From Phoronis australis (lineage: Eukaryota > Animalia > Phoronida): a DNA stretch of 64,000 nucleotides. This document shows, piece by piece, positions 1-64,000 of this stretch. Position numbers and translations under genes: made by a program. The DNA lies in contig NMRA01000198.1 in assembly GCA_002633005.1 (NCBI GenBank), positions 70,045 to 134,044 of the forward strand, read 5' to 3'. Within the stretch, counting starts at the first letter, position 1, and each line of letters opens with the position of its first letter. A model generated the notes under the pieces. It did no database searches. It was not told where the DNA came from and saw only the letters and a program-made list of their open reading frames with translations.

Positions 1-1858
1 ATCTTGCAACGTCTAGTACAGAGTAATTCACTTTCCCCTATGAGAGAATTTACAGAAAAAATAACAAATTCACCTTTTTTGAAATACGTGTGAAGGAAAA
101 ACTCTTTGGTTACCACAGAGTTTCTAAGCTCCATCCCACTTATGATAAATGCATGCATCCACTCACACACAGTTTAAAGGTCACATTTTCCATGATATAA
201 GATAAATCTACTAGGTCTATGTCTTGCCATACCAAATATGGAGATGGGCTTTGCCTTGCGAGAGAAAAATCGACAATGAAAGTGGAGAGCAGTCCACAGA
301 TTGTCTTTTTTGAAATTTGAAACTGAAAGAAAATGCTTTTAATTAATATCAAGAGATTGAAGTTTAAAATCTTTACAATCAAATTTTAAAAGTACCTGGT
401 GAGCAGGTTGTATTCTGTTTCAGGGGCAGAGAACCACTTTCAATAATGTAATTTTAAATTTATTTAGTCCATTTATCATGTTCCAGCCCTTTTCAACACT
501 GGCATTATTACGTGAGGCATTAAGTAAACTGAACATGAAGTAATGGACTAAGCTTCTCTCAGTATTAAGTAATCCCATATTTAAAAGAAAAGCTTGATCA
601 ATACATTCAAAGATAATGCCTGATTTGAATAAAGTAAACAACCCAAGTAGATCAGACGCAACACATGTTTTACCAAATGGATTCAAGAATACCAAACCAC
701 AAATTGACATGATATTTAGTTAATGCACAAGATTAAATCTGACATGANTGATAACAGCTTTTTGGTAACTTGCAGGTGAACCAAACAATTTGGGAGGAGA
801 AGATTGTCTGCAACTTCACATTGGCAACAGTCAGTGGAATGATGAACGGTGTGACAACAAGCACAACTTCATTTGTGAAATTAATTTGTAATTGAATATG
901 AATTAACCTGATGACAGCTTCTCCAGAAATTGTCACCTTACAACGGTTTTTTAATGGAGCTGTACACATATCACAAATAGAGAATAACATTGGATTGATT
1001 TGTCATAAAATATGGGCAATAAACTTGCCAACTCCAAAAAGAGGTGAATATACAATGTTCATGGAATTAATACAACTTTAAAGAGGCATGGCTTGCGAAA
1101 GCTTGTCAAAAATATCTTTTAAAATTACTCAAGAAAGTACAATCTTGCAATGTCTAGTACAGAGTAATTCACTTTCCCCTATGAGAGAATTTACAGAAAA
1201 AATAACAAATTCACCTTTTTTGAAATACCACAGAGTTTCTAAGCTCCATCCCACTTATGATAAATGCATGCATCCACTCACACAGAGTTTAAAGGTCACA
1301 TTTTCCATGATATAAGATAAATGTACTAGGTCTATGTCTTGCCATACCAAATATGGAGATGGGCTTTGCCTTGTGAGAGAAAAATCGACAAAGTGGAGAG
1401 CAGTCCACAGATTGTCTTTTTTGAAATTTGAAACTGAAAGAAAATGCTTTCAATTAATATCAAGAGATTGAAGTTTAAAATCTTTACAAACAAATTTTAA
1501 AAGTACCTGGTGAGCAGGTTGTATTCTGTTTCAGGGGCAGAGAACCACTTTCAATAATGTAATTTTAAATTTATTTAGTCCGTTTATCATGTTCCAGCCC
1601 TTTTCAACACTGGCATTATTACGTGAGGCAAAAACTAAACTGAACATGAAGTAATGGACTAAGCTTCTCTCAGTACTAAGTAATCCCATATTTAAAAGAA
1701 AAGCTTGATCAATACATTCAAGGATAATGCCTGATTTGAATAAAGTAAACAACCCAAGTACATCAGACGCAACACATGTTTTACCAAATGGATTCAAGAA
1801 TACCAAACCACAAATTGACATGATATTTAGTTAATTCACAAGATTAAATCTGACATGA
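1..1858. repeat. Near-identical direct duplication (1-747 vs ~1142-1858) across the single n at 748; contains part of a dispersed TTAA-AG-ended DNA-transposon-like repeat
   Basis: The sequences align almost base for base with a few SNPs and indels. The same repeat family recurs at ~3900-4370 and inverted at ~41040-41378. Confidence 0.85.
776..891 (+). CDS. Terminal exon of a C-type lectin gene (lectin 0); upstream exon lies outside the window
   Basis: Acceptor ttgcag|GT at 771-777 reads (G)EPNNLGGEDCLQLHIGNSQWNDERCDNKHNFICEINL* with EPN, WND and FICE motifs. Same phase-1 junction as the five complete paralogs. Confidence 0.88.
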
Positions 1859-3142
1859 ATCTGCATAATTTGAAAAAAAAAACTATTAAAACGTTTGCCA
1901 TGATAAAGTTGATTTCAATTTGTTACTCACATCACAGGTGATTTCTGGGCACGGTATGTCAAAAATGGAACGGCTCAATTATGAGCCATGCACAGACAAC
2001 AAGTCATCCTCTGCTGTTCCTTTACGTGGGGGGGATCTCTGTGGAATAATGGGCCCTGGGGGAAGTAACTGGGTCTAATCAAGCTCACAATGCACTGTCT
2101 TCTAATTTTCCTGAAGAATTTCAGGCAAACATTTGAACAGTTCATCAGTTGTTCAATTCAGGTATTCCAGAAAAATTGGCATTCTACCGTTAGTTTGCTT
2201 CTAAAATTGTGGTGTGCTCTTTTGGGTCGGCTTTCGGAGCCATGAAATATTGCATTACCTATTGGCCAATTTCCCCGACTCTTCAATAAACTGTTCCTTT
2301 CTTCCACGAGGTTGCGTACGTGTCATAACAATCGGAATTGGTTTCATTTCATTAAAAGTTATTAGCATTTTAATACCAGCATACCCCATTTGCTGCGAAG
2401 CTCTCACTACTTCCCGAGAGATATAAAAAAATTTCAGTAGGAACTTGCGCGTGCGGGTCACAAGAACATTGTTTTTAAAACGACAGACTTTTCTTTGTTA
2501 CAAAAGACGGAGAATTACGGGTAACGGCTAGTCAGTAGTATGCTCGAGTATTGTAGCCCTGGAGATCTATAGTTCATGACTGAATGCTGCTTCCACCACC
2601 TAGTGACCTTTTGTTAGTTAAGTCTCTTGGTCAACAAAACAGAAATGATGACATCGTATTGGCTAAGATTCATGATATTTCTTTGGAAAATATATTAGGG
2701 CATAACGTATTACTGGGATTTCAATTTCAGAAGTCATATAAATTGAAAAATCATCAGCTTTAGTCCATGATAATGTAAGTTATTTCAGTCAGTTATTTAT
2801 TGTCCTGGTTGTCGTGTTCTACCCAAAAGAAGCAAGATATTGAAAGATTCTGTCTACTATGATGCATATTCAAATATATTAACAAGGTACATAGTGTACA
2901 GTACAGGCCAAGTTTATGCTTGAAGCTATACCTGCATGTATGATTCTTCAACTCCTGGATTTACTTATCAAGTACAAATATCAATAACACATCCTAGCAT
3001 AATTAAGTGCAATTTATTAAGATTTAAGATAACGCCTGACACTTGTTATCATTTTCTTTAAACATGACTGGGTCTTATTAATATTGGCACACGGTGACAT
3101 TACGTTTGGTACCTGTGTCTGACAGAAGCAACTGTTTCCAAA

Positions 3143-4737
3143 ATGGTCTATAAAACAATCTTTGTATTGGGTTTTGTGGTCAGTGCTGTCTTGACCGCTG
3201 GTCTGCACCATGATGCAAATGGCAGTGGGAGTGAGTGTCTAGACATGAAGGCTGAAATTCAACAACTGAAACTGGCTTTAGAAGGGCTGAGGAACTTGAT
3301 GGTAGAACAACTATCAGCATTCAAGTCAGAATTGTCAGAGACAGCATCAAAGGGGGGAGAATGCTGTCAAAAAACACTGGAGACCTGCAAGCAAGCGGCT
3401 TCCCATGTGCAAATCAACACGGGAGGCTCTCGACAAAGTTGTGAGTCAATGGGTTACACGCCCTTCAAGACTTCATGCTACAAAATCTTCCGTGAAAATT
3501 ACAAATGGCGTAATGCAATGAGCCAGTGTCATCAAGATGGTGCCCATCTGGTAGACATTGAAAGCAAAGAAGAGCAAGACTTCATCCAAGGATTGATAGC
3601 TCATGGCAAGACCAACAATGGCTATGTACCCAAGCAACTCTGGATCGGTGGCCATGATAGTGTGACAGAAGGCAACTTTGTATGGGAGTCCACGGGCAAG
3701 AATGTAACGTACACAAACTGGATGCAAAGTAAGTGATTCATCTTCGAAAATAAAAAAATAAATAAACTAGATACAGAACACACAATTGAAAGCTAATCAC
3801 AAAATAATACCAAAAACTGAACAACGGAAGTGTGAAACACAGATACATCAAGTGCAGATTGTATCAAGTCCAAAAATTTTCTAATAAAGTATGTTCTGGC
3901 AACTATTCTAAATACCTTGATTTTCCACAATAAAGGGAAACGGATGGATTATTCTCACTGTTCTTCTGACAGTTTTCTAGAAAAAATCACAAAATTCACG
4001 AGTTTTGAAATACGCATGAATGAAAACTCTGTGGTTAACACAGAGTTTGTGGTTACCACAGTCTCTAATCTCCCTCCCACTTGTGATAAATTCACGCATG
4101 TGTTCATAGTCAGTTGCTGAGAAGTCGCTTGAAGTCAAAGGTCACATTTTCCATGAAAGGGAAAAGTGGTACGTCTATGTTTTGCCATACCAAATGAGCA
4201 GACGTGCTTTGCCTTGTGGAAGAAAAATCACATGACGTGTATTTGATAGATTGTTTGTTTTTTGAAGTTTGAAACTATAAAAATACTTTGATATTAAAAT
4301 AAAAGATTTTGAGGAACAAATATCTGGTGAGCAGGTTGAATTCTCTTTCAGTGGCAGCAAACCACTTTCAATATTTCATTAGTTTTTGTTTGTTGCGTTT
4401 CAGGCTCCTATAAGGAGCAGAAGAGACGCAGTTCCCACATTACTCTCACGCAATTTATCATGATTTTAAAAAAGTGAAATCTCTTATGGAAACTGCTAAT
4501 TTACAAAACAATAAAAAAATTATCTGTTTTCTGAAATGGATATTTCTGATTTTGAAAACAGTAAACCAAGATCTTTACTATTCCTTCCATAACTATAGCA
4601 ACAGTTTTTTCTATAAATCAGATGAGCCAAACAGAAGAGGCAATGAGGACTGCATCGAGATTTCAGCAGCAAACGGACAGTGGAATGATGAAGGGTGTGG
4701 AGCGAGGAATGGATTTATTTGTGAAAGAACTGGCTAA
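3143..4737 (+). CDS. Secreted C-type lectin (lectin 1; perlucin/tetranectin-like, EPN type); exons 3143-3728 and 4622-4737
   Basis: Signal peptide MVYKTIFVLGFVVSAVLTA, heptad-like coiled coil, CCQKTLETC neck, then CYK..W..A...C...GAHLV.I.S.EEQ.FI...WIGG.D...EG.FVW. Donor A|gtaag at 3728 and acceptor tcag|AT at 4621 give EPNRRGNEDC...WNDEGC...FICE*. Confidence 0.93.
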
Positions 4738-6130
4738 TACAGACTCCAGTTAATTTAAAGATTAACCCTTGGATTGTCACCTGGTTGTGTTTACAAACAT
4801 CATATCTCACTATATCCTGTCTAAATCATGATAAATCTATTGACCTTGACATTAAACTTAGTATTTGATAGATGAAACTGATTGACTTGCTTAGGGTGTT
4901 GTCGTTGAGAAAATCATATTCATTGTCTCGTGGAACTCGCAGGCATCCTCAGCTTCTGATCTTCCCCAATACACTATATATAATACTACAAGTTATGACA
5001 CTCCGGACTAGAAATTCCACGGGTGCTTCACTTCAGCCGTCCATAGCAAACACAAAACAGAGGTACAACAATCCATGAGGATTGTTCTTTCTCCCAATAC
5101 CATTTACGGTGTCCTGTTCCACCGAGTTCGCAAGAAATTTGCAGTCAAAGCACAACAATCTTTCCAAAAATCTTGTCCAGAGCATTAACTCCCTGGTCTC
5201 AAGCAAAGGGTACGGAATTATCTGATGAGTTACGGATGAATGGCAATTGCCAAGTTATCGATGCCGTGACTTTCTGTGATGAATCGACAATTTCTGTTCA
5301 TCCGTAACATTTTTTATGGCAAAAATTTTCCTTAGTTCAACCCCAATTGGAATTTCCTTGATTCTAAAGAATGTGACATGGGCCAATTTGGCGTTCATAA
5401 TATTTATTATATATTGGACAAAGCATTTCAGATCAACGTATCAGAATTATTTCACAGATCACAAAATTGTAGAAAAGAGCCGACAATGCAGAATTTTCAT
5501 GTGCCTCCATAGTGTTAAAATTGAGGTAAACACTCAAATGTCGTTTGATCAATTTGTGACAGCCAGTATTGTCTATTTCCAAATTTTTGGTACAAGCTCC
5601 AACCTTGAGCAAACTATTTTTTACTGTCCAAACTGGAGAATTTTTATAGTTGAAGTCCAAGTATATATATTATGACCCGTAGAATGAAATAAAAACTTTA
5701 GAATTTGAGTAAAAACACAAAATTTTAACTGGTTAAGTCACCAGTCTTGATGTCTATGAATGTACAGCAGACAACAGCGAGGAATTGGTGACTTGTAATA
5801 AAATTGTACTTAAGACAGAGTATTGTGTCGTAACAGCTCTAACCTAATAACTCCATCAAGTCTATTCCAACGAAGATAATCAAATAAATGTATTTTTGAA
5901 TGTGAAACTGATAATTTCCCTTTCTCTGAAATTCATCAAGAATTTGACTTAACTAAATTCCTCGTGCTGATACAGTAAAACATTCTGAATGAACATAACT
6001 GTTGCGATAGTAAACGATATCGAGATCATGGGCATTACCAGATGTATCCACCATATAATAAAAGATAACTCAATTCCGCAGCTATCTATACTGCTTTCAA
6101 AAAGATATATTCACAGTCCGGTGTGGACTG

Positions 6131-7344
6131 ATGACTCTACCCGGAAAACTTCAGCTTTGCGTGGCATTGTCGTTTATTAGTTTGGCATCACAAAACCACT
6201 GGTCAACCCCAGAGCTAGATGAGGGTCAAGTCAAGCAAATCATTGAACTAATAAGACAACTGCAGATGTCACAGGAGAAACTTAAAGTCCTAGTAGCCAC
6301 CAGCATGAAGGGTCTGTATGAAGAGACTAGTAAGGCCAAGAGTGCAAACCAACATTGTCCTATACCACCACATGTTAGCACTTGCCAAAAGACAGCCAGT
6401 GACATCAAGGAAAAGTACATTAACTTGCTGGACAGGAAGTGTCCAGACAACTACCAGCGCTCTGGTCACACTTGTTACAGGGTTGATTCTGGTCCAGTTG
6501 ACTGGTGGTCAGCATTCAGAGAGTGTGACAGAGATGGTGCAGACCTTGTGTCTATAGAGACACCTCACAAGAATGAGGAAGTGAGAAGCCTGATGACAAA
6601 CAGGGTCGAATCAGTGTGGACAGCTGGTAATGACCAAGTACGGGAGGGCAAGTTTGAATGGGCCTCCAAAATGGAGACAGCAATGAACTATACTAATTGG
6701 AGAAAAGGTAAGCATGAACAATTTACAACTTACATCGTAAATTGCACATGAAAGTTACTAAAATTTAAAGGCTTCTTTTTCTTTGCACTAAGTAGAGAAT
6801 TCAAAGATGACTTACTACAAGAAAATGTCATCGATTGTTTTTCTAATAGTGTTATGTGTCCAGATGGTAGGCTGTGTTGCTGGGAGTGATTATTTAAAAG
6901 TCCAATGGCAGTGTTTCAAACTGATCTGACACTTAGTCAATTAACTAGTAACTGAATGATGTTATCAGTTTCCCACTTGTTTCACAAGGACCTTTCCAAG
7001 TTCAGCCAATAGGGCTACAGAACTTGCATGGATTATGGACTCCTGAGAATGCCAAATTCCAGACCTGTAAAAATTATGGAATTCTGCAATATATTGGAAT
7101 GTTGCTAGTATATCAATACAATGTTTCTTGTTGTGAATCCAACATCATAAGACAACGAAGATATTTGAAGAAAATCTGAGAAATGTGACATGAATGAACT
7201 AATTTATTTAATGAATTGTTACTTGTAGGGCAACCCAATAATTACAAAGGAACACAAGATTGTATCAAAATTTACAGCAATGGAGGTTGGAATGATGATG
7301 AATGTGATGATCAAGCTGGATTCATCTGCACAAAGAATGTATGA
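6131..7344 (+). CDS. Secreted C-type lectin (lectin 2; QPN type); exons 6131-6707 and 7229-7344
   Basis: Signal peptide then QNHWS, coiled coil, HCPIPPHVSTC neck and a C-type lectin domain. Donor G|gtaag at 6707, acceptor ttgtag|GG at 7228. Exon 2 reads (G)QPNNYKGTQDCIKIYSNGGWNDDECDDQAGFICTKNV*. Confidence 0.92.
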
Positions 7345-7640
7345 TGACAATATAGAATGTGTGATGACAATATAGAATGTATGATGACAATATAGAATGT
7401 ACGATGACAATATAGAATGTATGATGACAATATAGAATGTACAATGACAATATAGAATGTATGATGACAATATAGAATGTATGATGACAATATAGAATGT
7501 ATGATGACATTACCTAATGTATGAAGACAATACAGAATGTTTGTCAAAAATACAGAATACTTCATGGCAATATGTACTGTGTGAAGACCAATACACGTAT
7601 GGCAACAATACATGTGTGATGAGGATGCATATGTCCAATG
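7335..7640 (+). repeat. 20-bp minisatellite (ATGATGACAATATAGAATGT), continuing degenerately at ~9360-9580
   Basis: About 8 near-perfect units at 7341-7500 followed by decayed units. The array resumes after the element at 7648-9356. Confidence 0.93.
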
Positions 7641-7647
7641 ACAGTAC

Positions 7648-9356
7648 ACAAGAGCAACGCGGAGCATTGAAATGCGCCCACGAATGCAAATGGTGTGTTT
7701 TTAGGGTTATTTATTTGTATCTTAAAAACGGTCACTATATGGTGCAAAAACATACAATTCATCCAAAAACAGGTACATGCCATATTTCATAAAAATTTGT
7801 CAATGAAGAAACTTCAGAGAAACAAAATTAAGGAAAAATGCCTCTAGTGGGCACAGTGTCCATTGGATCCCCTGAAAGTCGTCGTCGTCTGTTGTTATCT
7901 TCATATAAATACACTTACTAAATTTAGTAAAGATCCTGCAGTGGGTTTAGGAGATACAACTATGGGTGCAAAACACAACTACCACTAGGAGGCACCACAG
8001 TAGTCAGTCACCATCATCAAAGGTCATCTTCACACTGAGAACAAATATGCCAATTTTCAAATGATTTGGTTGATACAGGAGTGGACAACAAAAACAAGAT
8101 TTGAAAACAGCAAAAAAAATGGCCACTAGGTGGTGCGAAATACCTCGATTCCATTCAAAAACAGGCATATAGCATCATCACACTAATAGATGCCAATAAT
8201 TAAAATTTTATGAAAATCTGTTAAGGACCTTTAAAGATACGTACATACTGAGTTAAACGTAAAAAACTAAAATTGCCACTAGGGGGCACAGCAGTAGTCA
8301 GATCTGTCCGAAAGTCGTTGTCATCCGTAGCCAACATCATATAAATACACTTGCTAAATTAAGTAAAGATCCTGCGAACGGTTTAGGAGCTACAGCCATA
8401 GGCGCAACAAAAACAAAACTGCCACTAAGAGGTGCCACAGTAGTCGAAATCATCGGAAAATCATCGTCAACCATCCTCTTTGTAGTAGCACATACATGCC
8501 AATTTTTAAAATCATCCTTCGAGCGGTTTGGTTGATAGAGGGATGGACGCAAAAAACAGACTCGAAAACAGTAAAAATGGTCACTAGGTGGTACAAACTA
8601 CGTCGCATATATCCGAAAACGGATAGCGTCACCTCACTAATAGGTGCCTACGTATTAAATTTCATGAAAATCCGTTAAGGACTTTTGAAAATATAAACTA
8701 CTAGGTAAACGTAAAAAAATAAAATTGCCATTAGGGAGCACAAAAGTCATCGTCGTCCATTGCTAACATCATATAAATATACTTACTAAATTTCATAAAG
8801 ATCCTACGAACGGTTTAGGAGATACAGCCATAGGTGCAATAAAACAAAACTGTCACTAGGAGATGCCAAAATACTTGAAATCGGCGGAAAATCATCGTCA
8901 ATCGTCCTCTTTATAGTAAGCACAATCATTGCCAATTTTCACAATCATACTTTGAGCGGTTTGGTTGATAGAGGGGTGGACGCAAAAAACAGTAAAAATG
9001 GCCACTAGGTGGTGCAAACTACATTGAATCCATCCAAAAACGGGAGAATAGCGTCATCTCACTAATAGGTGCCTACATAACAAATTTCACGAAAATCCGT
9101 TCAAAATTTTTGAAGATACCAAGGTAAGCGTAAAAAAATAAAACTGCCACTAGGGGGCACACCGGTAGTCTGATCCGTCCGAAAGTTCGCTCATGCCGTC
9201 CCATTCATGTATGAAACATATGTGCCAAATTTCCAGAACGTATGTCAAAGGGTTTTGGAGATAGAGCAGCGGACGCCGGACGGACGCTGCCCGAACGGAC
9301 AGACAGACGGAGATGAAAGCGTAATGCGTCCACATATAAATATATGGGCGCATAAT
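7648..9356 (-). mobile_element. Non-autonomous Helentron/DINE-1-like (HINE) element with internal ~145-bp tandem subrepeats
   Basis: Terminal ACAAGAG plus degenerate hairpin, subterminal inverted repeats TGCGCCCA...TGGGCGCA, GACG/GACA microsatellite near the other end, and a central tandem array. A second full copy lies at 31443-33163. Confidence 0.7.
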
Positions 9357-10069
9357 AATTGATGATGACAATACATGATGTATGATGACAATACATGATA
9401 TCTGATGACAATACAGAATGCATGACAATATAAAATGTATGATGACAATACAGAATGTATCATAGATAAGCATAATGTATGATGACAATTCATAATGTAT
9501 GGTTACAATTCGTAATATGTGATGACAATACACAAAGCATCATGCCAATGTATAATTCACCATGACAGTGCAGAATGTATCAAATGAATGCAGAACACAC
9601 TCCATCACAGCAGTTCACACTTGAAGACATTAAGTACTTAAAGTTGCATTTTGCCATGTTTTCCTGGCTAAAAACAAAAATCAAATTAGGGCTTTTGCTC
9701 TCATAAAGCTGGTCTCATGATATTACTCAGCGTCTCATACTCAGTGTCTCATAATATAACTCAGCGTCTCAAGAACATGTTTCAGAGTTTGTGGTTCGAA
9801 AATGTGGCACTGTAACTTATCACTTGAGTTGTCTGCTCATTTGGCAAGAATTCAAGATAAAATGAACAATTGGAACTATTTTCCAACCCCTTGAAAAGCA
9901 CAGCTTTGTTGGTAATCCAATATCAAAGCATTATGCAAACTTGCAGTTATGCGAACTTTTGAGTAGGAGCATATGGCAAGTACACAAGGACATGTATGAT
10001 AACTTATCAAATAGCTCGTATGAAAGCATTCAAACTTCAGGGCTCTCCAACTGAGGGAGACAGAAAGCA

Positions 10070-11203
10070 ATGATCTCAATGGTGTCAATATCTCTTCTGG
10101 TATCACTAATGGTGACCAGCTCATGGCAGATGGAAGATGGCAGTGGTGGAGTTGATGGTAGTGGTAACACCATCAATGAACTGACGAGTCAGAAGATACT
10201 GGAGATGGTAAAAGAGGCAACTACCGCACAACACAACTTGCAAAATATTGTGGACACCAAGATAGATGAGCTCAAAGTTCATATGGAGACCTTGGCTAAA
10301 CAGAACAATAGATGTTGCAAAAACACACTGAACACATGTGAAACACTGGCAGAGAGATCAAGAGGAAAAGTAGGGACAGATGGTTGTCCATTTGGCTACA
10401 TTAACCATGACAACAAAACATGTTACAAACTTGGAGACTCCCAAGTTGACTGGTGGACTGCTCTTCGCATATGTCGACAAGATGGAGCACACCTGGCTAC
10501 CATAGAGACTATGGAAGAGAATGAGTACCTGACACTAACTGTCATGGAATCAGACCACGTCAAAGAAATGGCTTGGATTGGGGGACAAGACATGGTAAAG
10601 GAAGGGCACTTCAAATGGGAAGACAGTGGTGACAAAATCAAGTATTCGGCTTTCCAAAAAGGTTGGTATGAACATAGCTTGCATTAAGATAATATCCTAA
10701 GCATCTAGTAAAGGAAGCGCTCACATTCGAAGTCTGAAAAACAATGGTTGCCATTACACTAAATATGCATAGCAACAGGATCACAGGAGAATTAGAAATT
10801 GCTGGCAAGATATTTGAATTTACGAAGATTACTTGTAGGGTGATACCACGTTATGTGTCTCATTATCGGAAAAAATATTGACTGCCAGAGAGTACACGTT
10901 CAGTTTGTTGTTCTAGTAACTCCTACATTTTTGTCACCTCATGGTGAAGACATGACGAAATCATCCTCTTGGTAAACTTTAGTGAAAATGAATTTCACAA
11001 TGAGGGGACAACTACTGCAGAATTTCCCTGAAGTCACTTCATCAGTGCTAAGTACATGTGCCCCCTTTGTATTTGTAGGAGAGCCCAATAACTACCATGG
11101 AAATGAAGATTGCCTGGCCTTGTACAAGAAACAAGCACCAAACTGGAATGACTTGAGATGCAGCTTCAAAACAACCTTCATTTGCGAGAAGAAGTTAACA
11201 TAA
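10070..11203 (+). CDS. Secreted C-type lectin (lectin 3; EPN type); exons 10070-10661 and 11079-11203
   Basis: Signal peptide, coiled coil, CCKNTLNTC neck, CPFGY..CYK...WW.A...C..DGAHLATI...WIGG. Donor G|gttggt at 10661, acceptor ttgtag|GA at 11078. Exon 2 reads EPNNYHGNEDCLAL...WNDLRC...FICE*. AATAAA lies ~30 nt after the stop. Confidence 0.92.
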
Positions 11204-12701
11204 ACAAGTCAATTGCTTACAAAAACATAATTAATAAAATCACGTTATTTTAGCACAACATGGACTTCCGTGTTGCAGAAAGCATATTATAAGTAAATCT
11301 TTAAGATTTCAGGCCTTCATGAAGCTGTCTGATAGTTTTGTCATGTTAATACTGGCAAGTCAAGTCAGGTTTCCTTTCTCATTATCGCCAACAACACTGA
11401 ATGTAGTTTAGTTTGCAGCATGTTAGAGACATAAAAAGTCATTCACACACTAAAGACAGGTACCCTTGGAATAACTTGCCCATGACCATCTTGGCCTCGG
11501 TCCATCAAGCATTTGAAGAAGCTAGCCCATGTGCCAATACTTATTTCTTGAATAACAGGTATTCAAGGAAATAAGAAGAAAACAGAATTTGTCACATTTT
11601 AGAAGCACCAATTAGTCAGACCTGTCTAAAAACCAATACAATTCTGCTCTCTCTCCAGACATCCATGACACTGTTTTTCACAGTCAGAAATTCAAACAGG
11701 TCATGATTACAGCCACTTCGATAATTTAGAAAGTTCACAGCGTGTGCCCATCACAATGAACACAAAAATGATACTTATTTGTTCAAAATGAAAAATCAAT
11801 TGGGTTGCGTATTATTTAAAAAGGTCAGATCCAAAATCAAACTGGTCGCGGCAACCTGTCATGGAGAAAAAAACTGTATCAAGTACGAACGCCAGCATTC
11901 AAGGCAGGTAAAAACCTTACCACCGAGGGGCACCACGGTAGTTGGAACTGAAAATCAAAGTATCCAGCAATGCCCTCCTCAGTCCTCATGCCAAATTTCA
12001 CTATGATTAATCAAAGAACTTGACACGTATTGAGGCACACAAAGAAATTAAACTAGAACTTGAGGAGACAAAACAATAGAACTGTTAACAAGAATTAGTG
12101 AATATTGTCCATGTGAATGTTGGCCATATGGAACTCTCTTCAATTTGAACACATCTGACATCTTTTATGTTGATATTTTAAGAAGTTTGTGTAGAGAGGT
12201 GGACTTCAAAAAACAAGAATATATTAACCACTTGGAAAGGGGACAGAAAGGATAGAATCTATCTGAATCTGGCACGTCATGTCATCTCCTCCAGAGACAG
12301 TGCCAGACTCAGTGAAGATGTATCAAGGAACTTAGTTGAGTACAAAGGAAACCTAAATTGCCACTAGGGGGCGTAACGAGAGGAGTCCCACTCATCTCAA
12401 CATGACCTCCAGGGATGCTCCCTCTTTACACATATCATGATGGTCTATCAGCGAACTTTATAAATTTTATTGATTTATTCATTGTGACAGCACGCCTGCT
12501 TTCCAAGAGGACCCCTAAGATATTGAGGCAGATGCAAAAAAACAAAATTGGCACTAGCGGACACCACAGTTTAGTGGCCTATCACTTCAATATCAATACA
12601 TGTCACTTAATCATTATAGTTTTATGATCCTATGAGTGATTTGGCCAACAACGACATCGACACAAGAACAGAATAGAAAATAACAAAAATGGTCAATGCA
12701 A

Positions 12702-13168
12702 GGCCGTCCACACACAAGCTTCCCAGCTAGAATAAGTTGCACCTGGAATGAGCTGTCACTAGGTTTGAGTGCTGTCTGAACATTATTTAAACTAGTGCAA
12801 CTTACCAACTAGTGCAACTTACCAACTTGTGACAACTTACTCCACATTACCAAGGAGAAGTAACTAGTTCTAAAGTAACTTGCGCCACTTGAAATCCTGG
12901 AGTGGGCACAAAAGTGGGGTAGGGCGAAAGTAATCATCAGCTGCAATTAACTACAGAAGTTTTCATGGGCCGCGCGCTATGGGGGCTAGGAGAACTGTAG
13001 CCACACTTTTTTCAGTGCTGCACCTCCAATGGTCTATGGGCACACACAGCAACAACTTGCGCCTTACCCTAGTTATCGGACATGTATGTGTACACTTAAA
13101 AGTGGGATAAGTTGCACTAGTGCACTAGTGTAAGTTGTTCTAGTGAAGGCTGTGTGTGGATGGGACTG
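12702..13168. mobile_element. Degenerate MITE-like element with imperfect terminal inverted repeats
   Basis: GTCCACACACA..CTAGAA(T)AAGTTGCAC at the left end versus GTTGTTCTAGT..TGTGTGTGGAT at the right end; internal TAGTGCAACTTA / TAAGTTGCACTA inverted motifs. Confidence 0.45.
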
Positions 13169-14367
13169 AAGGGGTGGACTCAAGAATCAAATCGACATTG
13201 AGAAGACGTTGTCACCTTCTCAATTGAAAAATATTAACCAAAGTTTGTGAAAATCCATCAACGACCTGGGTTGATATTAAAAAAGAAAACAAGAGAGACA
13301 CACAGGATGATCATTATCTACTAAAGGGAGCAATATTCATTAAGTAAAACCTAAAATGGTCTCTAGGAGGCGCAAAGCAAGTCAGCAATTCTGTTCTCAA
13401 TAAGAAGGCACCTTTCATCATGATTCTTCAAGGACAAGCGAACGACAATGAAAAGATGCGAAAATTTGGTAGTGGATATGTCTCCTCGAGGGTTATCCGG
13501 AATGTGTTCCATTTCTCGCTCTAGCTTGCCGTTTTTGAGATATTTCAAATTTACTGATCTGAAGTCTGTTCTTTTATTGACTGGATTCCACACTGCAATT
13601 TTTTGTCAATCACATACTTGCTATAGGTTGCATTTTATAGCCGATCAACACAATTTATGCACAACATGAAAAGGTCCATTTCAGACAATAAATTGCACTG
13701 TGGTGACTATTTTTGGAACGATTAGTTACAAAGCTCTCACTCCGTGGTCCTTTAAATTAGGAGAATCTTCCGAAATTTGATACTTTTTGTCAGGGGCTTA
13801 TGGAATCCACCACCCACTTCTCATTTTGACTAATTGCTCTCAAATTATTCAAGATTTCATCTGATTACTGCTCTTATATTGACCGATTACTCAGTGAACT
13901 TTTGCTAGTTTGTTATTTCTTGTGTGTCATGGTTGTCAAGGAAGTGCATGTTGGCGCTGTTGGTTTTGTCATCCAAGTCTTATTTCTCTTTTTCATTCAA
14001 TTTTACCAAGAGATGCTCCGTAGATATTGGAGGCTAAGTTATCAAAACCATGCCTGGCTTAGCATTGCCTTTAGTGCCCAGTAGTATGCAGCCATATCAT
14101 TTTTCCTCAATTTACCCATAGTGGTAATTATCTGAAAATAATTCCATCTAAAGGTAGATGACAGGTGCTACTGCTGCCTTACAAAGTTAGTGACACGACC
14201 AGTCAAACCGATTACCTATTGCCCCATGACCTTTTGCCCCATGACCTACGTCTGGTTATAATCAAACCACATGCTCAGACTATGGGCAAAGCCAGGTGCA
14301 GCAAAATCAAACTTAATTCAAGGGTGACACATAATATTAAGAGATTTTTCAACCTGTAGCTATAGTG

Positions 14368-16314
14368 ATGGGTCCTTTAGCAAGGCTCTTTATGATTAGC
14401 ACACTATGTTCTCTCACAATTCTGACCACGCAAAACCACTGGTCAATGCCGCAGCAGAATGACGACAACGACAAAGCTACCATGGCGCAGATCAGTCAGC
14501 TACAGAAGACAATACAAGATGTCAAAGCACTTGTCACATCAAACATTAAGGATGTGAAAACTCAACTTGTGCAGGTCCAAGGCACTGTTCAGCAGTGTCC
14601 TGTTCAGCGTGCTAGCACCTGCCAAAGGACAGTGAACAACTTCAAGCAAAAGTACACCAACACACTAGACAGCAGGTGTCTACCAAACTACTGGCGCTCT
14701 GGTCACAGTTGTTACAGGGTTGATTCTGGTCCAGTTGACTGGTGGTCAGCATTCAGAGAGTGTGACAAAGATGGTGCAGACCTTGTGTCTATACAGACAT
14801 CTAAAGAGAATGAGGAAGTAAGAAGACTGATGGCGCACACAGGCGGCTCAGTGTGGACAGCTGGTAATGACCAAGTACAAGAAGGCCGCTATGAATGGGC
14901 CTCCAAAATGACGAGAGCAATGACCTATTCTAAATGGGGACCCGGTAAGTAGTAGACATACATCGTTAAGACATATGTTGAAAAAGCACAATAATTGTTA
15001 AATTATAGATACAAATTCGTATCACGTTGAGCAAGTTAAATCTTATTACTGGCAAGTTGATGATGACCAATGAATGCATACTGAGTATTCATGGCCACTT
15101 TTTATTCTACTTTTCATCTGACTATAACTGTTCAATGATCTCTGTGTACTGTAGTTGAATCACCAGGAACAGTTTGGCTACTTTTAATAAACAACTGTCA
15201 CAGAATTTTGAAGAAACCAAATCCAAAGCCTAGAGCACTGTATAGACTGTTCTTAATAACAAAAAAATGCAAGGAAAAAACAGTAGTTTGACAAAGAAAC
15301 GATCAACACCAACAAAGATCAAGTTAGTGGGTGGTGTAAAGGAGCGTAGAATTGTTATATTTCGTATTCAGCTCAAATTCGATCTTGTGTCCCAAACAGT
15401 ACTTCATCCTCGCCATCTATGTTTTTCAACTAAATCATAATTTGACAGCTTCAACGTCTATTCGATATACTACTGTATCAACCCTCATAATGGAAAGTTC
15501 CTACAAGTCAATCGAGCTATAAATTCAAGACAATCAGAGAGAAGGAAAAATTTAAGAACTAATAGCGTCCTCCACCTATAATCCCACAAATTTCCATTCC
15601 TAACAAAAGCAAGATGTTTTTGATGAGCTTGCGACATTCAATTTGTAGAACAATGAATAGAAAATTAAAAAAGGAAAATGCTTGCAGGATGGACCAGTAG
15701 GTGGCAGATGGTCAGCTGTACAGACATTCAGAAATGTTTGTCAGAGCACAAAGTGAAATCATTTTACCATTTAGTAACATTTTGCAAATATGTCAGAACT
15801 ATCAATTCGACTGAACTATCAACAGTTTTTAACAATTTTTCCCCAGGTGACAAAAGTAGAATATAATTTGGCCATGGTTAGATCTAATGGGTGACAAACT
15901 GTGAAAAATATACAAGTTGTCATCACAATATCGATTAATTTAGATTGGTTTGACCTAATTCTTCCAGTTGAACAGTGTCATAAAAAACTACAGCAAAGCA
16001 TGATGGGAGCATACAACAGGCTCCAGGCTGCTCTTTCATGGTATTCAACTGTTGTGGTATGTAAGGTTAAATGTAGGATGTGCAGTTTTTATTTTACGAA
16101 CTGAGCACCACAAATGCTAACCCAGGGCTATCTTTCTTAAAGAGTATCATTCTCCAAAATGCTTATAGTAAACAGTTGTCATACAATTTTTACAGGAGAA
16201 CCTAACAACTACGAGGGCCATGAAGACTGTATTGAATTCACTTCAGGTGGAACTTGGAATGATAATGGATGCAACAGAGCAATAAATGGGTTCATTTGTG
16301 AAATGAATGCTTAA
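14368..16314 (+). CDS. Secreted C-type lectin (lectin 4; EPN type, close paralog of lectin 2); exons 14368-14944 and 16196-16314
   Basis: ATG at 14368, signal peptide then QNHWS, QCPVQRASTC neck. Donor G|gtaag at 14944, acceptor tttacag|GA at 16195. Exon 2 reads EPNNYEGHEDCIEFTSGGTWNDNGCNRAINGFICEMNA*. AATAAA near 16343. Confidence 0.92.
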
Positions 16315-18582
16315 TGAGTATGTGCAACATACTGAATTATTCAATAAAGATGTATTGGAGAAAGAATGGATGACATGTTCATTAAGTCTTGTGAGAATTT
16401 GAAGTACCCTAATATCTACTTCTCTTTCTTTCTTGTTTCTATGAGAAATGCAACAGCATTCAGTTTTCAGACAAAATGGCTCTGTATCGAGAAAGCAACT
16501 CCACTGACCAATGTGAGGAGTGGCTATCTAGGGGTGTGTGCCAGTGAACGGGTGCGCGTGTGTGAGTGACTTGGTGCGCCCTAGTGATAGGCTATCTAGA
16601 ACTAAGATGACAACTATACACACTATCAACCAAACAGAGGAGAAATTATCTCAGGCTGACCATTTCTGATTCCATTTGCCAATGGATGAAAAAAGTCATG
16701 TCACTTGGCAACACCAAAATATCTCCAATTTGTTTATTTCCACATAAAAGTTGACTCAACTATGTTCAAAATGATTATCAGGACCAAAAAAATTCCATGA
16801 TAGTTAAAACCAGACAGTATTCACAAAATTTGAATTATTCCATGAAATATGAAGTTTTGAATGGAATTCACATATTTCCGGATTAGATACCAGAATTGTA
16901 ATATTTCTTGGTATTTTAAATGCCAATGAAAACATATTAAATGCTATCAAATTCAAGACTGATTCTGATCACAACTCCATTGACGATCACTTTGCAGCAA
17001 ATATGGTCAAGTAGTTCTACATTTTATTTCAAGGTGAGCTGTTCTCCTCGTTTTGAGAAACAAGTGGCGTGGTGGGCTTATAAATTTTTAAGAAACCGGA
17101 AGAAATTGAAATGGAACTGTATTGAAATGGAATGGAACTAAAATGGAACATATGTCAATGTCAATTTCTTAACTGGATTGCTACCAAATGCTCTTCCAAG
17201 GTTAACAGACACTGTAACCATATTATCATGCTCATCGGAGGTTTATAAACATTACCATATTACCATATTCATCCGAGGTTTAAAAACCACTACCATGTTA
17301 CCATGCTAATCCGAGGTTTAAAAACAATCTGTACTGCCACTCTCATCCGATGTTGAATTGAAACCAAAGGTCAGTCAGTATCTCAAGACACTGGCAATTC
17401 ATTTTTTAAATTTGCAACTTTAGGATTGACTTAATTTTGAAGCATTATGTTGAGTTTCTGATGGTATGACGTTATTTATAGTGTGGTCACAGTAACGAAC
17501 ACACCACAGCTGATTATATACGGTTACATTGTAGTTCAATTCACTTTTTGTTTTTAGGCAGGTCAAATAGAATTTTGAAAAAATCATTGTCAATAGATTA
17601 TTTACCTTAAAATGATCTATCAGTCACTTATCTGAGTGTGAAGAATGACATTCACTTAGAGTGCAGCCCACACAATCGAGCAACACCACTAGCACAACAT
17701 GAAGTTGTACACAGCTGTAGGTAACATGCTTCAAATAAGAGAAAACAGAAATGTGATATTGTGTGCTTCACTGGTTCCACAAGCTGATAGTTGAGCAGTT
17801 GAGAAGCAATCATAATTAAATGTGATGATTAACTGAAACATAAACAAAGTGTTTCATATAACTCCACAAAGCAGCATCAAGCAACAGGGCATCAGAGAAA
17901 TAGCTATGGATGCAAAACAGTAGAACTGACACTAGGAGGCGCCAAAGTACTCAAAAATGTCCAAAAATCATTACTTGCAATACCCTTCCCAGCAAGAACA
18001 TATTAACTATCAAATGAATTTTCATGACTATTAAAGTGATTTGGGCGATAGATGGACACCGAAAATATGCTCCAAAATAATAAATATGGCCACTAGGAGG
18101 TGTACATGAAAATCAAGAAAGGGTCAAAACTCTGCATGACAAATCAGAATATGGTGGAGAACTGCATTACGGCACACTTCCTTAAAAGTTTGCTTGAACA
18201 CAGAAGCACAATTTTATTGTATGATTGTGTGAAAATCAATAACAACCCACAATTTGGGAAAGTATTTAATTTGGTTGAATCACAAATGCAGATACTTAGA
18301 CAACACCACTAGCTTTTAAGAAACCGCTTGGAAACTAAGGTCCCGCAAATACTTTTTCAAACACGAAAGCAAGGACTGTTACAGGTTGCTGATGCACATC
18401 TGAAGTGACAACGTGTGGGAAGAGGCAACAAGCAGACTCTTATCAAACTTTGACAACTCAGACTATCCTATGACAATCTGGTGGAACAAAGCAGCTGATT
18501 AAATAGGTTGATAGATATCCCAGGGACTGCTCATTAGATTTTAAAACGGAAGTTGACAGTCCATTGCAGAGAGTGGCTCAAT

Positions 18583-19491
18583 ATGAAGGCCTCCCCGAGT
18601 ATAATCTTTGTGTTGATCGCACTAAGCACAGTATTACAACCATCAAGTTGTGCTGATGTAGCCCGCAGCATGAGAATGCTCCAAATGCTACAGTCGTCAC
18701 TTGAATCCTACATCAAGGAACAGCTGGCACTAGTCAAGAAGGATATAAGTCAACTATCCAACATCAAGAAGGCCGACTGTTGTCAGAGTCAAAACAGCAA
18801 CTGCCAGGAAATAGATGGTCTGATGCAGAGTATTCCCAAAGAAGAGGTATGTCCACCTCAATACAGTCGTCATGGCAACTCCTGTTACAAAGTGGTTAAA
18901 TCAGGCAAGCCTTGGTGGGATGCTCTGAATCACTGCCGTATGGAGCGAGCTCACTTGGTGGAAATCGAGTCATTACAGGAACAGAAGTTCGTCGAGAAGC
19001 TAATCAACGACAACGGTCTTTCGGTAGTGTACTTAGGAGGCCATGACCTTGGACAAGAGGGAACATGGACATGGGTTTCCACAGGAAGCAAACTCTACTA
19101 CAGTGACTGGCGACCACGTAAGTCAAATATGAGCAGACTACATAAATAGAACACAAGTCAAAACAAAGAAATGTTCAGGCATTGCTTACAAAATCCAATA
19201 TTGGACTAAACAAGTCAAATACCAACAAAGGGAAGAGTTTCAAAAATCAGGTCAGCCATAGACCAATGAAAGATATTAACCTTTAATATTTAGATGTTCT
19301 ATCCTATACTCATTAGATGCAACAGCAACACATCCGCATTACTACTTGTACTTGCAGTAGAGCCCTACAACGATGGCAACGTGGAACACTGCTTGGCCTA
19401 TCAGAGAGCTTACAACACGCCTGGTAGCTGGAATGACATAACGTGCGATGGAAATGTACCATTCATTTGTGAAAAGCCAGCGAGGATTTAG
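18583..19491 (+). CDS. Secreted C-type lectin (lectin 5; atypical EPY motif); exons 18583-19117 and 19358-19491
   Basis: MKASPSIIFVLIALSTVL signal, coiled coil, CCQSQNSNC neck, CPPQY..CYK...WWDA..HC...AHLVEI. Donor C|gtaag at 19117, acceptor cttgcag at 19351-19357. Exon 2 reads EPYNDGNVEHCLAY...WNDITC...FICE*. Confidence 0.92.
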
Positions 19492-20127
19492 TGGCAAGGA
19501 CAAGTTCACCAATTAATTGAGACGTGAAGAAGAAATTTCAAATCAAAATTCACGAACAATGACCATGTGATTAAAATTAATGTGAATGTCAGAATTGTTC
19601 ATCTGGCTAATATGTTGTCAAATTATAGCAATTTCTTTTTTTTTTGCTTCACTCTTTTAAAGTAACAACAGAAACACTTGACGAAACCCAGAATGGGGTT
19701 CATCACCACTGTGCACAAATTCAAACACACTTTAACCGGGGTTAATTGGCGAATGAACAAATGAACATCTCAGATAAGAGTTGGTATGTCAATGAATGAA
19801 CAAGCACACTCAGGCTGAAGATGATCAAATGATGAATGCCCGAGCACAAGTACACACAGATACCCCCCACAATGACATGCATAGAAACACAGACACTGGC
19901 ACACATAGATACACACACTGGTACATACAGACACCCACACAATAGCACACACACAGATGACCACAGCCATTGAAAAATAAGCAATGCATTGGGCTACAAC
20001 TTGACCTTCAAACCGTAACCAATAACAACATAGATTTTTTTCTACCATTAATTATTTTATTTTTTAAATATCATAAGATTGTTAAGTTAATTTGCATTTT
20101 TCTGACACTAAAACACAGTCAACTTAC

Positions 20128-23100
20128 TCTGGTCTAACTGGTAGTCAACGCCCTTTACTTGGCTTTTCTTCATCATGTAGTATTTGAGTGAGGTCAGCCA
20201 AACTTCAATTTTCTCCTATCAAAAAGTATCACAAAATTTAAGATTATAGCAAAGAAAAATGTATGTAAACAAGTCTGCAGCACGGACGCTGCATAACCAC
20301 CATCCAGCAGTTAGACTACATTGCATGGCAAACCATAATTTTTTTAACCTAAATTTTTAACTCCAAACGGAAGGTAACTATAAGACACATTCAAGTTCCT
20401 GTCCATCCACTTCAAAATTTAGAAAACATTATCAGCACACTCTGGCCTTGCTTCTTGTCTTACCACGTAATAACACAACGTGATATTCACAAATGGTTCA
20501 ATTCACATCATTTTCTTTCCACGAAAGGCGTTGCGCTGAACATGATTCACTGATTCTGGAGAATAGGTTGGCCATTCGGTCTCTAGAGGCATTGCAGTAT
20601 AAGATTATCACTTACTTAGACACGTGGTATGTTGGTTGCAGATGTTTCGACCTGGTCCGTCAGGTCTTTATCAATGAATGAGGTATTTCCTGCCTTTCAC
20701 TGGTTAGAAATGTTTGAATACAGGGGGGGGGGAAGTGGAGACCTTGGTCCCAGTTCAAGAGGGGGCGCTGAATGCTGATGTTTATGGACTCTTTTAGCTT
20801 GCGAGCATACCAGTTCTGTTGGCGACTGGGCATTCCATCTTTCTTGCGATCCTGGATGACGCAAGAGAGATGGAATGCCCAGTCGCCAACAGAACTGGTA
20901 TGCTCGCAAGCTAAAAGAGTCCATACATCAGCATTCAGCGTCCCCTCTTGAACCAGGACCTAGACTTACCTCCCATGTATTCAAACATTCTTAACCAGCG
21001 AAAGGCGGGAAATCCCTCATTCATTGATAAAGACCTGGCGGACCAGGTCGAAACGTCTGCAACCAACATACCATGTGTCTAAGTATGTGATCATCTTATA
21101 CTGCAATGATTCACTGATATTCAAAATCCAAACAAGAGCAATACACTTTAACTTGTTACATATTGAGACAAGCACAAAACACAAAATTGCCACAGCATGG
21201 AACCAAAGTCCAAAAACCAGTGGCAGCCTCAATAGGGTCACAAATGTCATCCACAACATAATTTGGAAGATACCAAAGTATAGAGTTGACAAAGAAATCT
21301 GCTATAACCACACGTTTACATGGAAAAAAAAGAAACTGTCACTAGGGGATGCAACGTTAGCTGTGCTCTCTCTCTTTAATAAGAACATGTAAACCAAATT
21401 TCTCAGAAATCCATGAAAAAGTTCAGATACTGAAACAGAAGCGAAACAAAAAATGGGGAGCGCCACTACAGTAGTAAGATCCATCCTAAAGTCAACACCA
21501 GGTGTGCTTTCCTCAATAACAATACATATTTTAAATTTCATATCCTTGTGCAAATTGGCAGACTGAGAGGTGGATGCTTAAAACTAAAAAATAACATAAA
21601 AAATCGCAGCAAACTGGGATGGTGTCGTCGTTGTCTGAAAAAATTCTATTTCTCAGATTTTTATATAAAAGTCCATTAAGGAACATGGTAGATACAGAAT
21701 GACAGTACATGCAATAACTTGGTTATAATTGCTATTGGGGAGACACAGCGGTAATCAGATCCATCAGCATGTTGTTGTTATCCATTGTCAGCTTCTCAGG
21801 AACACATGCGCCAAATTTTATTATGATCTTGTAAAGGGTGCTGGAGATAGGGCAGAGGACTCAAGACAGAGATGATGGAATTATGTATATGCCAGCACAC
21901 AAAAACCAAATGAAAGTAATACCTTGATGACCATAAGATAAAGATGTCCACCAAGCAGAAGTTCCTGGTTCATTGGGTTGTCAGCACTCTCAGCGGCACA
22001 CTCTCCCTTGGCCAGAGCAAACAGCTTCTGAGTCATGTGAACCAACAGATTGAACTTGTCCGTGTTGGTCTCCAGGTGAATACATATACACTGGCTGAAA
22101 ACATGTATTTTTGGTCATGATTCGTCAACCTGTGACCAGGTACTATAGACTAAACATGGGAACAAATACAAAGAAAGCTTCACCAAGAGAACAGAGAGCC
22201 GTGCAAGAGACATACTCTCCTAGACAGGAGTGAAGATAAGTGCGCATGGACAGCAGGCTTCATCACACAGGGAGAAACCTGTGCATGGACAGTAGGCTAA
22301 ATCACGATGGCTCTACGGTTACATAATAAAACACTAGACTTGATAATGGGTCTGCGAACGCATAATAAAATACTAGACTTGATAATGGGTCTACGAACGC
22401 AAAATAAAACACTAGACTTCATAATGGGTCTACGAACGCATAATAAAATACTAGACCTGATAATGGGTCTACAAACGCATAATAAAATACTAGACCTGAT
22501 AATGGGTCTATGAACGCATAATAAAGCACTACACTTGATAATGGGTCTACGGACACATAATAAAACACTAGACTTGATAATGGGTCTACGAACGCATAAT
22601 AAAGCACTACACTTGATAATGGGTCTACGGACACATAATAAAACACATCTATCTGATGGGTCCATGTTCAAAAATAATAAGACGATGTTTACTATAAGGT
22701 ATATGATAGCATAAGAACGCATGACACTTTTAATGAGTCTAATGTCACATCATAACATNCATAATAAAACACTAGACTTGATAATGGGTCTACGAACGCA
22801 TAATAAAATACTAGACCTGATAATGGGTCTACAAACGCATAATAAAATACTAGACCTGATAATGGGTCTACGAACGCATAATAAAGCACTACACTAATTT
22901 GATAATGGGTCTACGGACACATAATAAAACACATCTATCTGATGGGTCCATGTTCAAAAATAATAAGACGATGTTTACTATAAGGTATATGATAGCATAA
23001 GAACGCATGACACTTTTAATGAGTCTAATGTCACATCATAACATAGGACACTTACTTGTGCCTATAGCCATGTAATGACACTTACCAAGAATGTGTCTAG

Positions 23101-26100
23101 TGCTACATAATAACATTATGACATTACTCATGGGTCTGTAGTCACATAATGACAAACACTTACTCAAGCAAAAAGGTAGCCACCTGTTGATCACTATACC
23201 AGTCTGGCAGCTGCAGCTTGATACGGAACTGTTGACCAACATACTTCAGCACTGCCACCTGGTGGGACAAGTTCTCATCTTGCGCCTGGCGCAACATGTT
23301 GGCCACACACCTGAAATGACAAACCTACCAGGGGTAACAGCTTTACATAGACAAAAATGGAAAGAAGTGTTGTATTCCCAAGTCTGCCCTCAGAGTAATT
23401 TACCTGTTCTGGTGACATGTGAATCTCCAATTTTTCACATGTCAGTGTTTCAATCAGACATGATCACATTTCAGCACCTCACTCAGATGTGTCAACATGT
23501 CGGTTTATGCTATATTCGTGAAAAAGGTGCAGAGGCCAACTTTCGATAAAATATTGAAAATTGTATCACGATGTTGTCATGAGGAGGAGACAGCTTCCAA
23601 CACAATGAGTTTGTTGGTCTCTAGATTAACAGTTTTCATAAAATGGCACAAAACAATTGCCCAACAGAAAATGGAATTAGTGCAAATCACCAGAAAAACA
23701 AGGCATTTCATTTTTGAAGGGAAGAAAACTAAATAGTTCTCACCAGCAACCCAGCCTTAATTGGAAGTCTTATAATTTCAAATATGAGATCAGAATGTTT
23801 TGTCTGCCAGCAGTTTTGCACCTTCATCGATAAGTCAACATCAAGACATACCCTTTGTAGAATGAATCATCTTCTTTGCCTCGGATGAGTAACCGATACA
23901 CATGCTGGTCAGTGCAATCCACCAATGCCTACAGAATAACACAACAAAGTCACATTTTCTGCACATTCTAAACAACATTTGTTTTACAGGATGTGTTTAT
24001 TGGAATCACCTAGTAATAAAAATGACCTAAAAAGAATTTCAAAAGGAAATCAACTATTTAAGAATTTGTACATAACACAGAACACTTTCATGATCCTATA
24101 AAAGACTATTAATGGTAGTATTGCAGCCCACAATGACAACCACTCACGCAAAAACAAAATTAATGTTCCGTGTAGGCAGAGGTCTCACCAGCCACTCCTG
24201 TGCATGCTGTAATGACCTTGACCTTATGTCAGCGCCAAGTTTCACTCACCTTCAGCACCATAACCACAGGGATAAAGAATTGTTCCTTTTTAAAACTGAA
24301 GCTCAGGTTGGCTGTACCGTTATTCAAGTAATGCAGTACCATATTCTGCAAAGAAATGAACACAGAGATAGAAAATAGTTCCCATAATTCAAGTATTGCT
24401 GCATGATTCATTATTTACTGACAGAGGACATTGCAATTTTGTATAACAATGGTTTGATGTTCTACACACGCATAGAGTATGATCCCAAAAATGCATTCAC
24501 ACCTCAAATGACAAAAACTGTGTTGTTTACTTGATAATGGGAAGAATTGTTTTGCACTTTCTTGGCAGATTCAAATTTCAAGTAGCATTAAGTTTTGGTT
24601 CTCCAAAACCACGTCGTTTGTTCATCATTCTGGTGCATACAGAGCTTGTGACAACTCATGCGCCACCTACCTTCATAGCAAGGTGTAACCACGCATGAAA
24701 TAATGTGGTATTCATAGCAAGGTGTAACCATGCATGAAATAAATGTGGTATTCATAGCAAGGTGTAACCACGCATGAAATAATGTGGTATTCATAGCAAG
24801 GTGTAACCACGCATGAAATAATGTGGTATTCATAGCAAGGTGTAACCACGCATGAAATAATGTGGTATTCATAGCAAGGTGTAACCACGCATGAAATAAT
24901 GTGGTATTCATAGCAAGGTGTAACCACGCATGAAATAATGTGGTATTCATAAACCTCTTGACAATCTGACCAATCATGGATCAAAACAATAACCTCAGGC
25001 TTAAAAACACTCTAACCATGCTCTGAACACAATGTATATATACCACACATAAATATTAAGATATATAAGATTAGTGAAAATTGAATTTAAGACTAAAATT
25101 TTTGTAAAACAAAGACTATAATTCAGCAATGTATAACACAGCACACCTTGAATGCATGTGGGAGAAAACCTGATTTTACAATTGAAATTTTCTTCAAAGA
25201 CTTGATTTGATTTGCTTTCAAAGACCTCGATGCATAATGTAAATGTATGGTAACTAGTACGAACCGTAGCTGTCTGGTCACCCTTCACACACCGCATCAT
25301 GACCCCATATTCCGTATACTGCTTGCCTCGAGTCCTCCACGATGGTCGGATGGTACAGGTGGGCTGAAGGAGTCAGAAACACACGGAATGAATGTACACG
25401 ATAAATGAATGAGAAACACAAAGTGTGAATGTGCACTATAAATTATGAGAAACACACGGTATGTATGTATGCAACAAATGTATTAGAAACATACTAATGA
25501 CCAATGTAAAGTATGAGAAACACACAGTATAATTAATGTTCCCTATAAATGAATGAGAAACACAACTAGATGTGTGTGTTTTGTAATTAGAAGTAATGAT
25601 ATTAACACAAAGCAACTGTATGTGTATTTTTCAAATTGAGTGAGCTATGCTAAAAACATATTTAAGTAACAATGCTCAACCATTCAAAAAGAAGATGCCA
25701 ACTTTAATTTTAAGCTTCTAATTTGATACCTTTCATTCAGCATTCTTTAAAGAATTTTGAGAACAGAATGAGTCAATAAACGTATCAATCATGAGACTAG
25801 TAAAGATGACACACATCAACTGGATTTTAAAAAATATTCTAAATTGGGACAAAATTATACTTGATCTCTTCCGGATGGATGTATTGAGCAATTCTCACCC
25901 TACATCGTTGTCTTGACTATGCCTAATGAAAGCAAGCCTAATACTAGAGTGCGGTAACCGTTACTCATTTTTCAAAATTCACTGAATTTTAAGCTAATAG
26001 GTGTGTATGTATGAAAATTTTCAAGTATGACTGTGTAATCTATGATCTTGCTATTCTGCGAAGAAAATGTAGCCATAGTCACTGAGTGCAGCAGACAATG

Positions 26101-29100
26101 AACCACAGTTATGTTGCCAGTTGTTAGATAAATAATAATAATAATAATAATAATTACTGTGATAAACCTGTGGTTACAAATGCTGGTCATCTGGTCAATG
26201 CAATAGGCCAGCAGAAATATTATCTGCATAATTAATTAATAAATGGAGTAGAATTAAATGATCAGCACCCAAGGTCTACTATTTTGAAAAAAACTTACGA
26301 AATTCCTACGAGGCATAATCAGCATTCTGATAATTCGTTCATTCCCATTGATGACAAAGTAGCCACCCATTTCCTAAAAAACAAGGAACTAAATAGAGTT
26401 TGTAGCAGTTATTCGGCACAGGAGATACAAGACAAAGAAACATGGCAACATACATGTATCACATTACAAGATAAAAAAGAAACAGCAACAATTCAGTCTG
26501 TTTTCAACTGATATTGCATATACCAACAATAACATTAATCTTCAAAAGTTGTCATTTCTGCAAAAAATATATTAATCCAACTCTGGTCTCTGGAACTAAG
26601 TAACTTCAGAAAACTGGATTTGTTATTCTTAAAATGCAAATAGAACGTTTTAACTTTAATATATTCTTTTCATTGCTCACTTTGGCAATTTTTAATAAAA
26701 GTACATCATTCATTTGAATGCCAAATAAGCACGTTATTGGAGAGGTCTTCAATCAATTAATTATGAGAGAAATCAATATCAACTATTTTCCAGCCTTTTG
26801 CAATTTTGAAAATCCATTTAAACTGTTTGCACAAAAATTTTTAATGTCTATGACCAAGTGTGTCAAATTTTATTTACCTTCTAATGATGGATGTATTTGC
26901 TGTAAATATGTCAGTTTAAAAAGGACTTAGCTCCCTCTGTAGTTAGAGGATAAATCAAAGTCTTGGGCATGCTCATCAGTGTATTCACCTTGAGAATGTC
27001 AAGGTCAGACATGAATGGACCTTCACTTAAATCTGTCCCAGAAATTGTTAAGAATCAATCAATTAGATTTTTTAAAAAAAAATGAAGGTCACACTGTGAG
27101 ATGCTTAAAAGGATACCAAACCCGGTTTTGGAAAATGAAAAAGACATTAAAAACAACTTTCCCATCCACTTCTCTGAAACAAAAATCCTCGACAACCCTC
27201 AAAAGTTTGGAGCAAAATTAGTGAACTCTTTACTAAGTCTGCTGACCTACACTTAATGCAAGTTAAAAACAACTGTGGGCCAAACCACCCACCAAGAACC
27301 ACCATGTCCAGTTTGTGATTCCGAGATGGTATGAATTTTTACTTGAATTCTACTTTTATAACTCATATGGGGTGCTAGTGATCCACTAGCAGGTAGCAGA
27401 ACGAGGCCTTAATTGAAATCACCAAAACAGTGTTAAGTATTACTGTACTTTTAAGGCATGAATTCCAACTTTTCAGTCATCGAAGAATCTGGTTTCACAG
27501 TACACATATATTAAGTAATTCTTTGATGAAACATTATTTCACAAACTTAAGGTTAACACTTAACTGAAAATTGGTTACATAGTTTCTGCTTTTATTTGGA
27601 ACTAAAAATTCACAATTGTGGCATGAAGTGCCATACCGCACAATGAAAGGGCGATGTTTTGGCTTTTTCAACAGTTCAAATAACACTACTGTCTTGCGCA
27701 TAAATCTGCATTATGGATAAATTACGACTAATAGAAATTAATAAGTGAAATGCAGTTTTCTTAAAAAATTCATTACCCCCAGTATTGACTCGAGCCATTC
27801 AACATGTCTCCATGATTTGAGACTGGGTGCACCTAATGAGTGTCAATCATTCTTATCTCCACCTCCTCACCATTCAAAATGTCTCCACAATCAATGAAGA
27901 CAAGACATGAATGGTTTCAGACTGGATTTATTTAATAGATGGCTGTCAATCATTCTTACGTCCACCCTATCACCATTCCAATATGTCTCCACAATCAGTG
28001 AAGGCAAGACATGAATGGTTTCAGACTGGATTTATTTAATAGATGGCTGTCAATCATTCTTACCTCCGCCCTCTCACCATTCCAATATGTCTCCACAATC
28101 AGTGAAGGCAAGGCTCACATAGTTTCACACTGGGTTAATAGACACACATCAATCATTCTTACCTCCGCCTCTTCACCATGTTGAATGAGCTCAGCTGGCT
28201 TCAGCTTTGCCAGATTACAAACATTAGACTAAAATAGATAAAAAAGAATTAAAAGAAACTTTAAACTGTTAGAGTGAAAGAGGTTGCATGTCATAGGACA
28301 GGATCATATCAAAACCATCTCATAACGTAATGTCACGTGTCAACTAATAGGTGCAACTGTAAATAAAATACACACAGACACACAGATTACATGCACCATG
28401 TGACCGACACAGGGCAGTCTTATCAGCTGGACATCCAAAAGATTTTTGGAGACAACACAATACTCCGGGAAGCCCTCCCATCCCCTCATTACCTCGACAC
28501 ACACCTCCCTCAACACCAAGTTCATAGTGAAGACCCTTCATTACCTTGACCATAACAGGCACCTCCCCCAATACACGCTCCATGGTAAAGCTTCTCCCAT
28601 CCACTGTGCATTTCACCGTACCTTGCACTTTACTGCGATACGTGCTGCCTCGTTCTCGACACTAAACGGAAGAAGGGGACAATAGAATGCTTGATACACT
28701 TGTTACATACAGTCTGCGATACAATAAACATAAGTTGGGTACATGCTGAATGAGCAAGTGCTCTGTCAGCACCTGGCGACACTGTATAAAGGGCCTTTGT
28801 TTGGACACCTTTCATATGAAGGAAATATTTTTCTTCTGTTCACACCAATATTATCAAAAAAAATTGAGCTTAATTTCAATCAATTGTGGGCAATTCTGTT
28901 GCCAACTTTCTTCCCAATATTCACTATATCATAAGCAAAAACTAGGTGACTTTCTTCATTTTTTAACACATACACTGTGTATAACACTATACACTGTATG
29001 TAACAATATACACTCTACGTAACACTATACACTGTATGTAACAACTGTCTTACCTCCGCTGGAAACACCTTGAGTGTATTGGCATGTGTGTTACCCTGAG

Positions 29101-32100
29101 CAACCACAGGTAATCCAACAGAGGCATCCTATCAAGAGGAAAGGATGTTCATTAAAAAGTCAAGGAAATGATTTCAACAATTAACTATTTATTTTGGTTG
29201 ACCTATTTATGTTAAATTGACAAATGCAAGAAATTCAATCGCATGCCTCAGAAGTACAACATAATTTTAGAGGCTCATACCACACAGGTGAGAGGCCAGA
29301 AAGTGACAGAAGTTTGAAGGCCTTTTATATTAAATATAGAGGATGCTGCTCTTCTCCCACCTACAAAATAATAAACACAAATAATCTTGAAGCAAAATAT
29401 CAGACAACAATTTCTACTAAATTTGTTTCAAAGTTTGTGTTGACTTCCAAACTTTAAATTAGATAGAGAGGTGGACGCCAGAAAACTGATGCAAAAATAA
29501 CAAAAATGCCCACAAGGTTGCGTAAAAGTTCGAGTCCGTGCGAAACTCATCGTCATCTGTCATCGGCCACATAGGAACACACCTATCAAATTTCAATAAG
29601 ATGCTGCAATGGGTTTAGGAAATACAGCCACAGACGACGGATGTCCAGACATCCAGACTGAGATGGCACTAATATGCACTCACATTCAAATATGTGGGCC
29701 CATAAAAACCATCTATTATCAAATTTGGAGAGAACTGAAAAATGCCAATGATGGATGCTTGGAAAGGTCCACCGTTCATTGATGGGCATTTGCATTTCGT
29801 TGACAGGTCGCGTTATCACCACGATCCAGATCTTGATTATTTGTTGTACCAGGATCTGAGTCAATATCTGTATCTGGAACATAGTCCCCAATTGTAAAAT
29901 AATCCTTAAGAGCCTTTAAGTCTTTGCGCAGCAGACGACATGACTAAATATGAAGAATACTCAAGTCAACCAAGACGGAAACCATAGAAGTCACTGGCTG
30001 TGCAAAATCCCAGAATTACTCCTCCTGAAACAGTTAACGTCACACACTACCCCTAAATTGAAGAGTAATGAACAGCAAACTGCAGTTTTTCACAGGGTGT
30101 AACCATAAATATTGGATTAGCTAGCGAAACCCTTGTAAGGCCAATGAGATGACCTCAAATTCGATTGGCCAGTGATAAGGAGAAATGCGGAAAATTCCAA
30201 GCCTTGTAAATTTCTTATTTCTGAAATGACTGACGGCCTATACACCTGAGTGATGGCCGACCAACTGATAATATTAAGAAAGTGATAATCATTTCAAGCA
30301 AATTATTTGAATTTTGCCCATCTTTTTTAGCTCTAGCCGTCCAGTCAAACTCGTCCAAAATAAAATTCTGGCCATCCAAAACACCGCCGTTTTAGAAACC
30401 CCTGCAGCAGTGGATCACACGTTGAGCTGTGCCTACTACAAAACTTCAGAAAAGCATAGAGAGTACAGCAACACCAACCTACCGTCATACAAATGGACAC
30501 TCTTTGTCCGGAGGAAAGAGCAAATTCAACAGGAGGAATGTTCTGAAAAGACAAAACATCACATAATACTAGACTCATAGTGGTTAAACCAACTGTCAGA
30601 CAACAAATCTTAATTAAAATGTCTACACAGAGCAGAGTTCAAGGCAGTGTTAAAGCCCACTGCAACGCCCGTTTTGTCACTTTTCATTGTTTTCTTGACC
30701 TGACATCACCTTATGACTTAAGTAAGGATATGATGGACTTACTAAGAACCAGTAAAATTTTAATGAGTGACCAACAAACACCAGCTGCATCTAGATGTTG
30801 AGACTAGCTACGAAAACGTAATATTGAACAAATCACTGATAAGAAGTTAAATGTACACGCAAGGCTCTGGTTGGGCAAACTAGAAGCACGTGACTAAACG
30901 AAACAATGATGTCAAGCCATACATACCTGCACAGCTCTGCTCAGTCCTTCACGGAGCATGTAATTGAAAGACTCTATATGTGGCTTTACTAACTGTTGTA
31001 GAGGCTGAAAGGAACAACAACAGACACATGACCACATGGCTTTTACTAGAAGTGTCTTAGGTCTATGGAGCACAGTCCTGATAAACTAAAAAAAAACTAT
31101 CACTTGTCATTAAATTTGTTGCTTAGTCACAGGCATGGTGACAAAATGATTGGTTGGTCTGACTTAGACACTTCGTAAACAAGACAAGTATTGATTGGTT
31201 TGCAATGCCAATATATATTAAACTCCCATGGAAAGACAAAATGAAGCCTGTATTGTCAATACAATTTCAATGCGTCAGTTGCCCAGTTATTAAACATAGT
31301 GTGTCAAGGAATTTTTTAAATCACCAATGAAGTCGTCGATCTAGTGATACGCAAGAACTGGTTCAGTGAGAATATTCTGAAAACCAGAAATACAAACAAG
31401 AGTTGAAAAGCAGGTTGAAATCCTGCTACCCCTCCACCCCAAAACAAGAGCAACGCGAAGCGTTGAAATGCGCCCACAAATGCATCGCAAATGGTGTTTT
31501 TAAGGTTGTTTATTTTTTCCATAAAAGTGGCCACTGGATGGCGCAAAAACGTACAATCCATCCGAAAACAGGAACATGTCATTGTTTCTTTAATAGAAAG
31601 CTATAAACCAAATTTCATAGAAATCTGACAAGGAACTTCATCAGAGAAACAAAGGAAAACAGAATAAAATGAAATTGCCACTGTTCATTGGATCCGCCTG
31701 AAAGTCGTCATTGTCTGTTGTTAGCTTCACATAAGTACACTTTACTAATTAAATTTAACAAAGATCCTGCAGTGGGAGATAGACCTATGGGCGCAAAACA
31801 AAACAAAACTACCACTAGGAGGTGCCACAGTAGTCAAAGTTGTCATTGTCAACCGTCCTCTTCACACTGAGGATATTACAAATTTTCAAAACCATCCTTA
31901 GAATGATTGAGTTGATAGAGGGGTAGACGCCAAAAAATGGCCACTAGGAGGCGCAAAATACCTCGATTCCATGCGTATACGGGAGGATAGCGTCGTCTCA
32001 CTAATAGATGCCTGTATTCAAAATTCTATGAAAATTCATTGAGGACCTTTGAAGGTACAGAGGTAAACGTAAAACTAAAATTGCCACTAGGGAGCACACC

Positions 32101-35100
32101 AATAGTCAGATCCATTCGAAAATCGTTGTCGTCAATTGTCAACATTATAAACACACTGTCTTGTTAATTTAAAGATCCGGCAAACGGTTAAGGAGATACA
32201 GCCATGGGCGAAAAAAATGAAACTGCCACTAAGAGGCGCCACAGTAGTAAAAGTCATCAGAAAATCATCACCACCCATCCACTTCATTGTAAAAACATGC
32301 CAATTTTCACAATTATTCGGAAAGCGGTGTGGTTGATAGAGAGGTGGACGCCAAAAAAACAGACTCAAAAACAGTAAATATGGCCACTAGGTGATGCACA
32401 CTAGGTGGAATCCATCTGAAAACAGAAAGATAGTGTCACCTCGCCTCATTCTATGAAAATCTGTTGAGGACCTTTGAAGATACATAGGTAAACATAAAAA
32501 ATGCCACTAGGTGGCACACCAGTAGTTAGATCTGTCCGAAAGTCGTTGTCGTCCGTTGCCATCATGAAATAAAATACCACTAACTAAATTTAGCAAACAT
32601 CCTGCAAACGCTTTAGGAGATATAGTCATAGACGCATAAAAACAAAACTGCCACTAGCAGGCGCCACAGTAGTCGAAGTCGTCAGAAAATCATCGTCAAC
32701 CGTCCTCTTCATAGTAAGAACATTCATGCCAATTTTCACAATCATGCTTAGAGTGGTTTGGTTGATAGAAAGGAGGACGCTAAAAACAGACATGAAAACA
32801 GTAAAAATAGCCATTAGGTGGCGCAAACTACGTCGAATCCATCCGAAAACAGGAGGATACCGTTGTCTTACTAATAGATGCCTATAGACCAAATTTTGTG
32901 AAAATATGTTGAGGACTTTTGAAGATACAGAGGTAAGCGTCAAAGACTAAAATTGCCACTAAGAGGCACACCGGTAGTCGGATCCGTCTGAAACTGCTCA
33001 TCCCATACATGAGGGGAACACATGTGCAAAATTTCATGAAACAACATACGTCAACCAGTTTCGGAGATAGAGCAGTGGACGCCGGACGGACGCCGTCCGG
33101 ATGAACGGACGGACAGAGATGACGGCATAATACATCCACACATAAATACGTGGGTGCATATAAAAGCAGGACCGGCCTGGCAGGCAATGATGCACAGTAA
33201 GTGTCACAGAGGGCAAATTGCAGGACGCATCATATCCATGCTGACGCTGCAGGAAATTACAGTGTAGAAAAATCTACGTCTGGATGGCGGGTACCCATCC
33301 TAGGTCGTCAGCGAGATTGTCAAGTATCCAAACCGTTCGACCAAGACCCAATTGCTCCTTGGTTACTAAAATACCTTTTACCCATAGAGAGAAAACTTAA
33401 GAAGCTGTTGATGTATTTAAGTCCTTCCAACTCGAACAAATACTCCCATAATCAAACTTTTTGAGCAGCCATTCGTTCAGTTGCCTTTAGTGGCAACTGG
33501 ACATTTTTACTCTGTTCACGCCACCCATATGACCTCACATCTCCATGACTTTGGATAGTTCAATCAGTGTGAGGCGTATAATTTGCTATACAACTTCCAG
33601 GGTATGAATGGCCACCATCTCTACTGCTAGTTGCGACAGAGGCATGGCCTACTTGGTTAGTGGCTTGGAGACTTCATTAATGTACGTTACACCCAGAACA
33701 ATCGTTCATCATGGTCCATACGATGCAGCAATTGCGATCTTAATGGAGTCAGATTGTACACAATAACCAGATGTTCAAGTATGTTGACTATATTGTATCC
33801 AGAGTCATGGTATGTGTTAACTATAACTCCATGTATATATACAGTCACGTATATGTATATGTATAAAATATAACATACTACAAGGTATGACACTTGGGAC
33901 TAGATATTCCACGGGAGCCTCACTTCAGCCATCCATTTCAAACACAAAATTCAATAAATTTACACGAAACAGGGGTTGAACAAACCATGAGCAATTGTTC
34001 TTTCTTCTAATAGTAATACAATTCATGGTGTCCTGCTCCAGGGAGTTTGCAACAAATTTGCGGTCAAAACACAAAAATCTTCACAAAAAGCCGATGCATA
34101 CTAACTCCTTTGTCCCATGCGAGTTGGTTCAAGGTCCAGGATGGTATGGAATTATCAGATAAGTTACAGATAGACGGCAAATACTGGTTCATCATGGAAA
34201 GTTACGAAATGATCTGGCTAAGTCTGGAGCTTTTGATGCCGTGACTTTCCGTGACAAATCGGCAAATTCCATGGGACAGACAACCTAGTAAGGATCAGCT
34301 TTTTGGGAAGATTTTCGTTCTTTGACCGCAAATTTATTGCGAACTCGCTGGAGCATAACACCATGAAATTGAAGAAAGAACAATTGCTCATGGTTCGTTG
34401 AAAACCTGTTCTGTATAAATTTATTGAGTTTTGTGTTTGATACGGAGGGCTGAAGTGAAGCACCCATGGAATTTCTAGTCCCTTTTAGCATATAAATATA
34501 GTGTATAGGTAGGAAAGATAATCAAAAAGTAGGTCAAAGTGCTCCATATCTGCCTCCATGTAAAACCCAAGTCGGTAAATTACCTGATTTCAGACTTCAA
34601 AGTTAACTATAAGATAATTTTGTGTCATAAATCGTTACCTTAATCTTTATTTGTAAGTTTGTAATCTTTTTGTCACACCTTATCGCTGATAAATCATTTT
34701 TTGTAAGCTTTTTTAAGTGCACTATTTTCCACCATGCGATCAACTTTCGAAAAAGTGCCTCTTGTTCCTCCGATCCAAAAGAGCACTATACTCTCAATTA
34801 CAGACATGAAATTTGGACAGGATGTAGTTTAGATGTGTGCGCATCTCCTCAAGTTATTTTCTCGAAGTCAAGGCCAAGTTTTCATGGCGAGTTTTCGATC
34901 GTCCGTAAGGCCTAATTTTGATCGGTCAGGAAATTGATGTTTTTGCGGTTGTGCAATATGCCCCGCCGATTTTTAGATGAAGAATTTATCAAACTTTTAA
35001 TTGGTAATTATTTCATTTTCAGAAATTTTGTCAAACTGCTGCGCATTGGCACTTTTCAAACAGCAGTTGTTAGTTCACTAAGTCGCCGCATGTCAACGCC

Positions 35101-38100
35101 ACGAGCGGCTACAGTAACTTTGAAGTTCAACGGCATCGCAACTTTGCCGTTCCAAATAAAGTTGTTACAAAAAGTTTTTGTTGCGTAAATGATGAAATCC
35201 TTCATGTTAAGAGTGATTTGTTTTCCCCAAATGGTCTTTTGTCTACTTTCTGATGTTTTTTGCCATGATTTGATCTAAGAGTACATGGGTGGCACCGAAG
35301 CACTGGATAAAGTGGGGGCTATAGCCTCCCCCAGCCCCCTATCAGGCTATGATGTGCTGCCCATGTAGTGGTACTCAGGGGCAGTTACAGGATTTTTAGT
35401 TAGGAGGTAGCGGCGCCAGGGCAGAGTTTTAAGCAAGATTTTACCTGTAACATATTTGCACCCTCGAACTGTCAAATGAAATCTGGGAGGATTTCAGGAG
35501 GGCTCTGGGCTGGCTCCCTTGCCACCCCCCCCTCCAAATCCACCAATGTTATCTTGTGGTTTGAGGTGAAATTTCCTCCTAGCTCAGATGTATTTATTTC
35601 TAAGCTGACGTGTTGTCTTTGCTCTTTTCCTTTTAAGTGTGTAATCCATTGTTTTCATCAAACATGAGGTTGATGCTGAGCCTGTTCCATATGCTAAAAA
35701 CACACTTAACGTTATCTCCAACCTTATTTAGTGGCCTCCATTCTAACTCGGATATCAAAAAACTAAGCTTTGTCAACTAGTAAAAGTATATATTTACTGA
35801 AAGAACAAAGACCAGGAAATATAAATATACTTTTTGTATTAATGTGCCATTATTATTTTTACTTAAAAACCTTTTTTAAGTCAAAATTTCATTTTTAAGA
35901 AAGGTACATTCATCGCAAAATAACCCCTCAGTCAATTTTAATGAAACCTTTTTTAAATGAAATCTTCACCAGTTACCTCNNNNNNNNNNNNNNNNNNNNN
36001 NNNNNNNNNNNNNNNNNNNNNNNNNNNNNNNNNNNNNNNNNNNNNNNNNNNNNNNNNNNNNNNNNNNNNNNNNNNNNNNNNNNNNNNNNNNNNNNNNNNN
36101 NNNNNNNNNNNNNNNNNNNNNNNNNNNNNNNNNNNNNNNNNNNNNNNNNNNNNNNNNNNNNNNNNNNNNNNNNNNNNNNNNNNNNNNNNNNNNNNNNNNN
36201 NNNNNNNNNNNNNNNNNNNNNNNNCCCCCCCTCCCACACAGATTTTACTGGAACAGCCCTAACAGAGTTATTGAGATTGATGACTAAATATTAAATTTGT
36301 AAAGTTTCAGCAAAATCCATCAAGCTGTTTTCAAGAACTAGTGTTCCTAATTTCAAATAAAGTCGATTTGCCGAAGCTGAGAAAAAGCCGATTAAACTGG
36401 GGCAAGTGAAAATCTCAAAGTCTTCGGTTAATTATTCGGTGAAAACTTGTTTTCGGTACACATAACCTATACAATCCTTAACTGTGTTAGCTATTTCAAC
36501 GTTCACTCGCAATGTCAACTGATTTTGCAGTGCGTGACTTAACTTAATTATCATAAAAACCTCAAATACACGTATTTATCCAGCCAACTTTTAATGTTGT
36601 TTGTGCCCTACGTTCTAAGTAGGTCACAGTTCATAGCCTGTATACGTCACATGCTGGGAGACTGATACGAAACCAAGTAAGAAATGGTTTACAAAAACCG
36701 GATCGATTGTTAAAGTATGTCATTAGCATGAATTCGAAACATCGAAATGTCAACTTATTAATTGAATTAGGGAATTAGGGTGAGGATTTATCTCTTTTCA
36801 CAACTTTCTGAGTTCGTGACCATAGAGGCCTGACGCGACTCGTAGCATTCGTCTTCAACGCCAACGGTTGTATGCATGTAGACGCACAACTCCCTTAGGA
36901 TCAAGATTACGTTTTGTCTTCGTTTTTCCCGGCACCATTCTATCATAAGTACACCTCGTTGGCTCAATGTTAGGGAGACTTTGTGAATGAAAGTACTGAG
37001 GGTATACGAAGCTGTTCCATACCTGGTGGGAGATTCGATTTAATTGAAAGCCCTTTAACCTTTGATCTTGGATAAGTAGCAACAAATACCCACGCGGATG
37101 TGTAGTTCCAAGGTGGTTCTGCTAAATCTTTTTTTCTCGCTATACGGTACATATTTAAAGTTCCCCGAGAATGAAGATAAGGGATTTTGCCAGACAGGAG
37201 TGAAATATTGTAAAAATGGCCAATATTTGTGAATAAGGTTGGAGATAGCCTTAAACAGCAATATCTTTGTAGAAATCGATCCAAATTTTATATAATACAC
37301 ACCACCATGTCCGTCTCAATGAGATGAATCTTTTTAGATGTAGCACATGTATATGCTTGTATTTTTTACAAAATTATGTAAAAAGGCATATTTTACGAAT
37401 AATCGTCGCGTTTCAACGACCATTTTCTCGATAACCGCTCATCTATTTTTTATGATTTTTGCACCATTTCATTTCTCACACCATGGGCTTTTTACAAATG
37501 TATGACTTATGGACATTGTAAAAAATTAAAAAACGTTGTCCTTCCTAGTATAGGGGACGATTAGAAGCTGAGTAGGACTTATTTCTGAGATGCCAGCGGC
37601 GGGCAAGGTAGTCTCTCATCCTGCCGACTACGCCATTTGTAGTAATAGCCAAGATTACCAGACCCGGGGATCGAACCAGCGACCCCCATAAAACCGACAA
37701 GCATGCTAACCATTCAGCTCGCAATTGCCCGTTAGCGAGTAGCTAACAGTAACAGCCTCCCGTTCAGGACCTCGCTAAAAAGCAAGACTTCACGAGATTA
37801 CGTGGGATATTCTAAATGAGAACACGTGACTTTGACTAGGTTTTAGCTATATCCTAGCGTCAACTGAACGCACGCCAGGCGTGCGTTCAGTAGACGCTAG
37901 GACCTACGCTTTGACCTAGCTAAAATCTAGTCAAAGTCACATGTTCGTATTTAAAATACACGGCAATATCTCACGTAATCTCGTGAAGTCTTGCTTTTTA
38001 GTGAGGTCCTAGCGTTACTGAACGTGAGGCAGGTCAGAGGCTCATATGATTCACCGGAAGCACATCTACTAAACATCTACAACATTAATTTCCCTACGTC

Positions 38101-38263
38101 AGATGCTACCCGATATACAATTTTCTATCGAAAAAATCACAAATTAAATTCAATGCTGTGCAGAAGCTCTTACCACATGCTGCTCGTTGTTTGGCTTCCC
38201 GTAGTTGGAACGAGATAAACCTTTCAGGGACGGCTGTAACGTGCTTCCCACGGGGGCTGCCAT
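20128..38263 (-). CDS. POLR1B: DNA-directed RNA polymerase I subunit RPA2, N-terminal ~413 codons in 13 exons (3' part not in window)
   Basis: Exons (plus coordinates): 38174-38263 [30 protein letters not shown]; 30927-31004 [26 protein letters not shown]; 30483-30542 NIPPVEFAL..; 29054-29128 ..VFPAE; 28545-28661 [16 protein letters not shown]; 28163-28228 SNVCNL..HGEEAE; 26299-26373 [25 protein letters not shown]; 25265-25363; 24250-24345 [10 protein letters not shown]..; 23852-23928; 23164-23310; 21923-22094 [20 protein letters not shown]; 20128-20215 EKIEVWL. All introns are GT-AG with consistent phases, colinear with the recalled POLR1B sequence. Confidence 0.95.
20555..21105. mobile_element. 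Penelope-like retroelement 3' ends arranged as a ~520-bp palindrome
   Basis: 20590-21108 is an inverted repeat centred near 20850. One arm encodes the GIY-YIG C-terminal pattern [11 protein letters not shown]...LPPMYSNIL followed by TTGATAAAGACCTGG-CGGA-CCAGGTCGAAACGTC. A 13-bp direct repeat ATGATTCACTGAT flanks it (20542-20554 and 21106-21118). Confidence 0.8.
21024..21057 (+). ncRNA. Minimal hammerhead ribozyme motif (U3-A8 core variant) of a Penelope-like element; mirror copy on minus strand at 20641-20674
   Basis: UUGAUAA-A + 7-bp stem II (GACCUGG/CCAGGUC) + GAAAC-GUC. C3U/G8A is a compensatory change of the C3-G8 core pair. Stem I is very short. Confidence 0.55.
22308..22930. repeat. 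39-bp minisatellite (CATAATAAAAYACTAGACYTGATAATGGGTCTACGAACG), partly duplicated across the n at 22759
   Basis: Visible tandem units; explains the 13-aa-periodic ORFs at 22297-22889. Confidence 0.93.
24672..24950. repeat. 39-bp minisatellite (TTCATAGCAAGGTGTAACCACGCATGAAATAATGTGGTA) x7
   Basis: Nearly perfect tandem units; explains the [13 protein letters not shown] repeat ORF. Confidence 0.95.
27841..28180. repeat. ~103-bp tandem repeat that includes the POLR1B exon 6 splice donor
   Basis: TCAATCATTCTTA recurs at ~27843, 27946, 28050 and 28149; the last copy is the true exon 6/intron 6 boundary. Confidence 0.85.
31443..33163 (-). mobile_element. Second full HINE-like copy, in POLR1B intron 1
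   Basis: ACAAGAG-CAACGCgaaGCGTTG hairpin (31451-31465), TGCGCCCAC...GTGGGTGCA subterminal repeats, GGAC/GACG microsatellite and the same subrepeats as 7648-9356. Fragments also at ~11900-12700, ~17900-18120, ~21340-21900 and ~29460-29700. Confidence 0.7.
33896..34482. mobile_element. MITE with long terminal inverted repeats; truncated copy at ~5004-5330
   Basis: GGGACTAGATATTCCACGGG..CACTTCAGCC..CAAACACAAAA versus TTTTGTGTTTG..GGCTGAAGTG..CCCATGGAATTTCTAGTCCC. Confidence 0.8.
35980..36223. other. Assembly gap (N run)
   Basis: Run of n characters. Confidence 0.99.
37525..37725 (-). mobile_element. tRNA-derived SINE
   Basis: Minus strand GAGCTGAATGGTTAGC (A box-like) ... GGTTCGATCCC (B box), followed by ~130 nt of non-tRNA body and a T/A-rich tail. 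No clean cloverleaf. Confidence 0.6.
37766..38010. mobile_element. Foldback (whole-length palindromic) MITE
   Basis: AGGACCTCGCTAAAAAGCAAGACTTCACGAGATTACGTG ... CACGTAATCTCGTGAAGTCTTGCTTTTTAGTGAGGTCCT, centred on TGAACGCACGCC-A-GGCGTGCGTTCA. A decayed relative lies at ~45870-46110. Confidence 0.85.
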
Positions 38264-38315
38264 GTTAGCATGGTTAGTTGTTTTCCGGTTTAGTTTTAGT
38301 TTCCGTTTCCGTTTA
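38255..38315 (-). promoter_or_regulatory. POLR1B start region with housekeeping-type motifs
   Basis: AACATGGCAGC (YY1-like) overlaps the ATG at 38263, and CCGGAA/CGGAA (ETS-like) repeats lie at ~38283-38311. No TATA box seen. Motif inference only. Confidence 0.4.
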
Positions 38316-38996
38316 TTCTGATATAGGTCAACTTCGAGAAGTTTTGCAGCTGTTAGTTCGAAGTTCGTTGGCGATAGTGACCAGTGTCTCCAAGAGGACC
38401 CTATGACGTGTGAAATCTTTGTAGACAAACCAAAAACGTGCCCACCTATTTCCCCAGAACTTATTACACCACAGCTACACTCAACAGCAAGTGAGATTGA
38501 AAGATTCCATGGATGGGTAACTTGGGCCATGGCAAATGACTGAAATGGGGCGAAGCTGTACTCTGTCTCTGGAGCATGAAAATATTAAAACCAATAGTAA
38601 CTTAATACAAACAGTAGCAGTTGTTTGCCTCTATTTCCCAATGTTCACATGATGACACTGACTGGCATACACAAACTTATAGGCTGTGGCCTTGGCTGGT
38701 TGGAGGCAGAATGCAGTGGTGGCTAGCAAGTTAGGTTCAGACTTCTGGACATATGTCAGATCCGGTTTTGGTCTGAGGATATGGTATGTGCGAGGGCACC
38801 GACCAGGAGCAGGGCAGTTGAATAGTCGTGACATCTCTGATGAAAAGTGTCAAAAAATGATTCAAATGCTAAGAGGTGAGGAGGGGTCAGTCGGCCTGGT
38901 CAGTTTTCCCAAAATCAAGTCGTGGATTGGAAACGAGCATATCCGCCTGCCATTGGTTCGAATATCACTGACAGGCTGGCTATTCCCACAAGAAGG

Positions 38997-40260
38997 TACT
39001 GTAAACTCGCGGGTTAACGCCCTGGGCACTTAAATTAGAAAACCGTTAGAAAGGGGGTGGGCCATTACCCAAGCAGTGGGCACTTAAACGAAAAATTTGC
39101 CAAAAAATCAGGGGTGGGCAATTACCCAAGCAGTGGCCACTTACGTCCAAGTTTTAGCCGAACTGGGCAAGCTTGGGAATTTTTCATTCGAGCACGGAAC
39201 TTGTATGTTTGGTTAAATAGCAGGACCTGGCAACCACATCGTGCTGCAAAATGTCATACCACGGAGCTTGAATGTCATTTCTCTTAGTATACCGTATCAG
39301 CAAGCACTGTTTCAGATCAGTGAATGGGACAACATGTCGTTTCCAGTGCCATTGTATTGTAAGTGTTTTTCGTACGACTGTGTTTAGTTGTAACCCTTCT
39401 GGTCCCATCTCGTTGTTGTTAATGTCATCTGAGCATTAAACCCGATAAACTTTTGTTCACGGTTTAGATTATCTGTGGCAGCATTAAAAACACGGACTAC
39501 TCATTCATAACTGACACAAACCTTTTGCAATTACAATGAGAGGGGAGGGTGAGTTGATCCAGGAAATAGGCTATCAAATCACGTGGTCTCTGTGTGCAAT
39601 TACAATGAGAGGGGGTTAAATTAATTGCTCAATTCAAATATGTGTCAAACCCAGCAAAATCAAGTTCTCCATCTGAACATACTTGGCGATGTTTCAAAGT
39701 TGTACCTGTTCTCGCCAAACACTCAAAAAAATTTGATCTGCTGAAATCGAAAAAGCATCGAAATGGTGTCTGAAACAAAAAATTTAAACCAGGTAATTCG
39801 AAAACCTGTCACCTAGACAAACCTCAGTATGTGACAACCACGACGTCGTATGTTTTATCTCGTAGTAGACTAGCGACACTTCTATAGGCCTATATTTATT
39901 TAACAAAAGGTCAGTCGATAAGTTTAAAAAATCTGGTTGCAGCGCTTGAGTTATTCCACTAACGCGGGCAGAAAAATATACTTTTCAAGACAATTGTGTG
40001 CAAGTGTAAGCTTGTGTTTCCGCAAACACAGAAGTTTGAGCCCTAGGCGAAGCGGTGAACAAAAGCATTGGTTTGAGTGCAAGTTCTCTAAGCGGTATGT
40101 TGGGGATTGGTGATTACATGAGAGGTGAACGTTTACGTGGAAATTAGCACAAAGTAGGGGATGGGCATTACTGAAGCAGTGGGCGCTTAAACTGAAACTT
40201 GACCGAAAGTCAGGATGGGCGATTACACGGGCATGGGCATTAACCCGCGAGTTTCCTGTA
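38997..40260. mobile_element. Non-autonomous Tc1/mariner-superfamily-like DNA transposon (TA-flanked, TIRs)
   Basis: TA-CTGTAAACTCGCGGGTTAA at the left and TTAACCCGCGAGTTTCCTG-TA at the right; subterminal GGGCA(A/T)TTAC..AAGCAGTGGGC repeats at both ends. Confidence 0.75.
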
Positions 40261-41689
40261 ATTGACATGGAACATCTGACTGTGATAATGATGAATCTTG
40301 TAGTTTTGATTATGTGCTTTTGTTATACATGTGTTTTAAACAGTTACGCCACCACCAAATTGTATGACCACTAACTAAAAGGTACATGTGAATATCTATT
40401 ATTTGTATTTATGCATGTGAATTGTTTTGATAGGCTGTAGCTTCATCCATCATGCAGTCTGTCCTCAACGTCGTCAAAGCAAGAGGAGTCAGCAGCATAC
40501 GTCATGTCCAAGCAACATTGTCTATGTCATCTGCACACAGGTACTTTATTGCAGCAGAATTCTTGGATTCAAATGCAAAGATGTTTCTTTACTTACAAGT
40601 CAGTTTAATGTCCAACAAAATACTGTAAATTTTTTATGGCAGTTTGATGTGTGTGTCTAAGAGTTATACTACACACCTGCATAAATTTGTCACTGTCTTA
40701 CCAACATACTTGGAGTAAAAAATAACAAGTGAAGTAAATTCTGAATGTAACTAACCTATACCTTTTACCGACAGCTTTGATGATGCAATTTCCTTATTTG
40801 TGTGTGCATTTAGGAGTTACTGGTGCATACCTGAATAAGATAGATTTTAGATTAACAGTTTCTGGTACAATATTGATTGCTTGATAATGCATCAAAACTC
40901 TGCATTCTGGGAAATTAGTAGAATACCAGTATGTGAAATTGGCCGATTGGAATCGCTAAATGATGTACTTGGGGTTGTGAACTTGACCTCAAGCAACTTG
41001 AAGAAACTGACTGGAAGTGCATGCATGCATTTATCATAAGTGACAGACATTAGAAACTCTGTGGTAACCACAGTTTTCCTTCACGTGTATCATTCAGAAT
41101 CGTGAATTTTGTGATTTTTTTCTGAAAATTTTCTCTCATGTTCAAGTGAAATGCTCTACTAGACATCAGCAATTGACCTATCGCAAGCTCCGCCCCCTTG
41201 CGTAATGTTGATTAACAAACAATAAGTTTTACCCGGCAACGTGTTGTTTGTCAGGTAAAATGGCAGCTTGGAAACGAAGGTGTGTCAGCAATGATGAGTT
41301 CTAAAGGGTCAGTTAAGCCGTCTCTCAAAATCCTGGTGATAGGTCAATTGTTGACGAAGATTCACTTGCCTCTTTAAAGAGAAGTGGAAATTTGTCCCAT
41401 AATCGGAAATTCATAATTATAACATATTTTGCTGATTTCTTGATTTTGTTGTGTACTGTTTAACTTCTGATTTTCTTCGTTTCCAGCTGCGTTGCTGTAT
41501 GGACAAGTCTTCAAGGTTACGACACTCACGCTTCTGATGTTTTCAAATGGGTACCTAAAAATGCTAGTTCTTTGGCTCTTGAATATAATCAAGTAAGAAA
41601 ACACATATTTATGGTCCCTAAATTTTCAATACACATTGAGAAAAATATTTTGTACAATTTTATAGACCCCTAGAGTTGTAGATTTCGAA

Positions 41690-42500
41690 AGCGATTGCGT
41701 ATTAGAATATTTGGGACTTCAGTTGCGGCCTCAGTTATGCTAGCTTTTTGCTTCTCACAGTTAACCAAGTTAAGGATTATGTGTTTTTGTCTTCAAGGCT
41801 TTCATTAGACATTATGAATATGTTACGTACCAAGTTTCGTATATGGACGCCAACTATTGTAGATTTTGAAAGCGATTTTGGTTTGAATATGTAGTAAAAT
41901 TTGTGCAAATTTCATTATTGGCCACTAGTCATGATAGCTTTTTGCTTCTCACAGTTAACCAAGTTAAGGATTATGTGTTTTTGTCTTCAAGGCTTTCATT
42001 AGACATGATGACTATGTACTGTACCAACTTTCGCTGGTGTGCTCCAAAAATTGTAGATTTTGAAAGAGATTTTGGTTTGAATATGTAGTAAAATTTGTGC
42101 GAATTTCATTATTGGCCCCAGTCATGATAGCTTTTTGCTTCTCACAGTTAACCAAGTTAAGGAACATGTGTTTTTGTCTCCAAGACTTTCATTAGACATG
42201 ATGAATATGTACTGTACCAACTTTCGCGGATGTGCTCCCAGAATTGTAGATTTTGAAAACGATTTTGGTTTGAATACATAGTAAAATTTGTGCGAATTTC
42301 ATTATTGGCCCTAGTGGTTCTAGCCTTTTGGCTCTCTAAGGTAATCAAGTTAAGGAACATGTGTTTTTGTCTCCAAGACTTTCATTAGACATGATGATAT
42401 GCTCTAAAAATGAAGATTTTGAAAGCGATTTTGGTCTAAGTTTGTACAAAAATATTTACAAATTCTAGCTGTGGTCCCATTCATGCTAGATGTTTGGCTT
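41690..42500. repeat. ~190-bp tandem repeat (about 4 units)
   Basis: GCTTTTTGCTTCTCACAGTTAACCAAGTTAAGGA..TGTGTTTTTGTCT recurs at ~41743, 41937, 42130 and, degenerate, 42323. Confidence 0.88.
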
Positions 42501-44223
42501 TCATATCTTATCAAGTTATAGAACACCTCCTGTTTTCTTGTAAAATATTTATTGACTTCTCAATAAATGAAAACTTGCCTGAGCATGTTTCACTGCCAAC
42601 CAATAAACTTATAGGTAATAAAAAGTTTTATTGGGATTCTTTGGTGAATCAACTTAACCTCCACACAGAAAATTGAGGGATAATAATTCTTTAACTTGAA
42701 TAATGTCACACAACATTTCTAGGTACGGTCCATTTCGTTTATGGGCCTTCAAAGAATTCTGGACTCAGAAAAGTCAGTTATCTTTACAATGCTCTGAGAT
42801 AATTCCTTGAAGGACATGTTTAAACTGGATTGATAACCCGAAAATAAATAAGTGGGAAACATTGAATATTGAGCCAAAATCGATGGAATATCACTAATTT
42901 AGGGGTCTACAATAGTGCAGTGTTTAAATATACACTCACACACACCCACATATAAATAAAGAGTAGGTCCCTATGCTTTCGTTTTATGAAGAAAAAACAA
43001 GCGTCAGTTCCAGTCCTTCTGGCGCCAGCCAGAGTAAAATCACATTTGGGTACGTTGAAGTATTTTCAGTTTGACGTTATTAGCGATTTACATCAGGCCG
43101 GTAGGCTGACAATTTTCCAGCAGGAGACGTCTCGCGCAAAATAAGTATGAAAACGAAATATCCGTGATCAACCAAGAATACAAAATCAAGCTTTTTTGCA
43201 AAAACGTTTAATTAAAATTAGGATACTAAATTCTCAAGTTTTGCGAAAAATACCAAGGCCTTCAATTTCTTTGTTCAAGAAATAACGTTTAATTAAAAAT
43301 AGGATACTGAATTCTCATGTTTTGCGAAAGATACAAAGGCCTTCAATTTCTTTGGTCAAGAAATAATTTTCTTCGACATTTTTTGTCTTTGCGAATTCTC
43401 AAGATTGTTAACTTGTTTTTTATAAGGTTTGATAGGCACCTTATTTCAATTCACGCAGGATACTCGTTCGTCTTGTTCCCGCATGAAGTAAGTAAGTCCT
43501 ACTACCTATATTTTTGCAAGTTCCTTGATATACAACACTATGGAATATAACAGACTAAAAATAGTCTTGTTTATCAAGGATTGATCTCAGGCATTTTAGG
43601 AGCGCTCCACGCGCTCAGGGCGCATTCAAAGATTTGTAATCTGCGAATTCAGTTTCCTTAGCAAGGAAGTGTAAATATTCTACTACAATTTTTACCCATT
43701 GTAGCTGTGATGGTCCATTTTTCCCACGGCGTTTGATTTTGTAAAATGATCTTGGAGTTTTTAATACTTTTCCTGATTCTCGCTAATTATTTCGCTTGCT
43801 GGAGCTTTCCTAAACCGATTTTGAAAATTTCCCTTTTTCCGAATCTTATGAACCGAATTTCCTGGAAAAAACAAGGTTTCCAATTTCTGTGTTTTCTTTT
43901 AGTGAACATTTTTGTAAGACTTTCCTGAAAGATGCGTTTGATGATGTAGGAACGCTATTTCACACAGGACACCTATTTTCTCCGGGATCATCGCCTTCGG
44001 TCTTACAGGTGGGCGTCGATTATTTTAACTTATTACGTATCACAACAAATGATAATGCCTTACTGGGAATATACCCAACCGAGTATTTTTACCCATTCGA
44101 GTATTTCTGACATGTTTCTGATAATCTGTGCGAAAGATAACAGGACCGTTTCTTCTGGTCGTCACCAGCTTAGCGCCGTCCACAGTCGTCACCAATTTCG
44201 CGCTGCTCAGTCTCCCTCAGTCA

Positions 44224-44435
44224 NNNNNNNNNNNNNNNNNNNNNNNNNNNNNNNNNNNNNNNNNNNNNNNNNNNNNNNNNNNNNNNNNNNNNNNNNNNNN
44301 NNNNNNNNNNNNNNNNNNNNNNNNNNNNNNNNNNNNNNNNNNNNNNNNNNNNNNNNNNNNNNNNNNNNNNNNNNNNNNNNNNNNNNNNNNNNNNNNNNNN
44401 NNNNNNNNNNNNNNNNNNNNNNNNNNNNNNNNNNN
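44224..44435. other. Assembly gap (N run)
   Basis: Run of n characters. Confidence 0.99.
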
Positions 44436-47400
44436 ATTGACGACCTGAAAAGAAAAACGAAAGCATTCAATTTGGGACAGCGTGAACTCATGAAGGACGT
44501 AAACCAGGCAATTCAAGAACCGGTCTACTGTTTATGTACTTAATTTCTTTCTTAATATGTACTTAACCAATTACAATCCATCTATGTCGACCGTTTTCAT
44601 TTCATTGCGTCATATATTTGCTACAGTTACGGAAAATAGTTCTTCCCACAGGTCTCTGCTGGTGGACACTACCCACTTCTTAAAGTTTGAACATTCGCGA
44701 GTTTACTGAAGTCTCATTATAAGTACAGAAATGTTGTTGAAGAATAACAGTGACTACCTGAAGAGGGGAATACGTAACAAAATAAAATATGGAAACACCA
44801 AACAAAAATCAAAACAACACTTACCTGTTGCAATAACGCCTTAAACGCGAAGGTACTGACCGCCTTGCAAGAACGGAATGTTAGTTGAACATGTTAGTAG
44901 AACAAAACTGTCTCAATGAAATTTCCATGGTTTACAGGTTAAAGAAGGTCCACCGTAGATTTCAGTTAAATAAGTCCAGCAGAATATGTGCCCAATCTTA
45001 AATTTTTCCCTAAAATATACCTGGGATGCATATCTGAGAATTAAAATGCATGCTTGAAATCTAAAAATAATGCTATCCCCACTAGGATATAATTAGGGTG
45101 AGCTACAGTATTTATACTGTGTTCGTGTATTCGGCGTTGCTGAGTATAGGCCCTGGTGTATTTTTACATAAGACGTTTGGTTTCCTAACTTATATACGGA
45201 AATCGCTGGTAATACTTCCCAAAATTATTTACCCTTGCTGCAAGTAAGGCATCACCTCAGGTAAAATAGAACAATAATAATTAGCAATGTAACAGTCATC
45301 TCTTTCGAATCAAACACAATTAAACACAATTACAGCTGAAATGCCTCTAAAACTATCTTAAGTAAAACAAAAAGCATGGTCTATAGTTTAAGATCAGGCG
45401 TTTTTTGTCTCAAAACTATCAACTGAAGTCGGTGACATGGATAAGAAGACAAGGTCCTGTGGAAAGTATATTATGGAACTCCGGGTCGGAAGCACCTATC
45501 AGGGTCCAGGCCCGTTGCATGGGACTCCAAGTCCTGTATTCTTGTTAGCCTACCCCTAGGACCATAAGTAGCAACGACTACCAAATCTGATTCAACTGAC
45601 TTGTCATTTTTCGAAATGATTGGTGGAGGATTTTCTTAGTAGCCGCACCTGAGACAGAGAGTGCCACTGGGTCCCGGTGTCCTTGTCGGGATTCATCTTA
45701 ATTTCGGGACACCATGGAGTCCAGGTTGTTATACCTCAGACGCTACAGGGCGCGAATTAACACGACCACAAGTTCACAGATAGGTGGACTGATGTGCAAG
45801 CAAAATTGGGTCGCCGCAAGTTCAATCTTTTTTAGGTTTACATAGGGGTAAAGCTCGTAACGCTATGACTTCGCTAAAAAGCAAAAATTCATGAAATTAA
45901 GTGATGTATTGTTTATTTTAATTGAAAGCGCGATTTTGGCTAGATTTTTGTATTTCCCAAGACAGCTACTGAACTATACCCTAGTCTGCGTCCAGGGGCG
46001 CAAGGGTGAGAATCTCACAAGCACACTAGACAGAAGACTTCGAGACGTATGGTAAGGCATTGCAAGAGAAATACACGATCAAACTATCTTCTTTAGCGAG
46101 ATTCTTGCATCTGCGATGCTTATCAGAGAGCAACAGAGAATTTGTAAGGGCAATAAAACGTGATTACGTGGATGTACATTAGTTTTTGATATGTGCACCG
46201 GCACTGACTTAAACAACATAGGGCAGGGATGCAATTTCTTTGCGTGTGCGCCGCGCGCCTTTCGATCTGAGTGCTGGGCCTTGCACTATGTTTGATTTGC
46301 AACCAGCTTTATTTTGGCTCCGTCTCATTCGGCTGCTGCTGTTCACTATCTACACTACTTTGAACGCGCGATATCCCAAGGACAGATTTGGCTGTAGCCT
46401 AGCTATTGTGTATGGGGGCCTAAACAAAAAATATTTTTCATCGCGTCAAGGATAAAATCCGGACACGTCGACGGGAGATTTTAGCCACTGACAAGGGCAT
46501 TTGTAAAGGCCAGGACGTTTTAAAAATAAAAACTTTTCGTAAACACGCAAGTTGATGTCAGGCGTGCAAGTTCAATGTCACAGTCGGAAGTCGAACAGCA
46601 CGGTTTAATTATACCAGAGCACAAGTTACGCTACAACGAAAAACTGCAGCCTTCAGTGTATTTCCCATTTGTATTTTCATCGGAAATTTTCGTCATACGG
46701 GACTCGGTGATTCTTTTCATAGCTAAAGCGCCAAACACAAGCTAAACGCAAGACAATCGAGTAACGGTCGTGACATCGTCAAGACAAGGTAAAAATTACA
46801 AAGCCCGTTACACCGATTCTCGGATTCAAGCCTTTATAGAGAAGTAATCATCCGTTGAACGCTTTACTGACACGGGAGTTGCGTCGATCCCAAATTAGCG
46901 TTTCTAAAATTGTCCTTGGCCGAAAGTCACGGACAAAAATTCGACGTTGATGACATTGTCCGAAATTCGAGGATCATTGAAAAACAATTTTGGACCTTGT
47001 ACGAATTTCGTGGACTATGAAAAACTCATTTCGGAAATATTTATTCTTGGTCGAAAATGGCGGGCCGGTCGAAAATGGCGGGCCGTCCGAAAATCGCGCG
47101 ACTTTACCGTAGTACGTACATTGATATCTGATCAGCTGGTGGGAATTTCTTGTCAGTAGTGGATTATTGGTTTCCTTTAAGCCAATCTGCAACTCGTTGC
47201 TGCAAGAGTAGAATTGAGCCTATTGTTTGAGTACTTCAAGTATGTCATTCATAGAGGCTATGAACAACGACATGATTTCTGAAATATTAATGCTGTGCAC
47301 AAATGTGACTCAACCTATTCATGACAACATTTCCCACAATTCCTTACCCGGCACACTTGGGTGCTGTGTTTGGTGATATGGAGGCACGTGTCAAAGAGTT

Positions 47401-47871
47401 AAAGCACCAGCACTCATGGGTTAGGATCCATTACTATGGCGTCAGTATCCACAAGATCTCATCCGATGAAGACTTCACCTGTTGGATCGTTAGGTTTCAC
47501 AGGCTATCAGTTCGAACCGGAATACACTGATCAAGAAATACTAGAGAGGCGCCTTGAACATGCACAGGCTACGGAGCGTATGGATAGTTCTTTGGTAAGC
47601 CGAAATTCGTCAGAGAAATCACTGTCGACGAAATGTCGGCCACAGACACAGAGATGTTTCACGGCTTCATACTTGCGTACCTTTCTTTCTTCACTACCGC
47701 GAGCCACTTCCTAAGCACTTCGGGCTCTCAAGGAAGTCGAAAAATGATATATCCGCTTTCTTCGCAACTTCATAGTTTGGACAAGCGGGAACGATGCACC
47801 GCAATATAGCGGCATTCAATTTGCAGACGAACCACTGACGTCGCTGCGTCTATTCTCACCTTCCTCACAGG

Positions 47872-50800
47872 TTAAAGGAGAATGCCACCCGAATTAATTA
47901 GTCTTTTTTGCCGTCTTAGTCGATCTATATCCACATGGCCTCGCATACGGTCGACCTTGCCTTGCCAAGAGGTGTAGCGTTAATCTGTGAGGAAGGTGAG
48001 AAACGACGCTAGCGACGTCAGTGGTTCATGGCAGAGTGAATGCCGCTATGTTGCGGTGCATCTTTCCCGCTTGTCCGAAGTAAGCAGTTGCGAGAAAAGC
48101 GGGTATATCGTTTTTAATTCCTCGAGAGTCCGAAATGCTTAGGAAGTGGCTCATGGTAGTGATGAATGAAATGTACGCTGTAAATAGCAAGTATGAGGCC
48201 GTGAAACATCTTCGTGTTTGTGGCCTGCAGACGTCGACAGTGCCTGACGAATGCCGGCTTACCAAATAACTCCATACGTTCCGTTCAGTGTCTGAGCTTG
48301 CTCACGGCGCCTCTCTAGTATTTCTTCATCACTGTATTCCTGTTCGAATTGATAGCCTGTAAAACTTAACGATCCACCTGCGAACTCGGGACTGATGAGT
48401 ACTAGCTCCTCTTAAGTCGGCCCGTTGATTGCGAGATGCCATGTTGGCGTTTATTACTGAGCGTTCTGTTTCAAAATGAATTATTCTCACCCTAACCAAT
48501 ACTTATATAAAACTGAAACAAAGTCTGTCTCATTAGATGCAATTTGTAATGCCTTTGGAGTGTTCGTGAGTGCAAATAATTTGAGAAGCCAGCAATGAAT
48601 GAATCACTGCGCTACCGGCTTTAGCTGCAATAAAACTAATTGACGGGACACCGAGGCCGTGTGAGCTCATGCTAGTTTAGTGTTTGCTGGCAGAAACTGT
48701 TGTGAAACAACTCGATTTCCATCCCACGGCCAGGTGTTAAGGGAATCTTTATTTACATGTACAGTACTCAAATAATCATTGTCAATGTACAACTTCTGTC
48801 CTGACGGTGCTGTGGCCAAAGCGGAACCTGAATTCGCGGCGCCCGACGAGTAAGTAGATTTGCAGTTTCGTGGCTAATTCGCCAACATAATCACGTGCAC
48901 ATGACTTTGGCTCGCTAGCATAGTATTTCATTGACTGGAAGTTTAGTTTCCACTGAACTTTGGCTGGTTTATGTTCGTGATGTCTGATCAGTTTCCGAGC
49001 CACTGGAGGGGATAACGAGTCAATCTAGCCACCCGTGACGGGCCTGATCGGGCTCCGAGCCATTGGCCAGGATAACAATTGTTTTGTGTTAAGAACTCAA
49101 AAAATCACAAGTCTAAACAACACAGATCTAGGTTCTCCTGTCTGTATCTCACGGAAAATACTTCGAAGTTATCTCCGAACAGACCCCAAACTCCTGCTAC
49201 GCGGGGACCTTATTGGCCTGCCGAATTTTGTAGGTTACGGTGCCACAGTGTGTCCAAATACCAATAAATCGTTAAGAGCGAAATAAAACAACACGTTTTT
49301 ATAAGAATTCGGTGTGTTTTTTAATGATTTTACATCGAAGTTTGATGATTTATTGGTGTTAAACGATGACTTCAAGCGATAAGCTGACACCAGTAACCCG
49401 TGTTGTGAACTGCTGAACAGACTGCGTGTGAAACCGATGACGTCATTGCATAATTTCAACACCTCCGTCTGCCGTCAGGTGTCAGGTAACGCAACCGTAC
49501 GTGTCGTTATGGAGTAGAACTACTCGATCTAAACTGATACAAATTAGGTTGTTTTTTGGGTGGCATGCTCCTTTAACGCGACACCTCTCGTANTGTATTC
49601 CTGTTCGAATTGATAGCCTGTAAAACTTAACGATCCACCTGCGAACTCGGGACTGATGAGTACTAGCTCGTCCTAAGTCGGCCCGGGGATTGCGAGATGC
49701 CATGTTGGCTTTTATTACTGAGCGTTCTGTTTCAAAATGAATTATTCTCACCCTAACCAATACTTATGTAAAACTGAAACAAAGTCTGTCTCATTAGATG
49801 CAATTTGTAATGCCTTTGGAGTGTTCGTGAGTGCAAATAATTTGAGAAGCCAGCAATGAATGAATCACTGCGCTACCGGCTTTAGCTGCAATAAAACTAA
49901 TTGACGGTACACCGAGGCCGTGTGAGCTCATGCTAGTTTAGTGTTTGCTGGCAGAAACTGTTGTGAAACAACTCGATTTCCATCCCACGGCCAGGTGTTA
50001 GGGGAATCTTTATTTACATTTACAGTACTCAAATAATCATTGTCAATGTACAACTTCTGTCCTGACGGTGCTGTGGCCAAAGCAACCTGAATTCGCGGCG
50101 CCCGACGAGTAAGTAGATTTGCAGTTTCGTGGCTAATTCACCAACATAATCACGTGCACATGACTTTGGCTCGCTAGCATAGTATTTCATTGACTGGAAG
50201 TTTAGTTTCCACTGAACTTTGGCTGGTTTATGTTCGTGATGTCTGATCAGTTTCCGAGCCACTGGCCGGGATAACGAGTCAATCCAGCCGGCCGTTACGG
50301 GCCTGATCGGGCTCCGAGCCATTGGCCAGGATAACAATTGTTTTGTGTTAAGAACTCAAAAAATCACAAGTCTAAACAACACAGATCTAGGTTCTCCTGT
50401 CTGAATCTCACGGAAAATACTTTGAAATTATCTCCGAACAGACCCCAAACGCCTGCTACGCGGGGACCTTATTGGCCTGCCGAATTTTGTAGGCTACGGT
50501 GCCACAGTGTGTCCAAATACCAATAAATCGTTAAGAGCGAAATAAAACAACACGTTTTTATAAGAATTCGGTGTGTTTTTAATGATTTTACATCGAAGTT
50601 TGATGATTTATTGGTGTTAAACGATGACTTCAAGCGATAAGCTGACACTAGTAACCCGTGTTGTGAACTGCTGAACAGACTGCGTGTGAAACCGATGACG
50701 TCATTGCATAATTTCAACACCTCCGTCTGCCGTCAGGTGTCAGGTAACGCAACCGTACGTGTCGTTATGGAGCAGAACTACTCGATCTAAACTGATACAA

Positions 50801-50923
50801 ATTAGGTTGTTTTTTGGGTGGCATGCTCCTTTAACGCGACACCTCTCGTATAAGTGGCCATGTGGATATAGATCGATTAAGACGGTAAAAAAGCTAATTA
50901 AATCGGGTGGCATTCTCCTTTAA
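47872..50923. mobile_element. Kolobok-like non-autonomous DNA transposon (TTAA-flanked, AGG termini), including an artefactual ~1.26-kb duplication
   Basis: TTAA-AGGAGAATGCCACCCGA(A)TTAATTAG..CGATCTATATCCACATGGCC at the left is inverted at 50856-50923 ending CCT-TTAA. A further TTAAAGGAGCATGCCACCC end lies inside at ~50815-50834. Confidence 0.7.
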
Positions 50924-51193
50924 AATCTATTTGATAAGAACTTGACCACTTTCCTCTACAAACCGAAATTTTAGTTACCATGATGGGATTTTTGTTTTTG
51001 TTGTCAAGTACATGTACAAGTAATACTAATCAGATAATTACATTATTGGCCATTCCTACCACAATTTGGCTGCTCCAATTAAATGGAAGTTTTATTTTTT
51101 TATAAAACTCCAATTTATTTTGTCTCTGCATAATTTGTTTTTGCATTTAACATTCTTTTCTTTTGGTTACTATTTTGTTATTTTTACTTTCAG

Positions 51194-51277
51194 CTGTGGG
51201 AAGCTCACAGCACAAACTTGGACACAATCAGAGCCAAGTATTGGAAGTATATTGCAGGGAACCTGCCGTCCAAGTAG
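51194..51277 (+). pseudogene. Isolated terminal exon resembling farnesyltransferase/GGTase-I alpha subunit (FNTA) C-terminus
   Basis: Strong polypyrimidine acceptor tttttactttcag| then LWEAHSTNLDTIRAKYWKYIAGNLPSK*. This matches the recalled FNTA end [27 protein letters not shown]. No other FNTA exons were recognised upstream. Confidence 0.55.
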
Positions 51278-54200
51278 GATTCTTGAAGCGTGATTGAAAA
51301 GATTAGTTTAACATTAGACCAAGTCTCTCTTGGGTTTAACTAGTCATTGTGAAGTCAGTGCTGCCGGAAAGTGTGATATTCAACTTTCCATTTCCTCACA
51401 TAATTGCTGAGAGATGCCTTTCTGACGTCATTGTGGCCAAAGATATTAAAACCGTGATATGCATGACTGTGATTGTGACCAATCAAGAAAAATGCCTTTT
51501 GCCTAATCAGTATTGCGTTTTTTGATTTCTCATTGCATGGAAGGTCCATTATTACTGTACTTTATTTGTTGTGGGTACATGTTTTATGATCACAGGTGCG
51601 GGGGTGGGGGGAACAATTAATTTAATTGATGCTTAATGATTCATTTTTTCAGTTTGGAGCAAATTTCTGAATTTTTGGTGAAATCATTTTCCTTGCTGTC
51701 ATGATAAATTTGCATGTTTACCTAAGAAATAAGACCTGACGCAGGAAACTTGTGGAAAAGCTGTGAGTAATAGAACTCAGGTATCCAGTACCAGGCGTGG
51801 AGAATTAGGCATACTGAAGTTGGGCTTCATGGTGCTCTTTTTGGAAGTCAGATTTATATTGGGATGGAACAATTTGTAGTGGAATATCCTATTGCTAAAA
51901 CAATCCGTAGATTAGAACATCTAACCACAAACCATTTCGACGTCGGCAAATAACTCCTCCATCGCCACCACCTCGGCTAACCCCCCTCCCTGTTTTGTGT
52001 TTTTTGGATGAATTGGAATCTCAACTGCCCTCGTGAATACTTGGCAGTGTCGGATTTACATTCAGGGGTTAGTGCGCTATTCTATATTATGGTTATGGCC
52101 ATGGATTTTGAATGTCTAATTGTAGTACGCTATTCTATATTTATCGTCATGATCATGGATATAGAGTGTCTACCTAAGTACCGCTATTCTATATTATGGT
52201 CATGGCCACAGATTTAGATTGTCTATATTTATTTAATTTTGCTACGACAATTAGTATAACCAAAAATAGCGGGAATTAGAGCCTGTACTTCGTCTAACAA
52301 GTGGGTCAGACGAACTCTTTATAGAATATTTCTTTCTATTTGGATTTGATGTCTTACACCTTGAAGCTTGTAATGCACCAAGGCCAGTCAATGAATGTAT
52401 ATTGTGTTTATTGAAATACCTTTAGGCAATCATTAGTTTTAGCAGAATTATTGAAGTTTGACTTGTGGCAATATATGTTCATATTGACGTCATTCAGCAT
52501 TTAATTCCAAAATTCAATGCGCCATCGCCCGGATATTCGTCAAGTTTGATATATGTAACCCCCTCTTGTTGCAACAACTAATTACACATGGTTTCTAGAA
52601 CGTTCTAATGTTTCAGTTTACGTTTAGAAAATATAAGAGACGAAACGTGAAGTAATTACAGAAATTCATTAGGAGTAATAGAATGGCTGCAGGACGGTAT
52701 TGACCTGGAACCCTCCGGTACAACACTTCGGGGCGGCAGGTGGCACCAGTGGATTATTAATTAAAATGCGTTTGCCTATCTTACTTGAATGAATCTATGT
52801 AATATTTCTGATGCTAAAATGTTTAGTGCCGATCATCACAAATTGTTGTGTCGCCTCTCCCTCCCAGAAGTCCATGCCCTGACTGTTGCATACTTCTGTA
52901 TGCATTATACTTTGCTCCTTGCTAGTTCAAAGGCTTAGTTTTGCCCCTTATATTTACCGTCAATCTTAATGACCTTGTTCGTAACAAAATAGACCCTGTG
53001 TACTGCTAGTCTTCTTCACTGTCTTAATCGTATTTTCTAAACTAAGAGTAAGCAATGCTTGTGTAAAAATCTCGCACCTCCATTTTGGTTGATATGAATT
53101 CTGATGAGACTGATCATCGTTCACATATATTAGTCTGCTCATCGTTTACAGCCTTATTCTTAGTATCGTTTTTGGTCAGTGACGAGAATTCATATAAATT
53201 ACTAGGGCTGATGTAAAAACTTAGATCTTATATTACACCATTCGTTAATAATAATTCTTCTCAACATCTTATAACATGTCATATCATTCTTAGAAATAGT
53301 TAAAATTAATCTGTTTTAAAGAATCATTTGTAATAAATTCTATCAACCGTAATTGATGGAGTACACCTGACGTGCACGCGCAGACATAGTGCCTGTGTAC
53401 ACCTGTCGTGCACGCGCAGATATACATGTATGTAGGGACATTTACCTCGAACTGCTCCACCGAGAGAGGCACCGTCTGAATTGGGACACCTTAAGATGAA
53501 AGGCTAAACATCATTAAGCTTGGAAAAAAGTGACAGTTCATTCCACCGTCGTGTGGTCCCAAAACGATGCAGGGAGTGACCTCCTTTAACATGAAAGCAC
53601 GTTTTCACAAAAAACAGGAAAATAGAGGTAATCGATACCAACATTGGGCCCTCTCTCCGTGAGCGGCCCTGTAAGTATTTGTTAATAAAAACACAAAAAG
53701 GTGGCCACTTGTATGTCATCAATGGCCTCCTTCAAGGGCGGGGCTCCTAAAAATGAAAATATCTATACTATCAAATATCAGGAAATGCGCAGCAATTGAT
53801 GTTATCTGTCAGGTCATCAATTATTCTCAAGTGATATACAGTTTCGACAAAAAATATAGCAAAAATTGTCTCCGTTATCCGCCTTGCCAGAGAGGGGCCT
53901 CTGGAAAAATATACATGTAGTTTTGCATTCGCAAAATTGACTTATTGAATTTAAACATCCAGTAAATTAGTACACTCCTCTTCGCTTTACAAATTTTCTC
54001 GATGTTTCGAAATATATGTGTGCGTTAAGACGACCTGTGCTGCAAAAGCGAAGACTCTAACGACAGTGTCCTGGCCAGGGTCCTCAAAAAGTAAACCATG
54101 CACTGATGCAGATTTCTTAAATGTCCTATTGAATTTTTTCTCTTATCCGTTTTTCGCAGTCTTTCTTTTCTCGATTGTCCCTGGCATCATGCCTATGTCG

Positions 54201-54731
54201 GTTGCCACGGTTTAACCCAGACACCTGAAAATTTTTTTGGGGGGCCCGTGCTCGCCCGGCGGCCCCGCTTCCTACGGCCCTGGAATTGTATATGTATTAA
54301 GCTGTGTGACAAAACGTACAGTTGTGCCTTCAACCAATTTTTATTGAGTTAAAGTATATTTATTGGCTAAATATGCAGTCTTGACAATAAAGTCCAATAA
54401 ACCTTCACATATTATTTAAACTATGTCAGTTCGAAACAGCATGTGCGTACACAGCCTAAAATATACTTTTTTGCTCACTTCGCCAAATGGGGGGCTCGAC
54501 AGTTCGAGCCTCCCCTGGGTGCGTGCGCATGAACTGTAATTTGAAACAAAATGTAAACGTTTTTTAAGTAAAAAGTTTTTTCTTCTAATCCAACTTAATT
54601 TTTAAACTTGTTTGTTAAGAAAATAAACACTGATCAGGTTCACCCGGCCAGGATTAACATTTGACCGCACCCATAGCTGGAGTGAACCTTTTGCGAAAAG
54701 CCGAGTAGGCTTATTGGTGGTTTATTTTGTT

Positions 54732-57700
54732 TTAGCCGCAAGGTGGTGCATCTCGGAATGTGTGTGTAAAGTTGACAACACAAAACGCAGTGACAGAGAG
54801 AGTGAGGGAAGTGACGATGCCGGAGACCCCTGCCAGCATGAGTTCTGTTTTTCCGACCTCTTTGAGCAGCATGGCGATGCCAACTTTGCTGTAACCCCAC
54901 ACGGCAGACATTATGATCCAGCATAGGACCTGCAAGTACGCAAAGATCATCACAAAGTGTTGCTACACAAGAGACGAGAAGAATGAATCTGAAACAACTC
55001 TATATTTTGAAACCATTATTGGCTGGAGCACAGGTTAGGGTGTTTTAACGTGGTATAAACCATGACCTCGTGGAGTAATAACCAATTATTTCAAGTTCGC
55101 TCAAAAGAAGAACAGAAAAAGTCGGAGATGATTTTGGAGATTATACCCCGGCCGCTGATGTCGTGACAAGCAACCTAAGTGACTTGCGTCTCTGAGATAA
55201 TACCGGTATATTTAACTTGACCAAGTTAATTGTGATATCCGGGACACCAGTCTGGTGTGATTATGCCTCCTAATTATAATTCGACCAATATTTGAATAGG
55301 CAATGTGTATCATAAATTGATGCACCCGTTTCTGTACAATGCCAGTTGGTGAATGTCTCTAAATTTCCATTTGTGGATAACGGTTTCCGGGAATTCAGCG
55401 ACTTTTCGCTAGTTGTCCATCGGATTTCACCATCGTAAACGCGCTGTCAGTCAACATAGTTTTCGTGTTAAGACCGTGGTGATCAACAGGGTTCCAGTGA
55501 TTCAGCTGTTACATGGTTTTATATTTTTTATAATATTGATAAAAACCATGTCACAGATGTTTAAACACATCATTCTCTTACAAGTGTTCCAAGAAAAATT
55601 GTTCCATTTTCAAGATAATTCCTGGAGAAACTATGCAGATTTCGTTAAAAACCTCTCTGAAAATCAAATGCCGTTAATTTGCCCTATTAGAATGCAAGTT
55701 CTGGTCCGGCGTACCGTTATCACAATACCAGCGGTTGTTCCCACCAGAGGGGGCGACGGACTCATTGTACTCTGAGCGATGATATACACAGCCACGACTG
55801 CTCCTAAACCGGAAAGACTAGTCAACAACTTGATCGACTTCGTTGGAAAGAAATAGGAGAACAGGCTTGCCAGAGGTAACATAAACACCGTCAACCGATT
55901 CCCTAAGCTATACGCTAAGGCACCTGAAATGATAGATTAAAGAAGTTGATGCAAATTTCAGTTAGGGAAGGCAGTTTTGAGCTAACATCAGATTATAATT
56001 TGCTTAGCAATAGTTCGAATTGTACTAAATGTCTTGTGAAAAAATTGGAACGTAATCTAAATCAACAAATTTGTAGTTACTTCTGACCGCACGCCAGAAG
56101 CGGGTTTTTGGCCACTTCAACCAATCACGTCACGTGATTCGAGAACACGTTTGTTTCTGTATCCTGTCAAATATGGTATTAGTTTTTCCATCAGTGTTGC
56201 AAACAGTAATCAGATTACGGGCACCCAGTGCGACACTCCGCTATTTTGAGAACACGAAAGCAATTTACAAAACTTAAGAGCGCTTGCCATACCCTATAGG
56301 CCCACACTTGCTTGTTACAGGGCAAATATAGATAAAAAGGTAGGTAGGTATGCTTAGATAGATACAACCAAATACGTTCAAAATTTTCACAACTATATCT
56401 TCAGAGTGTCATCAACAAGTATACAAAGTATCCCAGAGAAATATAAAAATATGGAATTACTGTCGAGTTCAAAACATCGAGGGGAAAATGAAATATCACT
56501 GTGACTTAAATTCTTCGTGCTCATGCTGTGCTGGCATCTGTCGGTTAAAAAAATTGCCTGCCTGGGCCTCAAGTGTGCTGGTTTTTATTGTCAGATCTGT
56601 ATCAAAATCAGTTCTGTCCAATATTACGATTCGTAAGGATGCCTTTGGGTGTAAATGATAAATTTACAATTGAAACCTGTTTCAAAGAAAAAGGGTGGAG
56701 TGGAAGAAGAATCGTAAGGGAGAAAATGGACCTCAATGTTTCCACTACGTCGCCTCGGAAAATGCTCCCTTACAGTCTTCACAACGCATCCCTCAAATCC
56801 TATACATCAAGTCCCATACCTGGGGCCACTCTTACAAATACTTTTTCATGAAACACTCACATAATAGACACAGTCACCTCTAAGGGAAATAGAACTCTTG
56901 TCTTCATTAGACGCAACCTCAAATATGTTCCCCGTGAAACAAAAGCCCTGACCTACACTTCACTAGTTAGGCCCACACGTAAATATTCCTCCTCTGCCTG
57001 GGATCCCTCCACTTGCTTCAATATTGACAACATAGAAAGAATACAGCGCGGAGCAGCCAGGTTCGTCTTAAATGACCACTCCAGATACTCGAGTCCTGTT
57101 TCGTCTGTGCTTACCACTCTCAAATGGCCTGCTTTTCAAGAAAGACGTGCTCAAAATAAACTGTCCCTCATGTACAAGACCGTACACAACCTGGTTGCCA
57201 TTCTCCACACATACTGTACCGCATACTACGCAAATTCTATCTTCCCGTCTTCTATTTTACTCTGGAATAGACTCCCACAAGATGCCTGGGGCCACTCTTA
57301 CAAATACTTTTTCATGAAACTCTCACATAATAGACACAGTCACCTCTAAGGGAAATAGAACTCTTGTCTTCATTAGACGCAACCTCAAATATGCTCCTCA
57401 AAAACAAAAGCTCTTGCCTACACTTCACTAGTTCAGCCCAAACTTCAATATTCATCCTGCGACTGGGATCCCACTACTCGCTCCAACATTGACAAGAAAG
57501 AAATAGTTCAACGTAGAGCAGCCATGTTCGTCCTAAACGACCACTCCAGATATTCTCTTGTTTCATCTATGCTTAACACTCTAAATTGGTCCACTGTTCA
57601 AGGCGTGCTCAAAATAAACTGTCCCTTATGTACAAGACCGTACACATCATGCAACCAGGTTGCCATTCCCCAGACGTACCTCCCACCCCTACATATTTCT

Positions 57701-60700
57701 CGGTCACGTAATTCCCACACTCAAACCTTTGAGAGAACATACATTCGCACTGCATACTACGCAAATTCTTTCTTCCCGTCTACCATTGTACTCTGGAATA
57801 GACTCCCACAAGATGCGTGGGGCCACTCTTACAAATACCTTTTCATGAAACACTCACAGGATAGACAAAGTCACCTCTAAGGGAAATAGAACTCTAGACT
57901 TGTCTTCATGAGACGCAACCTCAAATATGCTCCTCAAAAACAAAAGCTCTTGCCTACACTTAGCTAGTTCAGCCGAAACTTCAATACTCATCCGGCGACT
58001 GGGATCCCACTACTCGCTCCAACATTGACAAGAAACAAATAGTTCAACGTAGAGCAGCCATGTTCGTCCTAAACGGCCACTCCAGATACTCCTCTGTTTC
58101 ATCAATGCTTACTCCGACACTCTAAATTGGTCCACTGTTCAAGACGTGTTCAGAATAAACTGTCCCTCATGTACAAGACCGTACACATCATGCAACCAGG
58201 TTGCCATTCCCCAGACGTACCTCCTACCCCTACATATTTCTAGGTCACGTAATTCCCACTCTCACACCTTCGAGAGAACATACATTCGCACTGCATACCG
58301 GTACTACGCAAACTCTTCTCGTCTACTATTTTACTCTGGAATGCCCTCCCACAAGATGCCATCTCATCAGGAACAATGAGACATTCACAGGTCACGTCTC
58401 GAACATCAACCTTACTCAGTAAACAATAAAACTTGTTTTAACCTGGCACTAACCCGCACTTTTGTTTCATTGTTATTTTCACAGTTACGCACAGTTCAGT
58501 TATTACTAATCATGCGCCAACGTGTTAGGGTCGGTATTTCGATCGTTTGTTGTTTCTATGGAAAAAGAAGAGTTCCCAGGAAAAGAATGGAGTCGTGCCC
58601 CTGTAAATGGACTTATTGCTAAAATAAGCAACGCAGGGTGTGTTATGCGTAAACGTGGCACACCCAAGACTGCATGTTCGACAGAAAACGAGGATCGGTT
58701 GAGGATCTTAGGACAACCCGGGGAATAACAAATCTCTGAGAGAAGTCGCAAGCGATTTACAAGTAAGCAAGTCTTCCGTGCAAAGAATGGCGGAAAGGCT
58801 GGAGTTAAAATCCTCCAAAAGAATGTGGGTATCGTGGAGCGAACAAAATGATAGAAGGAACAGAAAAACTCGATGACGCTACCTGCATGACCGCTATTCA
58901 GATGAAAAAATACTTTACGCTAGAAATCGCAAAAAATCGCCAAAAATCCTGTTTATGGGAAATAAAAACGAGAAATTCAGCCTTCTGGACTCTATCATAT
59001 GACTTCCAGATTTTCCAAAAAGTGGTTTCCGCTGGAGTATCTTGGGAAGGAAAACCAGATATTCATTATATTGACACTGACAGAGCCAAAGTTAACAGTC
59101 AACGCAACATGCAGTTATTTAATGATAATTTCCCGGATTGCAGGCAACTTCATCCTGAATTACGTGTTTCAGCAGGACGGGACTCCTTCACGCACGAACA
59201 AGAAAACTCAGGCTCATCTGCCGGGAGTGGGCCACACAAAAATTCATCAAAAAAGGAGTGACCTAAGCTCAGTCCTGACTGCAATCCAATGAACTACATG
59301 TAGGCCATATGGGACTCTTGAAGGAGAAAGTTTACCAAGAATAAGAGGCAAATTGGCTGAGCGAGAGTTAAAAGACAGGATAATTATGTCATGGGAGGAA
59401 ATCTCGATGGAAGAAGTAATTAAAAGAAAGTATTTCTGTTTGGATGAAACGAGTTTATTCCTGGAGTAAGATGCATGAGAGCCACATTGACCATAGACTG
59501 AAATAACCTTCCTTTTGATATTTTGTTTTTCACCTGATGTTTTTGATTTGACGATACTCGGACAATTGGGCACAGATCTCTTTGATATCCTAACGTACAT
59601 CTGTAAGAAATTTGAAGGGACATATCTGTTGTTGAGAAATTACTTGTGAAAAAGTGGCTCACTTTTTGGGACACCTGACATAAACTATTTTGTATGTCTC
59701 CAGCCTTTTGCTGCAGAGATAACAAAAAATTAGCAATAAAATATCTTCTTGGAACAAACGTTTTCGTACTTGCATTGCCAAAAATACATGTATGCCGCCT
59801 GATTTATGACTACGATTTCGTTTCATTTCAGAACAGTTTACATCTGTTCAGGACAACAATCTGCCCTTAAAGATTCTGGTAATATATTATGCAAAAATTA
59901 TGAGTCGTTACTGAACATAACTGAGATAAGGGGGCAACCGTTTCGCCAGCGTTTGCTGGCTTTTCAAGCCTGTACGACCACTGGTGGATTCGGTCGAAGT
60001 TGAGAAAATAGGTGGAGACAAAAACTCGTGCTCTCTAAGGACAAACAACCTAAGGAAAAGATAGCTGGTGAAGTGTTTGGTGAGCAGAGTACCCAGAAAC
60101 TTATCTAGATGAAACTAAGCTGATGAGTACACATACTAAACGAGTCATAACATACATTAATTTATTCTGGTAATAAACTTTGTCAGAGTTTTCCAGCAGT
60201 AAATTTCACAACGATGGAGTAAATGGTACTAATCTTCGATCTCATTGTTAAGACACATTTCACAACACCTCCTGCATTCTTTCCAAACAACTGATTGCCT
60301 TCTCTTCTGTGTCATTAATCCACGTGATTACTCACGGAACTGAGACAGTGCTGCTCAGTCTGAAGAATTTGATTTTGACTAATTCTAAATAACTTCAAAA
60401 ATTAGTCCATTATTTATTTCTTTGTATACGGACATCTTTGAACACTTGATGCCACATATCATTATGGGCTAATTAAGTTAAACAGTTCTTTGTCTGAACT
60501 TTTATTACACAATTCACCTGATTTGTGACTACATAGGCGGATTTAGGGGGGGTCCAGGCCCCCCCCTTTGACTGCCGCCAAAAATAAAACAGCAAAAGCG
60601 TAGGGAAACGTTGATTTTATTAATTAACCCCGATAATTACAATTATGCGGCTGAAACAAAATTTAAATGTGTGCAGTATTAGTGTTTGGGGGGGGGGGGG

Positions 60701-63700
60701 TAGGCAGCTTCAATTTCAAGTGTCAAATTCGGAACACGGCGCAATACGGAACCGTGGTTATTTAAGTACATGTATAGGCTCTCCCGCGATATCTCAGGCG
60801 ACCGGCAGTGGCGCTGGGCTCCACTACTACGTTTCCATCGTCTGCTCTACTGTGCAATGAAGGAATTTACTTCATTTTTTAAAGAAAATGGAATCTTTAT
60901 GATGATGAAAAAACAGAAGATGCTGGTAAGATGTCAATTTTAATCGAAGCCTTAGTGAATCACTCAGAAACTCATAATTCTCTCTCTGTCAAACCTTAAC
61001 TCATGACGATTTCCAAAGCAATCGCGTCATTATTGCCAACACAAAGAACGGATTTGGTCTTTTAGGCAATTGAAGACTATTTTAAATACAACAAAATTGG
61101 TATGAACTGATTGCACAAAATATAAAACATGTAATAAGCATTACAAAAAGAAGGTGTCGCGCGCAAACGCTGTGTACCATAAACAAGTAGGTCTCTTGAT
61201 ATCGAATGCGGAGTTAACTCGTGGTGGTGCAGTGGTAAAGCACGCGCGTTCTATTCGCCAGGTCTGTGGCGCTTGCAGGTTTTCCTGTTTGACACTTTCT
61301 CCGTTTATTTGTGCTTTTCTTTCTTGGATTATACTTCGGGAATCAAGGAAAATGCTTTATTTTTAGAGGAAATAAGAGAAAAATTTCCTGGGGAAACCTC
61401 CCTCCCGACCTCCCCCCATTCGGTACTATGCGCATCTACCATCGTGCTTTGAGCAAATGTTTACAGACAAAATTTTGGGCCCCCCTTGTGATATCCTAGA
61501 TCCGCCACTGGAGTAATAGGTTAGTCTTCTCAAAAATCTAGTTTTTCTAAAAGCATTTCCACTTTCAATCCTCAACAGTCTATTCCTCTCTCTTTCTGAT
61601 TGTTCATATTGTTTTTCATGCATTTTTATATACGCTTATTTGGATCAGCATTAAATAATTAGAGCCAGTCTTAAACAATTCTCTCATTAAAAAAAATCTT
61701 TTATTGGGTCTGCCAGATTTTTCTTGTACTGCAGTAGCCGGTGTACAATATATAAAAACAAATTCTCATATTATATTTGCGACTTTCGCGACATCTGTTT
61801 ATTTGTAATAAGTTGTACTCCTCAGCCGTGTATAATGATAACAGTTTAATATTCCTATTTATTTTTGTGTGTTCACTGTCTAAAGCCCGGATATAATGCT
61901 GCAGTTTCAAGGCTGAAGTGAGTATGCATTTCAACACTGACTGAATGACCAGCATGCCACATTTCATCTTGAGCACACTGATTTTAATACCCTCATGTAA
62001 TTTTTTATCAGATGCTGTGTTTAAAAAATTCGTAGTTCGTTTAAATCAAACAAAGACTTACCATAAGGCAGCAACGAATAAGACTGAATGGAATAGAGGA
62101 AACCGTATCGAATACCTTGCACCAGTCCATATTGAATGTAAAGAGAAAACCGTTCCCACTTTGGCATGTTCTTATTCTGAATTTCTTTTCGTATAGAGTT
62201 GCTCTTTTCTAACTCACGATATTCGTTCACTTTTTCCATACTTGAATCATCATGAATAGTCTTCAGCCCTGTCGGGCCTTCGTCTTTTATAAAACCTTGG
62301 TTACGCAATCCTGGAGCATTTTCTACCTCAAAGTGTTCGAGTTGTATGCGTTTCATCGCCGGATGAAAGTTTAGTAACGCAAAGGCTACAATGCTTGTTG
62401 CAAGCATAACTGATAAAAATCCTATGAATATCTCCACAGAGAACAAGGGCTGTTTTAGAACTTGCTGAATCCGCCACATTGATGCGTTAAATGGTGTAAC
62501 TGCAGTGCTTGTGTTCATCTGTTGGCTCATTGATTCGTTTGCCCTCCGCTGCGTCATATTAACGCAATCGTAGTCCCCAGCACCCTGTATTAATGCCACT
62601 ATCGAGGGTAAGAAACCACTCAACCCATCACCGACGTAATAAGCCGTCAAATATTCAGTGGGAAATCGTGCCATATAACCGAGAAACACTAAGCTGGAAG
62701 TGCTGTCGGTTAGCGCTAGAATACACGCCAGACACAGGAAACTTACACTATGCTCGCTGTCTCCTGTACAAATTGTTACGTTCCAGAAAAATATTAGCAA
62801 TATAGTTGCCATTAACCCTGTCAGCATCACGGAAAACGCCGCCNCTTGAATCATCATGAATAGTCTTCAGCTCTGTCGGGCCTTCGTCTTTTATAAAATC
62901 TTGGTTACGCAATCCTGGAGCATTTTCTACCTCAAAGTGTTCGAGTTGTATGCGTTTCATCGCCGGATGAAAGTTTAGTAATGCAAAGGCTACAATGCTT
63001 GTTGCAAGCATAACTGATAAAAATCCTATGAAAATCTCCACAGAGAACAAGGGCTGTTTTAGAACTTGCTGAATCCGCCACATTGATGCGTTGAATGGTG
63101 TAACTGCAGGGCTTGTGTTCATCTGTTGGCTCATTGATTCGTTTGCCCTCCGCTGCGTCATATTAACGCAATTGTAGTCCCCAGCACCCTGTATTAATGC
63201 CACTATCGAGGGTAAGAAACCACTCAACCCATCACCGACGTAATAAGCCGTCAAATATTCAGTGGGAAATCGTGCCATATAACCGAGAAATACTAAGCTG
63301 GAAGTGCTGTCGGTTAGCGCTAGAATACACGCCAGACACAGGAAACTTACACTATGCTCGCTGTCTCCTGTACAAATTGTTACGTTCCATAAAAATATTA
63401 GCAATACAGTTGCCATTAACCCTGTCAGCATCACGGAAAACGCCGCCTGGACTTCGTAGCGGTGTTGAAACGATGAAGCAGAGGTGACGACAAAATATAT
63501 CAGAGGTAAAACTGCCGCTACGTTCGCAGCAATAACGAAGTAGCTGGGAAGGGACCACCCTTCGGGCAGGCGGTGAACCAGAACGGGCAATTCAGCAAAA
63601 ATACCATCGCTCTGTATCCAGGCGGCGATGTTAAACATGGCCACCAAAACGTAGGCTGCAACAGAGACGTGTCCTTCTCCATTTGTACGGCACATAGTGC

Positions 63701-63842
63701 TCGAGGGTTGGCTGCTCTTTGCTTCAGAGTCGTACATCGTCTTGCTAGCGAACTCTGAAATGAGGCCTTCCGTCTCAGAGGCATTTTCTTCTCTAGTTTG
63801 TGGTTGCATGATATCACCGCTGCTTACTTTTAACTTGAACAT
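54732..63842 (-). CDS. SLC52-family riboflavin transporter; exons 62062-63842 (contains an artefactual 603-bp duplication), 55715-55923, 54732-54929
   Basis: Motifs WIQSDGIFAELPVLVHRLPEGWSLPSY, DSTSSLVFL.YMARFP..YL.AYY.G.GLSG.LPS..AL.QG.G...C, FSVEIF, IQSYSLLPYG|gtaag and MSPSPPLVGT are typical of SLC52A. Splice sites are GT-AG and phases are consistent (~527 aa) once one duplicate copy is removed. Confidence 0.9.
56600..59677 (+). mobile_element. Decayed Tc1/mariner transposase element split by a LINE insertion
   Basis: N-terminus ..DKFTIETCFKEKGWSGRRIVRE (56640-56720) resumes as EFPGKEWSRAPVNGLIAKI..RKRG (from ~58569). Later YVFQQDGTPSRT and SPDCNP motifs occur with frameshifts. Mariner-like end ACTTTTTGGGACACCTG at ~59661-59677. 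Confidence 0.75.
56817..58440 (+). mobile_element. CR1-like LINE reverse-transcriptase C-terminal fragment in three tandem, degenerate copies
   Basis: KGNRTL.FIRRNLK...K.L.YTSLV.P...YS...WDP...IQR.AARFVLND.S..SS.L..L.W...RR..NKLSLMYK...NSFFPSTI.LWNRLP. Units start TGGGGCCACTCTTACAAATAC at ~56821, ~57287 and ~57818. Confidence 0.85.
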
Positions 63843-64000
63843 GGACACACGAGCGCGAGTAACTTTTACTCCAGTAATAACTTTAGACTAAACCATCGAG
63901 TATCTTTCTCCTTATCCCTGCGTTTAACAAAATAACTCGATGAACCTGAAAAAAACGACAAAGCTATTCATCTTCAATCATCCGTGATCTCCACGAAGAA

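What the first reader, a model, noticed from the sequence alone, without database searches (positions are those of the whole stretch)
776..20215. Whole C-type lectin gene array nested antisense inside an intron of the essential RNA polymerase I gene POLR1B
Seen: the POLR1B exon chain runs leftward and stops at 20128 with a canonical phase-1 donor (A|gtaag) after only ~413 codons. Lectin 5 ends just 637 bp away, and I found no further POLR1B exon (ATGN.., HFR.VHRG, CPVHTPDG motifs) in 1-20127. Known: RPA2 is ~1100+ aa and essential. Inference: intron 13 is >=20 kb and hosts at least six opposite-strand secreted lectin genes, so a fast-evolving recognition family has expanded by tandem duplication inside a housekeeping gene. 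The host's constitutively open chromatin and transcriptional interference could both shape lectin expression.
Basis: partly seen in the sequence, partly recalled or inferred. Interest (0 to 1): 0.82.

Follow-up and report, generated by a model that had tools for sequence, protein, structure and literature searches.

The report
Lectin array inside polymerase gene intron
In a marine invertebrate, five complete sugar-binding lectin genes and the tail of a sixth sit backwards inside one intron of at least 19 kb of the working RNA polymerase I gene POLR1B; they likely multiplied there from one inserted ancestor and are likely switched on and off independently of their host, a clean but known kind of gene nesting.

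Summary
Confirmed. POLR1B runs on the minus strand in 13 exons (38263-20128; 413 codons, no stop) and halts at a phase-1 donor. No later exon lies in the window. RNA reads from two runs leave exon 13 at that donor and continue in frame into RPA2-like sequence absent from the window, so the gene is intact and exon 14 lies further left. One DNA contig joins exon 13 to lectin 5 with no fork or second copy. Intron 13 is therefore at least 19.4 kb (median of the other introns 0.93 kb) and holds five complete two-exon C-type lectin genes and the last exon of a sixth. The same intron is 107 and 896 nt and lectin-free in two distant relatives. The lectins (27-31% identical, one pair 51%) are expressed in two raw-read RNA runs and absent from a third, while POLR1B stays low and level in all three: no sign of host-driven expression or interference, at low power. 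Multi-gene antisense nesting is known (KRTAP in TSPEAR; about 10% of Drosophila genes), and this scan noted a similar array in another genome (e1-7880316). New instance, not a new kind.

The parts
776..891 (+). Lectin L0, last coding exon only (EPN and WND motifs); first exon lies left of the window
   Evidence: 41-57% identical to the last exons of L1-L5; not covered by the RNA lay
3143..4737 (+). Lectin L1 (exons 3143-3728, 4622-4737; 233 aa; EPN/WND)
   Evidence: RNA depth in X6 far above X7, none in X8; its splice joint was not among the rows shown
6131..7344 (+). Lectin L2 (exons 6131-6707, 7229-7344; 230 aa; QPN/WND)
   Evidence: low RNA depth in X6 and X7, part of which may be reads of its paralog L4; joint not among the rows shown
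10070..11203 (+). Lectin L3 (exons 10070-10661, 11079-11203; 238 aa; EPN/WND)
   Evidence: splice joint in X5, X6 (16 reads) and X7 (11 reads)
14368..16314 (+). Lectin L4 (exons 14368-14944, 16196-16314; 231 aa; EPN/WND)
   Evidence: splice joint in X5, X6 (47 reads) and X7 (25 reads)
18583..19491 (+). Lectin L5 (exons 18583-19117, 19358-19491; 222 aa; EPY/WND); transcript fades out near 19600-19650
   Evidence: splice joint in X5, X6 (32 reads) and X7 (30 reads); depth profile
1..20127 (-). POLR1B intron 13, part inside the window (at least 19,379 nt if 1-747 is an assembly duplicate); hosts the array
20128..20215 (-). POLR1B exon 13 (88 nt, ends in phase 1)
   Evidence: RNA on the strand opposite to the lectins in 3 of 3 raw-read runs; loose ends at 20126 in 2 of 3
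21923..38263 (-). POLR1B exons 1-12 (38263-38174, 31004-30927, 30542-30483, 29128-29054, 28661-28545, 28228-28163, 26373-26299, 25363-25265, 24345-24250, 23928-23852, 23310-23164, 22094-21923)
   Evidence: 66% identical to Lingula RPA2 over 408 columns
7648..9354 (.). Interspersed repeat inside the array, 73% like a copy in POLR1B intron 1 (31444-33160); adds to intron length
   Evidence: heavy 90-95% read pile-up from copies elsewhere

Best explanation
An expressed POLR1B gene splices out an intron of at least 19 kb that carries five complete antisense C-type lectin genes and part of a sixth, which likely arose by tandem DNA duplication of one ancestor that landed in this old intron and are likely run from their own promoters, independently of the host. 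Shown: the host's exon chain, its splicing from exon 13 to an exon outside the window, the opposite strands, the lectins' splicing (L3-L5), their common gene plan, and a short lectin-free form of the same intron in two distant relatives. Inferred: the insertion came after the intron; copies spread by unequal crossing-over long ago (27-31% identity), with a later L2/L4 duplication or gene conversion; the antisense orientation is tolerated because the lectins' splice and poly(A) signals are not read by the host transcript; the weakly transcribed host seldom collides with lectin transcription. The proteins are predicted to be secreted (hydrophobic N-terminus, judged by eye), to oligomerise through a helical neck with a cysteine pair, and to bind mannose/glucose/fucose-type sugars with calcium (EPN/WND in L0, L1, L3, L4; variants QPN in L2, EPY in L5), likely in mucus, surface defence or particle sorting in particular tissues or stages.
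For: Exon chain and phase. Loose ends at 20126 with one identical consensus in X6 (3 reads) and X8 (3 reads); that 30-mer has 0 matches in the window at up to 3 mismatches; read through the donor it adds 11 stop-free codons that line up with RPA2 right after the boundary (2 of 11 identical to Lingula, 4 of 11 to Liolophura, including the Ala-Cys pair). The same table's loose end for lectin 5 equals the adjacent 30 bases of its first exon, which validates the reading. DNA run X1 gives 1 contig of 4,178 nt over all of 19300-20460 with 0 differences and no second contig at 90% likeness. No N between 749 and 22758. Same phase-1 intron in loci L004 (896 nt) and L009 (107 nt) and same donor in L006; exon 13 is 88 nt in the window, L006 and L009; 0 lectin hits in 11 of 11 loci. 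Five of five complete lectins share strand, two-exon plan and a phase-1 intron just before the sugar-binding tripeptide. Depth per 1,000 million letters: L5 about 30, 26, 0 and POLR1B exon 13 about 2.0, 1.8, 1.9 in X6, X7, X8. Non-repeat DNA in the lectin introns keeps the host's strand bias (A over T on +, +0.079 +/- 0.025; host introns 2-12 +0.103; upstream -0.007). Broad host with tissue-specific nested genes is the usual pattern (PMC11694760, passages).
Against: Exon 14 itself was not located: no genome is held. Junction support is 6 reads in 2 of 3 raw-read runs (X7 has no row) and the peptide match is short. The independent DNA check covers only 19300-20460, and X1 may be the source of the assembly; nesting of L0-L4 rests on the window's own assembly. 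The strand-bias support is weak: host intron 1 shows none (-0.016), the four 2-kb bins from 2001 to 10000 are near zero, and upstream bins range from -0.115 to +0.089. No close relative's locus was available, so the age of the insertion is unknown. No named ortholog of the lectins was found (none at E<=0.001; the 150 listed hits are all long multi-domain proteins). The fold model is poor (mean pLDDT 52). Tissue, stage and ligand are unknown.
Confidence: 0.78

Rival explanations
1. Functional coupling: the nesting is real and host and lectins regulate each other, by open chromatin from the host or by polymerase collision that lowers POLR1B (or induces a short host transcript) in lectin-secreting cells.
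For: Lectin transcripts reach about 15 times the host's depth, so collisions are possible in expressing cells. Interference is the usual reading of nested pairs in Drosophila (PMC5174743, passages), and a nested gene induces a short host transcript in C. elegans ceh-10/polq-1 (PMC12274878, abstract and section 13). Bulk RNA would hide an effect confined to few cells.
Against: All five lectins are at zero in X8 with the host on; L1 differs about 24-fold between X6 and X7 while L3-L5 do not; host level on/off ratio 0.79 (about 0.31-1.99, crude counts). Strong anticorrelation is rare among mammalian pairs (PMC11694760, passages).
Confidence: 0.11
2. Partial misassembly: lectin 5 is nested but a false join somewhere left of about 16.5 kb (for example at the 7.6-9.4 kb repeat) brought the other lectins in, so the true intron is shorter or the array is spread over several introns.
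For: The assembly has overlap artefacts at 4 of 4 single Ns and a multi-copy repeat inside the array; DNA was laid only on 19300-20460.
Against: No gap from 749 to 22758; paralogs on one strand at regular 3.0-4.3 kb spacing on both sides of the repeat; L2 and L4, the closest pair, flank it.
Confidence: 0.06
3. The lectins are missing from run X8 because that individual lacks or has very different copies of the array (presence/absence variation), not because they are switched off; then independent regulation is less well shown.
For: X8 is a different sample with its own variants in exon 13; reads were counted only from 90% likeness; no DNA of that sample was seen.
Against: All five diverged genes vanish together, while X5, X6 and X7 carry them at only a few per cent difference; L1 varies about 24-fold between X6 and X7 on its own.
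Confidence: 0.08
4. The window holds a truncated duplicate of POLR1B that ends at exon 13, next to an ordinary intergenic lectin cluster; the working gene is elsewhere.
For: Only 413 of about 1,130 codons are in the window; RNA differs from exon 13 at 2-3 of 88 bases per run, two of the four variants changing a residue (V>I, K>R).
Against: No stop or shifted frame in 13 exons; one DNA contig only, no fork and no second copy at 90% likeness; the variants differ between RNA runs like alleles, and lectin 5 shows similar levels.
Confidence: 0.03

Closest known systems
Human KRTAP cluster inside introns of TSPEAR, chromosome 21 (PMC8657448, passages; the primary paper by Shibuya et al. 2004 was seen only as a reference line)
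   Same: A tandem family of small genes enlarged by duplication inside the introns of an unrelated host gene.
   Different: KRTAPs are intronless structural genes spread over introns of a non-core host; here the genes keep an intron, are predicted secreted lectins, and sit in one intron of a core RNA polymerase subunit gene.
Opposite-strand nested genes of Drosophila, C. elegans and mammals (PMC5174743, PMC13343718, PMC11694760, passages; PMC12274878, abstract and section 13; PMC8527503, passages)
   Same: About 10% of Drosophila and 5% of mammalian genes are nested, 71% of Drosophila pairs are on opposite strands, several internal genes per host are common, C. elegans has 567 opposite pairs, hosts are broadly and nested genes narrowly expressed.
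   Different: Typical internal genes are single young duplicates, often RNA-derived; here six old paralogs with a shared intron fill one internal intron (13th), more than 20 times the gene's median intron.
C. elegans ceh-10 nested in polq-1 (PMC12274878, abstract and section 13)
   Same: A tissue-specific gene lies antisense in an intron of a nucleic-acid polymerase gene.
   Different: One gene, not an array; it induces a short host transcript, which was not tested here.
Small secreted single-domain C-type lectins of bivalves and other lophotrochozoans (PMC10140915 and PMC12842671, passages); perlucin-like and Acp29AB-like clusters
   Same: Single C-type lectin domain with EPN/QPN and WND motifs; about 100 C-type lectins per genome are reported for brachiopods and phoronids, so an array of six is unremarkable.
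   Different: A roughly 70-residue helical neck with a cysteine pair precedes the domain and has no atlas hit; no ortholog was identified.

Membership tests
Opposite-strand nested (intronic) genes | Whole coding sequence of the inner gene lies within one intron of the host | tested here: met
   L1-L5 lie left of the exon 13 donor with no host exon among them; host splices to an exon outside the window. For L0 only the last exon is shown; for L1-L4 it rests on the window assembly.
Opposite-strand nested (intronic) genes | Host gene is functional and spliced across the intron | tested here: met
   Expressed in 3 of 3 raw-read runs; in-frame continuation at the donor in 2 of 3, one of them a lectin-expressing run.
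Opposite-strand nested (intronic) genes | Inner genes are transcribed separately from the opposite strand | tested here: met
   Stranded reads: lectins first-mate minus, POLR1B first-mate plus; joints shown for 3 of 5 lectins.
Opposite-strand nested (intronic) genes | Genomic position of the next host exon | not testable with these tools
   No genome held; the exon lies outside the window.
POLR1B / RPA2 | Orthology to the second-largest subunit of RNA polymerase I | tested here: met
   The named hits are RPA2/Rpl135 or RPA2-domain proteins; 50-66% identity over the chain; groups with Lingula RPA2, 97/95. No RPB2 or RPC2 rows were in the tree.
POLR1B / RPA2 | C-terminal catalytic-side domains (residues ~415-1130) | not testable with these tools
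   Outside the window; only 11 further codons seen in RNA.
C-type lectin (PF00059) | C-type lectin domain with conserved cysteines and WIGL-like motif | tested here: met
   Pfam above cut-off in 5 of 5 first exons; cysteines aligned.
C-type lectin (PF00059) | Calcium site 2 motifs (EPN or QPD type, and WND) | tested here: met
   WND in 6 of 6; EPN in 4 of 6, QPN in L2, EPY in L5; meaning of the motifs from PMC12842671.
C-type lectin (PF00059) | Calcium-dependent sugar binding and secretion | not testable with these tools
   Needs protein assays; signal peptides judged by eye only.
Collectins (recalled definition) | Collagen Gly-X-Y region before the neck | tested here: not met
   No collagen repeat in 5 of 5 sequences and no such Pfam hit.
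Neck-oligomerising lectins such as tetranectin or DC-SIGNR (recalled definition) | Coiled-coil neck that forms trimers or tetramers | tested here: inconclusive
   Heptad-like hydrophobic spacing, a long predicted helix at residues 22-83 in a low-confidence model, profile match extending into the DC-SIGNR neck (1sl6); oligomer state not modelled.

The most novel reading that the evidence does not exclude
The array is kept inside POLR1B on purpose: strong antisense lectin transcription in secretory or immune cells throttles or truncates the mRNA of an essential RNA polymerase I subunit, tying lectin output to ribosome production, while the essential flanking exons shelter the array from large deletions. 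The bulk data exclude only a more than about three-fold organism-level drop.
Probability: 0.08. Interest if true: 0.75.

Novelty: new member of a known kind. Interest (0 to 1): 0.33.

Why it matters
It is a well-supported case of an old multigene family living inside one intron of a core housekeeping gene, with the host always on at a low level and the guests switching from zero to about 15 times its level. That makes it a handy natural test bed for whether antisense nested arrays interfere with essential hosts, and a warning for annotation: gene callers are likely to split POLR1B here. It does not reveal a new mechanism; nesting of several genes, antisense bias and lectin expansions are all documented.

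Tried and rejected
No whole genome is held, so exon 14 could not be mapped. Hidden POLR1B exons in 1-20127: none; the weak plus-strand hit at 47457-47654 (E 0.016-0.085) is on the wrong strand and side and was rejected. Further lectin genes or fragments in the window: none below E 0.2. Lectin orthologs: two word-based searches gave nothing at E<=0.001 (22 and 1,362 candidates); the profile search gave 25,189 hits whose best 150 are all 698 aa or longer multi-domain proteins, so no lectin tree was built and in-place expansion is not shown phylogenetically. Atlas search of the neck alone: no usable hit, which shows neither absence nor novelty. Fold model too weak to search with. The run index listed no holder on record as RNA; the raw-read runs came in by species label. 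Run X5 laid no contig on POLR1B exons 12-13, which proves nothing since records can be filtered. In one search a transcribed repeat crowded the joint and loose-end tables (318 joints and 1,802 loose ends not shown), so joints of L1, L2 and exon 12-13 were not seen. Depletion of poly(A) signals on the host strand: 18 against 23 in intron 13, no clear signal. No tRNA and no Rfam family in the window. Seven of the 11 metagenome loci (L003, L005, L007, L008, L010, L011 too short or not informative; L006 gives only the donor) and two intronless ones (L001, L002) gave no intron length; only L004 and L009 did. L004 and L009 group together and apart from the named bilaterian and cnidarian rows, without an outgroup, so they are unplaced. 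Literature searches for this arrangement returned nothing relevant: 1 unrelated paper; 0; 1 unrelated by title; 0; 0; the library lacks most subscription papers, and no supplements were read, where gene models of this locus could be listed. No complex prediction was sent.
Full report
What was checked. No genome is held for the window, so I rebuilt both gene sets from the window, tested the host with public reads, and looked for the same intron elsewhere.

The host gene. A search with exon 12 returned 31 RPA2-type proteins of animals. tblastn with the full-length ones maps exons from 31004 down to 20128 and nothing later in 1-20127. With the first exon at 38263-38174, the chain has 13 exons, 1,240 nt, no stop, GT-AG at 12 of 12 introns and a phase-1 donor after codon 413. 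It is 66% identical to Lingula RPA2 and 50-60% to the other rows and groups with Lingula at 97/95 in a 19-row tree (97 in a second quick tree). The animal is therefore likely a lophophorate (brachiopod or phoronid kin); this was not taken further. As a power check, exon-14-sized queries detect exon 14 in two distant loci at E 1e-11 and 8e-10 but give nothing better than E 0.15 in the window apart from an overlap with exon 12.

Is the host intact? Three stranded raw-read RNA runs with the same species label (X6-X8; 18-19% of each read) cover exon 13 on the strand opposite to the lectins. In X6 and X8, three reads each leave the window at 20126 with the same 30-base consensus; X7 has no such row. 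The consensus has no match in the window at up to three mismatches. Read through the donor it adds 11 stop-free codons that align with RPA2 directly after the boundary: 2 of 11 identical to Lingula and 4 of 11 to Liolophura. This is a short match, but it starts at the exact donor and recurs in two samples; the same table's loose end for lectin 5 equals the adjoining 30 bases of its first exon, which shows that the table is read correctly. DNA run X1 lays one 4,178-nt contig over all of 19300-20460 with no difference, no fork and no second contig at 90% likeness; by its record coordinates it would reach from about 16,500 to 20,670, but only the laid part was aligned, and X1 may be the source of the assembly. 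Together these make a truncated duplicate unlikely: the gene is expressed, appears single-copy at exon 13, and exon 14 lies outside the window.

Intron size. The window has no gap from 749 to 22758. The single N at 748 separates 1-747 from a 94% copy at 1142-1858, and the other three single Ns are end-to-start overlaps of 94-98%, so 1-747 is probably a second haplotype. The intron is thus at least 19,379 nt, against a median of 927 nt for introns 1-12 (range 316-7,169). The intron is old: of 11 metagenome loci, L004 and L009 have a phase-1 intron at the same place, 896 and 107 nt long, and L006 has the same donor; exon 13 is 88 nt in the window, L006 and L009. None of the 11 loci holds a lectin hit. 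L004 and L009 are distant and unplaced, so they show the ancestral short state but do not date the insertion.

The lectins. L1-L5 are complete two-exon genes of 222-238 codons on the plus strand; L0 is a last exon only. All five hit Pfam Lectin_C above the cut-off. Each has a hydrophobic N-terminus (by eye), a neck with heptad-like spacing and a cysteine pair, and one lectin domain split by a phase-1 intron just before the sugar-binding tripeptide. Motifs are EPN/WND in L0, L1, L3, L4, QPN/WND in L2 and EPY/WND in L5; EPN is associated with mannose/glucose binding and variants are common in bivalves (PMC12842671, passages). Pairwise identity is 27-31%, except L2/L4 at 51% with a 60-nt stretch at 98%, which suggests old duplications and a later one or gene conversion. 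Shared strand, intron and 3.0-4.3 kb spacing point to tandem DNA duplication. The atlas's nearest clusters are Acp29AB-like and perlucin-like lectins; no ortholog was found, the neck has no atlas hit, and the fold model is weak apart from a long neck helix. About 100 C-type lectins per genome are reported for brachiopods and phoronids (PMC10140915, passages).

Expression. Splice joints were shown for L3, L4 and L5 in X5, X6 and X7; those of L1 and L2 were not among the rows displayed. Depth per 1,000 million letters in X6, X7, X8: L5 30, 26, 0; L4 22, 20, 0; L3 9, 8, 0; L2 2.2, 1.7, 0; L1 12, 0.5, 0; POLR1B exon 13 2.0, 1.8, 1.9 and exon 12 1.9, 1.0, 2.4. So the lectins are not carried along by the host, one member varies on its own, and the host is not clearly lower where the lectins are on (ratio 0.79, roughly 0.31-1.99 from about 24 estimated reads). 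This is bulk RNA of unknown tissue; a cell-level effect is not excluded, nor is absence of the array from the X8 individual. A strand-composition test gave weak extra support for long residence in the host transcript: lectin introns +0.079 +/- 0.025 and spacers +0.051 +/- 0.014, like host introns 2-12 (+0.103) and unlike upstream DNA (-0.007), but host intron 1 shows no bias and bins from 2 to 10 kb are near zero.

How it most likely works. A founder lectin gene likely entered an existing POLR1B intron in antisense orientation, where its splice and poly(A) signals are invisible to the host transcript, and expanded by unequal crossing-over; repeats added length. The spliceosome removes the whole block (shown by the junction reads, including in a lectin-expressing run). 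The lectins likely use their own promoters in particular tissues or stages and are predicted to be secreted, calcium-dependent sugar binders. Low host transcription would keep collisions rare. The insertion, the order of events, the promoters and the protein function are inferred.

Comparison with what is known. About 10% of Drosophila and 5% of mammalian genes are nested (PMC13343718, passages); 71% of Drosophila pairs are on opposite strands and multiple internal genes per host occur (PMC5174743, passages); C. elegans has 567 opposite pairs, one of them in a DNA polymerase gene (PMC12274878, abstract and section 13); a ctenophore has 2,357 nested genes in 1,654 hosts (PMC8527503, passages); hosts tend to be broadly and guests narrowly expressed (PMC11694760, passages). 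A whole family cluster inside a host's introns is known for KRTAP in TSPEAR (PMC8657448, passages). An unchecked note of this scan describes a receptor array in an ASCC3 intron of another genome (e1-7880316). Five searches found no paper on lectins in POLR1B or on a nested gene in this subunit, within the limits of the library.

Verdict. New member of a known kind; interest 0.33.

Noticed in passing
window 748, 22759, 49593, 62844: All four single Ns flank near-identical copies (747, 285, 1,260 and 603 nt; 94-98%), the mark of unmerged overlapping contig ends; local duplications in this assembly should be distrusted.
   Followed up: yes
window 61704-63887 (-): SLC52 riboflavin transporter-like coding region (Pfam PF06237); its apparent two overlapping frames come from the 603-nt overlap at N 62844.
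   Followed up: partly
window 38683-39030 (+): A 116-codon open frame about 420 nt from the POLR1B start, head to head; looks like a coding exon of a divergent neighbour, no Pfam hit.
   Followed up: partly
window 7648-9354 and 31444-33160: A 1.7-kb repeat with internal units of about 430 nt occurs in introns 13 and 1 of POLR1B (73% alike) and draws hundreds-fold stranded RNA depth at 90-95% likeness in all runs, so copies elsewhere are strongly transcribed; the intron 13 copy is flanked on both sides by a short tandem repeat that begins at the L2 stop.
   Followed up: no
window 6373-6712 and 14610-14949: L2 and L4 are 83% alike over 340 nt with one 60-nt block at 98%, against 47-62% in their 5' parts: possible gene conversion in the first half of the lectin domain.
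   Followed up: partly
window 3143-4737: L1 depth differs about 24-fold between runs X6 and X7 while L3-L5 are level: separate regulation or an allele difference.
   Followed up: no
window 14335: The X5 contig of L4 begins with 22 letters not placed on the window: an upstream untranslated exon or a leader; letters not shown.
   Followed up: no
protein P0028 (unnamed): A read-through open frame whose likeness to RPA2 ends at Lingula residue 408, and a fragmentary Batillaria model (P0030) with a block ending at 408, again mark the intron 13 position in other animals.
   Followed up: partly
window 56850-59500: By eye, repeated fragments resembling a non-LTR retrotransposon end and a decayed Tc1-like transposase (labels recalled; Pfam gave no supporting hit).
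   Followed up: no
window about 37650-37730 (-): A tRNA-like stretch in POLR1B intron 1, by eye possibly a SINE head; ARAGORN and Rfam report nothing.
   Followed up: partly
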